DNA of 64,000 nucleotides from Octopus sinensis (lineage: Eukaryota). Shown piece by piece: positions 1 through 64,000 of the stretch (its first letter is position 1; each line of letters starts with the position of its first letter). The position numbers and the translations under genes were made by a program. Where the stretch lies: the NCBI RefSeq assembly GCF_006345805.1, contig NC_043015.1, forward strand, positions 33,232,001-33,296,000, read 5' to 3'. The notes under the pieces were generated by a model. The model saw nothing but the letters and a program-made list of their open reading frames with translations, was not told where the DNA came from and did no database searches.

Positions 1-61
1 GGTTGTGAAGTGAAGCTCTCACATCCAACCTATTTTGTAAAAGTAATATTAAAATAACTTG

Positions 62-415
62 GGTATGGCTGTGTGGTAAGAAGTTAGCTTCCCAACCACA
101 TCATTTCGGGCTCAGTTCCACTGCATGGCACCTTGGGCATGTGTCTCCAATTATAGTCTTGGGCTGACCAAAGCTTTGTGAGTGGATTTGTTAGACAGAA
201 ACTGAAAGAAGGCCATCGTATGTGTGCCTTTGACCTCCACCACAGCTTAACAAATGGTGTTTATGTCCCCATAACTTGGTTTGACAAAAGAGACTGATGG
301 AATAAGTACCAAGCTTAAAAAAAAAAATTACTGGGGTTGATTCATTCAACTAAAGAATCTTCAGGTTGGTGACCCAGCATGGTAGCAATCTAATGACTGA
401 TGCAAGTAAAAGACA
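62..415 (+). mobile_element. tRNA-derived SINE, family A (head GGCTGTGTGGTAAGAAG..GGTTCAGTCCCACTG; tail ..CAAGTAAAAGA)
   Basis: Same head/core/tail recurs at about 7980, 31370 (minus), 39267 and 51722. Confidence 0.8.
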
Positions 416-688
416 AAAAAAAAAAAAGGGAAACCTCACATCTTTCACTGGATCCAGTCTTAATTTGTTAGACATTTGGTAGAAATTACACCAATTATAA
501 GCTTATCAATTAAGCTCTATTAATTAACATGATTAGATGATGTAGTATTGTCTGTGGCAAGAATTGAACTGAGCGTCTCAGGCAAAGTGCCTTACTTTGC
601 ATCTTTACTTCCACTTCACAGCTGAGTGATTAGCACAAAGAAGGACTTCTAATTCTCAAAGGAAAAAAAAAAAAGAAGTTCAACTTAC

Positions 689-798
689 ATTATAGATTCC
701 ACGGATTTGGGTTTGATGAAAACTGCGATTGGATATAATCCTGCTACTTGTAGCCGCTTGATTGCGTTACCACTGACGTCCAAAATGCAGTGTTTGCC
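689..798 (-). CDS. dlg1: Dlg exon: GK ([36 protein letters not shown]), 110 nt, phase 0-2; remaining exons lie outside the window
   Basis: [17 protein letters not shown] is diagnostic of the Dlg family; ttgttcag| acceptor, AT|GTAAGT donor. Confidence 0.97.
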
Positions 799-1294
799 CT
801 GAACAAAGAACATTTTAAAACAGAAGATTAAACATAGTTTCATTTTAATCAAGCTGAAGATGTGTTTGTGTATGTGTAGGTAACTAATACTTAAATTTCA
901 AGTTGTTCAACCATCTTCCCAAGTATTAAAGACAGGTAGTGTCTCCAATCTAAACATCAGACGTTTATGATTTTTAGTCAACAGAGCTCAAGTCTTTTTG
1001 TTATGTGTAGTCCTAAGGTCTGTCCACTGTTCAACAATGACTGGAGATATTTTGGTCATCTGACTCATGGATCTAAACCTTTGAAGGAGTCTATACAGTG
1101 ACTATTTTCATAAGATTAAGCATGGTCTTATTAAATTTAAAGACATAGGCACAACATTTTAATCATACCCATCTTATAATAAAATATGGTAACTGGGGTA
1201 TATCGGCAAACATCCAGTTGGGAAGAATAGGGTTGAGCAGAAATACGCATCATAGAAGGAAAAGTGTAAATAAATGTGGAGAGTGGGCGCCTAC

Positions 1295-1467
1295 CTTTTC
1301 TGCAACTTCCTTCACTGACGCAACACTAGTTCCGTAAAGATTGTCATTGTACTGGCCAGCTTCAATGAAAAGATGGTTTTGAATGTCTCGCTCCATTTGC
1401 TCTCGAGATGCAACAAAATGGTAGTCACGGGCATCAACTTCGTTCTCTCTCCGTTGTCGGGTAGTAT
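1295..1467 (-). CDS. dlg1: Dlg exon: GK core ([58 protein letters not shown]), 173 nt, phase 1-0
   Basis: GK motifs [21 protein letters not shown]; cttacag| acceptor, AAG|GTAGGC donor. Confidence 0.97.
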
Positions 1468-2906
1468 CTGTAAGTACAGATGAGAAGATGGTAGTGAAAT
1501 AAGGGTGGCCTTGTACTAATAGACCTTCAGCAAAGAGTAACTGACTGATTAATATTATAATATCTGCTGTAAGTCTGAGATGGAAGAGATTATGTGTTTG
1601 TTATATGAGAATTAGAAAGAGTGTTTGAGGAAAATATCATCGGGTGGACAGTTTCACATGAATTGGCCAGCTGGAGGGGTGCCCTGGTTCCATTTGTCTG
1701 GTTTTTACAGATGGATGCCCTTCTTAATGCCAACCATTTTGGAGAGTGTACCAGGTGCTTCTATGTGACACTGGCGTGAGTTCTTTTACATGGCACCGTC
1801 ACAACAATATCTATATTATAACGCAGAAAGCCGCTTATTAATTAGGTATGTAACAATTACTAAAAGAAAGCAATTATCAAAGGCTTGACTGTCTGGAAAT
1901 CTTTAATAAATTCATGTTCTAAGAAATTTCCTATAATTTCTATTTCCAAACTTTATTGAATTTTTGAACTCCAATTTTTCACAAATTTAAATATTCATTG
2001 CATTCACTGTGGAGTATTCTGTTTTCATTTGCAAAGTCTCTCACTCTCTGTTTCAATGTTTACATTTCAAGTTTTAATTTGCCATTTGGAAAATCCAGTG
2101 TAAAAACATTATGTATTTTGTAAAAAAAATTAAGTGATTTTGTTGTTATGGTTGTTTGAATAGTTATTTTTATAAGGCTTAGTCCAGACAGATTTTGGCC
2201 ATTTATTTAAAACTTAAAAACCTCCAGGAGCATTTTTTGAGAAAAAAAAAAATTTTTCAGAGGAAAAGGTGAAGACAATTCAAGGGAGGTTTACTGTTGT
2301 TTCTAGCAAATTTTCTTCTCTTTAGCATATAAATGTATTTATGGGGAGAAAAATATTGAGTGAGAGTGATAAAGAAATGTGGAGGATTGTCTTGGGAGGT
2401 GCTAGAAACAACAGCCAAGTCTCCCTTAAATCACTCGCTATTCCCTCTGAAAATATTAATTTAAAAAAATTTTTGACCAAAAATGCTTCTCCCATGGTTT
2501 TGAAGTGCAACAAAAATCGGCCAAAATAGGTCTGGAGTGGGATGATGAGGGGGAAAGGGAGTGTATTTCTGCTAATAGATTATAATGTACATCAAGCTAG
2601 TATCAATATTGTGTATCTACACTGATTACATGGGAGATTTTACAACCCACACATGTATATAACATGTGTGGCTACATGTTTATAAAGGTGAAGGCATAGC
2701 TTTGTAGTTAAGAAGTTTGCTTCAAAACCATGTAGTTTCAGGTTTGATCCATACCTATGTGGCAATGTGGACAAGTGTCCTTCCCTACAGCCTTGGGTTG
2801 ACCAATGCTTTGTGAATAAAATTTGGAAGATAGAAATTGTATGGAAGCCTGTTGTGTGAGACTGCCTCAACCTGTCTTCACAATTCCACATATTGTCCAG
2901 TGGCGA

Positions 2907-3067
2907 ATTTATTTACTTCTGAGAAGCAATATTCATCCCCACTTAAATGTGGATGTTCTGTTAGAACGGTATTGTGGTATAGTCTATTCTAGCAGACTAT
3001 TCCACAATATAGTCTGGTATAGTCTATACACCAGACTATGAATATTGCTTCTCAGAAGTAAATAAAT
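2907..3067. repeat. Perfect 30-bp inverted repeat enclosing two further hairpins
   Basis: 2907-2936 atttatttacttctgagaagcaatattcat is the exact reverse complement of 3038-3067. Confidence 0.95.
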
Positions 3068-3447
3068 GTCATTTAAAACATTCAGATGTTTGGTTTTCAG
3101 TAGTCTTACTTACCTATTTGCCATCTTACAATATGTGTCTGTCATCCCAGCTGTGATTGGTCAACCAATGTCTCAGATATAACAAACTGTATCACATCTG
3201 ATTAACCAGTTTGTGGTAGTAGTAGTAGTTTACTATATGACACAAGTATTGGTGATCATTACACAATCTTTTCCAAGAAAAGCCTAGACAGCATTGAAAT
3301 TACATGATCAACCATCAGAATTGATATAAACTTGAACAATAAAATGACATAACCTTTTATTTCTTGTTTTAAGGCCCCAAAATCTCAGACAGCAGGGAAC
3401 TCCCATCACACCCATATTATTAGGAGAAAAAATATAAAACTACTTAC

Positions 3448-3549
3448 GTGGTACACAGCTGCCAAATCTGTCAGGAAATTCAGAGATCAAATCATCGTTT
3501 ATCCTATCCTTCAAGGGCCCCAAGATAATGACAGGCCGTGTGTACTTCA
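3448..3549 (-). CDS. dlg1: Dlg exon: GK start ([35 protein letters not shown]), 102 nt, phase 1-1
   Basis: Near-identical to the Dlg GK N-terminus; gttgcag| acceptor, C|GTAAGT donor. Confidence 0.97.
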
Positions 3550-3646
3550 CTGCAACAGAGAAGTGTCAGAGTGTTGTAAATTAAGACTTGCATAGTTTTG
3601 GGGGAAAAAAGAGAGGAAGGATAGAGTGAGTATAGACAGAGTGAAA

Positions 3647-3689
<43 letters not shown>

Positions 3690-3753
3690 CCATTAAAGTA
3701 AAATACTGGGCAGAATAGCTAAAAAAAAAATCACCAGAAAACACCCTACTTAC

Positions 3754-3801
3754 ACTCCTGCTGTATGACTGCTTCGTATGATAAGATAGGTTCATCACCA
3801 C
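3754..3801 (-). CDS. dlg1: Dlg exon: end of HOOK (R-GDEPILSYEAVIQQE), 48 nt, phase 1-1
   Basis: LSYE.V motif; ttattttag| acceptor, T|GTAAGT donor. Confidence 0.93.
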
Positions 3802-5105
3802 CTAAAATAAAGATAGATAAAAGAAGGATTAGCAAGGAGACAATAGGAGTTAGAGAAATTAAATATTCAACAGCTAATTGTAGAGTCTGCTGCTACAATA
3901 ACCCACTAAAACATCAAATGTCTGATAGTCGTCGAGTCCCACATAATAACTAACCTGATGTATTTGACAGTCAATTGTAGGTCCTCACATAATAGTCCCT
4001 ACTAACCCACTAAGTACTCGTCACATAAACCACGAAATATTTCACTGACATTTGTAGGGTCTGCCATACGCAATACCCTTTATTAACTCATCAATAAACA
4101 GTCTAATCAATTTTAAGATACAGTTTAAATGTAATGATCTGTGATTTTTTTTTTCAGAAACTAGACGTAGATTATCAAATATGTGATGACAAACTCCCAC
4201 AGAGGATATTCTAAGGGTCAGCATAACGTCTCAGTAATCCTTATTTTCCTAATTTACTCATTTAGATGAGAATAAAGCCTCTTTAGCCTCAAACGGGCCC
4301 ACCATGGCTTTTGAGAAGCTGAAAATAGTTAAGACAGAGAAATGGATGAGATCCACAATTCTAGAATATTCCATCTTACTTCAGAATGTAAAAAAATGAA
4401 ACATGGGAAGGAAAAAAATTAACAACAACAAACATGCAAAAGTCGTCTACAACACAACAATGAGCAGCCAACATCAGCCATTCTTAACATTAACGTGTGC
4501 AGACACACACAATCACAAGCACACATATACAAGTACACACACACAGAATGCCATAATTGGGAAGCTGCAGTAATGCAAACCTGAAATTAAAAGAATTCCT
4601 TCACTAGCAGTTTCAATAAATATAATAGTTGCAACAAAATGAAATGAAATCACTTCAAAATGAATAACTATCTATCTCTCTATATATCTATATCTATACA
4701 CACACACATACAATATTGTGTAGGTAATAATATGAAATTATAAAATTTAATGAAGTTATTGCAACAAAAATGACAAAAAAAAATTTCACAGGAATTTTAG
4801 AAAGAATTCTAATGGCATGCAACAACATGAAAATATGGGCAGACGATGAAATCTTAGTGATTTGAATAGAATGTTGCCAGTTAAATGTTAATATCGCGAA
4901 TGGTTAATGGCATTTCAATGATTAGTGTGAGTAGTCAAGCAACAAGTTAGTCCTGGGATACCAGGAGAGGAGCATAAACATCTACATGTGTACACAATGA
5001 CAGGCAGAAAAGGGGGGAGGGAGTCGAACTGAAAAAAGAGGAGAATAGTTCGTGTACATGTAGACTGGATTGTGTTTATACATGGAATGATGCAGTCTTG
5101 CCCAG

Positions 5106-5139
<34 letters not shown>

Positions 5140-5829
5140 CCACGCACACAGCAGATACTTGTCCAAGTGCTGAGCAACGTGATGAAACCTGGAACCAAAT
5201 TGCTGGGAAACAAACTTTGCAACCACTCGATCATACCTGTGCTTCAGGCATTTACAACATGACACATACTACCTGACTGGGAGGTCAGATATGGAGTGTA
5301 TAGAATAAAGTGGTTTGCTTAGAGCTGTGGAAAAATGCCTGTAGTAGATTGACTCAGAAACTTTTATCCCAAATGATCCGTCTACTTTGTTGCAGATATA
5401 TATATACATACCTGTGATACTAACATGCAAATACAGATACTTGTAAGCACCAATTTATACATACATGCTTTATATATATATATGTATATATATATATGTA
5501 TATATATATTATAAATTACATCTGTAGATCACATTCACACACACAACATTTACATATACATTGTCTATATTGCTTTATTTACTTTATACATTAAAATATA
5601 CCAAATTATACATGGACATGGAAAGTGAAGCTGGATATAAAAAGAGAAAGGATAAAAAAAAACAACAGAAAGGCAAAAAACAAAATGAGAAAAGAAACAA
5701 AGAGAGAGGGACATACATAGAGAGAGAGAGGAGTAGGTCTAGATATGTGTAGGATGTACTGAGTTTTTTTTTTTCTGAACAAAATTTAGAAGGCCATAAA
5801 TGGAAGATGAAATAAATATAATGTTTCAA

Positions 5830-6560
5830 ATTTCTCTTTCAGGTGTCTTTCAAGGCAAATTCTAATCTGACAAAGAAAACGAAAAGCTGCTTTGCGTTCG
5901 TGGCTTTAGCTGCCAACTCTGTTGACTCAGAGATCACGAGCAGAACATGGATGGGTCCTTCATGTTCTGGGGTTCTGCATTGAGCAAGAGCCTGATAAGG
6001 GATTGTGTCGTTTGTGACCAATAAAAAGACACATTCTCAACAGTCATTCAATGTCAAGATGGCCAGATTTGTCCAACGGGTCCAGGACATCATCAGTAAC
6101 GATCCCAGTAGGTCGATGAGGGCCATCACTCTGAAGTAAAACCCAGGAAAATTTCGAGACCCAGTCAAAATGAATGCTAAACACACTCATCCTCTAGGTT
6201 CTCTAATGAACACTTTGACCAGAACCAGAAGGTGAACTAGAGTTGTGATAGGAAGCTCTATATGGACGCATAGAGGGGTCCATGATGATGCACACTGATC
6301 TGCCCTAGTTTCTAATAGTTCAGAGGATTATGAACAAGGAAGGGCCATGTAATGCCATTCACTTCCTTTCCAGAAGGATCTCAAGATAATGCTTCTACCT
6401 GCCATCAAGGTGCTGGACCCAGCAGTCAAGTACTGAATCAAGGAAGTGGATGGGTGCAAGCATATTTCAATGAGATTCTGCTCTCTCCCGCACCAGGGCC
6501 ACTAATGAGGCTGAGGGCAATTTTGTTGAACGGCCTTTCTACCATGCATTCAACAACCTC
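5830..6560 (+). mobile_element. Degraded Tc1/mariner (maT-like) transposase remnant
   Basis: Readable FVQRVQDIISNDPSRSMRAI segment typical of the N-terminal region; many stops and indels. Confidence 0.5.
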
Positions 6561-7749
6561 TTGCCATAGCACTCACCAGTTTTTACCCATCATCATTCCA
6601 TACACACCTCTCCAATGACATCCATTCCCTCCCATTGCAGCCTCGTAATCCAGACCACTTCATATATCTGATTGTTATGTCACGAAACATTGGCGAAATT
6701 CTTATTTTCAGCTTCACTCTTTGCTAAATATACTCAATGCCAAGCTTGTGTGTGTGTGTGTGTGTGTGTGTGAATATATATTTATTTGCACAGATATGTC
6801 ATTTGGTAGAGTGAATCGGCTTGTTAAAAAACAAAAGCATTTATTGATGTGATTCAAAACAAAGAGTGAAATTTATTGATTATATTGATTTGTCTGGGGA
6901 CCTCAAGTTTTGCCCCAGTGGCTTAACAAGCTGTTAAGGGGCAAAACCTAGGTGCCAGTCAAATTCATATAAATATATTGTAACTGAATTAAATAAAGAG
7001 TAAATATCTTTAACACATAGGTAAAAAGAGAGAGAGAGATGGGGGGGGGGAGAAGATAGAGAGAAAGAAGCATAACAGATACAGACTGATATAAAGTTAT
7101 ATAGACAGAATGACATATAAAGAGATGGAGAGAGAAATGTTGATGGATAGAGCAACATGTACAGATGGCTAGTTAGCTATAGAGACCGACAGACAGATAG
7201 AACGAAATATTGCTTGTGGTGAAGTTTAGCTGAGGTGATCAGACATTAGCTGGTGGTGATACAGACAATAAAAGATGGTATGTGCAGGAAGTGTCGCATG
7301 AAAGGTGAAGGATGACAATGGTAGCAGTGAGAATGGCAATAGGGTGACATTACTGTGATGGATGGAGTGGCTGGGGTCCCTTTCAACTTTTGCAGAAGAT
7401 TGGTCGTCAGAAGATATTTTGTAATTGTCTCTATCATATATTTAACTTTATAGTGTGGATGCATGTATATGTGTATAAAGTATCTATCTACCTAATGTGT
7501 GCATGTATATATATGTGTGTATGTATATGTATATATATATATACACACACACATCTTTCATCTTTCTCTTCACTATGCTTGTACTGACTATAGTTAAACT
7601 CTCACCTGGTGTTCAGATCTTGGACTGCAGAAATGGCAAGCTATTCCACTCTTGCTTAACACCAGAACAAAAACCATGACTACATTAACGAGCAGGTGAT
7701 ACCACAGGTTAGTGCAACTTTGGGCAGAAAACCTATAATTACTAACACA

Positions 7750-7965
7750 CACGAAGGTGTTGCTTCAACAAACACACGGCAAGAAGGAACCTGGTGCAGC
7801 CAGTCACCTGTCACAGGACGCAGATATTGGTAAAGAGATTCATCATAGGCTAGAATACATCAATAGAATCTTTGGTTGTCTGAAATGTGGATCCATGAAA
7901 TTGCATACTCTGAGACCCACAGCCAAACTGAATGCAGTTGTCATATCCAGTTTCTTTTGGGTTTC
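7750..7965 (+). mobile_element. RTE-type LINE RT remnant
   Basis: ORF 7757 reads LSQDADIGKEIHHRL..IFGCL..LRPTAKLNAVVISS, resembling the RTE post-RT region. Confidence 0.5.
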
Positions 7966-7979
7966 AAAGATACACATAC

Positions 7980-8352
7980 AGGTACAAGCATGGCTGTGTG
8001 GTTAAGGAGCTTGCTTTGCAACCATGTGGCATCAGGTTCAGTTCCACTCTATGGCCCCTTGGGTAAGCATCTTCTTCTATAGCCCTGGGCCGATTAATGC
8101 CTAGTGAATGAATTTGGTAGATGGAAACCTTTTGTGTGCATGCATTTGTTTGACCCCCACCTCCAATGCTTGACAACAGGTGTTAGTTTGTTTACATCCC
8201 CAAAGCTTAGTGGTTCAGCAAAAAGAAATAGATAGAATACCAGACTTAAAGAATAAAATCTTAAAAAAAAATGGGGAGCATTTTGTTTGACTAAACCTTT
8301 CAAAGCCATGCTCCAGCATGGCTGTTGTCTTACGACTGAAACGAGTAAAAGA
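7980..8352 (+). mobile_element. SINE family A copy
   Basis: GCATGGCTGTGTGGTTAAGGAGCTTGC...GGTTCAGTTCCACT...CAGCATGGCTG...GAAACGAGTAAAAGA. Confidence 0.8.
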
Positions 8353-8884
8353 AAAAAAGATGAAGATAAATGAGGTTTACAAAAATGCTTCATTAATGTA
8401 ATTGGTGATTGTAGTTGAATGACCATCACACGTGAAGACAGATCCTTTATGATGGAGCTTTCACAAAGCAGAAGCAAGTCTGTAGAAAGTTGCCAGAAGC
8501 AACCAACTCAGCACCTCTTTCCCAGGTGAGACAAATGCTCTCAGCCTGTGAGCAAACTCATATATTTGGCATTAGTGCAGATGGCCATATATGGCTTGAC
8601 AGAAGTTCGACCTGTGAGTGAGAAAGCGTGTATAATGCATGAGTGAATGAGAAAGCGTGTGTATGAATGTATTATATACCTACGCAGGGTACATATACTG
8701 TTAGATGTGTATATTATTTCAATATCAACTATATATTGATTTAAATATACACACCACCTGAGGAGGACAGGAATGTGATTTTGCAATATTCAAGCGTTTT
8801 GCAAAAGAATTAGAATATAAATGAAGTTAAATGGCAATAAGAAGGAATGAAAATCTAGGATAAGATAAAGTATATCGACAGCCA

Positions 8885-9170
8885 TAAAGACCCCCTTCGG
8901 TCATGGGATTGCACCCCGAATGATACCCACTGAAGCACAAGTCTGGGCAAGGTTGTTTATGGAAGACCAGCAGTCAGTCAACCGTGCGTACCAGCCTCCC
9001 CTCTCCGATACAGCTTGGCACCTGTGACATCACAACTCATTTCTACAGCTGAGTGAACTGGAGCAACATAAAATAAAGTGTCTTGCTCAAAGACACAACA
9101 GACAGCCCAATTCAGGAATTGAACTCACTATCTCATGATAGTGAGCCCAATACTCTAAACACTGAGCCAT
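8885..9170 (-). mobile_element. SINE family C (tRNA head + GAGCAAGACACTTTATT core)
   Basis: acagctgagtgaactggagcaac..ataaagtgtcttgctcaa..cactgagcc; shared with 22205-22520. Confidence 0.75.
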
Positions 9171-9686
9171 ATAGTTTTATGCACCTATTGACTGCCATAG
9201 TCTGAAGTAATTCCTCCGACCCAAGTCAAAATAACATCACAATCACATATAGATCCAATTTTAAAGCATTCGAACTTTAACATTCCATTATGTTAATGAG
9301 TGACTCTTGACGCCAACCAAATTAAATATTTGTTGGGTGGGGGTCTACAAAATATCCTTAATCCTGAACATAAAAAGAAAAAAAAAAATGTCCTTAAGCA
9401 AGCAATAATTTTGAGATTGTAAGGAAGAAGAAATATTGCATGTTGTGATGTGATGGTTTTCATGTCTTTCCCCAAAACATTTGTGAAGTGAAGTGGATAC
9501 AACAGGGAATTGAAACCACAAAGCTTACTTCTACTTCATTGCACAGCCTCTCCTCCACACATTCTCAGCAAGAGAGAGAGAGAAGGAGAAGCAAGAACAT
9601 GTGATGACCAAGAGATGTGTGAAGTGAAACTGCTACAACAGCAACTTAAGGCGAGGCCTGAGACACTCGGCTCACCAGGGTCTTAC

Positions 9687-9716
9687 CTCGACTGGATGGG
9701 ATCCGTCTTTTAAGGA
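9687..9716 (-). CDS. dlg1: Candidate alternative 30-nt Dlg microexon in HOOK (L-LKRRIPSSR), phase 1-1
   Basis: Long T tract ...ttttttttttctgtatatttgtag|TCCTTAAAAGACGGATCCCATCCAGTCGAG|GTAAGA; frame-preserving, no stop. Confidence 0.6.
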
Positions 9717-10184
9717 CTACAAATATACAGAAAAAAAAAAGCAAAACAAAAACAAATTTGTTGATGTTGTTGCTATTTTTTAATGTGAAAAGAAATTAAG
9801 AATGGGGTCAGGGTTAGAGTAGACCCTTAACAAAAGGGTTACCATGGCTAATTCTGAAATGGGTTGTGAAACTGTTATGAAGCTGTACGTTTGTGGAACC
9901 ACAAGACATTGAAAATGATTCCATGATTTTGGAGGTGTTAACATGGTAATCCTTAATCCTTCTTGCGACATCGGCAGAGAGAGAGAGAGAGAGAAAAGAG
10001 ATGATGAGAAGCAAGATAAGAGTGGCAGAGATGTAACAGAAGGAGAAGAAGGACAACAGACACCAGAGCCTGAGGCAAGCTTTACAGAAAAGGAAAATTA
10101 AATTAAATAAAAAGGAAAACAGAAAAGTAACAAAGACTTGTCCCATGAATGTTTTGGATAAACTTGAAGGAAGATATTACTTAC

Positions 10185-10220
10185 GAAGACTACCTTCCCT
10201 ACTATCACTGGCTAATCCAC
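10185..10220 (-). CDS. dlg1: Dlg 36-nt microexon in HOOK (R-GLASDSREGSL), phase 1-1; positional equivalent of SAP97 I5
   Basis: cattactacag| acceptor, perfect C|GTAAGT donor, frame-preserving, no stop; ASDS motif recalls I5 (NASDSESSY). Confidence 0.75.
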
Positions 10221-11717
10221 CTGTAGTAATGAGATAGGATCAAATTGATTGTAGGAGAGACAAATAGTTGGTTGTGTGTTAAAAGACAGAGTCAAAGAAA
10301 GAGAGAGCAGGATGAGAAGTTTTTACAGATGGTTAATAATAAAAATGAAAAAAAAGAACAAAAAAAATAAACAGAGAAAACAACAAAAATAAACAATAGT
10401 CATTCAGAAATATATAAATAGAATGATGGTTTTTAGATGGTTAGATTCTGGGTTTTTAATAAAGTTCCTAATGACAATTATTTAAATAAAATTTCTTATG
10501 AAGGTAAAAATTATTGATCATTGTCAACAGTGAATATAGCAATTTACAGAACATAATAACATTTAGCAATGTTAAATGGAGTTTTTTTTTTTAAAGAATG
10601 TGTAATGTGTGTAAACATATTGTTTGTTTTATCAATGTTTCTTGCATGTGATGATGGCATGCTGAATGAATTCCAGATTATATATAGAGACAAAACTATT
10701 TCACATGAAGACGTGTATTTTGACAGCAAGTAACATAATAATTAATAACAAATCATGAGGGGGGGGGGAGAGACAGACGCTATGGAAATGGTGATGCTAT
10801 TTTCCTTCAACACAAACCTCTTAACCAGTTCAATGAGCTGGTAAAAAAAAGGAAAGAAAACAAAAACATCTAGTTGGGAACATGTCACATACTTTTGTTA
10901 ACTTTAAAAGGTGTTTTACATGTTAACCAAATGTGGTAGAGAGAGAGAGAGAGAGAGTGTGTGTGTATAGAGAAAGCTACGTACATTCAGCCACAGAACT
11001 AAGCTAAATGTCTATTGATATGACATCTGTATCTTTTGACACCCAATATTTTCTGTCATGTTTAAGTGTAATTAGTGTTAATAATTCTACACGAATCATC
11101 ACTGATCTCATCCCAACCCCCCACAGCTCTCTAAATGGTTCAAATGAAATACACCTTTCATCTGATGATCTAATCTTAAAAACCCTGTATTCAGTGAAAT
11201 GAAGAAGTGTGTTCCAAACTTAATTAGTGCAGAAGGAATACTTTGAAGCCAGCAGTTTGAAGAAATAACGTTAATTTGGTTCACAGATCCATGAGAAATT
11301 GCACTTAAGTAGTTTTCCAGGCAGCTTATCATTCTGGAGGCAAGCAGGTAGCTCTCACCTCATGAGAATTCAGAAGGGTCTTAAATGCTTGATATGTCAC
11401 CAAGCCTTAAGTGATCTGCCATCCTCACACATTTTACTACCAGCAGAACACTGGAAAGACAAAACTGACATCAACCGTTTCCTATTACGCAGTCTCTTCA
11501 AACTCTAATTCCTGCAATATCACATATTTCTGTGGAAATTAACTATCTTAAGGATTTCTGTGTCTCACACTGACACTTAAGTCTCAAATTTGCAAACAGA
11601 ATAAGTACAGATGATTGCCAGTTATTTCATTGACCCTGGAAGAATGAAATGCATTGTCAGTTATGATGAAATAGGAGCACAGACAAATGATAGTTAATTA
11701 ATGATAGTTAATTAATG

Positions 11718-12045
11718 GTAATAAATCCTTTCTACTATAGGCACAAAGTCTTTGAGGAGGAGGAAGAGAGGACTAGTTGATTACATACACCCCAGTATGC
11801 AACTGGTACCTAATAATAATAACAATGGTAAACCTTTCTACTATAGGCACAAGGACTGAAGTTTTGGGGGAGGGGACTAGTTGATTACATTGACCCAGTA
11901 TGCAACTGGTACTTATTTAATCAACCCCGAAAGGATGAAAGGCAAAGTTAACCATGGCGGAATTTGAACTCGGAGTGTAGTGGCAGATGAAATACCGCTA
12001 AGTATTTCGCCCAGCATGCTAACAATTCTGCCAGCTCACCACTTC
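11718..12045 (-). mobile_element. SINE family B: truncated 3' copy (11718-11810) plus full copy (11811-12045) in tandem
   Basis: cctttctactataggcacaa..gactagttgattaca..cagtatgcaactggtac occurs twice; second copy continues to the head ..ctgccagctc. Confidence 0.8.
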
Positions 12046-13669
12046 AGCTTCTTGTCTGGACACAAAACTAGATTTACAGGAGTTGATACGGTTGATTGAT
12101 TGACTCAGAACGGATTAAAATGGGTTTTTTTAATTTTTATTTAAATCCTGAAATGGATCCCAAGGAACTAAACTGAAGCATTCGGTATGACACTCAACAG
12201 TCTTGGCAATGTGCAGTTAAATACATTTTCTCTTCCATAATAGCAGAGCAAGGAAAATGTAGTTTCATGTTTGTCTGACAGAGTTGAATATCTTCCCATT
12301 CAGAAATGTTAATATCCGAGAACTTAGGAACCTGAATAGTTAAGTAAACAATCCATTCGACATTATAATGCCAGGACTATTCAATATTGACACAGATTCA
12401 CAGAATCTGATTTTAGCCAGATCCACTGAAACCAGTTTTAACTATTATCCACAAAAATCAATTTCAACACAGAATCCACGAGACCAATCTTAGAAGTGAT
12501 CCACAGATTTTAAGAAATGATGGAGAGAGAATCCATCCAATTTCAGGATCTACCAATCAAAATCTGTTGGAAAAGAGCGTACAGACTTAAAGACAACATG
12601 CTAAGATTAAGAAGGAATTAAGTAAATATTTGTGAGAGAATCAGAGTGAAATGTGCATCAATGCATTGTTGTTCTTGCCATTGTTCAAGAAATTAAGAAA
12701 ACATTAAAAAGAAGAAGAGGAGGATTTATACATTAAGAATTCTGAAAAGGAAATGGAAAAATAGTAAGAATAGCAGTGGTGGTGGTGGTGGTAGTGGTAG
12801 TAGAAAATTGTGTAATACAAATATAAAATAACAATAAAAATGAAAATATTGAAGATTTAAGGTAAATTTTCATGGAAACACTAATCCGAAAGATAATTCT
12901 AATTTAAAAAGTAATATTAACCAGATGTAAAATGTTTGTCTGAGGCAAATTAATAAATTTGATTCCATCAAGATAAAAATGAGAGAAAATAAAATAAAAC
13001 AGAAAAAGCATCTTCTAATGTTGTTGTTTGCTATAAATGGCCAACATAATGGAAATGGTCAGCAAGAATTCTAACGGGGGGGGGGGGAGAGCAATTGAAT
13101 TCAAATGAATTGCAGCAGAGACAACATTGGTTAATAACGGCGGAATAGAATAATGTTCCAATAGAAAGATTAACATGTATCTACAACAATGAACTGGACA
13201 GAGAAAACAGAAGGTGATGGCAGAGACATGTAAAAGATATCCATCAATTTAGATACCAGTGATGCACTAGGGAAACAGTAAACAATGGTGTACTATAGAG
13301 ACAGCAGGTACCAGTGGTACACTATGGAGACAGCAGGCATTAGTGGTTCCTCTGTTCTAGAAATACATGTGGAGTGGCACCATCTAAGAATTAAGACTAG
13401 AATTTGCTCTCAATTGTTCACAGTAAGATACAATGCCTGCCTCCTCTCAGCTCTCCTCCTCTTCTTCGTCAATAATCTTTGACAAGTTGTTTTACAACTT
13501 GTCAAAGGTTGAGAGATTTTAGGAAATGACATTTGTATCTTTGAGGAACCTTTCCATTTGTAGTTGGAAACAGCAAAAACAATTGTGAACGTCTGCCAAG
13601 AGACCTAAGGCAAATCGTGATGAACATCACAACATCATAGCTTGACAGTAGCTCACATGCACAACATAA

Positions 13670-14310
13670 TATCATGCAAACATTTGTGAGACTTATACAC
13701 CTAATAACATTTCTGGGAGACTATCGAATCATAGAACTAACAACAACTGTGAAACAGATTATATATAAAATGACACACCTAACAACAATTGTGAGACAGA
13801 TATTGAACTCATAGACCTAACAATTCTGTGACAAATTATAAAATGACATATCCAACAACAATTGGTGAAAGACTATAAAATGATATACCTAACAACAATT
13901 GTGAGAGACTATCAACCGAACAACTGAGACATTCTATATCATACATAGAACTGTTATGAGAGATTATCATACACTCACAACAGTTGTGAGATACATAGTA
14001 ACAACACATAGCTAACAATTCATGTGAAACACATTAACATATACAACTTTACTGTTGCGAAATATACCGACAACAGTAACACAAGCTCTCAACGGCTGCC
14101 ATACAGACATCACAACAGTAATACAGATATTACAACAGCTGCTACGATATAGCAGAGATACAAAACTGTTGTGAGATACACCAACAACAGTAACACAGAC
14201 CTTGCAATAGGTGTCACAAACAGCAGAAACACTAAACTGTTGTGAGATTCGCCAACAACAGTAATACAGACCTGGCAATAGTTGTTACATACAGCAGAGA
14301 CACAAAATTA
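13670..14310. repeat. Degenerate minisatellite (core aacaacaattgtgaga; later units of about 71 bp)
   Basis: Core recurs every 35-55 bp; aaactgttgtgagat..gcagaaac occurs at 14163 and 14234. Confidence 0.7.
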
Positions 14311-14500
14311 AAATTCATTCAACTGTATTCGAATGTGAGGTTAGATGACGATGAAAAGCAATTTAAGGTTTTGATGTCATCAAATTAACAAATGAAAATG
14401 AATGATGTGTATTCACTATAATATTCGTCTCCCCTCACATGCGTATGCAACCACCCCTCTCTCCCGGCTACATCTTTTCTTTTACTCACCTTCTTGTACA

Positions 14501-15492
14501 CAGAGATGCTCTGGCATCTCATCACCACCGTCTACATCTTCTTTCCCGCTACTCTCACCCATCCTTATATGAAACAGGGTAGCTTTGTATTTCCTCTACA
14601 ACAAGACACCTGGGCTGGTCCTTCCGTCACACTTTTACTTCTCAACACCTGGCTTACATCAGTTGCCCTTCTTTCCCTCTCAAACACTAAAAACTCCATT
14701 TTAGTAAAGGAAGCTCTTTCCTTTTTTCCTTCCTGCTGTTAGAACAAAAAAACCCACCCAGTACACCCTGTAAAGTGGTTGGTGTTAGTAAAGGGTATCC
14801 AGCAGTAAAAACCATGCCAAAGCTGACAGTGGAATCCAATGCTGCCCTGCAGCTCACCAGGTCCTGCCAACATGAAAAATGGACATATGAGGGGTAGGTG
14901 ATCGTGTTTGATGTAAAGCCAGCCCTGATCCAGTTATAACCACAGGTACTGCATGGTAGGTGGTTGTAGCTGTTGTTTTAGCCTCAGATCAGACCCAGAG
15001 ATGCTCTGGCATCTCATCACCACCGTCTACATCTTCTTTCCCGCTACTCTCACCCATCCTTATATGAAACAGGGTAGCTTTGTATTTCCTCTACAACAAG
15101 ACACCTGGGCTGGTCCTTCCGTCACACTTTTACTTCTCAACACCTGGCTTACATCAGTTGCCCTTCTTTCCCTCTCAAACACTAAAAACTCCATTTTAGT
15201 AAAGGAAGCTCTTTCCTTTTTTCCTTCCTGCTGTTAGAACAAAAAAACCCACCCAGTACACCCTGTAAAGTGGTTGGTGTTAGTAAAGGGTATCCAGCAG
15301 TAAAAACCATGCCAAAGCTGACAGTGGAATCCAATGCTGCCCTGCAGCTCACCAGGTCCTGCCAACATGAAAAATGGACATATGAGGGGTAGGTGATCGT
15401 GTTTGATGTAAAGCCAGCCCTGATCCAGTTATAACCACAGGTACTGCATGGTAGGTGGTTGTAGCTGTTGTTTTAGCCTCAGATCAGACCCA
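14501..15492 (+). repeat. Direct tandem duplication, period 495 bp, no differences seen by eye
   Basis: cagagatgctctggcatctc.. starts at 14501 and 14996; both copies end ..ctcagatcagacc; the ORF track shows the same peptide twice. Confidence 0.95.
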
Positions 15493-16093
15493 ATCCAAAC
15501 AGGCAAATGATCAATGATACCCTAGCTATGACTATATCTTTTATTCAGGCATTTTACATGAACTACATTATTCAATGGGATTAAAGACAGAAACATTTGG
15601 CTGCTATTTCTAAATCAATCCACCCTATAAGAGTATACTTAATATACTATGATATACATCTATTATTGTTTATCATTCTAAAGCAAAAACCTTTCAGCTG
15701 TGATTATTGTTTTTTTTTTTCTTTCCGAGCAGAGTTGATATTTACATTTATACACTGTGTCCCTTCTTTTTTTTATTTTAAAGTAGAATTTGAGAGAGAT
15801 TTGACTTTTATTTCTAATAGATCAAATGACTATAAAGAGGTTTTGTAATTTGGTTGGTGATAGATATAAACAGTTGCTAAACCTCAGAGAATTAAGGAAT
15901 GCCCTGGTTGCACACAGGCTGTGCAGTGGTCAGAAAACTAACGTTACATTTGGAGAGATGACCTCCTACTATAAATAGTATTACAGTTGAATGCATTTTG
16001 GTGAGAAGATACTATAGAGGTGATGAAGAACACAGAAATGGCATAAAATGAACATGATAACCACAACACAACCACAGTTAACATTTTGGTTAC

Positions 16094-16114
16094 CTGGTTT
16101 CTTCTCAGGAGGAC
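16094..16114 (-). CDS. dlg1: Candidate alternative 21-nt Dlg microexon in HOOK (R-PPEKKP), phase 1-1
   Basis: ttttcttattgcatgcctcatag|GTCCTCCTGAGAAGAAACCAG|GTAACC; frame-preserving, no stop. Confidence 0.45.
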
Positions 16115-19100
16115 CTATGAGGCATGCAATAAGAAAATCCAGCTAGAATGTTGATGAAACCACACATACAACACACACAGAGAAAATAGACAATTTTGTT
16201 CCTAACTTTGATACAACACACATCAAACTACAGTAAAGATGATAGCAAGAAACATTAGATTTTAATTAATTAAAAACAAACTAAATTAACTTTATTCATG
16301 CATGGGAAGACAAATTAATTAAATTATAAACTTTATAAGTATTTTCCTTATGATTTTATTGTTATTCTCAATAATAAAATGCTTTTTTTTAACATTTAGT
16401 TTCAAACATTTTTCGAGGGGTTTGTTACATTAGTTATTTACAAATTTCTAATTTAATGTTAAGTTTTTGATAAGAAAGTAAAGAAATTACAAAAAATATA
16501 TATAATTCCATCCAATATCAGAGATACATGCATTTCATAATAAAACAAAGTGATAGTATCATCGTTATTTGACATCCATTTTATATCCATGCTAACAAGG
16601 GTTGGACTGACTGCATGTCCCTCCACCCATTGCGATTCTTCATCTTCTAGCATACACGACAACAGAGGAGGAGGAAAAAAAAAAAAGCAGCTGTCTCTGA
16701 TGTTGTGTATGTCGGAATTTTGGTAGGATTTCCAAAATAATGACATGATACAACTGTGAAGAGTAACTGATAACCTGTTGCTTGTATATTATAAGCAATA
16801 GTAATAATAATAAATTGATAATAATAAATTAATAATAATAACAATAATAATAAATTGATAATAATAACAATGATAAGATCAGGTAGCATGGCTATCTACA
16901 CTACAAACATTCAAATACACTGAGTGGAAAAATAGTGTCAAGTCAATAGTATTGCAAAAGAGTGTTATGAGGTGGTGGGCATGGAAGTATGAAGTTTGGC
17001 ATTCCAACATTTGAAGAACTATTTTCAGAGAAATATTAAGAGATTCAGCAAAATGGTGGGTGAGTGAAATATACTAAAAAATAAAAAAATTTAAAAACAA
17101 ACAAAATAAAGATTTGAAATGAAAGATTGGTGTCGTAATTAACAGAATTAAGCTGTAATTAAACATTTCCAAACGCTGTGACTAAAGAAGAGGAAAAGGT
17201 GATGAAATAAATGAACACATATTGGCATGTGTGTATGTTGGTGCATGCGACTGAGTTTGGGTGCACACATACACACACTCACACATGCACACAGCTATCT
17301 ATGGAGATAGAGAGACAAACTTAGGAAGACTGTGTTGTTCTAAAGAAGATGATACATAAACCAAATATAGAAAAAGCAAAAATGAAGAGGATGGCAGATG
17401 GTAATTGAGAGATGAAGCTGGTGAAGGAGAGCATGGAAAAAAACAATATGTATGATAAACAATTAAATATAATTTGATGACATGGACGCCTAATATTTTC
17501 TAACAGAAGGTTCTAAGGCCAGAGGTTTTTGTAAGAATTTGAGCCCAAAACATGGCCAGTACATTATTTTATCATCACCACTGTGTTTTATTTTACCAAC
17601 CCAGAAATATGAGCGGTAAAGTTGACCTTGGTGGAATTTGAACTCATAACGTAAATGGCAATAGATAACTCCTAGAAGACAACATGTCAGTCAATCTTCC
17701 ATTTCAAAATAATAATCTTCATCATTTAAGAATATTGGTACAAATGAAATTATGCTAGTCATGATTTCTAACTGTAAGATTTACAAGTTTGTGTAAACCC
17801 TACACAAACTTGTAGGAGTTGGCTAGTTATAAATGTAAAAGAGATCATAACCCTGCTTCTGCTACCTAAGTGTCTTTAACATGAATGATAAACAACAATA
17901 TTCATAAAATTCAATTTACATCTCAACAACCTGGAATCTTTAAAGGAGGTGCATGTCTTTGTGGAACTTTCATTCCAAAGATGAGGAGGAAAAAGAAAAT
18001 GTGAGTAGTACTCCAGTTAATGCAACAAAGAATAAATGTGAATTCTATGAAACAACTTGTTGGCTCCAACAGTTGTCAATAGGCAGTATTAGTAATAGAT
18101 AACAGGGTGTTTAGTTGCTCCTACAAGCAGAGAGGCATTTAAAAACAAACTACAATACTATGATCTACTCACTAGCATTTTAAGCAGGGATTTTTGTATG
18201 CTGGGTGCTTTATATATGCTTTTAATAAGTGGTCCTGCAAAAGTAACTTTTAATATGTAACCTATACACATATATTCAAACTGTGGCCAGTACACAAAAA
18301 CCTTTCACCACTGGTTGCTTCATAAGTGTCTTTGATCTCAGGGCCTTATACAGATACCTTTAATCTGTGATCTTATACAAATTACTATGTGCCTGTGCAG
18401 GTACATCTATGGCCTCATGTAAGTACTTTTAATCAACAACAGTTGAGCAGGTGTACATTACAGATTTTAAAGAAAATATTGTGTCTTCAACTCACTTTGT
18501 AAATTATTTATTCATCAGGTAGAATTTCTCAAAGAGAAATATCTTACAATGGTTACAAAGGAGGTGAGGAAAATTCCACATGTGGCCTTCATGCCTTTTC
18601 CAAAACTGAATAAACGAAACAGAGGTAGCTACAACCAGGAATAAAAACGAAGCTGTACAAATAATTTGCTTGGAGCTTCAGCCTAACAGTAGTTTGATTA
18701 GCAATTAGTTCATCATAATTATTGTGATTAACCTTTATTAAAGAATGGGAATTACCACAAAAGGTCTTCATTTAAACAAAGATAAATGAAATAATTAAAA
18801 AAAAAAAGTTACACTAAACAAAGGCAAGCAAATAAATTCAAATAAAGAACAAATGTGTGTATTTATGAATGCGTATTTGTGTGGATGTGTATTTAAGTGT
18901 GTGCGTGCATGTGTGTTTGTGTGGTTATTAGCTGGACAGTTACAGACAGTGAGATCTAATCCAAACAGAAGAAGACAATACTCTAAGTGGTGACACGTTA
19001 AGGAATGTGGGTGTGATATACAGATGTCAACCCAGAAGGGTTTAGGGCAGCAGCAATATTTATCATTCAATGCTGGCTGTTCTTTAGAAATGTTAACTCC

Positions 19101-19737
19101 ACTGTCTGTTTCTGCTGGACTAACTGACACACAAACATATATGTACACACACAAGATTAACCAATTCTGCATCCTCTCACCATCATATGGCTTTCATTCT
19201 TGTTTTTGTTCATAGTAGTCATGGAATATTGGCCACTGAGAATCAGCTCAAAACAGCTAAAGCAATTTGTCTAGAATCTGTTGCATTAGTGCCATAATTA
19301 CATTTCATAATATACGAAAAAAAGAAAAAAAAAAGTGTGTGTGTGTGGGGGGGGCATGACTGAACTGAAAATTATTGCATAACAATGTGCCTGATATTAT
19401 GGATATCAATTTGATGTAAACTAAAACAGAGAAACGGTCCTTGTTAATGGGATATGAACTGTGTAACTGTAGTGGTTACATGGCAAATGGAGGCTACATG
19501 ATTAAAAAAACCAACGATGGTTAGTGAAGCATCTAACGACAAATTCTTACATGCCCAGTAAACAGCAGATAGTTGATTCCACACCTACCGTTAGTGAGCC
19601 ATTGGATGGGGGGGTGTTGTTTGTTTTTCTTTGAAATTTATGTTTATAATGTTTTATATCATTTACATTAAATTTTTCATAAACACGGAATCTACACAAG
19701 TATCTTTCCCCTGTGTCCCTACACAAGTACCTTCAAA

Positions 19738-19954
19738 CCGTTTAGCATACAGATTACTCTATTAAATGTAATTCTTATTTATCTAAGTGTGTTTTGAATT
19801 AATCAAGCATTATCTTGTAAATATGAGATTTCAATGATGTGATTGTTTATTTTTAGAAGGACATTGTAAGATAGGTGTGATATGCCAGATTTGGTCAGTT
19901 TGAGCAGAAAACAGAACACTTGGTCTGGATATGACCAGTTGAAATGCTAAAGGG
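19738..19954. mobile_element. piggyBac-like MITE (ends CCCTTTAGCATT...AATGCTAAAGGG, TTAA flank)
   Basis: Right end aatgctaaaggg|ttaa; left end degraded; same family at about 34150-34372, 43230-43445 and 62340-62547. Confidence 0.7.
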
Positions 19955-22204
19955 TTAATATGTGGTCACTACACAAATACTTCACTTCTGGGAGATACAC
20001 AAGTACTATCAGTATGTGGTTCCAAGAATGGGACCACTCATCTGTAGTCCCCATATAAATGTGCCTGTCGGGTGGATTTGAACTGGGCACTTTTGTTTCA
20101 TAGCATAAACATCACTTTTTCTACATGCAGACACAAGAGCAAATATAGTGGTGAGAAAAGGGTGCAGATTTGGTGTAGTTGAAAGTGGTTGGTGACAGTG
20201 ATGGTGGAAATGTGTGAGCATGAAGCGGGTACAACAGCACATGGCTAGAAGCAGGTTGACAATAATCTAGAAACAAACAGAGTAAAAACCTTGGCCAGGG
20301 CAATCGCCTTCTGCATGCAGAAAAAACAAGAAATCATATTGGTTAGCTTTTGGCGCAATAGAAATTGGTAAGGAAAACAAAGAAATAATAATAATAATAA
20401 TAACAACAACAACAACAATTTGTAATGTTGGCAGAGAGCCAGAAAATTTGGGCAGGAAGGAGATCGAGGAAATTGAGTCCAGTACATCAATGGTACTTTA
20501 TTGACTGCTGGAGGGATAAAAGGCTTGGTGAGTCTTGAAATAAGAAAGTAAAGGACATGACAAAATACCACAAGGTATTTTGTCTGACACTCTACCAATT
20601 CTACCAATCCACTGCCAAGTATATCAAAAATAATATTAATGGAATCCCAGAGATTATTCAAGAAACTCATTCATTAAAAGTGACTTTACAAAAAGATTGT
20701 CTAATTAACATTAATGCAGGAGAGACTTCTGAATATATTAAATGATAACATTTGTTACCATATCAGTGTACTCAAAGACAAGGAGACTGTAGTGAAGTCT
20801 AAAGCCAATTTTGAAAACCAAATAACCTATTGCGTATTAGCCCAAAAACAAAATGGAATAACAGCGCCTACGGCACAAGTTGAACTTATGATGCAACAGA
20901 CTGGGGTTCAATATCTATTCAGTTATTTACACATTACTAATGATTTCTAACATTAACCACAAGACCACAAATTATTAAGGACAGGAGTGGGCAAAACTGG
21001 TTAAATTGGCTTATAATAATAATAACAACAACAAGAATAATACGAATTGTTTTGTAATTATTGTTCCAAGTAATTACAAGTCATTGTTGCTTTGATGATT
21101 TTTCAGATCTCTTATAGCAACATATTGTAACATCTCCTTAAATGAACTGACCTAGAATTGTGGGTGGACTTCCTTGTTACTTCAACGAGTGAGGTTTTAA
21201 CAAAACATAGCTTAATAACAACCATCGTCTTATGGCTGCCTGTGTGCAGGGTCAAACCTGAACCCTTCCTGTAGTATCCTTTACCTCTTTGCCCTTTTGC
21301 CATTGAACTTATGAATGAAAGCATATTGGTGGCTGGTGCTTTCTGCAGAGACAGTCCCACTTTCTCAGTCTTCAAACTTGTACTGGTCTAATGCAACAAG
21401 TTCCATGAACCCAGTAATTAAAAGGATGTAGGATCTTTATAATGAGAAGCTAAAGAACTGAGGGACCTCATCTGCTCCGGGTTTGTTTAGGGTGTCAATA
21501 AATGACTCTCTTCCAGAGGCAACTTAGAATTTTAAACCCGGTAATATTACATTTACTAGTATAATCTAGTATTGTAACTCCAGTAGTATATTAAGTAGTA
21601 TAGACTAGTATTGAAACCAGAACAATAATACTTGAACTTGTATGTCTTATTATTCCTACTTCAATCAAGTTAGACTGAAATACAGAACCGACTGAGGCAA
21701 ACTGGAAACAGTTGCAGTGTGTGTGGTAAAATTTCATTGCAGAAGAATATAGTAAATGTTTTACACACAATTTAGGGGAAGAGAGAGAATATATTTAGAC
21801 TTATTGCGGAATTGTTAATGAAGAGAATAATTAATAAGTTTCAAACGTACCTTCTATAATCCAGAAAAGCAGCCAAAAGAAGAGGAGAGAAGATAATAAA
21901 TATTAATTCATTTTTCAAAGAATAAAAATAATATTAACACAAGGTTGCATGGTTTAGAGAAAAGCAACAATGAATTTCAAGAGACATTAGTAATGTGACT
22001 AGTTCTTTACTTTACCAATGCTGAAAGTCCTTAATGTTCTGAGTTCAAATCTTGCCAAAGTATTGTATCTGGGACATTTTTATCGAATCTCATGATTTTG
22101 AAAAACATTTGGGGAGGAGCTAAGTTGACTAAATTGGTCCCAGAGGGATCATAGAGTAAAGTGTATAAGGATGGACTTGAACCCATTAAGCAGTGGACTC
22201 TGTA

Positions 22205-22520
22205 ACAGGTAAAGACCCCCTTCGGTCATGAATGACCATGGGATTGCACCGAGTAAATTCCCCTCTGAGCCACAAGTCTGGGCAAGGTTGTTTATGGGTG
22301 GCCAGCAGTCGCCCATGCATACCAGCCTCCCCTCTCCATGCCACTGATGTTATCCAAGGGAAAGGCAAAGGCCGATACAGCTTGGCACCAGTGATGTTGC
22401 AATTCATTTCTACAGCTGAGTGAACTGGAGCAACATGAAATAGAGTGTCTTGCTCAAGAACACAACTCACAGCCTCATGATTGTGAGTCTGACACTTGAA
22501 CCACTGAGCCACACGCCTTC
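22205..22520 (-). mobile_element. SINE family C copy
   Basis: Same body as 8885-9170; head ..gaaccactgagccacacgcc. Confidence 0.8.
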
Positions 22521-25268
22521 ACAGATTCTGTAACAATATATATATTATATATTCATTTGTTCAATTTCTATGTCCATTATTCCATGCTGACAAGAAGTGC
22601 TTAGACAAAGCTTGTTGAGGTCAGATGCCCTTTCAACTGCAAACCTGTTTCCCACTAGTATGGGTGATTGAGACCAGATATCCATTTTTTTGTTTGTATT
22701 GTGTTAACGACAAGACACAAGATGTCAGTCACACAAATTCACACACACACACATCTGTGTGTGAGTGTATTAAGATATCCTTATTTGGAAGGTCTTTTGA
22801 AAATAACAGCATTTACTGATGGTGTTACCATTGAGTGAAATCAAATCTATTAAGATCAAGTTATCTGTGACATCACAATTGTTCTCCAACCAAATGGTTT
22901 TTGGTTCAGACTTACTGTGTAGCACTTCGGGTGAGTGTCTATTGCTATAACCCCGAGTTAACCAAAGCCTTGTGAGTGGATTTGAGAGACGTAAATTGAA
23001 AGAAGCCTATTGTATAAGTATGGGTATGTATGTTTGTGCCTCGTTGTCTTGCAAGTAAATGAATCGCATTTATTTCCAATATTCCACGAAACCAATTCTG
23101 GCCATGGGAAAATATTATTCTTGCTTGGAAACTGGTAAAGGTTGGTGACAGGAAAGGCATCTGGTCCTATAAAATTTGTTTCAACAAACTCCATCTATTC
23201 CATGCAAACATGGAAAAATGGACATTAAAATGGTGATGATTATACATACACACACACAATTCCATTCACAACAAAGCATTAGTTGGTCTAAGGGTATAGC
23301 AGAAAACACTTGCCCATGGTGCCATGTAGTGCAACCTGAACCCAAAGCCACATGGCTGCAAAGATGATTTCACAAGCACACATACACACACATTTATGTA
23401 GATCCTAAATTTAAATATCTATTAGTGAACTGTATTATGAATAATATATTATGTCAACATTACATTGTCTTTTATTTCCTTCCATAGTTTATGAACCAAT
23501 AACTGTTTTACAGAAAGACTATTGTTGTGTGTGTGTATCAAGCTTTGGACTCTGTTCCATTGTTTATAGTTTCCCTACAGGGATGTGGCTGAATTATACT
23601 ACACAAGCTACCAATCCCACAAGTATTTAGAAGAGGGAATAATTTGAGTGATCCTTTGCCTGTCCAAAGCATTTTCATAAGTCTGCCCTAAACATCCAAA
23701 CTCATTTTCAGGCTTTTAGTTATCCCTTGTTTCATATGTTCTAAAGCTTTCCTTTCATTAAGTCCCAAATTACTCAGGGTTTTGAAAAAAGAAGAAAAGA
23801 AAAAAAAAAGTGGGAATGTGAATCATATATTAAGCATGGCTGCCAGGAGAAAAATATCCTGTGTAGCACAAGTGACACACAGGACAGACAAAGGGTTAAA
23901 TTGACCCAGCCCTTGACTGATGCTTTATTATTGATTCTGTAATGATTTCCGACGCTAACTGACAGGGAGTGAGGGAGTTGGGGGTGGGGGAGGATGTAAT
24001 CAACTGAATAAAGTCTGTTAAATGATTGGAGAATATATTTTATCTTTCAGAGAAAGGTTGAAAGGGGAAAGTTGCTTCGGCAGGATTTGAACTCAGAATG
24101 TAGAAAAAACTAAACTAAACATTGCAAATTATTTACTCTGGAAATCTTACAAACTTTACATTTATGAAAAAAAAAATGTTTTTAACAGTAATTGTCCTAC
24201 AATTCTATGAATGTGTAACAAGCAAAACATTGCAACAAAGATTTCTACCTGTAGCAAGAAAACCCTATTTAATGTGTGTTTGTTTATGTGTGTGAGAGAG
24301 AGCAGTCTGTCTGAGTACATTTGTCTATATATGTATACATATATGTGTATGTATATATATATATATATAAATGTATATATATGTATACATATATGTCTTT
24401 ATGAATATATGTATACACGAATGTATATATGTATATAGTCTTCAACATATTTCTGCAACTTTTGCAGTTTTAAACTTAATAAACCACTGAGCACCACATA
24501 AAGTGCCACTTGTCTCTACCAAAATGGCTTTCTATCCCTACACAAAGTGCATCTTGTCCTCACTCATGGTACTAATCATCTCCAAACTATTAACCATCTG
24601 TTTCCCAAATGCACAAGGCCTATGGCTATAGCAGAGGACACTTAGTCAGTGCTGTGTAGTGGGTCTTATCTTGAAACCATATGGTTGCAAAGTGAGCATC
24701 TCAACCACAAAGCCATACCTGAGCCTTTTTTTGGTGTGTGTGTGTGTGAAAAGGTAATGATATCTACATGAGTGATTCCTAATTCAGCAAAGTACAAGTG
24801 GTAGTATAATTACTGGTATCATTGTCTTATTGAACAGTGATCCACTATCAGCACAATATATATCTAGTCTAATCCTGACCAACAATCATAACAACAGTTA
24901 CTAAAACCTAGGTCTTCACTGGCAATACTTCTTCACAGTTGTTTGAACTTCTAGAAATAGAAGCTAAATATATACATACTCCATCTGTTAATTAATAAAA
25001 GACACAGGTTTATATGATCCCTCGATATAATGAGTCATGAGGGCTGCTAGAGCAGGGTTGATGACCTGTGTGTGTTTGTGTGTGTGTGTATAAATATACA
25101 TATGTATATATAAATAACAACAGAGCTAACAGTGAAGGATTATCAATCCAGGCAAAATACTTTATAAGCTCTCTGTTGGCACACCCCAGGCTAACAATAT
25201 TGTTTAGACTAGTGAAGAACACTTGGAGTTCCTCACACCGGTCTGTCAGTCTGTGTGTGTGTGTGTGT

Positions 25269-25321
<53 letters not shown>

Positions 25322-25471
25322 TATATATATGTGCGTGTGTGAATGTATGTATGTATATGTACATATATTCAAGTGTTAGTTTGTCAATTAAAGAAAAGCG
25401 TACTGCAAATATGATGTCAAGTAATTATGTATTGAGAAAAAAAAGGGCAAGGCGGCACCAGCAGAACTTAC

Positions 25472-25580
25472 GTTCATCAGCGCTTACATCTTCACTACCG
25501 CTATGGTCCTTACTCTTCATAAACGGAAACTTTCGAGAGAAGGAGAAATTGCTTTTCCTTTTTTCATTTGCTGCTGCCAC
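25472..25580 (-). CDS. dlg1: Dlg exon: I3-like HOOK insert (VAAANEKRKSNFSFSRKFPFMKSKDHSGSEDVSADE), 109 nt, phase 0-1
   Basis: Contains the FSRKFPF motif of the SAP97 I3 / Drosophila Dlg insert; aattccag| acceptor, C|GTAAGT donor. Confidence 0.93.
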
Positions 25581-25824
25581 CTGGAATTTAAAAACACAGA
25601 AACCATCAAATATGACATTGACCACACCACACAAACGTACACATTGTTTAAGACCACCACAGACACTCATCACTCAACCAGTGATATTTTCTGAAGACAA
25701 CAAAATACATATTTAATTCTAACTTTGGGATCATTTCCCCCCCACCAAAAGAAATATACAAAACACAAAGACAACGAGGCACACCAGGAGGTGTGTATGT
25801 AAAGGGCTGAAGTCTTTCCCTTAC

Positions 25825-25888
25825 CTTATCATTCCCTTTGCCAGTAAACTTGACAATCTTCAACCGTGCCCGCTCTTTACGCTCGACT
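25825..25888 (-). CDS. dlg1: Dlg exon: HOOK (VERKERARLKIVKFTGKGNDK), 64 nt, phase 2-0
   Basis: Matches Dlg VE.KERARLK.VKF; ctcaacag| acceptor, AAG|GTAAGG donor. Confidence 0.95.
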
Positions 25889-27550
25889 CTGTTGAGCAAA
25901 AAAGATAAAAGACAATAAAAAAGCTGACGAGAAGTCAACAACAATATTTTAATTCAGAAAAAAGAAAAAAGGAAAAAGAAAAAAAGGGGGTTCTAAGTAT
26001 TGAATGTCAACAGAAATAATAACTAAGTATAGGAGAATTAGTTCTAATGAATAAATATCTTAATCGAAATAATTAATTGGTCAATTCTGTGTAATGTCTG
26101 GTTGACATTGATGACATCCGTGCTGGTCAGTTATTCAATGGTGTGAGTTTGGGTGTGACTATGCGATTAAAGAGCAGTCACAGACGGCTGACAGAATAGA
26201 AGAACGGACAGTGTAATAGGGTAAAGAGGTGTTCTGTAGATTTTACACCAAAGCTGCAGTGTGCCTCACATCAGGTGTCCAAAGCTCAGCAGGTAAGTTC
26301 AAAAGAGATAAACCTGCAAAACGGGGGAGGCACATTTCACTGTTGTGGGCAGTAAGATTAATGTAGAATTCAAAAGTATTTCAGTAGTTTAGGTGAAGAG
26401 AATAGAACAAGAAACCATTCCAATGACTAAGTGAAAATTTCAATGAGGTCCTGAAAACATAGTATTTTTATGGAGATTTACAGACACCAGTCAAATAATA
26501 TGGTCTTCTGTACAACTGAAGAATTTCCATATGTTTTAGTTTTGATGGAACATTGGTGCCCATTCCTGGTTGTTCCATTCATGTTGGAATGATTATGCTA
26601 CAGTTTAGGATAGGAAAAATAGTTCTGCAGGAACGATAGGGATTAAATATTTGTTACTTCTAAATCAATGCTGAAAAATAGACTAAAATAACCAAGCAGG
26701 GACAGGAGGACAAACAGACTTCACTGACAGAAAATGAGCCAGATATAGTTTGGTAGTGGGTTACTCTAGGAAACACTGGTTACTTACTCTTCTCAAGTAA
26801 GGGACCATGAAGTGGTCTGAAGTACAGGAAATCAAGAGAAAGAATTTTGTAGTTTACGAAATGAACAATAAACTTATCTATCTACACACAAAATATTTTA
26901 ACATCTTTTTTTTTTGTTAAAAGCCTTTGCTATTAGACTCAAATAAGATATGGATTTGTTTCAGCTACGTAAACTATGCTGTCTACTCCCATAAGATAAA
27001 CCATCAGTCACTCGTTGTTAACAGGTTCTTACTTTACAAATATCCATTACAGCAAGCTCTTCAACTTTGTTTGATAATGGCTTTAATCATTTACATTAAA
27101 TGTAAAACAGTCCAGAAAACTCACCAAATATTAGACATAATGTATTGAACAGAAAGATATACATTCACTGTTATCTTAATATCCAATTTCATTTAAAGAA
27201 TAAAATTTACATGAAAATAACTTTTATGAAACAATAGAAATCCAATTTAATAAAGGAGCATTTATTCTTGTATTGTTACAATAAGACAGAACTGGAAAGG
27301 AAACTGTATTAAAGTAAGTTTTACATTAAAAGAAGCCTATAAGCTTTTGGTTGATAGAAATATGAATAAAAGCCAACATATTTAACAATTAGAATAAATT
27401 AGCATTTTAATGTTTTTAATTGTTACTAATTATTATAATTATCATTGTTATTGTTACTATTAATGTTATTATTAGTATTATTAAAGTATTATTTTAGTTA
27501 AATATTTTTGACTGACTGATTTAGGTACTTTTGACAAGAATTATTTACAT

Positions 27551-27810
27551 CAATGGTTCCCAACCATTTTTTAAAATTATGGACCCCTGTGATTCTTATT
27601 TTACTTGGATGGACCCTCATAACTATCTGATGTTTAAAAAAAAATCTTATTATATTTTTATAATTAAATATTATAAGGAATTGTATAAAAATAATCATTA
27701 AAATATTTTATGTTTTGTAGAAGTATAATCGTTTTATGTCGCATAAACTTTCACAACAAAGTCTTATATGGACTCCCAAGGGCCCTATGGACCCCGGCTG
27801 AGAATGACTG
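27551..27810. mobile_element. hAT (Charlie-like) MITE
   Basis: Ends caatggttcccaacc ... ggctgagaatgactg; homologous to 58849-59078 in the opposite orientation. Confidence 0.6.
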
Positions 27811-27890
27811 ATTGAATACTCTGACAGACACAAGGAGAGGCTCAGTAACAAACAGAATCAAAAGAGAAAACAGTAAGAGAAGTGCTTTAC

Positions 27891-28067
27891 CTTCTTTTAC
27901 TTGGGATTATACCCATTCCTTCTTCTTCCCCTTCTGGGGTGATACGTTTGGCTTGCCACCACTCATCATCACTGGCATTGGTTACATGTAAGATGTCCCC
28001 ATATTTAAATGCTAAGCCTTTACTTGGCAATCCGCTGTCTTTTGTGGGATCATAATCAAACAAGGCC
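27891..28067 (-). CDS. dlg1: Dlg exon: SH3 domain ([60 protein letters not shown]), 177 nt, phase 2-2
   Basis: MAGUK SH3 signature ALFDY...DDEWWQA...G.IPSKRR (visible in ORF 27887..28285); gattgcag| acceptor, AG|GTAAAG donor. Confidence 0.97.
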
Positions 28068-28210
28068 CTGCAATCAAAAAAGAGAGAAAACAAAAGCAGT
28101 TGAGAAAAATGAGAGACAGATATCTTGGTTAATGTTGATGAAATGGGAAGAAGGTGGTGGTGTTGAGCCTTCAACAGGACAACAACAATCCATCGACAAA
28201 TTCCACTCAC

Positions 28211-28231
28211 AATAGCCATGTGTTCATGAAA
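28211..28231 (-). CDS. dlg1: Candidate alternative 21-nt Dlg microexon at the start of SH3 (S-FMNTWL-L), phase 2-2
   Basis: tgcatttaacattttacag|TTTCATGAACACATGGCTATT|GTGAGT; phase matches the host intron; no stop. Confidence 0.55.
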
Positions 28232-28265
28232 CTGTAAAATGTTAAATGCACAGAAACAGAAAGAG

Positions 28266-28302
<37 letters not shown>

Positions 28303-28835
28303 GAGAGAGAGAGAATGAGGTTTAGATCCTTAACTTATTTATAACAATAGATGTTTATGTTGGAAACAAACAATACTGAAGGATGCACTCTGAATCCTTA
28401 ACAATATTCTGAATAGCGTTCATGTTATGTTTGGTGTAAAAACAACTCTCTCTCTCCGTCCCTCCATCTCTCTCTCTCTCTCTCACAGTGAGCAGTCGCA
28501 AATGTCTAATGCATGTTAAATTTTGTTTTTGACCAACAGCTTCATAGTATCACTGAATTAGCAAGTGGAAATAAACAATGAAGACTACAGCCTCAACCCT
28601 ACACCAAACCCAGTCAAGGACATCCCAGTGAGACTGGCCATTATCTGTTCTACCAGGAGTAATAGAGAGAGAGAGAGACACATCACAACTGTCCAACACC
28701 CACCATCAATACCACCAACACTTGTGTTTTGTATTAGGCTGACTGGATTGTTAGAAAGAAACCTTTCTGTATGAGAACAGTGTTCATTGGTTTGGAGATT
28801 TTGATCACATAATCTGTGGCCATTTGCACCATGTT

Positions 28836-28894
<59 letters not shown>

Positions 28895-31369
28895 TGAAGG
28901 AACATGCCTAATTATCTCAGTAAATTGATAAGTAGAAGGATGTCAGGGAGGGTGGGTGGTGGATTAAGTTTTCTTGCTGGGGGACCATTCAGCTCATGCC
29001 AGTAGGGAAAATGGGTGTTAAATGATGATGATGATGAGAAATATAGGGGGTTGGAGTGGAGATGCTATAAAACAAACAGCAATGGGAATCCGGGGTAGGA
29101 AAGTTGATATAGAGCTAATGAAAAGGTTGCAGTTTGAGGTTGGGTACATGTTAATATAAGGGAGGGAGAGAAACACACACACACACACACAACATGACTG
29201 TGGGTGGGACAGACTAGGCAGGGTTACATGTTAATGAAGCAGTGCTGGGCATGTAATTAGGAGAGTGGGGTATGTCAATCGAATACAGAACAGATTCCAC
29301 CAATCACTAGATATGGTGGGGTATCTGAAGTTACTGCACCATACTTGTCATCAACATCATTTACCACTACAGCACCACCATCACCACCAGATCAATATAT
29401 TTAATTCACTGACATTTATAAACAAAATCCAATCCCTCTCGCCAACCCTTCCCTACTTGTTGTTCGGAGACGGGAGAAAGAAGAGAAGAGGGTGTCACTG
29501 GCAGAGTCAATTATGTTTAGCAGAGCTCAGGGCAATGCAAACCGAAGTTGGGGGTTGGGGGTTGGGGGGGTGAGAACGTTTCCAATTTCCAAAGGGAATA
29601 CATTCCCCTTTGATATCAGAAATGAAATGGTAAATGTCGTTACTGGTAATAATCAATCACTGGATAGTTTTAGAATTTGCTATTTATGAAGATAATGACT
29701 ACGAAGATAACTGATGAGAACGATGATGATGATGATGATAAGAATGATGGTAATGAAATCAAATTTCATGGTAATATGATAATGATGATAAGGATTAGGA
29801 TGAAAGAAAGTAATTTCTGAGGGGAAAATCAAATGGTAGGTACTTGAGGACCATAGGAATTAATGGATGGGATACACTAGTGAACACAGTATTAATTAAT
29901 AGTACACACACACACAGATGCACGCATACCTGTGGTCCAGAAGTGATAAAAAGTGTGTACCTCTGAGAGCAGATTGTTAATGAATGCTACTTAATTAACG
30001 ATATATATTCATGGATCACAAAGTTAATTAAAGGTAATATAAAGATAACAAATCCAGGTTGGTTTTTTCAGTTAAGAAAGGGAAAATATTGAAACTTTTC
30101 GTTTTTTAATCTCACACATGAAGATGACAAGGAGGGCTTTACAAATCAATCAATCAATCTATTTATCCATCCATCCATCTGCCTACCTACATGTCCATAT
30201 ACATATCTATCTATCTACAAACATATCTACCTACCTACCTACCTACCTGTCCATACATAGCTAGCTGTGTCTGTCTGTGCCATTACCCCCACACAATTAG
30301 TCAAAATGCTTGAACAGCCTCCCCATCCCAAACCCTTAACACCATAAACTCTTTTTCAACCAGTTACTGTGCAGTAGCAACAATTCAGTGTACTTCATGA
30401 CTGAATATTATGGTAAACATTGAATGATATCAGCAAAGACAATTGTAACGTCAGCGGACAATATGGTACCTACAGTACACACACAGCACACACACACTAA
30501 CACATAGCCATACACTACCTGTGGTATATTTACACAGATGCAAAGTAAATGGTACACACACACACTACTCCATATACAGCTTATAAGTGAACACAGGGCA
30601 TATCTACTTTAGGCACACATACACGCATAATGCATACTATACACACATGCACAGCCTATGCCAATACAAAGTCCATGCATTCAGGTTCTATACAACATAC
30701 ACACACACTCACACACCAAACAGCCAATACAATGTGTGCACACACACACACATTCCATAAACACTGCTCCATATAACCTATTTGGAAATAACGTTAAGAG
30801 ATGATTAAAATAATGTGAAGACAATAGTAAAACAGCCAGTTTCCATGGAAACAAAATAGAATAATTTAATATTTCATTTAAAGACTAGCATTCTTTATTA
30901 AAATATACAGCAGCAGGCGGTGGTGGGAGCATGCCACATGCACACACACACACAATGTGGTGTGAAGCATAGAATGCTGAGCAGGAATGATTGTTAATAA
31001 CAATAGAATACACTGGAGGAAGCAACAGTGGAATACATCGACCCCAATATCTGACAAGTACTATACACACACACACACACACACACATATATATCATCAT
31101 CATCATCATGTGTGTATGTGCATTTATTATTATCATTGTAAAATCCACTTTTCCATTCTTGTTTGGATCAGTAGAAAATTGCTGAGACAAATTTTCTACG
31201 GCTGAATGCCCTTGCTGCTGCCAACCTTCACCTGTTTGCAAGTAAGGTAATATTTTACATGGAAGACTGGAAACAAATAAACATAGTTTGTATGGCATCT
31301 TAACAACACACACACAGTTCCATGCACACACAAACACAAAAAAATTCATACATATATATATATGTCATT

Positions 31370-31705
31370 ATTTAATGACCATTTTCCATGACGGCATTTG
31401 TTGGACACGGACACACAGTGTACATGCATATATATAAATATATATATATATATATTTTATATCCAGTTTCAGCACACAAGCTGTGGCCGTTCTTTTATAT
31501 GCTCCAGCCCAAAGGCAGTGGCTATGCTGGGGTACTACAACTCTTCTTTTAGTTTCCATCTACCATATCTGTTCACAAGACTTTGGGGGCTTTGGTTGAC
31601 CCAGGCTATAGTAGAAGACATCTGCTCAAGGTGTCCTAGTGGGACTGAACTTAAGACCACATGGTTGATAAGCAAGCTTTTTAACCACACAGCCATGCAT
31701 GCATA
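31370..31705 (-). mobile_element. SINE family A copy with internal deletions
   Basis: Reverse complement of head (..ttaaccacacagccatgc) and of tail motifs. Confidence 0.7.
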
Positions 31706-34149
31706 TGCACACACACACATAAATGAAGAATGCATGAAATACTACAAAATGCACATATGGGACAGACACAAGGACCCTAACCTTCCTCAGTTATTGACCA
31801 AAAATACTAATATCCAGTTTTGTGCCTTTAACGTTAAGACTGGGAACTTTGTATATCGGCAACAGCCACAAGATTTGCGTAGAATTAACAGTACAAGGTG
31901 GATGCGTGAAAGTAAACAAATGTAATTTGAAACGAAAGATGAAGACAACTAATAAAGCCTTTCAGACCAAACACGGGAATGATGGATGAACGCCTGGAAG
32001 AAATCCTCAAATGGATACAAAAACAGCATCAACCCAAGTAGATGAGAGACAATTGCCAGGGACAGCTCAAAGTGATGACATGTCATTGTCAAGGGAACAG
32101 ACCAGATGGGAAATAACAAACATCGAAGATGTAAAGAGTGACTTGCACTTCCTCATTCGCGGCCAGCCCGACCCTCTGATAAATGGTTCTGGCTCTTCTA
32201 TACTACCCTTGGCCTGAACAGCCACCTCAGACACTGGCAGCCTCTGCAGCCATCAAGATGAAGAGGCTCACTAACTTGCTATGGATTTAATACTCGGACA
32301 CGAGTTAATCCCACTGCTGTAAATGATTTGGGTTGAGAGAAGCTAGGTACCTAAAAGTTAGATTTATATAAAGGTCCATTTGGCAGTTGCATTGACTTTT
32401 ATCTTTCATCCTTCCAAGGTTGATGAAATAAGTCACCAAAGGGTGTGATACAATCAACTGTATTCCATTTGGCCTTGCAGTTGCATTAGAAAGCATTATG
32501 GTTAATATGCTGTTTAGTTGCAGGAGAGCTCTGATCCAGCAGAACTATAATGAAAGACAATCTAATCGTGACCATCTTTTCATTGTTGCTTTACATAAGA
32601 TGGTGGAGCATGATATGAGGAAGATTTGACTGCTATTTTTAGCAGATTTGAGCTACTGTATAGCAGCTCCCTCGCTGGTTCTATGTTGATATTGTTAATA
32701 GTAGTAGTAGTAATGTTGGTGATGATAATAATAATAATCGTTGTAGTAGTGGTGGTGTCAGAAGTTTTGGTGACAATAATAGTTGTAGTGGTAACAGTAG
32801 CTATAGTAGAAGTAGTGGGGATAATAGTAGTTGCATTAGTAGAAACGATGATAATAATAAGGAAGAGGAGAACATTATCTGAATATAGCAACCAGTTGAC
32901 AGTAAAACCTTGAAATTCTTCAGTTGATCATTTAATTAAACGGCAGTCATTTCACTGGGCATCCGTGTCTTTTGTCTCAGATCCAGTGGTGCCGGACCAA
33001 GCCTGAAATTTGAATGGTTGGTTTCCTCATCTGTTAATACAACAGCATTGCTATTGATTATCGACCATTCCACTTATTGGTGCCATTATATTTTAGCTTC
33101 CTGGCACGTGATTTATTTCCAGAGTGCTGGGGAGAAAATATTAAAAACTAACAAAACAAATACTCCACAAATTTCATTTGATTGAGTTTTTTCATTTTAT
33201 CTCCTTCAGCTTTCTCTGTCTTTTATAACAATCTTGCACCATTTTGTGATGGAACATATTTTTATTGCACGAGAGAGAGGGAGGGAGAAAGAGAGAGGGA
33301 GAGGAAGAGAGAGAGAGAGAGAGAAAGAATAAAATGAATAACTGAGATCCTAAGAGGAACTGATATAATTGAATTAATTCTTGGAGCAGAATTGAGCTGA
33401 AAGACCAGGAGAGGACATTAATGATGTCAAACAGTGTTTATAGAAGAGATGTCTGTCAAGGTATGGATGAGGGATGATGATGTATTGACCGGAGGGTGGT
33501 AGTGTTGTTGTTGTTGATGTGGTGGTAGTGGTGTCTTTGAGATTGGTAAGCAGTGTTGAGGTGGTGGAAGTAGATTTTATGGATATATAGGATAATTTTA
33601 TAAATAAACATTCAGTACTGACATGGAGAAGAATCTGGAAATGGAGCTACGAAAGAAATCAACCAGAACCGTGTTTCTTCAAGCTCTTTATGTTCTGGGT
33701 TCAAGTTCTGTTAAAGTCAGCTCTGCTTTTCATCACTCCAGCATTGATAAAGTACCAGTCATATACTGGAGTCAATGTAGTTATCTAGTTCCCACTAGAA
33801 ACAGTCACTAGTATTACTGGTATCAATGGGAAGGGCAAGCTCCAGAATGACTCAGTAAAATTCTTCAAATTTTTTGTTGTTCATACAAACTGGGATGTGT
33901 TTGCTTCAAAACAATTTAAAGTCTTTTTGTCACTTTATAAGGAATGAACCAACTTCTTTTTGGTGAGTTTTTCTGTTTTACAAGCATGGAAGTGCTGTCA
34001 ACTGGGCCTGTATAAGATTTACACATAACAATGGAACCTTTCTGTACATACTTGTTAAGTGTCCGAGCAATGCTGAATTGTTGAGTTATGTCAGATGGTC
34101 ACACCTGATACTCCTTTGAGTTTATGGCTATGATTGCTCTGCGGCCTTC

Positions 34150-34372
34150 TTTTAGCCCTATTTAAACTGGCTATATCAGGCCTCTAAGTATTATACCCAT
34201 TTTATGTTCAAACCAGCCAATTCTGGCCTCTCACACTGATCCTACAATGTCTTTCTAAAAATAAGCACTCACATCATTGAAATCTCAAAGCTATGCAATA
34301 ATGCATGATTAATTCAAAACAATATGAATAAATAAGCATTACATTTGAGAGAATAATTTGAATGCTAAAGAG
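34150..34372. mobile_element. piggyBac-like MITE, opposite orientation
   Basis: End aatgctaaagag|ttaa; internal similarity to the other copies. Confidence 0.65.
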
Positions 34373-34959
34373 TTAAATTGAGCAGAGACAGTTTTCTTCT
34401 GTCTGATGGCCATAATGAAAGCAGTCGTGTGATGAACAAGAATGTAATGTCTGAGGACAACTCTTTGGTAAAGCTCTTATTGGACTTTTTGAAGTTTCAC
34501 TTATAAATGAGGATGAAGTGAAGAAGGTGTTATGCACCAATGACTGAAAGTGGGGTGAGAGTAACAAAAATGGCAAGAGGGCTTAAGATCACTTCAAAAG
34601 CCCTGTAGACAGTTGGAGAGGTTGTTTGCCTTGGACAGTGGGATTCCTCAACTGGTCCTAGACCGAGAGCCTCCTCTGTCAGGAAGGACTGCATTATCAT
34701 CTCTGACAATTTATACACCTAGAGATGTTGTACTTCATCCCCCTCTCCGATTCGATTTTCCTATGGATACACTATGTCAGGCTTTTGCGATTGCTCCCTC
34801 ATTGACGGCCTAGTGGCAAATATAAGAAATAATTTTTGTTATATATTATTATGAAGGCAACAAACTGGCAGAATTGTCAGAGCATTGGCAAAAATACTTT
34901 TTTCAGTTTTACCAACTTTGAATATATTGCTCCTGTTTAAAACTTGTTACCTACTTTAC

Positions 34960-35190
34960 AATTCCATTTCAAGCTCTGCCTTGAAGGAAGCTTTACTTCT
35001 TGGACTCACGTTTTTGAGCGCAACAATATTGTTAAACCTCCGTTAACAGCACCATATGCAGGTCCTTTCCATTTTCTTTCATGCATGGATACATTTTTCA
35101 CCATAGACCTTAATGGTCGTAAAAACATCATATCAGTGGATAGACTAAAAAAGGCCTTCATAGAGAAAACTGTCCTAGTTCCCATTGCAG
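34960..35190 (+). mobile_element. Gypsy LTR retrotransposon integrase C-terminal remnant
   Basis: ORF 34944 reads THVFERNNIVKPPLTAPYAGPF..FFTIDLNGRKNIISVDRLKKAF (GPY/F motif and ..DRLK.AF). Confidence 0.75.
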
Positions 35191-36374
35191 ACGACACACC
35201 CACATCACATTCCAGGTACCGGACAAGGATTCTGGATTATTTTTCTGTTTTTTTCTTTTTACTAAATTTTTGAGAGCGGTCGGTTCATTTTTAGTATTCT
35301 CGTCTGTGAGAGCATTCGAGTTTATTTCAGATATTCTCATTTTAAAAATCATCTCCGGCTAATCATTGAGAGGACGTTGGTGTTACCTTGGTGGAGATTT
35401 GCACTCTCTGAGTGCTCTTATTATTATTATTATTATTACTAATTTAATCTATTCACTCTCTCCTTTTGACACTATTCAAAGAAAATTTCCTGAAAATTTG
35501 TTAGGAAATCACTAAATTCTTCATGTTAAATCAATACAAACTTATTTGAAGATGCTGATGGGGGGGGGGGGCAGGGTTAGTGTGCGTGTGAAGGAGATGG
35601 AAAAAGAAAAGAGATGATGGGAAGGTGGGGGTGAGACTATACACTTTACTACCACCACCACCACCACCCATCTTGTACATTATTATTGCAATCTGTCTGC
35701 ATGTCACTCTTCCCCACCCCTTTACACACACAGCCAGAACAAGGAGATTGACTTGCTACATTGTTAACAGTCAACATGTACGTATGATGCAATAATAATG
35801 ATAATAAAAATAATAATAATAATAACCGCAATAATAATATTTTTAAGTGCAGCAAGCAAAATAACTTATTTTAAAAAAGAAAAGCTATTTCTATTCTTTC
35901 TTCTTTTTAAAAAGAAAAGAAGTGAAGATAATCAGAAGGAGGATTGAAACTTGCATGACAGCTTTACATCTTGGCTGTGACAGATATGTAGGTAAAGAGA
36001 GAGAGATGGAGAGAGAGAGAGAGAGAGTAGGCACGAATGCGTGTGTCTTTAGTTCAACACTCAAGTAGAAACTTCAAGGGAAAGATTTTGAAATTGAAAA
36101 AAAAAACAAAAGACAAAATGAAATGTCATTTTTGATGATAATAACAAGTGAAAGGATTTTAGTGAAAAGAAAAAAGTTGATGTTAATACAGTGAATATGA
36201 CGGGAGGGGGGGATAGAGGGAAGAAAGTATAGGTGATGGTGGAGATGAGAAGTGATGTTAGTGAAGGTGGCAGGGGTTATGAGGGTGATAGTTTCTATAT
36301 TAGCCAGAGGCAGACAGAATAATATTATCTATTGAATAGGGAGTAATGGCATCTACACAGAACGATAACAATAA

Positions 36375-37550
36375 AGGCACAAGGCCAACAATTTAAGGAG
36401 AGAAAGTTAGCTGATGCCATTGACCCAAGTACCTGACCAATACTTGACTGACCCAGAAAAGATGAAAGGCAAAGTTGACTTCATCAGGTTTGAACCTAGA
36501 ATATAAAGAGCAGCAACAACTCCTGCAGTGCATTTCTTCTGATGCTCTACCGATTTTGCCATTTTGCTGGCCCAACAATGATAATAGCAATCCTTTATAC
36601 TATAAGCATACGGCCTGAAAGTTTTAGGGGACAGGTATAGTTGATTACATCTACCCTTGTAATCAACTGGTACTTGTTTTATCGACCCAGAAAGATGAAA
36701 GGCAAAGTCGACCTTGGCAGAATTAGAACTCAGAATGTACAGACCAACAAAATGCTCCTAAGTGTCATGTCTGGCATACTAACCATTCTGCCAGCTTACC
36801 AATACTTGTTTCCAATTTCAGCACAAGGCCAGCAATTTTAGGGGTAGGGCTAAGTTGATGACATCAACCCCAGTGCTCAGGTGGTATTATTTTATAAATC
36901 CTAAAAAACGATGAAAGCAAAGTTGACTGTGGCAGTATTTGAACTCAAAATATAAAAGAGCCGGACGAAGCAACAGCTAAGCATTTCATCTGATGATACT
37001 GATTCTCACTCAGACACAAGGCTGCCAGCAATCTTTGAGGTTAAGGAGGTCATTTGATATCTCCAGCCCAGAGTCAGAAATTTTAGGGGGAGGAAATAAT
37101 CAGATCAGACTAGTATATGACTGGTACTTTATTTTTATCAACCCAAATGTGATTTGAATTCAGAATGTAAACGGCTGTAACCAAATACTGTAACATATTT
37201 TGTCCACTGTTCAACTGATTCTGCTAATTCAGCAAAATTAATGATTCCTTTAAATTTTTGGTACAAAGCCATCAATTTTAAGGGGACGGGTTTAGTTGAT
37301 TACACTGATTCCATTGCTTAACTAACCCTTCAATAACTCTGAAAGGATGAAAGGCAAAGTTAGCCTCAGCTGTATTTGAACTCAGAACACAGAGAGCTAG
37401 AAAAAATGCTGCGAGGTATTTTTGCCTTAAATGCTAATAATTCTGCCAGCTTACTGCCTTTGTTTCAGTTTTTGGCACAAGGTCACCAACTTTGGGGGTA
37501 AGGGGGATTAACCAATTACATCAACCCTAATACTTGACAGCAACTTTATT
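36375..37550 (-). mobile_element. Head-to-tail array of about 6 diverged SINE family B copies
   Basis: Recurring gcacaagg.., gatgaaaggcaaagt, tttgaactcagaa and ttctgccagc motifs at roughly 200-230 bp spacing. Confidence 0.8.
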
Positions 37551-38664
37551 TGACAAAAATCTGCAGGAACGACAACTAAATACCACACTTTGTTTGACAA
37601 TCTTCTTAGTCTACTAATCACAACCTCATAATGACTACAAACACAAATATTGAGGTAGAAGTATTCTTTTATGAACGAAATAACAAAATAAAGAGAGAGA
37701 AAAACTTGATTTCTGTAACGGTGGTTGTGTTGGCCATTGAATGTGATGGGGGTGGGTGGTGTTGGGTGAGTATGTGGGAGTTGTTACATTGATTCAAGAT
37801 TGTTGAATAAGTGATAACAAGTAGTTGAACATAGGGGTGTGGGGAGAGGAAAGAGGAAACGGAGAATAAAAGTTAAGGGCTATGTTCCCAACTTGTTGAA
37901 GCTAGGTGCTGTCATATCCCCTACCCGTCCACCCCTCCACTGTGTAGACAAAGGGGTTAGCAAGGAGATGATGAAGTGTAAATCTACTAGTAGAAAAACC
38001 TAAACTAGTTGTGTATTGACTTTGGAATCAATGAGACAGGGGTTTCATTCCACCCCCTTCTCCAAACTGATGCAGTAAAGAAAAGTTGAGTCATCACTGA
38101 AATATAAGCCTCCTCCCACTTGATGCGCCACACTCACACTCGTTTGACATGCAAGTAAATAAATAAGATAAAAATATATTTCTAAGTGATAGCAAGCAGC
38201 AGATGAAAATGGTGGCTGATTGTGGCAGCGAGGATATTGTGGTTGGCTTGTTTTGTTGGCATGCGCTTTTGTGAGTTTCAATTAGATTTTAAAAGGATGA
38301 GGAGAGGGCGGGATCAGTATCTGTTAAAGTTTATTTGATAGAACGACAGTCCTGTAATCCATCTCTGAATCCTTTCTCTTCCCCTTTTCTGTACACCCTT
38401 TCTTTTTCACAGACAAACTGTTATCAATTTTACAGCAATAATATTATTAATAAACATCTTGCTTTCTTTAATGACTCATGTTTCCCCACTTTGCGTTCAC
38501 ACTTATTAAAAACATGCATTTTATGTTTATATGCCTCCGCCTTTCAATCTCACAAGCTTGTCGTTTACATTCAATGTTACACTCAACTTCATATATTATT
38601 GAGATAATCTTACACACATACATTTGTATACATAGTTATACATAACCCTATATATATGTACAAA

Positions 38665-38965
38665 AACTCCCTGCCGGAAACTGGTGCTCTGTCAGTTCAT
38701 GAAATTAACGTGCAAGTGGCTGAGCACTCCACAGACATGCATACCCTTAACATAGTTCTTGGGGAGATTCAGCATGACACACAGAATCTGACACGGTTGG
38801 CCCTTTTGAAAGACAGGTTCAATTAATTTTTTGCCAGCTGAGTGGACTAGAGCAATAAAGTGAAATAAAGCGTCTTGCTCAAGGACACAGTGTGCCGTTG
38901 GGAATTGAACTTATGACCCTACGATTGTAAGCTGATTACCCCTAACCACTAAACCACATGCCTTC
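38665..38965 (-). mobile_element. SINE sharing the family C head/core but with a different 3' module
   Basis: gccagctgagtggactagagc..gtcttgctcaagga..ctaaccactaaaccacatgcc, with distinct tail aattaacgtgcaagtggctgagcactccacagac. Confidence 0.7.
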
Positions 38966-39107
38966 ACTATATATGGACAATGGCATGATAGGTCATGAAG
39001 TGCATTTCACAAGTGCATGGCTTCAAGTATAGTCCTACTACATGGCACCTAGAACAGAACAATGGTTTAAAAATAAAAGTGGTTAGAATGAAACAGAGAA
39101 AGCCTTT

Positions 39108-39147
<40 letters not shown>

Positions 39148-39266
39148 ACATATATATACATACACACACACACCACACACACATATACATGTCATGTGAG
39201 TTAATATACGTGTGCGTGTTTAGGAATGTTATTTCCTTGTGTCCTCATTAACACAAATTGACCAGG

Positions 39267-40460
39267 CATGTGGTCCCGGGTTCAGTCCCACTGCCTCACA
39301 CCTTGGGCAAGTGTCTTCTGATCCTGATGTCTACAACTCTTTCCTGCAATCAGACCTAGACACAATGCAGCAATGGATCACAGACTGGCAACTGAAACTG
39401 GCTGTGGACAAGTGTACCACCATGCATTTTGGGAGAAAAAACCCTGCGTTCACATACTCCCTCCACAACACTGATATCAAGAAATCCTCTTGCGAGCGTG
39501 ACCTAGGCATCACTGTCAGCAGTGATTTGCGTTGGTCAAAGCATATCTCTAAGATTGTCAGGAAGGCCGAGGGTGTCTTGGCATCACTCAGCAGGTCTTT
39601 TGTTAGCCGCTCTCCAGCCATCTATTTAAAACTGTATACAGCTATGGTACGACCACACTTGGAATTCGCATCATCAGTTTGGAACCCCTATCTTGCACAG
39701 AACATTGACCTCCTGGAATCTGTCCAGAGACGTGCAACCAAACGCATACCCTCCATCAGACACCTACCATATTCTGAGCGCCTTGTTTCCCTTGGCATGG
39801 ATTCACTGAAGCTCCGGCGTTTGGCGACGGACTTGGTAAACACCCACAAAGTTATCAACCACCTCACCAACAACAACACTGAACACCTTTTTGATCTCCA
39901 TGTGTAACACACGTGGACATGCCTACAAAGTCAGAAAACAATACAGCTCCCATGACTTTCGGAAACATTTTTTCACGCTCAGAGTTGCTGAAGCATGGAA
40001 TAAACTGCCTGCGTCAGTTGTTGACTGCCATGACACTGCATCTTTTAAGGCCCTCATGCTTTCCGAAATCCGCCAAAACTTCACCTGATTATATATACAC
40101 TTTAGATGAGTTGTAGTGCACCTGAGCACTGTACACAATTATTATTATTATTATTATTATTATAGCCACAGGCCAACCAAATCCACTTGAGAGTGGATTT
40201 GGTAGATGGAAACTGAAAGAAGTGTATTGTGTATATATATGTGTGTGTGTGTGCACGCCTTTATCCCCCACCACTGCTTGGCAAGTGGTGTTGGGGTGTT
40301 TACATCCCTGTAACTGAGCAGGTAAGCAAAAGAGGGCAATAGAATAAGAACCAGGCCTTAAAATATAAGTATTGGGATCAATTTATTCAACTAAAAATTC
40401 TTCAAAGTGGTGCCGCAGCACGGCTGCCATCTAATGAGTGAAACAAGTAAAAAGATGGGG
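39267..40460 (+). mobile_element. SINE family A copy split by a CR1 LINE insertion (SINE parts about 39267-39319 and 40162-40460)
   Basis: SINE sequence stops at ..gcaagtgtcttct and resumes at atagcc.. after the LINE tail. Confidence 0.8.
39320..40163 (+). mobile_element. 5'-truncated CR1-clade LINE: RT C-terminal region with one frameshift near 39905, short 3' UTR, (ATT)n tail
   Basis: ORF motifs WQL..A..KC..MHFG, ERDLG, VRPHLEFA..VWNP, LE.VQRRATK; the second frame continues NTRGHAYK..FF..RV...WN.LP. Confidence 0.9.
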
Positions 40461-42011
40461 GAAAAAAAAGGAAAAAGATAAAGGTATGGACACTGTTTAC
40501 ACTCTCCAGTAAATAAAATTCCTGCAGGTTCAGTGATCCATTGGTTTGTAATGTGAGGGCCAGTGGAATGAAAATATCTCACTTTGAAAACCGGTCAGAG
40601 TCTCGGTAATAAGTTGAACTCACCAGTCATAGAAACCTGCCCCAGCAAATGTTGTGTAGCCCAAGGTAGCACGGAGAATGGATGTGAGGATGATGGATCT
40701 ATATGCATTCATGGAGTATTGCCATGGATTTGGGGGAAAGCTTTTGTAGTCACTCCAAATGCACAAGATCTCATTAAGAAGAATGGAAAGAGTAGAGAAA
40801 TGTGCTAGCAAGTTCCAACAAAAAAAAGAGGTGGTCTTCAGTCAGCTTTCACAAGATTTGCAATGTAAAGTGTAACTCTAAAACTCCATCTCTCTTGAAC
40901 ATCTCCAACATCACCAGTGAAGCAGCTAAAAGCAATAAAAGCCAGCTGTCATGTGATGATTTGGGGATTTGATGGATCTCTTTGTCTGTGCAATCTAGGG
41001 GGTCAAAGTCAAAGTCGGTCATTCATCAGCACACGCGTGTGCAGGTCAGGATAATTTCTGAAGAAGAAGGAGACTGGTGGTTTCCCATGGATAACCAGTC
41101 CCCCCCCCACTCCATGCTGCTGATGTTATCCAAGGAAAGGGCCACTGACTTGGGCCAATACAGCTGTGCACTGGTCAGCACAGATGTTACTATCAGGACA
41201 CAAAGGGCCAGAGTGGAAATTTGCAAAGCACTGTGCCCAATACACTAACAGATCCAAATGTAACAATCCAGTGTCCAAAGATTTATTAACCTCGAAAAGA
41301 TGATAGGCTGAGTGGTGGGATTTGAGCTTGGACTGTGAGGGATGGAGCAAATACCAGAAGGCATCCTAGCTAAAAAGAAAAAAAGGGTATAAATACAGCA
41401 AAAATGAAGGACAGAAGAGATTAGAGTTTCCTCCCTTGCATTAGAGTGGTTCACCTCCTTTGAAATGAATGTCAATAAATTTAGTAGGATTCTTGTGGTA
41501 TTGTGCATTTAAGGACTGACTCACTGATGCCCCGAGTCCCATGCAGTGGTGTTACCCTACAGAAAGATTTAATGTCAAAATGACATTGATCTCACCCATC
41601 AAAACAAATTAAAAGCCTTTATTTTGCTTCATAATCAGTGTTGATGACATGATTTGTATTCCGTAACTTCTCAAACAGATAATCAATAAGGATGCGGGAC
41701 TTCTTTTTGGGTGGGGTTTGGGGGAAATATAAAAGTAGGAATGCATCCTTTAAGAGGGGAAAAAAAATTGCATCTCTACCTTCAAAAGGTGAATCAATTT
41801 CTGGTCAATTGCTCTGGACAAGTCTTGTAACAAGGTTTTTAAAAAAAAGTAAACAAAAAAAAAAAAACTATACAAAAGTACTTCAATGCTTGAAGATTTG
41901 TGAGAGACAACTCCAGAATCTGCTTTTGAATATGTTCCTTTTAACCAACAGATTTTACAGTAAGGTTAGGTTCAACTTGAAGCACAAGATTTCGATGTGT
42001 GGGTAAATATA

Positions 42012-42211
42012 CAATAATCCCTCGCCATTCTGCAGTTTATTATTTAAGTTTATGTCGATTCCTCCATGGTATTGTTTTGCATTTGTAATAAAATAAGTAT
42101 ATACAAATTATAAAGAAAAATAGACAGTACAGTATTGTTTCTACTTCGTGGATTTTCGACTATTGTGGAAGTTTCTGGAATGTAACACCCGCAATAGTCG
42201 GGGAATTACTG
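42012..42211. mobile_element. pogo/Tigger-like MITE
   Basis: TA|caataatccctcg ... tcggggaattactg terminal inverted repeats, about 200 bp. Confidence 0.6.
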
Positions 42212-42226
42212 TGTGTATGTATGTAT

Positions 42227-42419
42227 GGTGTATCAAGAAGTACTGTCTTGAAAGTAATGACAGCCTTTGAGAAAGAGGGAAAAACCTCCTCGTCGAAACA
42301 GAACTCTAGAAGTAAACCAAAACTTTCAGATAGGGAATTGTTAGACTCCCATACGAATTGGTAGAAAGGATCACAAAACTACAGCTCCCACAATTACTGC
42401 AGAGCTTAATGACCACCTC
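42227..42419 (+). mobile_element. Tc1 transposase N-terminal (HTH) fragment
   Basis: GVSRSTVLKVMTAFEKEGKTSSSKQNSRSKPKLSDR...RKDHKTTAPTITAELNDHL, with an apparent frameshift near 42345. Confidence 0.75.
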
Positions 42420-42433
42420 CCTTCTTTCCTTAC

Positions 42434-42536
42434 CTGACATAAAGAGTTCGTTTCTGTGTTGTTCGTAAACTGCCAGTACTTGTGTTCATGATTTGTTCCC
42501 GTAAATCTTGAATTTTTGTTTCAAACCGATTGTATT
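42434..42536 (-). CDS. dlg1: Dlg exon: PDZ3-SH3 linker ([35 protein letters not shown]), 103 nt, phase 1-2
   Basis: Matches the Dlg linker EY.RFE.KI.DLREQ.MN...GSLRT.QKR.LYVR; tttttgcag| acceptor, AG|GTAAGG donor; phases fit both neighbours. Confidence 0.95.
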
Positions 42537-43229
42537 CTGCAAAAACAATGGAAAGAATGAGTTGACATGAACAAACAGTGAACGTTACAATAAACACATC
42601 TCAAATAATTGCATGTTTAGTGAACACAAAAGCTAGGACAATGATATAAAGTGTTGCTGTTATTGTCATCACTGTGGTATTGCTGAAAACCAGGTCTTTG
42701 GATACAATTGTGTCTTAATTCTCTTAGAGGATTACCTTTAACAGAAGAAAAGCTTGAGAAGGTGAATGGAGGGGGGAGGGGTTCGTTCTCCCATATTAGG
42801 AAGAAGACAATACAAGTGAGAAGAGTCAATTGTCACAAACAAATGTAATAAGATACTATCAGCCGACAATATAAAATCAGCAATTGAACCTACACTTTGG
42901 GAGTTAAGTACAAAATTGCACATTTAAAAGAAACATAATTATGCCAGTGGAATGCGATATGGCTGCTAATTCTAGCATGTTAAGTGTCCCTTGTGAATCA
43001 AGCAGTAGCGGAGAGAGGAGGATGAAATATTCCCAAGTCTGTCATCACTGAATTATGATGACAATGGCCCATGAGAGAGAGGTGTGTGCATGCACACACA
43101 CACACACAGAGTGGTTTCCTGATGTGTTCAAAATGACTCAGAATAAGGTCCACTGGTCAGCAGAGTTTTGCAAATTGACCATTTCTATCCATTGAAACAG
43201 ACTTTCATAATTCATTATAAAAACATTAA

Positions 43230-43445
43230 CCCTTTAGCATTCAGATTTCTTTGTCAAATGGAATTCTTATTCATTCACATTGTTTTGAATCGATCATGCA
43301 ATATCTCATAGCTTTGAGATTTCAATGGTGTGTTTGTATATTTTTAGAATGACATTGTAGGATAGGTACAAGAGGTTGGATCTGGCCAGTTTTAACATAA
43401 AACAGAATATTTGAGCTGGATATGGCTGGATTAAATGCTAAAGAG
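43230..43445. mobile_element. piggyBac-like MITE with both ends
   Basis: ttaa|ccctttagcatt ... aatgctaaagag|tt. Confidence 0.75.
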
Positions 43446-46400
43446 TTCAACAATGGGATCAGTTCAAAACAGACTTTCTGTTCCTGCAAATCACTGTCCT
43501 TAACATCATTAACAACAAGTTCTTAATTTTGATGGCTTTTACATGTTGGAATGCTGGGTTTCATTTGAGCCATTTTCACCTGGCACATAAAGACGCATTT
43601 TCTTTGGAATTTGTCTCATAGTTGGCCAACATTATGTTAGACTTCTACTACAGGGCTAACACAACCGAAGCCTTATGAGTGGATTTGGTAGATAGAAACT
43701 AACAGAAGCGTGTGTGTATGTATGTAACTGTCTTCCTTTGCTTCACGTGATAGTTACAGAAGATTGTTATTGTCATGCAAGCTGTGTCCTTCACTTCCAT
43801 TCTCCTATGAAACATGCCTGGTCATGGGAAACATCACCTTACTTGGAAACAGGAAGGGCATCCAGCCTCAACAAACTCTGTCTGACCCATGCAAGCAGGT
43901 AAAGAATGGATGTTAAATAATGATGATGACACACACACACACATACATACACATCACTAGAAATGTTAGTTACTGCCGTTAATGTCAATTCTGTGGTCAC
44001 ATAGTTTTGGAAAAAACAAAAACAAAATATAACCATAGGTTAGAGGATCACTACACTGAACATTTATCTGACTTCAGCCTAAACAACATCACATCATCAG
44101 TAGAGGACCACTTCAAGTCAGTAGTAAGCTGCACATGGTTTTCCCCATCCCTCAGTTTTTCCGTTTCTTACTATCAAAAAGAACACTGCCTCATCTTCTG
44201 TCTTGGCTGCTCTGTCCCTATGGGAACGAATAGTGTGATCATGACAACATACCTGCTCGTTACCACACTGCACTCCATTCCCGCACACTCACCCTACCAT
44301 AGCAAACCACACACACTCCTCGACACATCGGTGCATTTATACAGACTGACCATAACACAAACACCAGAACAACTACTCACAACAAGTGTGAGATACATAA
44401 ACCTCACCTTAAAACTACAAACACATCACCAACCTACACACCTGCACACATTTGTGGTTAGTTCATCCTGAACGGACATGGGGTCAACAACTTATTTCTG
44501 ATGGTTTTGGCCTGCAGTGAGTACACACAATTACATACTACTATGATTCAACAAACCTAGTCACACACACACACACACATACACATGCATCTAACTCAGC
44601 ACTGGGGGGGGGGGGCAAGGAATTAGGTGAATAGCCAAGAGATCAGACAGAAAAAGAAAAGAAACAAATGTTCAAAGAAATCAGAAAAGCAAGAAATAAT
44701 GAAATAAAGTTGTCATTGTAAGAATAAGTTTCAAAAGCTTTATCTTTGTGCGATGGTCGTGGTATGGATTGGATGTGGTGGCAGCGGTAATGTTAAAAGT
44801 AAATCAAACATTCAATGACAGTCACCTAATCATTGTTACTTGTATTTTAGCATATAATAATAGTATTACTTGGCATTGACAATTATTTAATTGGGAAGCA
44901 ATTACAACTGACTGATGAAGCAATAAAAACACTGAAACTCAGAGATACGGCTGTTTCTGGTCATGGAGATAAAAACAAAACAGGTTTTAACCACGGTTTA
45001 GACTTTCCATGGGGAGGATAAAAATTAATTTTGACTTAAATTACATGCTTGTAAGTTTATCTTACATCTGTATGAATATACATGTGTGTGAGAGAGAGAG
45101 AGAGAATAATATTACATACCTGACTAGTGTAAGTGAAATATTGACACTGTCACAGTAAATGTGTCATGCCATGAAAGTATTGTGTGACAGTACGTTAACA
45201 AGAACAACAACACCACCAACAAGGTAGTGATTTTGTTTCACGTCAGGGGCTGGACACAGGTAAATGAAGCACAGTTGGCGGCATTGATGATAATGCTGAT
45301 GACATGTTAGAAAGGTGTCACAGATATATACAGCTTAGCTGATCCTTAAAGAATGGGACACCTATGAGATGTTGTGGCATTCATTTGGTAAATGAGTGAT
45401 ACAGAAATCTGAGAAAAGTTGACTCTTTTATAAACATGCAGATTGGTCTATCGGCTAGTAGAACTAGTTCCTATGATGTGAAAACAGTGGATTGTAGGAG
45501 TACTGTACATAACACCAGTTTCTACCGTATGATAGAGGAGGGCCTATATACCAGTGCAACACCAGTTTCAATAAATAATATTAAGGAGACAAAAAGTAAA
45601 TTGTTCCTACGGTAAGAATGTTCAGGTACCTTCATTCTTCTGAAAAGTATCTTCAAGCACTCGTCTATCTTGGCTGACGTCATTTAGCACCAAGTGAACC
45701 TCAGCTGATCAAGCAGACCACAACGAATGCTATTCCAGCCATGACTGTCTTGTCTTTTTAAGGATGTCTAGGAATAAATTCTTCAATGTATCTTCAAGAC
45801 AACAGGGTGGGATTTGAGTGTGAATTTGCTGCTATTTCTAGCAAGTTAAGCTTGTGAGTTTTGGAAACTAGGAGAAAATTAGGTGTGGTAGACATGACAT
45901 AACAACAAAACTGATGTTATGTAAAAAAACAAGGTCATGAGGTCACAGCGATATATGTTACATGTACACACACACACATTGTGTGGGGTTACCTGCCAAG
46001 AGGTATGTAAAGTAATGTATTAGTAACTGTATTAGTAAAAGGGTAGGTGGCGCTCAAAATACATGGCACTGGGAGTGGTTTACAGTCAAGATAGTTATGA
46101 TGATAATTATAGGGTATAACAATAGAAGGGATGGAAAATGGGGAGACAGGGACCCTACTGTGGAAACCAAGACAGTGTGTTTATAGTGAGAAATGTAGTG
46201 GGAGCTAGGGAGATATACATTTAGTGGGAAGTAAGAATACAGAGTGTTATTTATGTGAAGAATATAACAATAGAGAAAAGTAGATGATGGAATAGGATAA
46301 TGTCTCCTGAATTTAAAAATCCATTAAAATCCAAAGTTTAGCTGCAAAGTCATCAATATACTTTTACAGCTGTTAAAATATTCATTAAGATATTTTAGTA

Positions 46401-47245
46401 AATATGGAAAATCCAGACTATAAGGAAACTGGTGGTGGTAATAATTAATCAGTGTTGGTAATGATTAATCCACATAAGAATTATTAGTTAGACAAACCTT
46501 TCAATAGATTCATCAATGTTACCTCAGATGGATTCAGTAGAAATAGTCACAACTGGTTGAAGCGATAGAATAAGGAAAAATGTTGGTTGTAATACTGTAT
46601 GTTTGGAATAGCACAGAGATGAAGTAACTTAACACTACAGGATGTGGTAGGAACAGGACCTTTTTTTTTTTAATTGATAGTGTGGAGTTTAGAGTCCTGC
46701 TATTAAGTGTCCCTTGGAATAGGAGTGATGGGGGCTTTACTGGCTTGTGTGACTTCATTTAAACCAGCCACTCTTAACCTGATTTAATGGGTGGAGATGG
46801 GTGTGAGCATTACTATTTTTCTTAGTAAGCTTTCACTGGAATTTGTGGCTCCACTCAACAACAACAACAGACATTGACATCAAAGTTATTTATGACCTCT
46901 AGATTATAAAAAATACTCGTTAAGGCCAGCAATTGTTATCTAAAATTATGTTGCCCTGAAAAACAGAAGCTTAATGCACGTGCTTAAATATATTTCTTAG
47001 AAAGAATGTCACTTCATAGATTTCAGCAAACTCTCACACAGTTCCTTCCATAATAAAACGAGGGTTAAGGATCTGAGATCTTGTTAGACTATGCAAAGGC
47101 AATGATCCTCCAGGAGGGGGCTTTGCAATAAACTTTGGCATGGCCACACCGTTTATATATACACACACACACACACATGCTTTGTATTTTGGGAGACTTT
47201 TTTTCACAAGATAACCACATGCATGATATATTTCTTCTCTAATCC

Positions 47246-47477
47246 TTTATTACTGTTCTTATTCTAACTCATGTCCATTGCCTGGAAATCTTTCATCACA
47301 CATCTGTGACCCTCTCAGCGATACTTTCTGTCTTCACTTGTGCTCTTGCTCTGCTTAACAGAATGGAATAAGCAGCGCAAGAGCAAACACAAAGACGGAA
47401 AGTGTTGCTGAAGAGGTCACAGATGTGTGATGAAAGATTTCAGGACAATAGACACGAGTTATAAGAACAGTAATAAA
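47246..47477. mobile_element. Foldback / palindromic MITE-like element
   Basis: Arms about 47246-47357 and 47369-47477 are imperfect reverse complements around an 11-nt loop. Confidence 0.75.
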
Positions 47478-49617
47478 CAAGTGAAGAACGAATATACAGT
47501 GTGTGTGTGTTTATTTGGCAAAAAAGAAAGAAAAAAGACCATCCTGAAATACAACAACATCAGTTTCAGCACAACTTCACTTTAGGAATCTAGCATCACA
47601 GATTCATAAACACACACGCATGCATAAATACATTGATATGTATATGTGTATATATATATATATATATAGACATATACACACACACATATCCACATATGTA
47701 TATATGGACACACACACAAAGAAACAGCAACATCACTGAGAAACCTAGCTTCCAATATTGGCTTCATAAGATTCCATCAAAAGCAGAAACTACATTACAT
47801 GATGTAATAACAGACTTGACTTGGTGTAATGGAAGGAGAAGAAGAGATGTGAAGTCAATGTTCATTCCTAGACAAACTCTCTTTCTTGTTTGCAATAGGA
47901 ACCTAACATCGGTGAAGCAGGGTGAATGTCCTATTGAAGCGGTCCTGTCGTACAGTGAGATATATTTTGGTTAGCTAGTTCTCTGAGACAATATAGAGAT
48001 CAGTTGCAGAACTCCCTGGTGTTTATATGCCAAAACCAAACAGAGCATAGAATTTTAAACGAAATCAAATCAATAAACAAACTTCGTTTGGCAGTTAATT
48101 GTCAAATAATTCCATTAATGGTAAGAAGTAAAAATAGGAATTCTAACTTGTGTCACATTACTTACATCTGTTATAGTGCAACTGGGTACCACAAATGCAA
48201 CTGATTGTGTCATTCAAACCCGTGTTAAAACCCTTTACAACAGCATCACCACAACTTTGTGTTTGTGTCACTCGAATGCCGAGGTGGTAGAATTCACCCT
48301 ACTCTATTAGTCAGAGCTAATGTATTTTGATTCCAGGAACCAGATAACTTGAAGCTAGGACAATGATCTAGAATGAAGAGTTTGGTCCCCATCAAACAAA
48401 TATTTGGTAATTAGGGATTCTACTAATTATGATGGGGGAAAATGAACAGAAAATGAATTTACGAACAGTTGATGTGAAAGATTAGTGAGGTAAACGAAGG
48501 AGGACATCAAAGAGAGAATTAATAGAACTAACAATATTGCCTTGTTTAATTAATGTTCGACAAATTATACAAATTATGAAGCAAAGTTCACAACAGTAAA
48601 GCTAACTAAATGAAACAGAAGTAATTTCGTAAATTGAAAAGCTGCAGCAAAATGTCAGAGAAAGGAAGGAAAGAATTTGAGGATTCTTTTCTTTCTTTTT
48701 TGATAGCATCACTTGGCCAATTGTTTTGGAATTTCAAATGTCTTGAAACCATCTTAACAGATAATGCAGAGCGATACCACATCACTAGACATACACCAAC
48801 ACAAACACAGAATCACAAATCATGGCGTACACACACCAACATTTACACAGACATGCAGATAACCGCATACATGCAACTACACCCACACAAAACCACTCAA
48901 ATGCAAAATTATACATAGAAACAAAACTATACAGACACACATCATAAACATACTCGTACACATACATATGCAAGAAGCATTCAAACATTATACACACACA
49001 CAAGCACAAAAGTGAACATACATGCAAAAAATATAGAAGGGAAAAACCAGAAAGAGAAACTACATCAGTTTATTTTTTCTTCTTTCATTGAGCTAATTAA
49101 TAAATGAGGAGTGAGTGAAGCGAGGTAGAATATTCCTGGAGCAGAAATAGAGTAGATGTTGCTATGTTGTTGTTATTGTTGTTGTTGTTGTGACACTTGC
49201 CTCAAACAATGGACTATGTTCATTAACAAGACATTTAAAACACTACATTAATAATGATGATTTCGACTCTGACTTTAAATAATGATAAATAATAATACTG
49301 ACGTTCTTAAAAATTGATTTTGAACATTTTTCAGAAATGCCATTAGAATCTACGTCGTTTTGAAGGAGTTGAAGGGGGGGGGGGGGGGAAGAAGGGGGAA
49401 GAGGTGAATAGAAATAAAGAGTAAAGAGGAAAATTTTAAATGAAAGATAGTTTTACTGATGATGATAAAAGTATAAAGTTTCAAAAACAAAACACGAAAT
49501 TGCACACACACACACACACAACACAACAATAACAACCAAGAACTGATTTACAAATATAAGAATTTGTTTTATGAACTGAATTTCAAACTTCAACTGATGG
49601 AAATGGGTAAGATGACT

Positions 49618-49618
<1 letters not shown>

Positions 49619-49663
<45 letters not shown>
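49619..49663. repeat. (GT)n microsatellite, representative of dozens of (CA/GT)n, (GA)n, (AT)n, (ATG)n and (CCA)n tracts in the window
   Basis: Direct reading; other examples at 3651-3686 (GA), 5108-5137 (CA), 28835-28895 (GT/GA) and 50980-51007 (CCA). Confidence 0.95.
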
Positions 49664-49665
<2 letters not shown>

Positions 49666-51721
49666 ATTATTATTAACATCATATATAGTTGAACTTTTAA
49701 CCTATATATAGACATGTGTTAAAAGTTGAACTAATTGCACTAGAGAGCACAACTGGCCTCTATGTATGTAATTAAAAGTTCACTTTAAATCCACAGAATT
49801 TTGGTGATTGATTCCATTGCAACAAGTGTGACCTAACCAAAGTTCTTGCAAAGATGTTATACAATTTAGAGAATGCAAATTTTGCCAGCACTATTTGTCT
49901 TTTGATTGAAGCCCTGACAAAGCTGCAAGTTGTCACTCAGTCACTCAACTATGGATCTGACTGCATCTTATAGCAGAAATAACTGTAAGCTAATGAAGTT
50001 AATAAGGTAATAATTTTTTCCTTTGTCATCTCATTCTCTCATATTTTCTTTTATGCTTTGCTGATGCATATTGGCAACATGAAAGAAGTAGAAATGTACC
50101 TGTGCAGGTGTTGTTATTGGTGTAATGACCCTCCCAAGACACAACAAAATTTGTTTCAACCCACTAATTCACATTGAGAATCTTGCAAACCAAATACAAA
50201 ACCAATATAGTTATTTGCCGTTGTCCAGTGAACCCTTCTGCTGGTGAAAGTGTCAAGAGATTGTCTGGCCAACTTGGTGCAGAGCAAACACTCCAAAGGT
50301 CAAAAGCACTGTTTCTTTCTTCAGCAAGAGCTACGCATACATATATGCTTGTTGTACTCTTTTTGATTTGTCCAAAGCTACATTATCCACTATATCCTTC
50401 TGAGAAAGATTTGGCTGCTGTTTCTAGTAGGTGGAATAACTCTGTAGAGGCTTTCTTGTTGTGGACCTCTTCTTTCTGACCGGTGGGGAACTGTACTTCT
50501 CCATGGTACCTATCTACAGTTATCTGAAAAATTGGTCTTTTAGTCTTTTATTTGGAATACAGCAGCCCATTGTAGCCAACCAAACAACCAACCAACTGCA
50601 AAACAACTGAGTTAACAAGTGCAATTCTGTATTGACTAGTGACTAATTGTATTGTAGGTTCCATTGTAGTCTGACTTGGTCTCTCTCTCTCTCTCCCTCT
50701 CCCTTGCTCCTGTGTTGTAGTAGCTTTCATTCTTCAACCCTTGCTGTCTACATATTTTATTAACTATTTACACTGAATCAACCAATTTAACTAAATGGCA
50801 TTTGAAACATTATCCCCCCCCCCGCTGCCCTGCCCCTTTTGTTTTCTCTGTTCCTCCTCTCTCACAGTTTCTGTTTTCTCTCTTTCTCTCTCCTCCTCCT
50901 CCATCAATTGTGCAGCTTTTTACTTCTCCACCTGTCCAGCACCACTTTCCCTGTCCACCTTCCTCCTTTTGCCGCAACCACCACCACCACCACCACCACC
51001 ACCACCATAAAACACCTCTGCAGTTACAGGCTGCAGCAGGACGTGGGGTTATGGTGCTTGCTGTATCTGTCTATCTTTAGAATTCATTGATCCATCCTCT
51101 ATAGACAACCAGCTGTGATTCAGCTGGGCTTTTACTCTATCTTCAGACATGGATGACTGCTCCACTCCAGGTGAACACCATCTCCACCCATTCTGTGCAC
51201 TCACCTGCGCACACACACACACGCACACACACACACACAGAGCTTCAGACATATCCACAGACGAACACATATCTACACAGTGTACATCTGTCACATGTCT
51301 TTACTTTCAGATGCTCTCCCCCTCTCTCTCTCCAACACATGCACACTCACTCACTCACTCACTCCCTCACACCTCACTCCTCTTCTGTGAGGCTACATCT
51401 CGTATATCATCCAGAAGTCACCATTATCCAATATATTTCTCCGCCATGTTTGGACAACCACTATCTCCACAACACTTAGAGACACCATCGCTGCTCCAAC
51501 CACAAACATATAAAAGGCCACTGCAGCCATTACCACCACAACCACCACCACCACCACCACCACAACCACTATTACAATCTCCTTAATATCCAATTTTTCT
51601 GGTTATTATTTGATTAATATTCCAATTTCGGTTGTTATTCTGTTGAGTATTCACACGGCTGGTGTTAGTGTGTATATTCATACAACTGTTTTGAATATCT
51701 GTGTATATGTTTGTGTGTGTA

Positions 51722-52052
51722 TATATCCTGGCTGTGTGGTAAGTAGCTTGCTTACCAATCACATGGTTCCGGGTTCAGTCCCACTGTGTGGCACCTTGGA
51801 AGAGTGGATTTGGTAGGCGGAAACTGAAAGAAGCCTGTTATATATATGTATATGTTTGTTCCCCCCACCCCAACATTGCTTGACAACCAATGCCGATGTA
51901 TTTACACCCCCATAACTTAGCAGTTCAGCAAAAGAGACCAATAGAATAAGTACAAGGCTTACAAAGAATAAGTCCTGGGGTTGATTTGCTTGACTAAATG
52001 TGGTACTCCAGCATGGCCACAGTCAAATGACAAACAAATAAAAGAATAAAAG
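51722..52052 (+). mobile_element. SINE family A copy with internal deletion
   Basis: Head ggctgtgtggtaagtagcttgc; jumps from ggcaccttgg to gagtggatttgg; tail aaaagaataaaag. Confidence 0.8.
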
Positions 52053-55000
52053 TATATGGTAGTATTTTATCTTGGAAGAATTGAAGAGGAGGTAATTATG
52101 TAACAAGATGTTATGTTACCACTTGAAACAGGTGTATTAAATGCATTCGGAATATCAGTAATTGGTTTGGGGATTATTCTAACACACACACACATGCATA
52201 TATATTATTTATATATTTATTGTTGTGTCTTGGGAGGGTCATTATGCCAATAATAATAATGCATGCACAGGTTCAATTCCACTTCTTTATTTTAGACAAT
52301 TGGTTAAATATCTAAGCAAGTAACTAATTGACTATTTGTATAACCAGCAGATAAAACAAACGATCAATTAGTTAGTTGGATAGGTACTTAACAAACAGGA
52401 AGGAAAAAAGAGAAAAGGGGAAAAATTGATGATGGTGGAGTAAAGCAACAGATAATGGCAGATGTGGGGGGGGGGGTGATGGTCCACATATCCCAGAACA
52501 AATGGTATGGTCAGCAATACCCATGGTAATGACCACAATGGCATTGCTGCAGAGAATAGCCAGGGACACTCCCTGCAGCAGCCATTTCACCTTGTGAGGC
52601 TTGTTTCTCCGATGGACTGCCATTATCTCTGTTTTGTGGAGGAAAGCAGTCGTATGGGGTTCTGGAACACCTGACGACATCTCAACAGTGATTGGCACAA
52701 ACTAACAGCAACTGGTCAGCCAGGCCATTGTATTTATTGACTTTTCTCTCCTCTGCAGGCAGTGACACCTGGGTTTGCAGCCCAACTGCTGCAAGGTTAA
52801 GACCATTATCCAACCCACAAGCAACTATACCATCCAGCATTTAGTCTGTACAGCAGCATCCACCACTGTCACTCTACCAATTCTTCTGTTCACCATCACT
52901 GTGTTGTCTGTCACCCTAATGAGTCTTCAGCTGACCACAACCATTCTGCTACCAGTTACTCCACCATCCACTGCCCTTACACACAACCAAAATTAATTAC
53001 AGACCACAACTCAAAAAGAAAAACAAAATTTTAAAAATTAACTCTACATGATTCATTTCATTTTCCAATCATTAAATATACTTTCACTGATGTAATTGTC
53101 TATTTATTAGCATAGTTCATTTATTGATTCCTAGAACAGAATCTGTCAGTAATTACTGGATACTTTCAGGTTATTTTTCACATTTATTGTAATCAGAAAT
53201 GTTCTAGAAGAACATGATATCTAATGATAGACACTGCTTTATGCGATCAGATTCTGTTTCGGTCTTTTGCTTCACCACCACCACCACCACCATAGACACC
53301 TCTGCAGTTACAGGCTGTAGGAGGGCGTGGGGTGGGGTGCTTACTGTGTCTATCTGTTGCTTCACTAACCCATAACTTCTCATGTACACCACACACACAC
53401 ACATGCATATATACACACAAATACAGATGCATACATATGCACATGCATACATATATGGAGGGGATGAGTGAGAGTATGTTTGTCTCTCTCTTTGTCTTGA
53501 CATCCATGCGGTAGTTGTAAATGTGAGCCAGTCAAATAAGCAATGTCATTAGTTTTCAATAATCTATGAGAACTTGCCATGGGGAAATATTACTTGGCTT
53601 GGAAACGTGAGGGTTGGTGACAGGAAGGGCATCTGGCTGTAGAAAATCGCCCCCCCCCAAGGCTCCACCTGACTCATGCATGCGTGGAATAGTGGACATT
53701 AAAAAGGTGATTATGATGCAGGCACACACACACATACATATCTGCACTTGCACATAGACATAAATACATACCTACACACAGATACATACAATTATACAGA
53801 CACACAAACACAAACATTTTAGTTGACTCTCTTGCATTGTTACAACATTCATACATGCATGTCTATATCTATTTATCCATCTGTCTCTCTATTATCTTGT
53901 AACAACTTAATGTAAGTCAATTAACATGAGTACTGATTTATTTCATGAAATATTCAATGGCCCAATATTTTTTCAGAGCAGGAAATTGTCAAGACACCTG
54001 TCTTAGAATGTCTTCAATAAAGATCCAGTTAGAGGCCCTCATTCTGTTAAAATCTGTATTTCATTCTGCAGTGTCTCCACACCCTACTGAATGCATGCTA
54101 TATATTTACAGCAAGCTTGACTAAGCCAAGAGACACTATTAACCCTTTTGATACCAACAAACTTCAGATAGCTCCTAGTTCTCGGATATAAACTTTCTCT
54201 TTTAAAGAGATCAAACCTTTTATCAAAATTTCAGGTTATGTTCCAAACACCAAGACAGAGCTATTTCATTAATTATTCTTTATTTTCCAGATTTATTGAA
54301 ATACAAGCAGTCTATTTTAAGAGAAATATGGAAACAAAAGGCTTAAGCTTCTCCTTAAAGACAAGTACACAGCACTGATAACTGAATATGAACCTGTAAC
54401 TTTATGACCAGATATGGTTCTCATAAGGAAGCTATTGAGTAAAAACTCACTCAAGTTTTGAGAATTTTTGACAATAACAACTTCTTGCATTTCTCAGGTT
54501 TAATATCTAAGAATGTTTTTAAGACAAAAAAAAAAAAAAGATAGCTGAAACATTAGTTTAATAAAGATAAGATCTGAGATTAATGAATTGTAAATGATGC
54601 CTTGCGCTTGATGAACGCTTTGTGAAGGTTCGGTTTGTTATGGCAGTTAACATTCAATGTTGATCAATGTTGATCAGAGCAGCTTATGGAGAAGCAGTAT
54701 CGATTTACCAGTAAGAAGTAAATGGATTAGACACAAACTGATGTAATACAACTTACACTCACCAGAAGATCTAATTCAAGTGTACAGGTTCAAGTCCAAT
54801 CCATTAATCTGAAATCTCTGGTTTTGCTGTTTCACTAAATATTCTAAATATACATTTGGGTCATTGACTCCAGTGGCACGAATTGATGCTCAGTTGTTAG
54901 TTCACCTGTACACATACTAATCAACTTAATGCCGCCGTCCCCGGCAAAGGAACACGAAGATCCAAGATTAACAATACCAATTCCACAGTCACAAACTGTC

Positions 55001-56960
55001 TACCACAAAAGAGTTCCAATAGATTACAGACTGATATGCTACCTTCTCCAATATAAAATTGAAAGATGTAACGTAAGAATACAAGAAATAAAATACAGAG
55101 AGGAAGCCACAAGTTAGAAGCAGAATAATGTTGTTAATAATATAACACTAGAGTAGAATATGTGGGTTCAATTCTCATCTACTCTTTATACTAATTTTTT
55201 TTTGCTCAAACACACACAAAGATGCCAAAATTGTAGAGGCAGAAGACGGAAAACCAGTGTGGTAATGTACTCTGTAATAATAATAATAATAATACAAATA
55301 TTAAAAAAAACCGAAGATGTTTCACACACACACACACACACAAACTAGATATGAGCATTATCGTTCTAAATTCTGTTGGTATGCTGGGCAAATTCCATAA
55401 GTGAATGAGGCTTTGTATAGTTAGGAATTTATTTATTTTTCATATTTATATTGAATTGGTCTGGAGGAAGGGACGTAAGGAATGAAATCAAACCACTGTC
55501 CCACCTACCCATCCACACAGACAGACAAACCTACAAATAAAAAGACAAAAGTGAAGGATGGGTGGGTGAGGGTGTGTGTGGGTGGGAGTAATGGAATGCT
55601 GCTATTTCATGACTAAAATGTGATTGTATCAATTATGATAGATGAATTTATGAAAAACCAAAAAGTTAATTAGGATTAATGATATAATGGTAGCGATTAA
55701 ACTGGATTACAACAATAATGGATATTGAAGAAAAGACAAGATAAATCAGATTAGCTGCAGTGAAAAGTGAACAGCTGTTACGAGCAGACAGTGAAATGGC
55801 TGTAGTGTTGCTTATAATACTGTGTGTGGGTGGGTGGGTGGGGAAGGAGAGGCTGCATGTGTGTGTGCGCTTGTTCATGCATATTAATGTGTAGGTGTAT
55901 GTGTGTGGGTGTATGTAGGTGTAGGCTTTGGCTGCCTATGTTCAGTTAGCCTCTGGTACTTGCTGTTGTTGTTTAGCCCCAGGTCAACCAGACCTGAGTT
56001 AGCAAACCTCTAGTTAAAAAAATATTCCAGACATGACTACCCAGTCTTTAACTAAGACTACATTATTTGACATATGTCCTTCTAGTTTTAAAGCTGATGC
56101 ATGTGAACTTGAGAGATTTAGTTACCACTTCTATGAGGTTGAGCAGTTCTGTAGAAACTCTCCTTCTAGCAGCATAAACTTTGATGGCTACACAGTTAAA
56201 ACCTCTCCCTAAAAGGGGGGGGGGTATTTACTAAATAGAATAAGTCAGTCACAGTCTATTAAACCGACCAGCACAACCACCACTACTTTCAAGGTAATGT
56301 GTGACCATCATCCCAATGGACTGGCTAGTGGTATCCTTTACCTTACCAGAATGAACTTGGGGAAGAAGCTTGTAGCTCCATTGCATGGTTAAGTGCCAAT
56401 ACAGACTACTTAACTATTGCACTTACAAGACAAACAATATGATTAGCAACAGGTGAGTGAATGAAAAGGACTGTCAGGTGAGGCAAGCATTGTAGCAGCT
56501 TCATACGAGACATATCAAGACTACAGATCTGACTAAAATGGCAGAGAGTAAAACCAATGCCATTTATGAGGAGGACTATTAAAGGGATGAAGACCAGGTT
56601 TTTAAACTCAAGTGAGCTTCTAAATGAGCAGATATATAAACAGTAGAGGAGCAGCAGTGACTATTCTTTAGTTCAGGCAGTGTCCCCAGTCTACAGGATC
56701 CAATGTCTCTTCCTTTCTAAAGATGCTAGGGTACAATTTGAATAAGATTTGGCTGCTCTTTCTAACAGGTTGTGCAACCATGGAGAGGCCTCCTCGGTGG
56801 TATGTGAAGAAGATGTTGTAGGTATTAGTGTAAATAAGAATAACGAAAGAGAATTTCAGCAGACTTTGCAAGGTACAATAACACAAGTATATTTAAAAAT
56901 TTTTTTGCAAGGCCAATATTGGTACCAAACTTTGAAAGAGAGAATGAGCTCTATACATCC

Positions 56961-57830
56961 CATCATCATCATCATCATCATCATTTAACGTCCGCTTTCC
57001 ATGCTAGCATGGGTTGGACGGTTCAACTGGGGTCTGGGGAGCCCGAAAGCTGCACCAGTCCAGTCAGATCTGGCAGTGTTTCTACAGCTGGATGCCCTTC
57101 CTAACGCCAACCACTCCGAGAGTGTAGTGGGTGATTTTATGTGCCACCGACACAGGTGCCAGACGAGGCTGGCAAACGGCCACGCTCGGATGGTGTTTTT
57201 TTATGTGCCACCGACACAGGTGCCAGACGAGGCTGGCAGACGGCCACGCTCGGATGGTGTTTTTATGTGCCACCGACACAGGTGCCAGATGAGGCTGGCA
57301 AACGGCCACGATCGGATGGTGTTTGTTACGTGCCCACAGCACGGAGGCCAGTCGATGCGGTACTGGCTACGGCCACGTTCGGATGGTTTTCTTGTGTGCC
57401 ACGTGCCACCGGCACTGGTACCACAAAGATACAATTCCATTGATGTTCATCTATTTTGATTTGTTTTGATTTTCACTTGCCTCAACAGGTCTTCACAAGT
57501 GTCACAAGAAGGAAGGTATGCACAGGTGGACTGACTACGTCCCAGGTAGGGGCCACAGGTTATGGCCTGACTAGTCTTGCCGGGTCTTCGGATGGTGTTT
57601 TTATGTGCCACCGACACAGGTGCCAGATGAGGCTGGCGAACGGCCACGATCGGATGGTGTTTGTTACGTGCCCACAGCACGGAGGCCAGTCGGTGCGGTA
57701 CTGGCTACGGCCACGTTCGGATGGTTTTCTTGTGTGCCACCGGCACTGGTACCACAAAGATACAATTCCATTAATGTTCATCTATTTTGATTTGTTTTGA
57801 TTTGATTTGATTTGATTTGTTTTGATTTCA
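56961..57830 (-). mobile_element. GC/CpG-rich non-autonomous retroposon with RTE-type tail and (ATG)n end, internal 62-64 bp tandem units and a duplicated block of about 220 bp
   Basis: (CAT)n-ttaacgtccgctttccatgctagcatgggttgg tail; units begin at 57139, 57203 and 57265; block 57251-57471 recurs at 57589-57802. Confidence 0.7.
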
Positions 57831-58014
57831 TTTGACTATTGAAATTTGTTCACACCTACAGTCATTAATGTACTGAATTATACATCCTTATTATATGTGC
57901 TCATTGACATAGCTATTAGTAGACTGAATTATACACACGGATGATAAATTTTAGTTCATATTGTCATTACTGTACTTGACTACATCTCTTGAGTACAGAT
58001 TGTAGTTCACTTAC

Positions 58015-58390
58015 AGTTATTGGTATACTTAGTTATATACAGCCTCATTATAGGTCCTAGTTGTATACTGAGTGGCACATCCTAGCTACAATCCGAGTTT
58101 ATACTTATCGTTTATTGGTGTACTGAGCTGTATACCCTGACTAATGATTCTAGCTTTCACCAATAGTTTATTGGTATATTGAGCTATGCATCCTGACTAT
58201 AATCCTAGTTCATACCTACAGTTACTGGTGCACTGAGCTATACACCCTAACTATTGGTCCTAGCTAATATCTACAGTTATTGGCATACTGAGCTATATGC
58301 CCTGACTAAGGGTTCTAGCTTTCACTGATAGTCATCGGTATACTGAGCTATACACTGGGACTGTGTCCTAGTTAATACTAGTTATCAGTG
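58015..58390. repeat. Degenerate minisatellite of about 55 bp (ttattggtatactgagctata..cctgact..ctag..)
   Basis: Units start near 58112, 58167, 58221, 58276 and 58331. Confidence 0.8.
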
Positions 58391-58848
58391 ATACACTTTG
58401 ACTCTAACAATCTGTTTATGCAGAAAGCTAGAAATACTGAAATTCTCCAGTAAATACAATACAGTATATTCTGCAGATTATATCAATTAGTGGAATAGTT
58501 TAAGATGTGCTAAACATTCCAGGAATTCCCTATCTGAATCTACTCCAAATACATAAAATATGTCTGTGCACACATAAACACAGAGAGGTAAACACCAAGG
58601 CCTTGTACTACGGAAACCTCAACAGAAAAATATAGACTCACTTATAGATATATAAACACACACATACACAGGCATACACAATTATGCATATACACATATT
58701 TATAGAGATATACGTGTGTGTATATAGATGCATTCCCTTTAAAAACGAAACAATAATGATCATTGTGGAGGAGTCTCTAAGTGATCAGTGAACCTGCTAG
58801 AAACAGCTGCCAAACTTTCTTAAATCTAATCCTTGACACTTTCTAACT

Positions 58849-59078
58849 CAGTGGTTCTCAACTGGGGTCCATATAAGATTTTGTTGTTAAAATTTATCCA
58901 CAATAAATTGGTTATATGTATACAACACACAAAATATAGACATTTTTCTTTAATACAATTCCTAATAATATATAATTATCAAAATATGACTTTTTTAAAC
59001 ATTGGATGGCTAGGAGGGTCCAGCTGAGTAAAATAGGAATCAAAGAGGTCCACAGGTAAAAATGATTGAGAAACACAG
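58849..59078. mobile_element. hAT (Charlie-like) MITE
   Basis: Ends cagtggttctcaac ... attgagaaacacag; flanks ttctaact / ctctagca loosely fit an NTCTAGAN target. Confidence 0.65.
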
Positions 59079-60891
59079 CTCTAGCAAGAAAACTAAATAG
59101 AAATTGCTTTGTTTTGACCAAGACATCATTGTAATTGTTCTAATATTGTGTTTCTACAATGTATAAGATCAATTTTTATTGATTTAGCCCTGGATATATT
59201 ACTGGTACAGCATAATCATCAGTATTGCATTCCACTTTTCCTTATTGACATGAGTTGGATGACTTTTGTATGAGAGTGTTTTATGGCCTGCAGATGCCCC
59301 TTTCGGTCACCACTTACAGCAGACAAGGATGTGACATACCTAGGCTAAAACAACAATACACACAGTAACTGTAGATTGCTGGTATTTATTTTACAGAAAT
59401 CTCTTATGAAAAAACCAAAACTAACTACTATAAGATTAAAACTTGAAACAGTGAGACAGGAAACCAGAGACAATGTGTGTTTGTAAATACACACCCCAAC
59501 ACATACATAGATTCCAACACAAATGGTTGAGTCTAGAGAAAGCCAGGTGAGGTTACTTACTTGAATGTCATCTTATCCTATCTTGTCACAGTATGGGGAA
59601 GGGCTAGATAAATAACATGAAATGTAATCAGTATCTCAGGTGTGTAGAGAGTGGTATGTGTAACAAAGGGAGAAATGCGAGGTTTAACCCTCCGGCGTGT
59701 AAACCCGACCATATGAGGCCCAAACATTCTACCTATCTTATGATCAAACAGGCCACATCTGCTGAAGGGGTTATAGCGGAGTGTAACAGTGTGATGGAAT
59801 CAGTGATGACAAGTGTTACTGTTTATAGACAAAAGATGGTGGAGTGTAATGGATGATAAATGCAGCTATTGGAAGGTGTGAATATCCTAACTTCACAGAT
59901 TTCTGCTGAAATATTGACCAGAACAGTCCTTAGGAAGATGAACTTGGTTTACATATAACCACTCATATTATTTCTACTGTCACCAATTATCATACACCGG
60001 CAGAAGGATTGTCAAGGAAGACTTAGCAGTTGGGTCAATCTACAACACACACACACACACCATTGCTAGGTCAACAACAGTCGGTCTATTGCTGTGGTAC
60101 AACACCCTCTGCAGTTATTTAAATAGGAAGTGTTGATTCAACAAGAGTGACTGCTGTGTACTGAAGAATGGCAGCAATGATGGGTGGTACCAAAGATGCC
60201 TTCACATTCTAAATATTGTTTGTGATTTAAGTTTCCAATGGAAACTAGAGAGGGACAGAAAGAAAGAAGCACAACAGAAGAAAGATTTCATGTCAGATTT
60301 AATCAGTTGAAAAGTCAACCATATTAATGAAACAATGTGTGTGTGTGTGTGTCGGGAGAGTGAGGGGGGAGGGAAAGAAAAAGTGAATGAAAGAGAGAGA
60401 GAGAGAGAGAGCATGAGCAGATGTAAGGATGCATTATGTATGTTTAAGGAATGAGTTATTGATGTGAGTAAAGTAGATTATCAGGGTGAGAGTTGGTTGT
60501 GAACTTTAAAATGTTCTAACTCACATGAAACAGTGTCAGAGTACTTTAAAGTACATAATCCAGAATAAGTTTTAATACCAGAAATTAGGAAACGGAGATT
60601 GAAAATATATTGAAATTTAGAAGAAAACTAAGCACAAGTTATCAAAATAAAATATGATATAAATATGTGTGTGTGGACACACATGCAGATGTATAACTGA
60701 TACACGGACAAATTTGTGTTTGAAATAGAGTGTATAAAAATGTGTAGCATAATGTAAGAGTTTAAAAATATATACATTTTATATAGTGAAAACATCTAAA
60801 ACAGAACTCACTTCATAGGGTCAAATGTTTAAATATATTTACTAAATAGGCACAGGCATGGTTGTGTGGATAAGATGCTTGCTTCCCAAAC

Positions 60892-61115
60892 CTGGTGTTT
60901 GATGTGATCACTAGAGACGGCAATGTTATGCCTCCATTCATCTTCCCACATGGCCTAAGACTCAACATGAAGCCAACATCAAGTGCCTGGAGGAAGTAGT
61001 GTTGCCCTGGGTCAAGAGGGTGGCTGCTAGAAGACCCTATGTCTGGCAACAGGACTCTGCACCATGCCACACAAGCAGAGTGTGTCAGGGTGCAGACAAT
61101 TTCTGCGACCACAAT
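60892..61115 (+). mobile_element. maT-like (Tc1/mariner) transposase fragment fused to a SINE head (about 60855-60892)
   Basis: Close copy of 63360-63585 (..GNVMPPFIFPHGLRLN..WQQDSAPCH). Confidence 0.8.
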
Positions 61116-61704
61116 AAGCTTCATATACTTTACCATAGTATTAGTAATTAAGCCATTTTATTTCCTTTTCTATGGTGTTCTGGTCTACTTGATTATTTTT
61201 TTTTTTTTTTTTATTTATAAAATTAATCTAATTTTTGTATCTCTATAAATTCATACTTAGCTTATATAAAACTATACTGGTATATTCACTATTTATAAAA
61301 AAAATACTGCTTAGATTATAATTTTATTAATATATAATTAGCATGCTTTTTTACCTTAACACTCCTTTATTAATACCAGTATATACCAATTAATCAATAT
61401 TCACAGATACCATCCGATGAGTTAGTATTTAAGTGTACAATATGTATAAATATTAAACTATTTCTGGATAATTTCTTTTCCTGCCTCTATTGTGGTAAAA
61501 GTTTGGTATATACTCAAAAGTATTCATAAATTTCTATCCTTTTGTTATAATATTCTTCTTAATAATCCTTTGAATAACCCTAAACTTTCAATATGAAAGG
61601 GGATTCAACCAGAAGAGAGATAAACTAACAGGGAAATACATGCAATAGGACAAAGATAGAGAGAGAAAAAAAGATTTGTTTAAAAGAAAACTTAAAATTC
61701 TTAC

Positions 61705-61807
61705 CATCAGGTTTGTATTGAGCTACAATTTCTACAGTGTCACCTGCACCCTTGAGGGCTGCTGCAGCCTCTTCATGGGTAGCCCATCGTAGATCAATGC
61801 CATTTAC
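61705..61807 (-). CDS. dlg1: Dlg exon: C-terminal half of PDZ3 ([34 protein letters not shown]), 103 nt, phase 0-1
   Basis: Manual reverse-complement translation matches Dlg-family PDZ3; acceptor (TC)n-TAG, donor G|GTAAG. Confidence 0.95.
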
Positions 61808-62039
61808 CTAGAGAGAGAGAGAGAGAGAGAGAGATAACAATGTGCACATGGCTGATGGTTGTATTTTGAATTTTAACAAATAAGAAGTAAAATAACTTTG
61901 GTTTATTGAAGACATTGAAATCACGTGAAAGAACAATCCAACATTACAAAGAAACAGAGACAATAATTTTGAATGAAACAAAATGATGTAAGATAAAAAG
62001 CCCTGAAAGAACAGCATGGTATCAACCTGGAACTATTGA

Positions 62040-62230
62040 ATGTTAAGTAGTGATGAAATAAACTGTTTCAACAAAGACCAGGTTGTATATAATGGAGGGT
62101 GGTCGTGGACGAGGGAGACCCAGGAAGACATGGATGGAGTATTGAAGGTCAATCGCAAAATGCTGAATCTTATGAAGGAGATGACAGAGGACCAAGATAT
62201 GTAGCGCTTGGCTGTACTCAAGAAGACCCA
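62040..62230 (+). mobile_element. RTE LINE 3' remnant
   Basis: Reads EGGRGRGRPRKTW, the usual RTE ORF C-terminal motif. Confidence 0.6.
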
Positions 62231-62339
62231 CCAACTGTAACAGAATTGAGATCCTAAAACGAAGCTGCTACATAAAAAGTACCCAGTACACCCTGTAGAG
62301 TAGATGGTATTAGAAAAGGCATCCAGCCATAGAAACGTT

Positions 62340-62645
62340 TAAATCAGCCGAATCCGGCCCAAATATTCTACCAGTTTTATGTTAAAACCAGCCAAACCTG
62401 GCCTTTGATATCTATCCTACATTGTCGTAGTAAAAATAAACAACCACATCATTGAAATCTCTTGGTTACAAGATAATGCAAGATTAATTCAAAACTATGT
62501 GAATTAATAAACATTGCATTTTACAGAATAATCTGAATGCTAAAGGGTTAAATGTAATTGTTTTATTTTTAGGATGACATGGTAGGTTAGGTGTGAGAGG
62601 CTGGATCTGGTCAGTTTGGACGTAAAACAATATATTTGGGCCAGG
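62340..62645. mobile_element. piggyBac-like MITE (62340-62547) followed by an inverted partial copy (about 62552-62645)
   Basis: aatgctaaaggg|ttaa at 62536-62551; the next about 95 bp are the reverse complement of the MITE's left part. Confidence 0.65.
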
Positions 62646-63182
62646 TGAGGATGGTTATATATGTATATACATGCATAAGAACACAAATACACAAACGCAT
62701 ATGTGATCAGATTCAACATTCAATAACGGAGCATCTCTTGTGTCTGAGTGGTCAGTCCAGACTTCATCAAAATTCCAAAAGCACTGTTTTTGGCAATAGT
62801 CTTAACGAACTCCAAGATGTAAAAAGCAGGAGAAATTGAGTTTCAGCATCATTTTTTAAAATCAGTCAATAATAAATAGTAAAAAACAGCCCCAGTAATT
62901 ATCATGTAGAACAGACTTGAGTGTATAATGCCTATTATAAAGGTGAGGTGGTGCCAAAGTGAGCAGTGTGCGCTCATGCACACAGATGCACAGACCTGTT
63001 GAATCTGTATGCTGCCAATCTATTGATGAGATGCATATTAAGAAATAACTTAGGCCTTAACAACCTTTCCATTCTGTACCAGTGTGAAAAGGTAGCTTGA
63101 AGATGAAGATGATGATTGGATACAATAGGGTGTGAATGAAAGAAAGAAAATGCTTAATATACATATGAAAGTTTTGAATGTA

Positions 63183-63896
63183 GAGGGTGCGATGGGTAAA
63201 TTGTTGCCAGTTTATATTTTGCATTTCATGCATGTGCATTGCTTATTTCTGATTGTCGACTACACATTATGGTAGGGTCAGTTGGGCACTGCCTGTGAGA
63301 AAAACAGCATCATGATGCAATTCACTCTGCCAGAAATTTAGAAACAACATGCTGTATTGCTTGGCATCACTAGTGATGGCAATGTTATGCCTCCATTCAT
63401 CTTCCCACACGGCCTCAGACTCAATATGGAGGCTTACATCAAATGCCTGGAGGCGGTAGTGCTCTCCTGGGTCAACAGGGTGGCTGCTGGAAGACACTAT
63501 ATCTGGCAGCAGGACTTTGCACCATGCTACACAAGCAGGAGAACCCAGTCGTGGCTGTCAGACAATTTCTGCGACCACATCACCCCTAACATCTGGCCAC
63601 CTAACTCCACTGAGAGACCAACAAAACTCCTTGTAACACCAAGGATGAACTGAAGGCAAGGAGCATGGCAGCATTCACCAACTTAAACAAAGAGACCGTC
63701 CAGAAGAGTTGCAGGAGATTCTGAAGTTGTTTGGACACCATGGTTGAAGCCAATGGATGAGTTTATTGAATAAATTTACTCTTCAGTATTTCAAGATATT
63801 TCAATGTAAATTTGGTAAATATATCTGTTAAAATGAGATGCCAGTGTTATTTTCATTTTTGCATAATTTAGATGACAATTTATTCACTGCACGCTG
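63183..63896 (+). mobile_element. Internally deleted maT-like (Tc1/mariner) element with imperfect TIRs, TA on both flanks
   Basis: GNVMPPFIFPHGLRLN..YIWQQDFAPCYTSRRTQSWLSDNF..IWPPNS; left end TA-gagggtgcgatgggtaaattgt, right end (reverse complement) TA-cagcgtgcagtgaataaattgt. Confidence 0.8.
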
Positions 63897-64000
63897 TATA
63901 TATTAAACGCATAAGAAATGTTTATTATACATAATATAATTTATATTTGTATGTATGTATATATATTAACAAAATATATTTAATATACACACACAAGTAA

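What the first reader, a model, noticed from the sequence alone, without database searches (positions are those of the whole stretch)
3754..28231. Possible battery of unannotated microexons across the Dlg SH3-HOOK-GK module
Seen: about 21.7 kb of intron separates the I3-like exon from the LSYEAV exon, yet the core model needs only 36 coding nt there. I find further frame-preserving, stop-free, phase-matched microexon candidates: 21 nt at SH3, and 21, 21, 30 and 36 nt in HOOK, plus truncating ones. Established: vertebrate SAP97 HOOK inserts I2-I5 are alternatively spliced and control binding and localisation; bilaterian neural microexon programs (Srrm3/4, eMIC domain) use UGC motifs near the 3' splice site. 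Inference: a combinatorial, possibly neural, splice code for this synaptic scaffold in a cephalopod. Chance AG..GT pairs are common in AT-rich introns, so some candidates will be false.
Basis: partly seen in the sequence, partly recalled or inferred. Interest (0 to 1): 0.72.

Follow-up and report, generated by a model that had tools for sequence, protein, structure and literature searches.

The report
Octopus Dlg HOOK microexon cluster

Summary
The window carries the PDZ3-SH3-HOOK-GK part of an Octopus Dlg gene on the minus strand. There are 21,670 nt between the I3-like exon (FSRKFPF motif) and the LSYEAV exon, and a 36-nt exon lies inside that gap.

Five phase-1 cassette microexons sit there: a 3-nt exon AAG (21853-21851), A (21 nt), B (21 nt), C (36 nt) and D (30 nt). 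Combining them with the flanking window exons reproduces the SH3-to-GK sequence of 17 deposited Octopus Dlg proteins exactly. These include O. sinensis RefSeq isoforms X1-X11, which show seven different HOOK combinations.

The battery and its combinatorial use are therefore real, but they are not unannotated. The 3-nt exon was missed.

Sequence criteria alone do not beat chance: 932 phase-matched, stop-free AG..GT candidates against 812±34 in shuffles.

The 21-nt "SH3" candidate (28231-28211) appears in no isoform of any of 232 Dlg-family proteins.

Neural (Srrm/eMIC) control is untested. The 3-nt exon, A and B have a pyrimidine tract followed by UGC before the acceptor, and A and B both carry UGCAUGC there. 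Exon C is the counterpart of vertebrate SAP97 insert I5.

The parts
27891..28067 (-). SH3 exon (177 nt): (R)ALFDYD...GIIPSKR(R). Intron phase 2 on both sides.
   Evidence: An exact substring of the Octopus Dlg proteins. Pfam SH3_1/SH3_2 hit on P0255.
25825..25888 (-). Exon VERKERARLKIVKFTGKGNDK (64 nt), the start of HOOK. Ends in phase 0.
25472..25580 (-). I3-like exon VAAANEKRKSNFSFSRKFPFMKSKDHSGSEDVSADE+C (109 nt). Donor GAAC|GTAAGT, ends in phase 1. Counterpart of vertebrate SAP97 insert I3 (KRKKNLFSRKFPFYKNKD).
21851..21853 (-). 3-nt microexon AAG (u3). C+AA gives Gln, and the final G starts the next codon. Context: tcttctctcctcttcttttggcTGCttttctggattatag|AAG|gtacgt. AG-exclusion zone 143 nt.
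   Evidence: It is the only AG-A[AG]G-GY site between the I3-like exon and exon A. It is required to reproduce all 16 RefSeq/EukProt O. sinensis and O. bimaculoides isoforms exactly..
20290..20310 (-). Microexon A, 21 nt: (E/Q)GDCPGQ(G). Acceptor ttttttcTGCATGCag, weak donor AAG|gttttt.
   Evidence: Present in O. sinensis X1-5, X7 and X9-11, in O. bimaculoides and O. vulgaris, and in Argonauta hians with the identical peptide.
16094..16114 (-). Microexon B, 21 nt: (G)PPEKKP(G/V). Acceptor cttatTGCATGCctcatag, donor CAG|gtaacc.
   Evidence: Present in O. sinensis X1-3, X5 and X9-11, and in O. bimaculoides X1, X3 and X4.
10185..10220 (-). Microexon C, 36 nt: GLASDSREGSL(R). Counterpart of molluscan xxASDxExSY and vertebrate I5 ([13 protein letters not shown]). 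AG-exclusion zone 225 nt.
   Evidence: Skipped in O. sinensis X3, X5, X7 and X8.
9687..9716 (-). Microexon D, 30 nt: (V/L)LKRRIPSSR(G), a basic peptide. Acceptor tttttttttctgtatatttgtag, donor GAG|gtaaga. Seen only in isoform X3, where it replaces C.
3754..3801 (-). LSYEAV exon (48 nt): (R/G)GDEPILSYEAVIQQE. Phase 1 in and out.
3448..3549 (-). First guanylate-kinase exon: (L)[33 protein letters not shown].
   Evidence: Pfam Guanylate_kin hit on P0255.
28211..28231 (-). It would replace the invariant Arg of YVRALFDY with SFMNTWLL. Unsupported; not counted as part of the system.

Best explanation
The region is the SH3-HOOK-GK part of an Octopus Dlg (discs large, SAP97-type MAGUK) gene.

Shown: between the I3-like exon and the LSYEAV exon lie five cassette microexons. 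These are u3 (3 nt), A (21 nt), B (21 nt), C (36 nt) and D (30 nt). All have a length divisible by three and all are flanked by phase-1 introns, so any subset can be included without changing the reading frame. The exons, their coordinates and their splice sites fit the deposited isoforms exactly, and at least seven combinations are annotated.

Inferred, protein level: splicing writes a variable 1-27-residue stretch into the disordered HOOK linker. It lies directly after the basic FSRKFPF (4.1/calmodulin-type) motif and directly before the LSYE strand that closes the SH3-GK supramodule. The inserts change linker length, charge and likely phosphorylation sites. A is Cys/Pro/Gly-rich, B is Pro/Lys-rich, C is Ser/acidic, and D is basic with an RxxS motif. 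This would tune SH3-GK intramolecular closure and partner binding, as the I2-I5 inserts do in vertebrate SAP97.

Inferred, regulation: the three smallest exons (u3, A, B) are recognised through a pyrimidine-tract-then-UGC enhancer of the Srrm/eMIC type. The UGCAUG motifs at A and B add Rbfox input.
For: - Exon map by translation and tblastn.
- A chimeric long query retrieved the Octopus Dlg proteins.
- In-silico splicing of the window exons reproduces the SH3-to-GK sequence of 17 Octopus proteins exactly. The combinations are u3ABC, u3ABD, u3AC, u3AB, u3C, u3A and u3, plus A+C without u3 in the O. vulgaris model. All 32 possible combinations stay in frame.
- Canonical AG/GT at every exon.
- The five exons rank 4, 5, 7, 10 and 39 of 932 candidates on a rough splice-site matrix. 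All have AG-exclusion zones of at least 26 nt, against a background median of 11.
- The 3-nt exon is the unique fitting site.
- Argonauta hians models carry identical A and C peptides.
- Exon C aligns with the molluscan, vertebrate (I5) and Nematostella xxSDSExS segment at the same phase-1 slot.
- UGCAUGC precedes the acceptors of A and B. GCAUG within 30 nt upstream of an AG has a 3.4% background, so 2 of 5 gives a post hoc binomial P of about 0.01. u3 has UCUCUC...UGC.
- These motif architectures match published eMIC/SRRM3/4 codes (bioRxiv 10.1101/2024.09.17.613571; 10.1101/2021.02.24.432780).
- The roles of the vertebrate HOOK inserts are described in PMC9307800.
Against: - No RNA reads were examined. 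The evidence for inclusion and skipping is deposited model proteins (XP_ records), which are predictions built from RNA evidence that I could not inspect.
- D rests on one isoform.
- Skipping of u3 is seen only in non-RefSeq annotations, which may simply have missed a 3-nt exon.
- A has a weak donor (gttttt).
- UGC near an acceptor is not discriminating here: 26% of all AGs and 4 of 6 constitutive exons have it. C and D lack it.
- No orthologous cephalopod intron DNA could be fetched, so flank conservation is untested.
- The functional consequences for the protein are inferred from vertebrate work only.
- The species of the window was not determined. O. sinensis, O. vulgaris and O. bimaculoides encode identical protein across the compared SH3-to-GK segment.
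Confidence: 0.85

Rival explanations
1. The candidates are chance AG..GT pairs in a long AT-rich intron, and no real extra exons exist beyond the 36-nt one.
For: The bare criterion yields 932 candidates against 812±34 in shuffles. The antisense strand gives as many high matrix scores.
Against: Five specific sites, and no others, reproduce 17 deposited Octopus isoforms exactly. Two independent RefSeq annotations (O. sinensis and O. bimaculoides) and the Argonauta models agree. The chance reading still stands for the SH3 candidate and for the other high-scoring sites at 14863-14858, 15358-15353, 8757-8755 and 22343-22323.
Confidence: 0.05
2. The microexons are real, but their combinations are splicing noise or gene-model inflation. 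One dominant form (u3+A+B+C) would carry the function, with no tissue code.
For: u3ABC is the HOOK form of 5 of 11 O. sinensis isoforms and 2 of 5 O. bimaculoides isoforms. D occurs once. A has a weak donor. Model pipelines can multiply combinations from few reads.
Against: The same skipping and inclusion patterns (AB, AC, A) appear in both Octopus annotations. The same slot is alternatively spliced in bivalves, abalone, fish and mammals. All the exons preserve frame, and the A and C peptides are identical in Argonauta.
Confidence: 0.2
3. Further unannotated microexons exist beyond the RefSeq set, including the reader's 21-nt exon just upstream of the SH3 exon (28231-28211).
For: The SH3 candidate has a 95-nt AG-exclusion zone (only 2.3% of AGs reach 90 nt), 71% pyrimidines, a UGC at -19 and a GTGAGT donor. 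With filters set from the real exons, the sense strand keeps 7 sites in the HOOK intron against 1 antisense, and 3 against 1 in the pre-SH3 intron.
Against: Among 232 Dlg-family proteins the junction residue between YV and ALFDY is always a single R. The inserted SFMNTWLL would replace that invariant Arg at the first SH3 strand. None of the 11 O. sinensis isoforms varies here. The filters were tuned post hoc. Two of the extra HOOK sites lie in a perfect tandem duplicate.
Confidence: 0.1

Closest known systems
RefSeq Octopus sinensis Dlg isoforms X1-X11 (XP_029648060-XP_029648069, XP_036367215) and O. bimaculoides XP_014780561-67 / XP_052830639
   Same: These are the same exons. The window's SH3-to-GK coding sequence, with the five microexons, is identical to these proteins in seven HOOK combinations.
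   Different: Nothing differs at protein level. The records carry no functional or tissue description, and I found no paper describing these exons. The O. vulgaris and Argonauta annotations lack the 3-nt exon, B and D.
Vertebrate SAP97/DLG1 HOOK inserts I2, I3, I4, I5
   Same: Alternative cassette segments lie in the disordered linker between SH3 and GK. The I3-like exon (FSRKFPF) and exon C (ASDSxxxS, phase-1 slot just before R-G-x-E-x-x-LSYE) align with I3 and I5. In vertebrates these inserts control localisation and calmodulin/4.1 binding (PMC9307800, PMC2133382).
   Different: In octopus the I3-like exon is constitutive in all models. There is no I2 counterpart: the VERK-I3 intron is only 244 nt and holds no plausible candidate. 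A, B, D and the 3-nt exon resemble none of the vertebrate insert sequences seen in the retrieved proteins. No truncating I4-type exon is annotated.
Tiny alternative insertions at the same junction in other molluscs (bivalve/chiton ADE-PE(G), abalone ADE-Q-DGMTAVEE) and in fish DLG1 (SSY-PG-G)
   Same: The same phase-1 slot after ...S(A/C)DE, with RefSeq isoform pairs that carry or lack 3-6 extra nucleotides.
   Different: The sequence and length differ: 6 nt PE in bivalves, 3 nt Q in octopus. The genomic structure in those species was not examined. The fish PG could instead come from a tandem NAGNAG acceptor rather than a separate exon.
Bilaterian neural microexon programme (Srrm234/SRRM3/4 eMIC domain)
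   Same: Exon sizes of 3-36 nt, a synaptic scaffold gene, frame preservation, long AG-exclusion zones (u3, C), a CU-rich tract followed by UGC close to the acceptor (u3, A, B) (papers).
   Different: Neural specificity and eMIC dependence are untested. C and D lack the UGC. A has a weak rather than a strong donor. UGC is not enriched over local background.

Membership tests
Dlg-type MAGUK (SH3-HOOK-GK module) | SH3 domain followed by a guanylate-kinase-like domain, with PDZ domains upstream | tested here: met
   Pfam on P0255, which contains the window's exons verbatim: L27_1, three PDZ, SH3_1/SH3_2, Guanylate_kin. Window exons were mapped by tblastn.
Dlg-type MAGUK (SH3-HOOK-GK module) | HOOK linker with the basic FSRKFPF (I3-type) motif and an LSYE strand before GK | tested here: met
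   KRKSNFSFSRKFPFMKSKD at 25580-25472 and GDEPILSYEAV at 3801-3754. Both align to vertebrate and insect Dlg.
Alternatively spliced cassette microexons | Exon of at most 51 nt (3-30 nt in strict definitions) with canonical AG/GT borders | tested here: met
   3, 21, 21, 36 and 30 nt, all AG...GT.
Alternatively spliced cassette microexons | Both inclusion and skipping isoforms exist | tested here: met
   A, B, C and D are each present in some and absent in other O. sinensis RefSeq proteins. For the 3-nt exon, skipping is seen only in non-RefSeq models (O. vulgaris, Argonauta), so it is inconclusive for that exon.
Alternatively spliced cassette microexons | Direct transcript evidence (junction-spanning reads) | not testable with these tools
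   No RNA-seq access. No cephalopod transcript-derived protein fragments were found in the protein collection.
Srrm/eMIC-dependent neural microexon programme | UGC motif between the pyrimidine tract and the acceptor AG, CU-rich tract, long AG-exclusion zone | tested here: inconclusive
   UGC at -18 (u3), -9/-5 (A) and -14/-10 (B). None within 20 nt for C or D. The background is 26% of AGs, and 4 of 6 constitutive exons also have it. AG-exclusion zones are 143 nt (u3) and 225 nt (C) but 26-54 nt for A, B and D.
Srrm/eMIC-dependent neural microexon programme | Neural-enriched inclusion that depends on the eMIC domain of Srrm234 | not testable with these tools
   This needs tissue RNA-seq and perturbation.
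Vertebrate SAP97 HOOK inserts (orthology of individual exons) | Same position, same intron phase and recognisable sequence similarity | tested here: met
   This holds for the I3-like exon and for exon C (=I5). Compare ...[29 protein letters not shown] and the skipped form ...SDAD-R-GQEE in vertebrates with ...SADE-Q-G-GLASDSREGSL-R-GDEPILSYE and ...SADE-(Q-G)-GDEP in octopus. It is not met for A, B, D and u3, which have no vertebrate counterpart among the retrieved sequences.

The most novel reading that the evidence does not exclude
The phase-1 junction between the I3-type exon and the LSYE exon of Dlg may be an ancient hotspot where tiny exons are repeatedly born: 3 nt in octopus and abalone, 6 nt in bivalves and chitons, and 21-39 nt cassettes from cnidarians to vertebrates. 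In octopus the three smallest exons (u3, A, B) would be switched on in neurons by Srrm234-eMIC acting on Py-UGC elements, with Rbfox input at the UGCAUGC of A and B. A single Dlg gene would then produce a neuron-type-specific family of postsynaptic scaffolds. Further exons, such as the 21-nt one before the SH3 exon, may remain unannotated.
Probability: 0.2. Interest if true: 0.55.

Novelty: already known. Interest (0 to 1): 0.3.

Why it matters
Octopus has the same small number of Dlg genes as Aplysia, where vertebrates have four paralogues. PMC9282427 suggested that alternative transcripts might supply scaffold diversity instead, but analysed alternative transcripts only for unc13. The HOOK microexon cluster is a concrete, already annotated substrate for that idea: at least seven linker variants at the exact place where vertebrate SAP97 inserts control 4.1/calmodulin binding and localisation. 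For the scan, this case shows that a reader working from raw sequence can recover true microexons. It also shows that the criterion used has a false-positive background of hundreds per intron, and that 'unannotated' must be checked against RefSeq isoforms.

Tried and rejected
1. First protein search with a 262-aa SH3-GK query. It returned no cephalopod, and every hit was 457 aa or shorter. The tool appears to keep only proteins up to about 1.75 times the query length.
2. Third protein search with a 153-aa HOOK query carrying all microexons, aimed at transcript-derived cephalopod fragments or squid and cuttlefish orthologues. It found none; the best hit was 51% identical.
3. Fetching orthologous genomic DNA for intron conservation. 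The Argonauta gene spans 290 kb, so no DNA was returned. Two window ORFs over the SH3 exon are not on record. Intron conservation therefore stays untested.
4. A direct I3-to-LSYE splice (C+GT = Arg) as the basic form. It is in frame and is seen in one Argonauta model, but every RefSeq Octopus isoform has Q+G/E instead. This led to the 3-nt exon. An alternative-donor or NAGNAG explanation for the extra 3 nt was rejected, because neither the I3 donor nor the downstream acceptors contain the needed bases.
5. Splice-site weight matrices as a discriminator. They are useful for ranking but not above the antisense control.
6. Supplementary tables of a 2026 preprint that includes O. bimaculoides tissue-specific exons. 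They are not held.
7. Pfam on the intronic ORFs 39239-39907 and 14690-14977. No hits.


Full report
**What is in the window.**
Motif scans and translations show a Dlg (discs large) gene on the minus strand. tblastn with molluscan Dlg proteins, together with reading of the splice sites, gives the following exons.

| Exon | Window coordinates (minus strand) | Notes |
|---|---|---|
| PDZ3 end | 61807-61705 | |
| [10 protein letters not shown]...LYV | 42536-42434 | |
| SH3 | 28067-27891 | intron phase 2 on both sides |
| VERKERARLKIVKFTGKGNDK | 25888-25825 | |
| I3-like, ...KRKSNFSFSRKFPFMKSKDHSGSEDVSADE | 25580-25472 | donor GAAC\|GTAAGT, phase 1 |
| LSYEAV | 3801-3754 | phase 1 in and out |
| GK exons | 3549-3448, 1467-1295, 798-689 | |

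**Checking the observation against chance.**
In that intron, AG..GT pairs of 3-60 nt that keep phase 1 and contain no stop number 932. Fifty dinucleotide-preserving shuffles give 812±34. There are 59 candidates of 21 nt, 59 of 30 nt and 55 of 36 nt. A rough donor-plus-acceptor weight matrix, built from generic metazoan consensus frequencies that I supplied from memory, gives as many high scorers on the antisense strand as on the sense strand.

**External evidence.**
A first protein search with the SH3-GK core returned only non-cephalopod proteins of at most 457 aa. It did show that other molluscs carry a short extra peptide between ...SADE-R and R-GDEPILSYE: TAESEASF, NPPSDNESNS or SVASDNDTSY. 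Scanning the intron for such a peptide found GLASDSREGSL at 10220-10185.

A longer chimeric query then retrieved Octopus sinensis Dlg. Listing the two clusters gave the following proteins:
- O. sinensis RefSeq isoforms X1-X11;
- five O. bimaculoides isoforms, plus XP_052830639;
- one O. vulgaris model;
- two Argonauta hians models.

After ...SGSEDVSADE, the HOOK regions read:
- Q-EGDCPGQG-PPEKKPG-GLASDSREGSL-R-GDEP (X1);
- ...PPEKKP-VLKRRIPSSRG-GDEP (X3);
- shorter versions lacking one or more of these blocks.

**Mapping the isoform blocks to the window.**

| Microexon | Peptide | Length | Window coordinates |
|---|---|---|---|
| A | (E/Q)GDCPGQ(G) | 21 nt | 20310-20290 |
| B | (G)PPEKKP(G/V) | 21 nt | 16114-16094 |
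| C | GLASDSREGSL(R) | 36 nt | 10220-10185 |
| D | (V/L)LKRRIPSSR(G) | 30 nt | 9716-9687 |

All four have AG/GT borders. The RefSeq proteins also need three extra bases, A[AG]G, directly after the last C of the I3-like exon, whichever exon follows: ADE-Q-G-GDEP, ADE-Q-G-GLASD, ADE-Q-E-GDC. Neither the I3 donor nor any downstream acceptor can supply them. The only AG-A[AG]G-GY site between the I3-like exon and exon A is tcttctctcctcttcttttggctgcttttctggattatag|AAG|gtacgt at 21853-21851, a 3-nt microexon.

Splicing SH3 + VERK + I3 + {u3, A, B, C, D subsets} + LSYE + GK1 in silico reproduces 17 Octopus proteins exactly over that segment. The combinations are:
- u3ABC (O. sinensis X1, X2, X9-11; O. 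bimaculoides X1, X3);
- u3ABD (X3);
- u3AC (X4; O. bimaculoides X2);
- u3AB (X5; O. bimaculoides X4);
- u3C (X6);
- u3A (X7; O. bimaculoides X6);
- u3 alone (X8);
- A+C without u3 in the O. vulgaris model.

All 32 possible combinations stay in frame. They are annotated, however, not unannotated.

**How the real exons look.**
On the rough matrix the five exons rank 4 (D), 5 (B), 7 (u3), 10 (C) and 39 (A) of 932. A has a weak donor, AAG|gttttt. All have AG-exclusion zones of at least 26 nt. Those of u3 (143 nt) and C (225 nt) are far above the background, where the median is 11 nt and only 2.3% of AGs reach 90 nt.

A and B both carry UGCAUGC directly in front of the acceptor: ttttttcTGCATGCag and cttatTGCATGCctcatag. 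GCAUG within 30 nt upstream of an AG occurs at 3.4% of AGs in this intron, so two of five gives a post hoc P of about 0.01. u3 has a UCUCUC-rich tract followed by UGC at -18.

This arrangement, a pyrimidine or CU-rich tract followed by UGC close to the 3' splice site with a long AG-exclusion zone, is the published signature of SRRM3/4/eMIC-dependent microexons. UGCAUG is the Rbfox motif (my own knowledge). But UGC within 20 nt of an AG is common here: 26% of all AGs and 4 of 6 constitutive exons have it. C and D also lack it. The neural-code inference is compatible with the sequence but not demonstrated.

**Comparison with other animals.**
Exon C occupies the same phase-1 slot as two related segments:
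- the molluscan xxSDxExSY peptide;
- vertebrate DLG1 [13 protein letters not shown]. Isoform pairs read ...[29 protein letters not shown] and ...[15 protein letters not shown], and I equate this segment with the segment called I5 in the SAP97 literature.

A related segment is present in Nematostella. The I3-like exon matches vertebrate I3, KRKKNLFSRKFPFYKNKD. PMC9307800 summarises I2, I3, I4 (brain-specific, truncating) and I5, and their effects on localisation and calmodulin response.

Bivalves and a chiton have RefSeq isoform pairs ADE-PEG... versus ADE-R.... Abalone has ADE-Q-DGMTAVEE-G.... Fish DLG1 has SSY-PG-G versus SSY-R-G. Tiny insertions therefore recur at this junction. A, B and D have no counterpart outside octopods in the sequences I retrieved. 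The A and C peptides are identical in Argonauta.

**The SH3 candidate.**
At the finding's upper coordinate lies attttacag|TTTCATGAACACATGGCTATT|gtgagtgg (28231-28211), 143 nt upstream of the SH3 exon. It is in phase and stop-free. It has a 95-nt AG-exclusion zone and a UGC at -19, so it is not a poor candidate.

It would replace the Arg of YVRALFDY with SFMNTWLL. In 232 Dlg-family proteins, many of them RefSeq isoform sets, that junction is always a single R, and none has an insertion at the SH3-VERK junction either. No Octopus isoform varies there. I rate it at about 10%.

Other sites that pass filters tuned on the real exons are 14863-14858 and 15358-15353 (6 nt, inside a perfect 495-bp tandem duplicate), 8757-8755 (3 nt) and 22343-22323 (21 nt). 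The antisense control passes 1 site where the sense strand passes 7, three of which are the real exons. These remain untested.

**Mechanism.**
Shown: five phase-1, length-divisible-by-three cassette exons with canonical splice sites, and at least seven annotated combinations.

Inferred:
- The inserts lengthen and re-charge the disordered HOOK linker between the basic FSRKFPF motif and the LSYE strand.
- This modulates SH3-GK closure and partner binding, as in SAP97.
- u3, A and B are recognised through Py-UGC enhancers (Srrm/eMIC), with possible Rbfox input.

**Novelty and limits.**
The exons are implied by public RefSeq records, so the finding is already known at annotation level. I found no paper describing them. 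PMC9282427 explicitly left Dlg alternative transcripts in Octopus unexamined. I could reach neither RNA data nor orthologous intron DNA. The species of the window is not determined, because the three Octopus species encode identical protein across the compared SH3-to-GK segment.

Noticed in passing
window 14501-15492: A perfect (100% identical) 495-bp x 2.0 tandem duplication lies in the intron between microexons B and C. It is either a very recent duplication or an assembly artefact. Each copy holds a high-scoring 6-nt candidate exon, ttggcag|GACCTG|gtgagc (14863-14858 and 15358-15353).
   Followed up: partly
window 25487-25488 (minus strand): A second, consensus-like donor GAT|GTAAGC lies inside the I3-like exon, 16 nt upstream of the donor actually used. 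It is in phase 0, so using it would shift the frame with all downstream phase-1 exons. It is seen in no isoform.
   Followed up: partly
window about 9020-9085 and 22389-22450 (minus strand): Two copies of an interspersed repeat give near-identical ORF fragments (HTLF[YH]VAPVHSAVEM...).
   Followed up: no
proteins P0123-P0137, P0142, P0163 (not in the window): RefSeq isoform pairs in scallops, oysters, a chiton, abalone and fish differ by 3-6 nt at the same phase-1 junction: ADE-PEG versus ADE-R, ADE-Q..., SSY-PG-G versus SSY-R-G. Tiny insertions recur at this slot across animals.
   Followed up: partly
window 39239-39907 (+): A 222-aa ORF lies in the intron upstream of the SH3 exon. By eye it resembles the C-terminal part of a LINE-type reverse transcriptase ORF. 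It has no Pfam hit.
   Followed up: partly
window 28068-42433 and 42537-61704: Very long introns (14.4 kb and 19.2 kb) separate the PDZ3 end, the pre-SH3 exon and the SH3 exon. The Argonauta orthologue spans 290 kb in total.
   Followed up: no
tool behaviour: the search for homologous proteins returned only proteins up to about 1.75 times the query length (457/262, 266/153). Full-length orthologues of a multi-exon gene are therefore missed unless the query is made long.
   Followed up: yes
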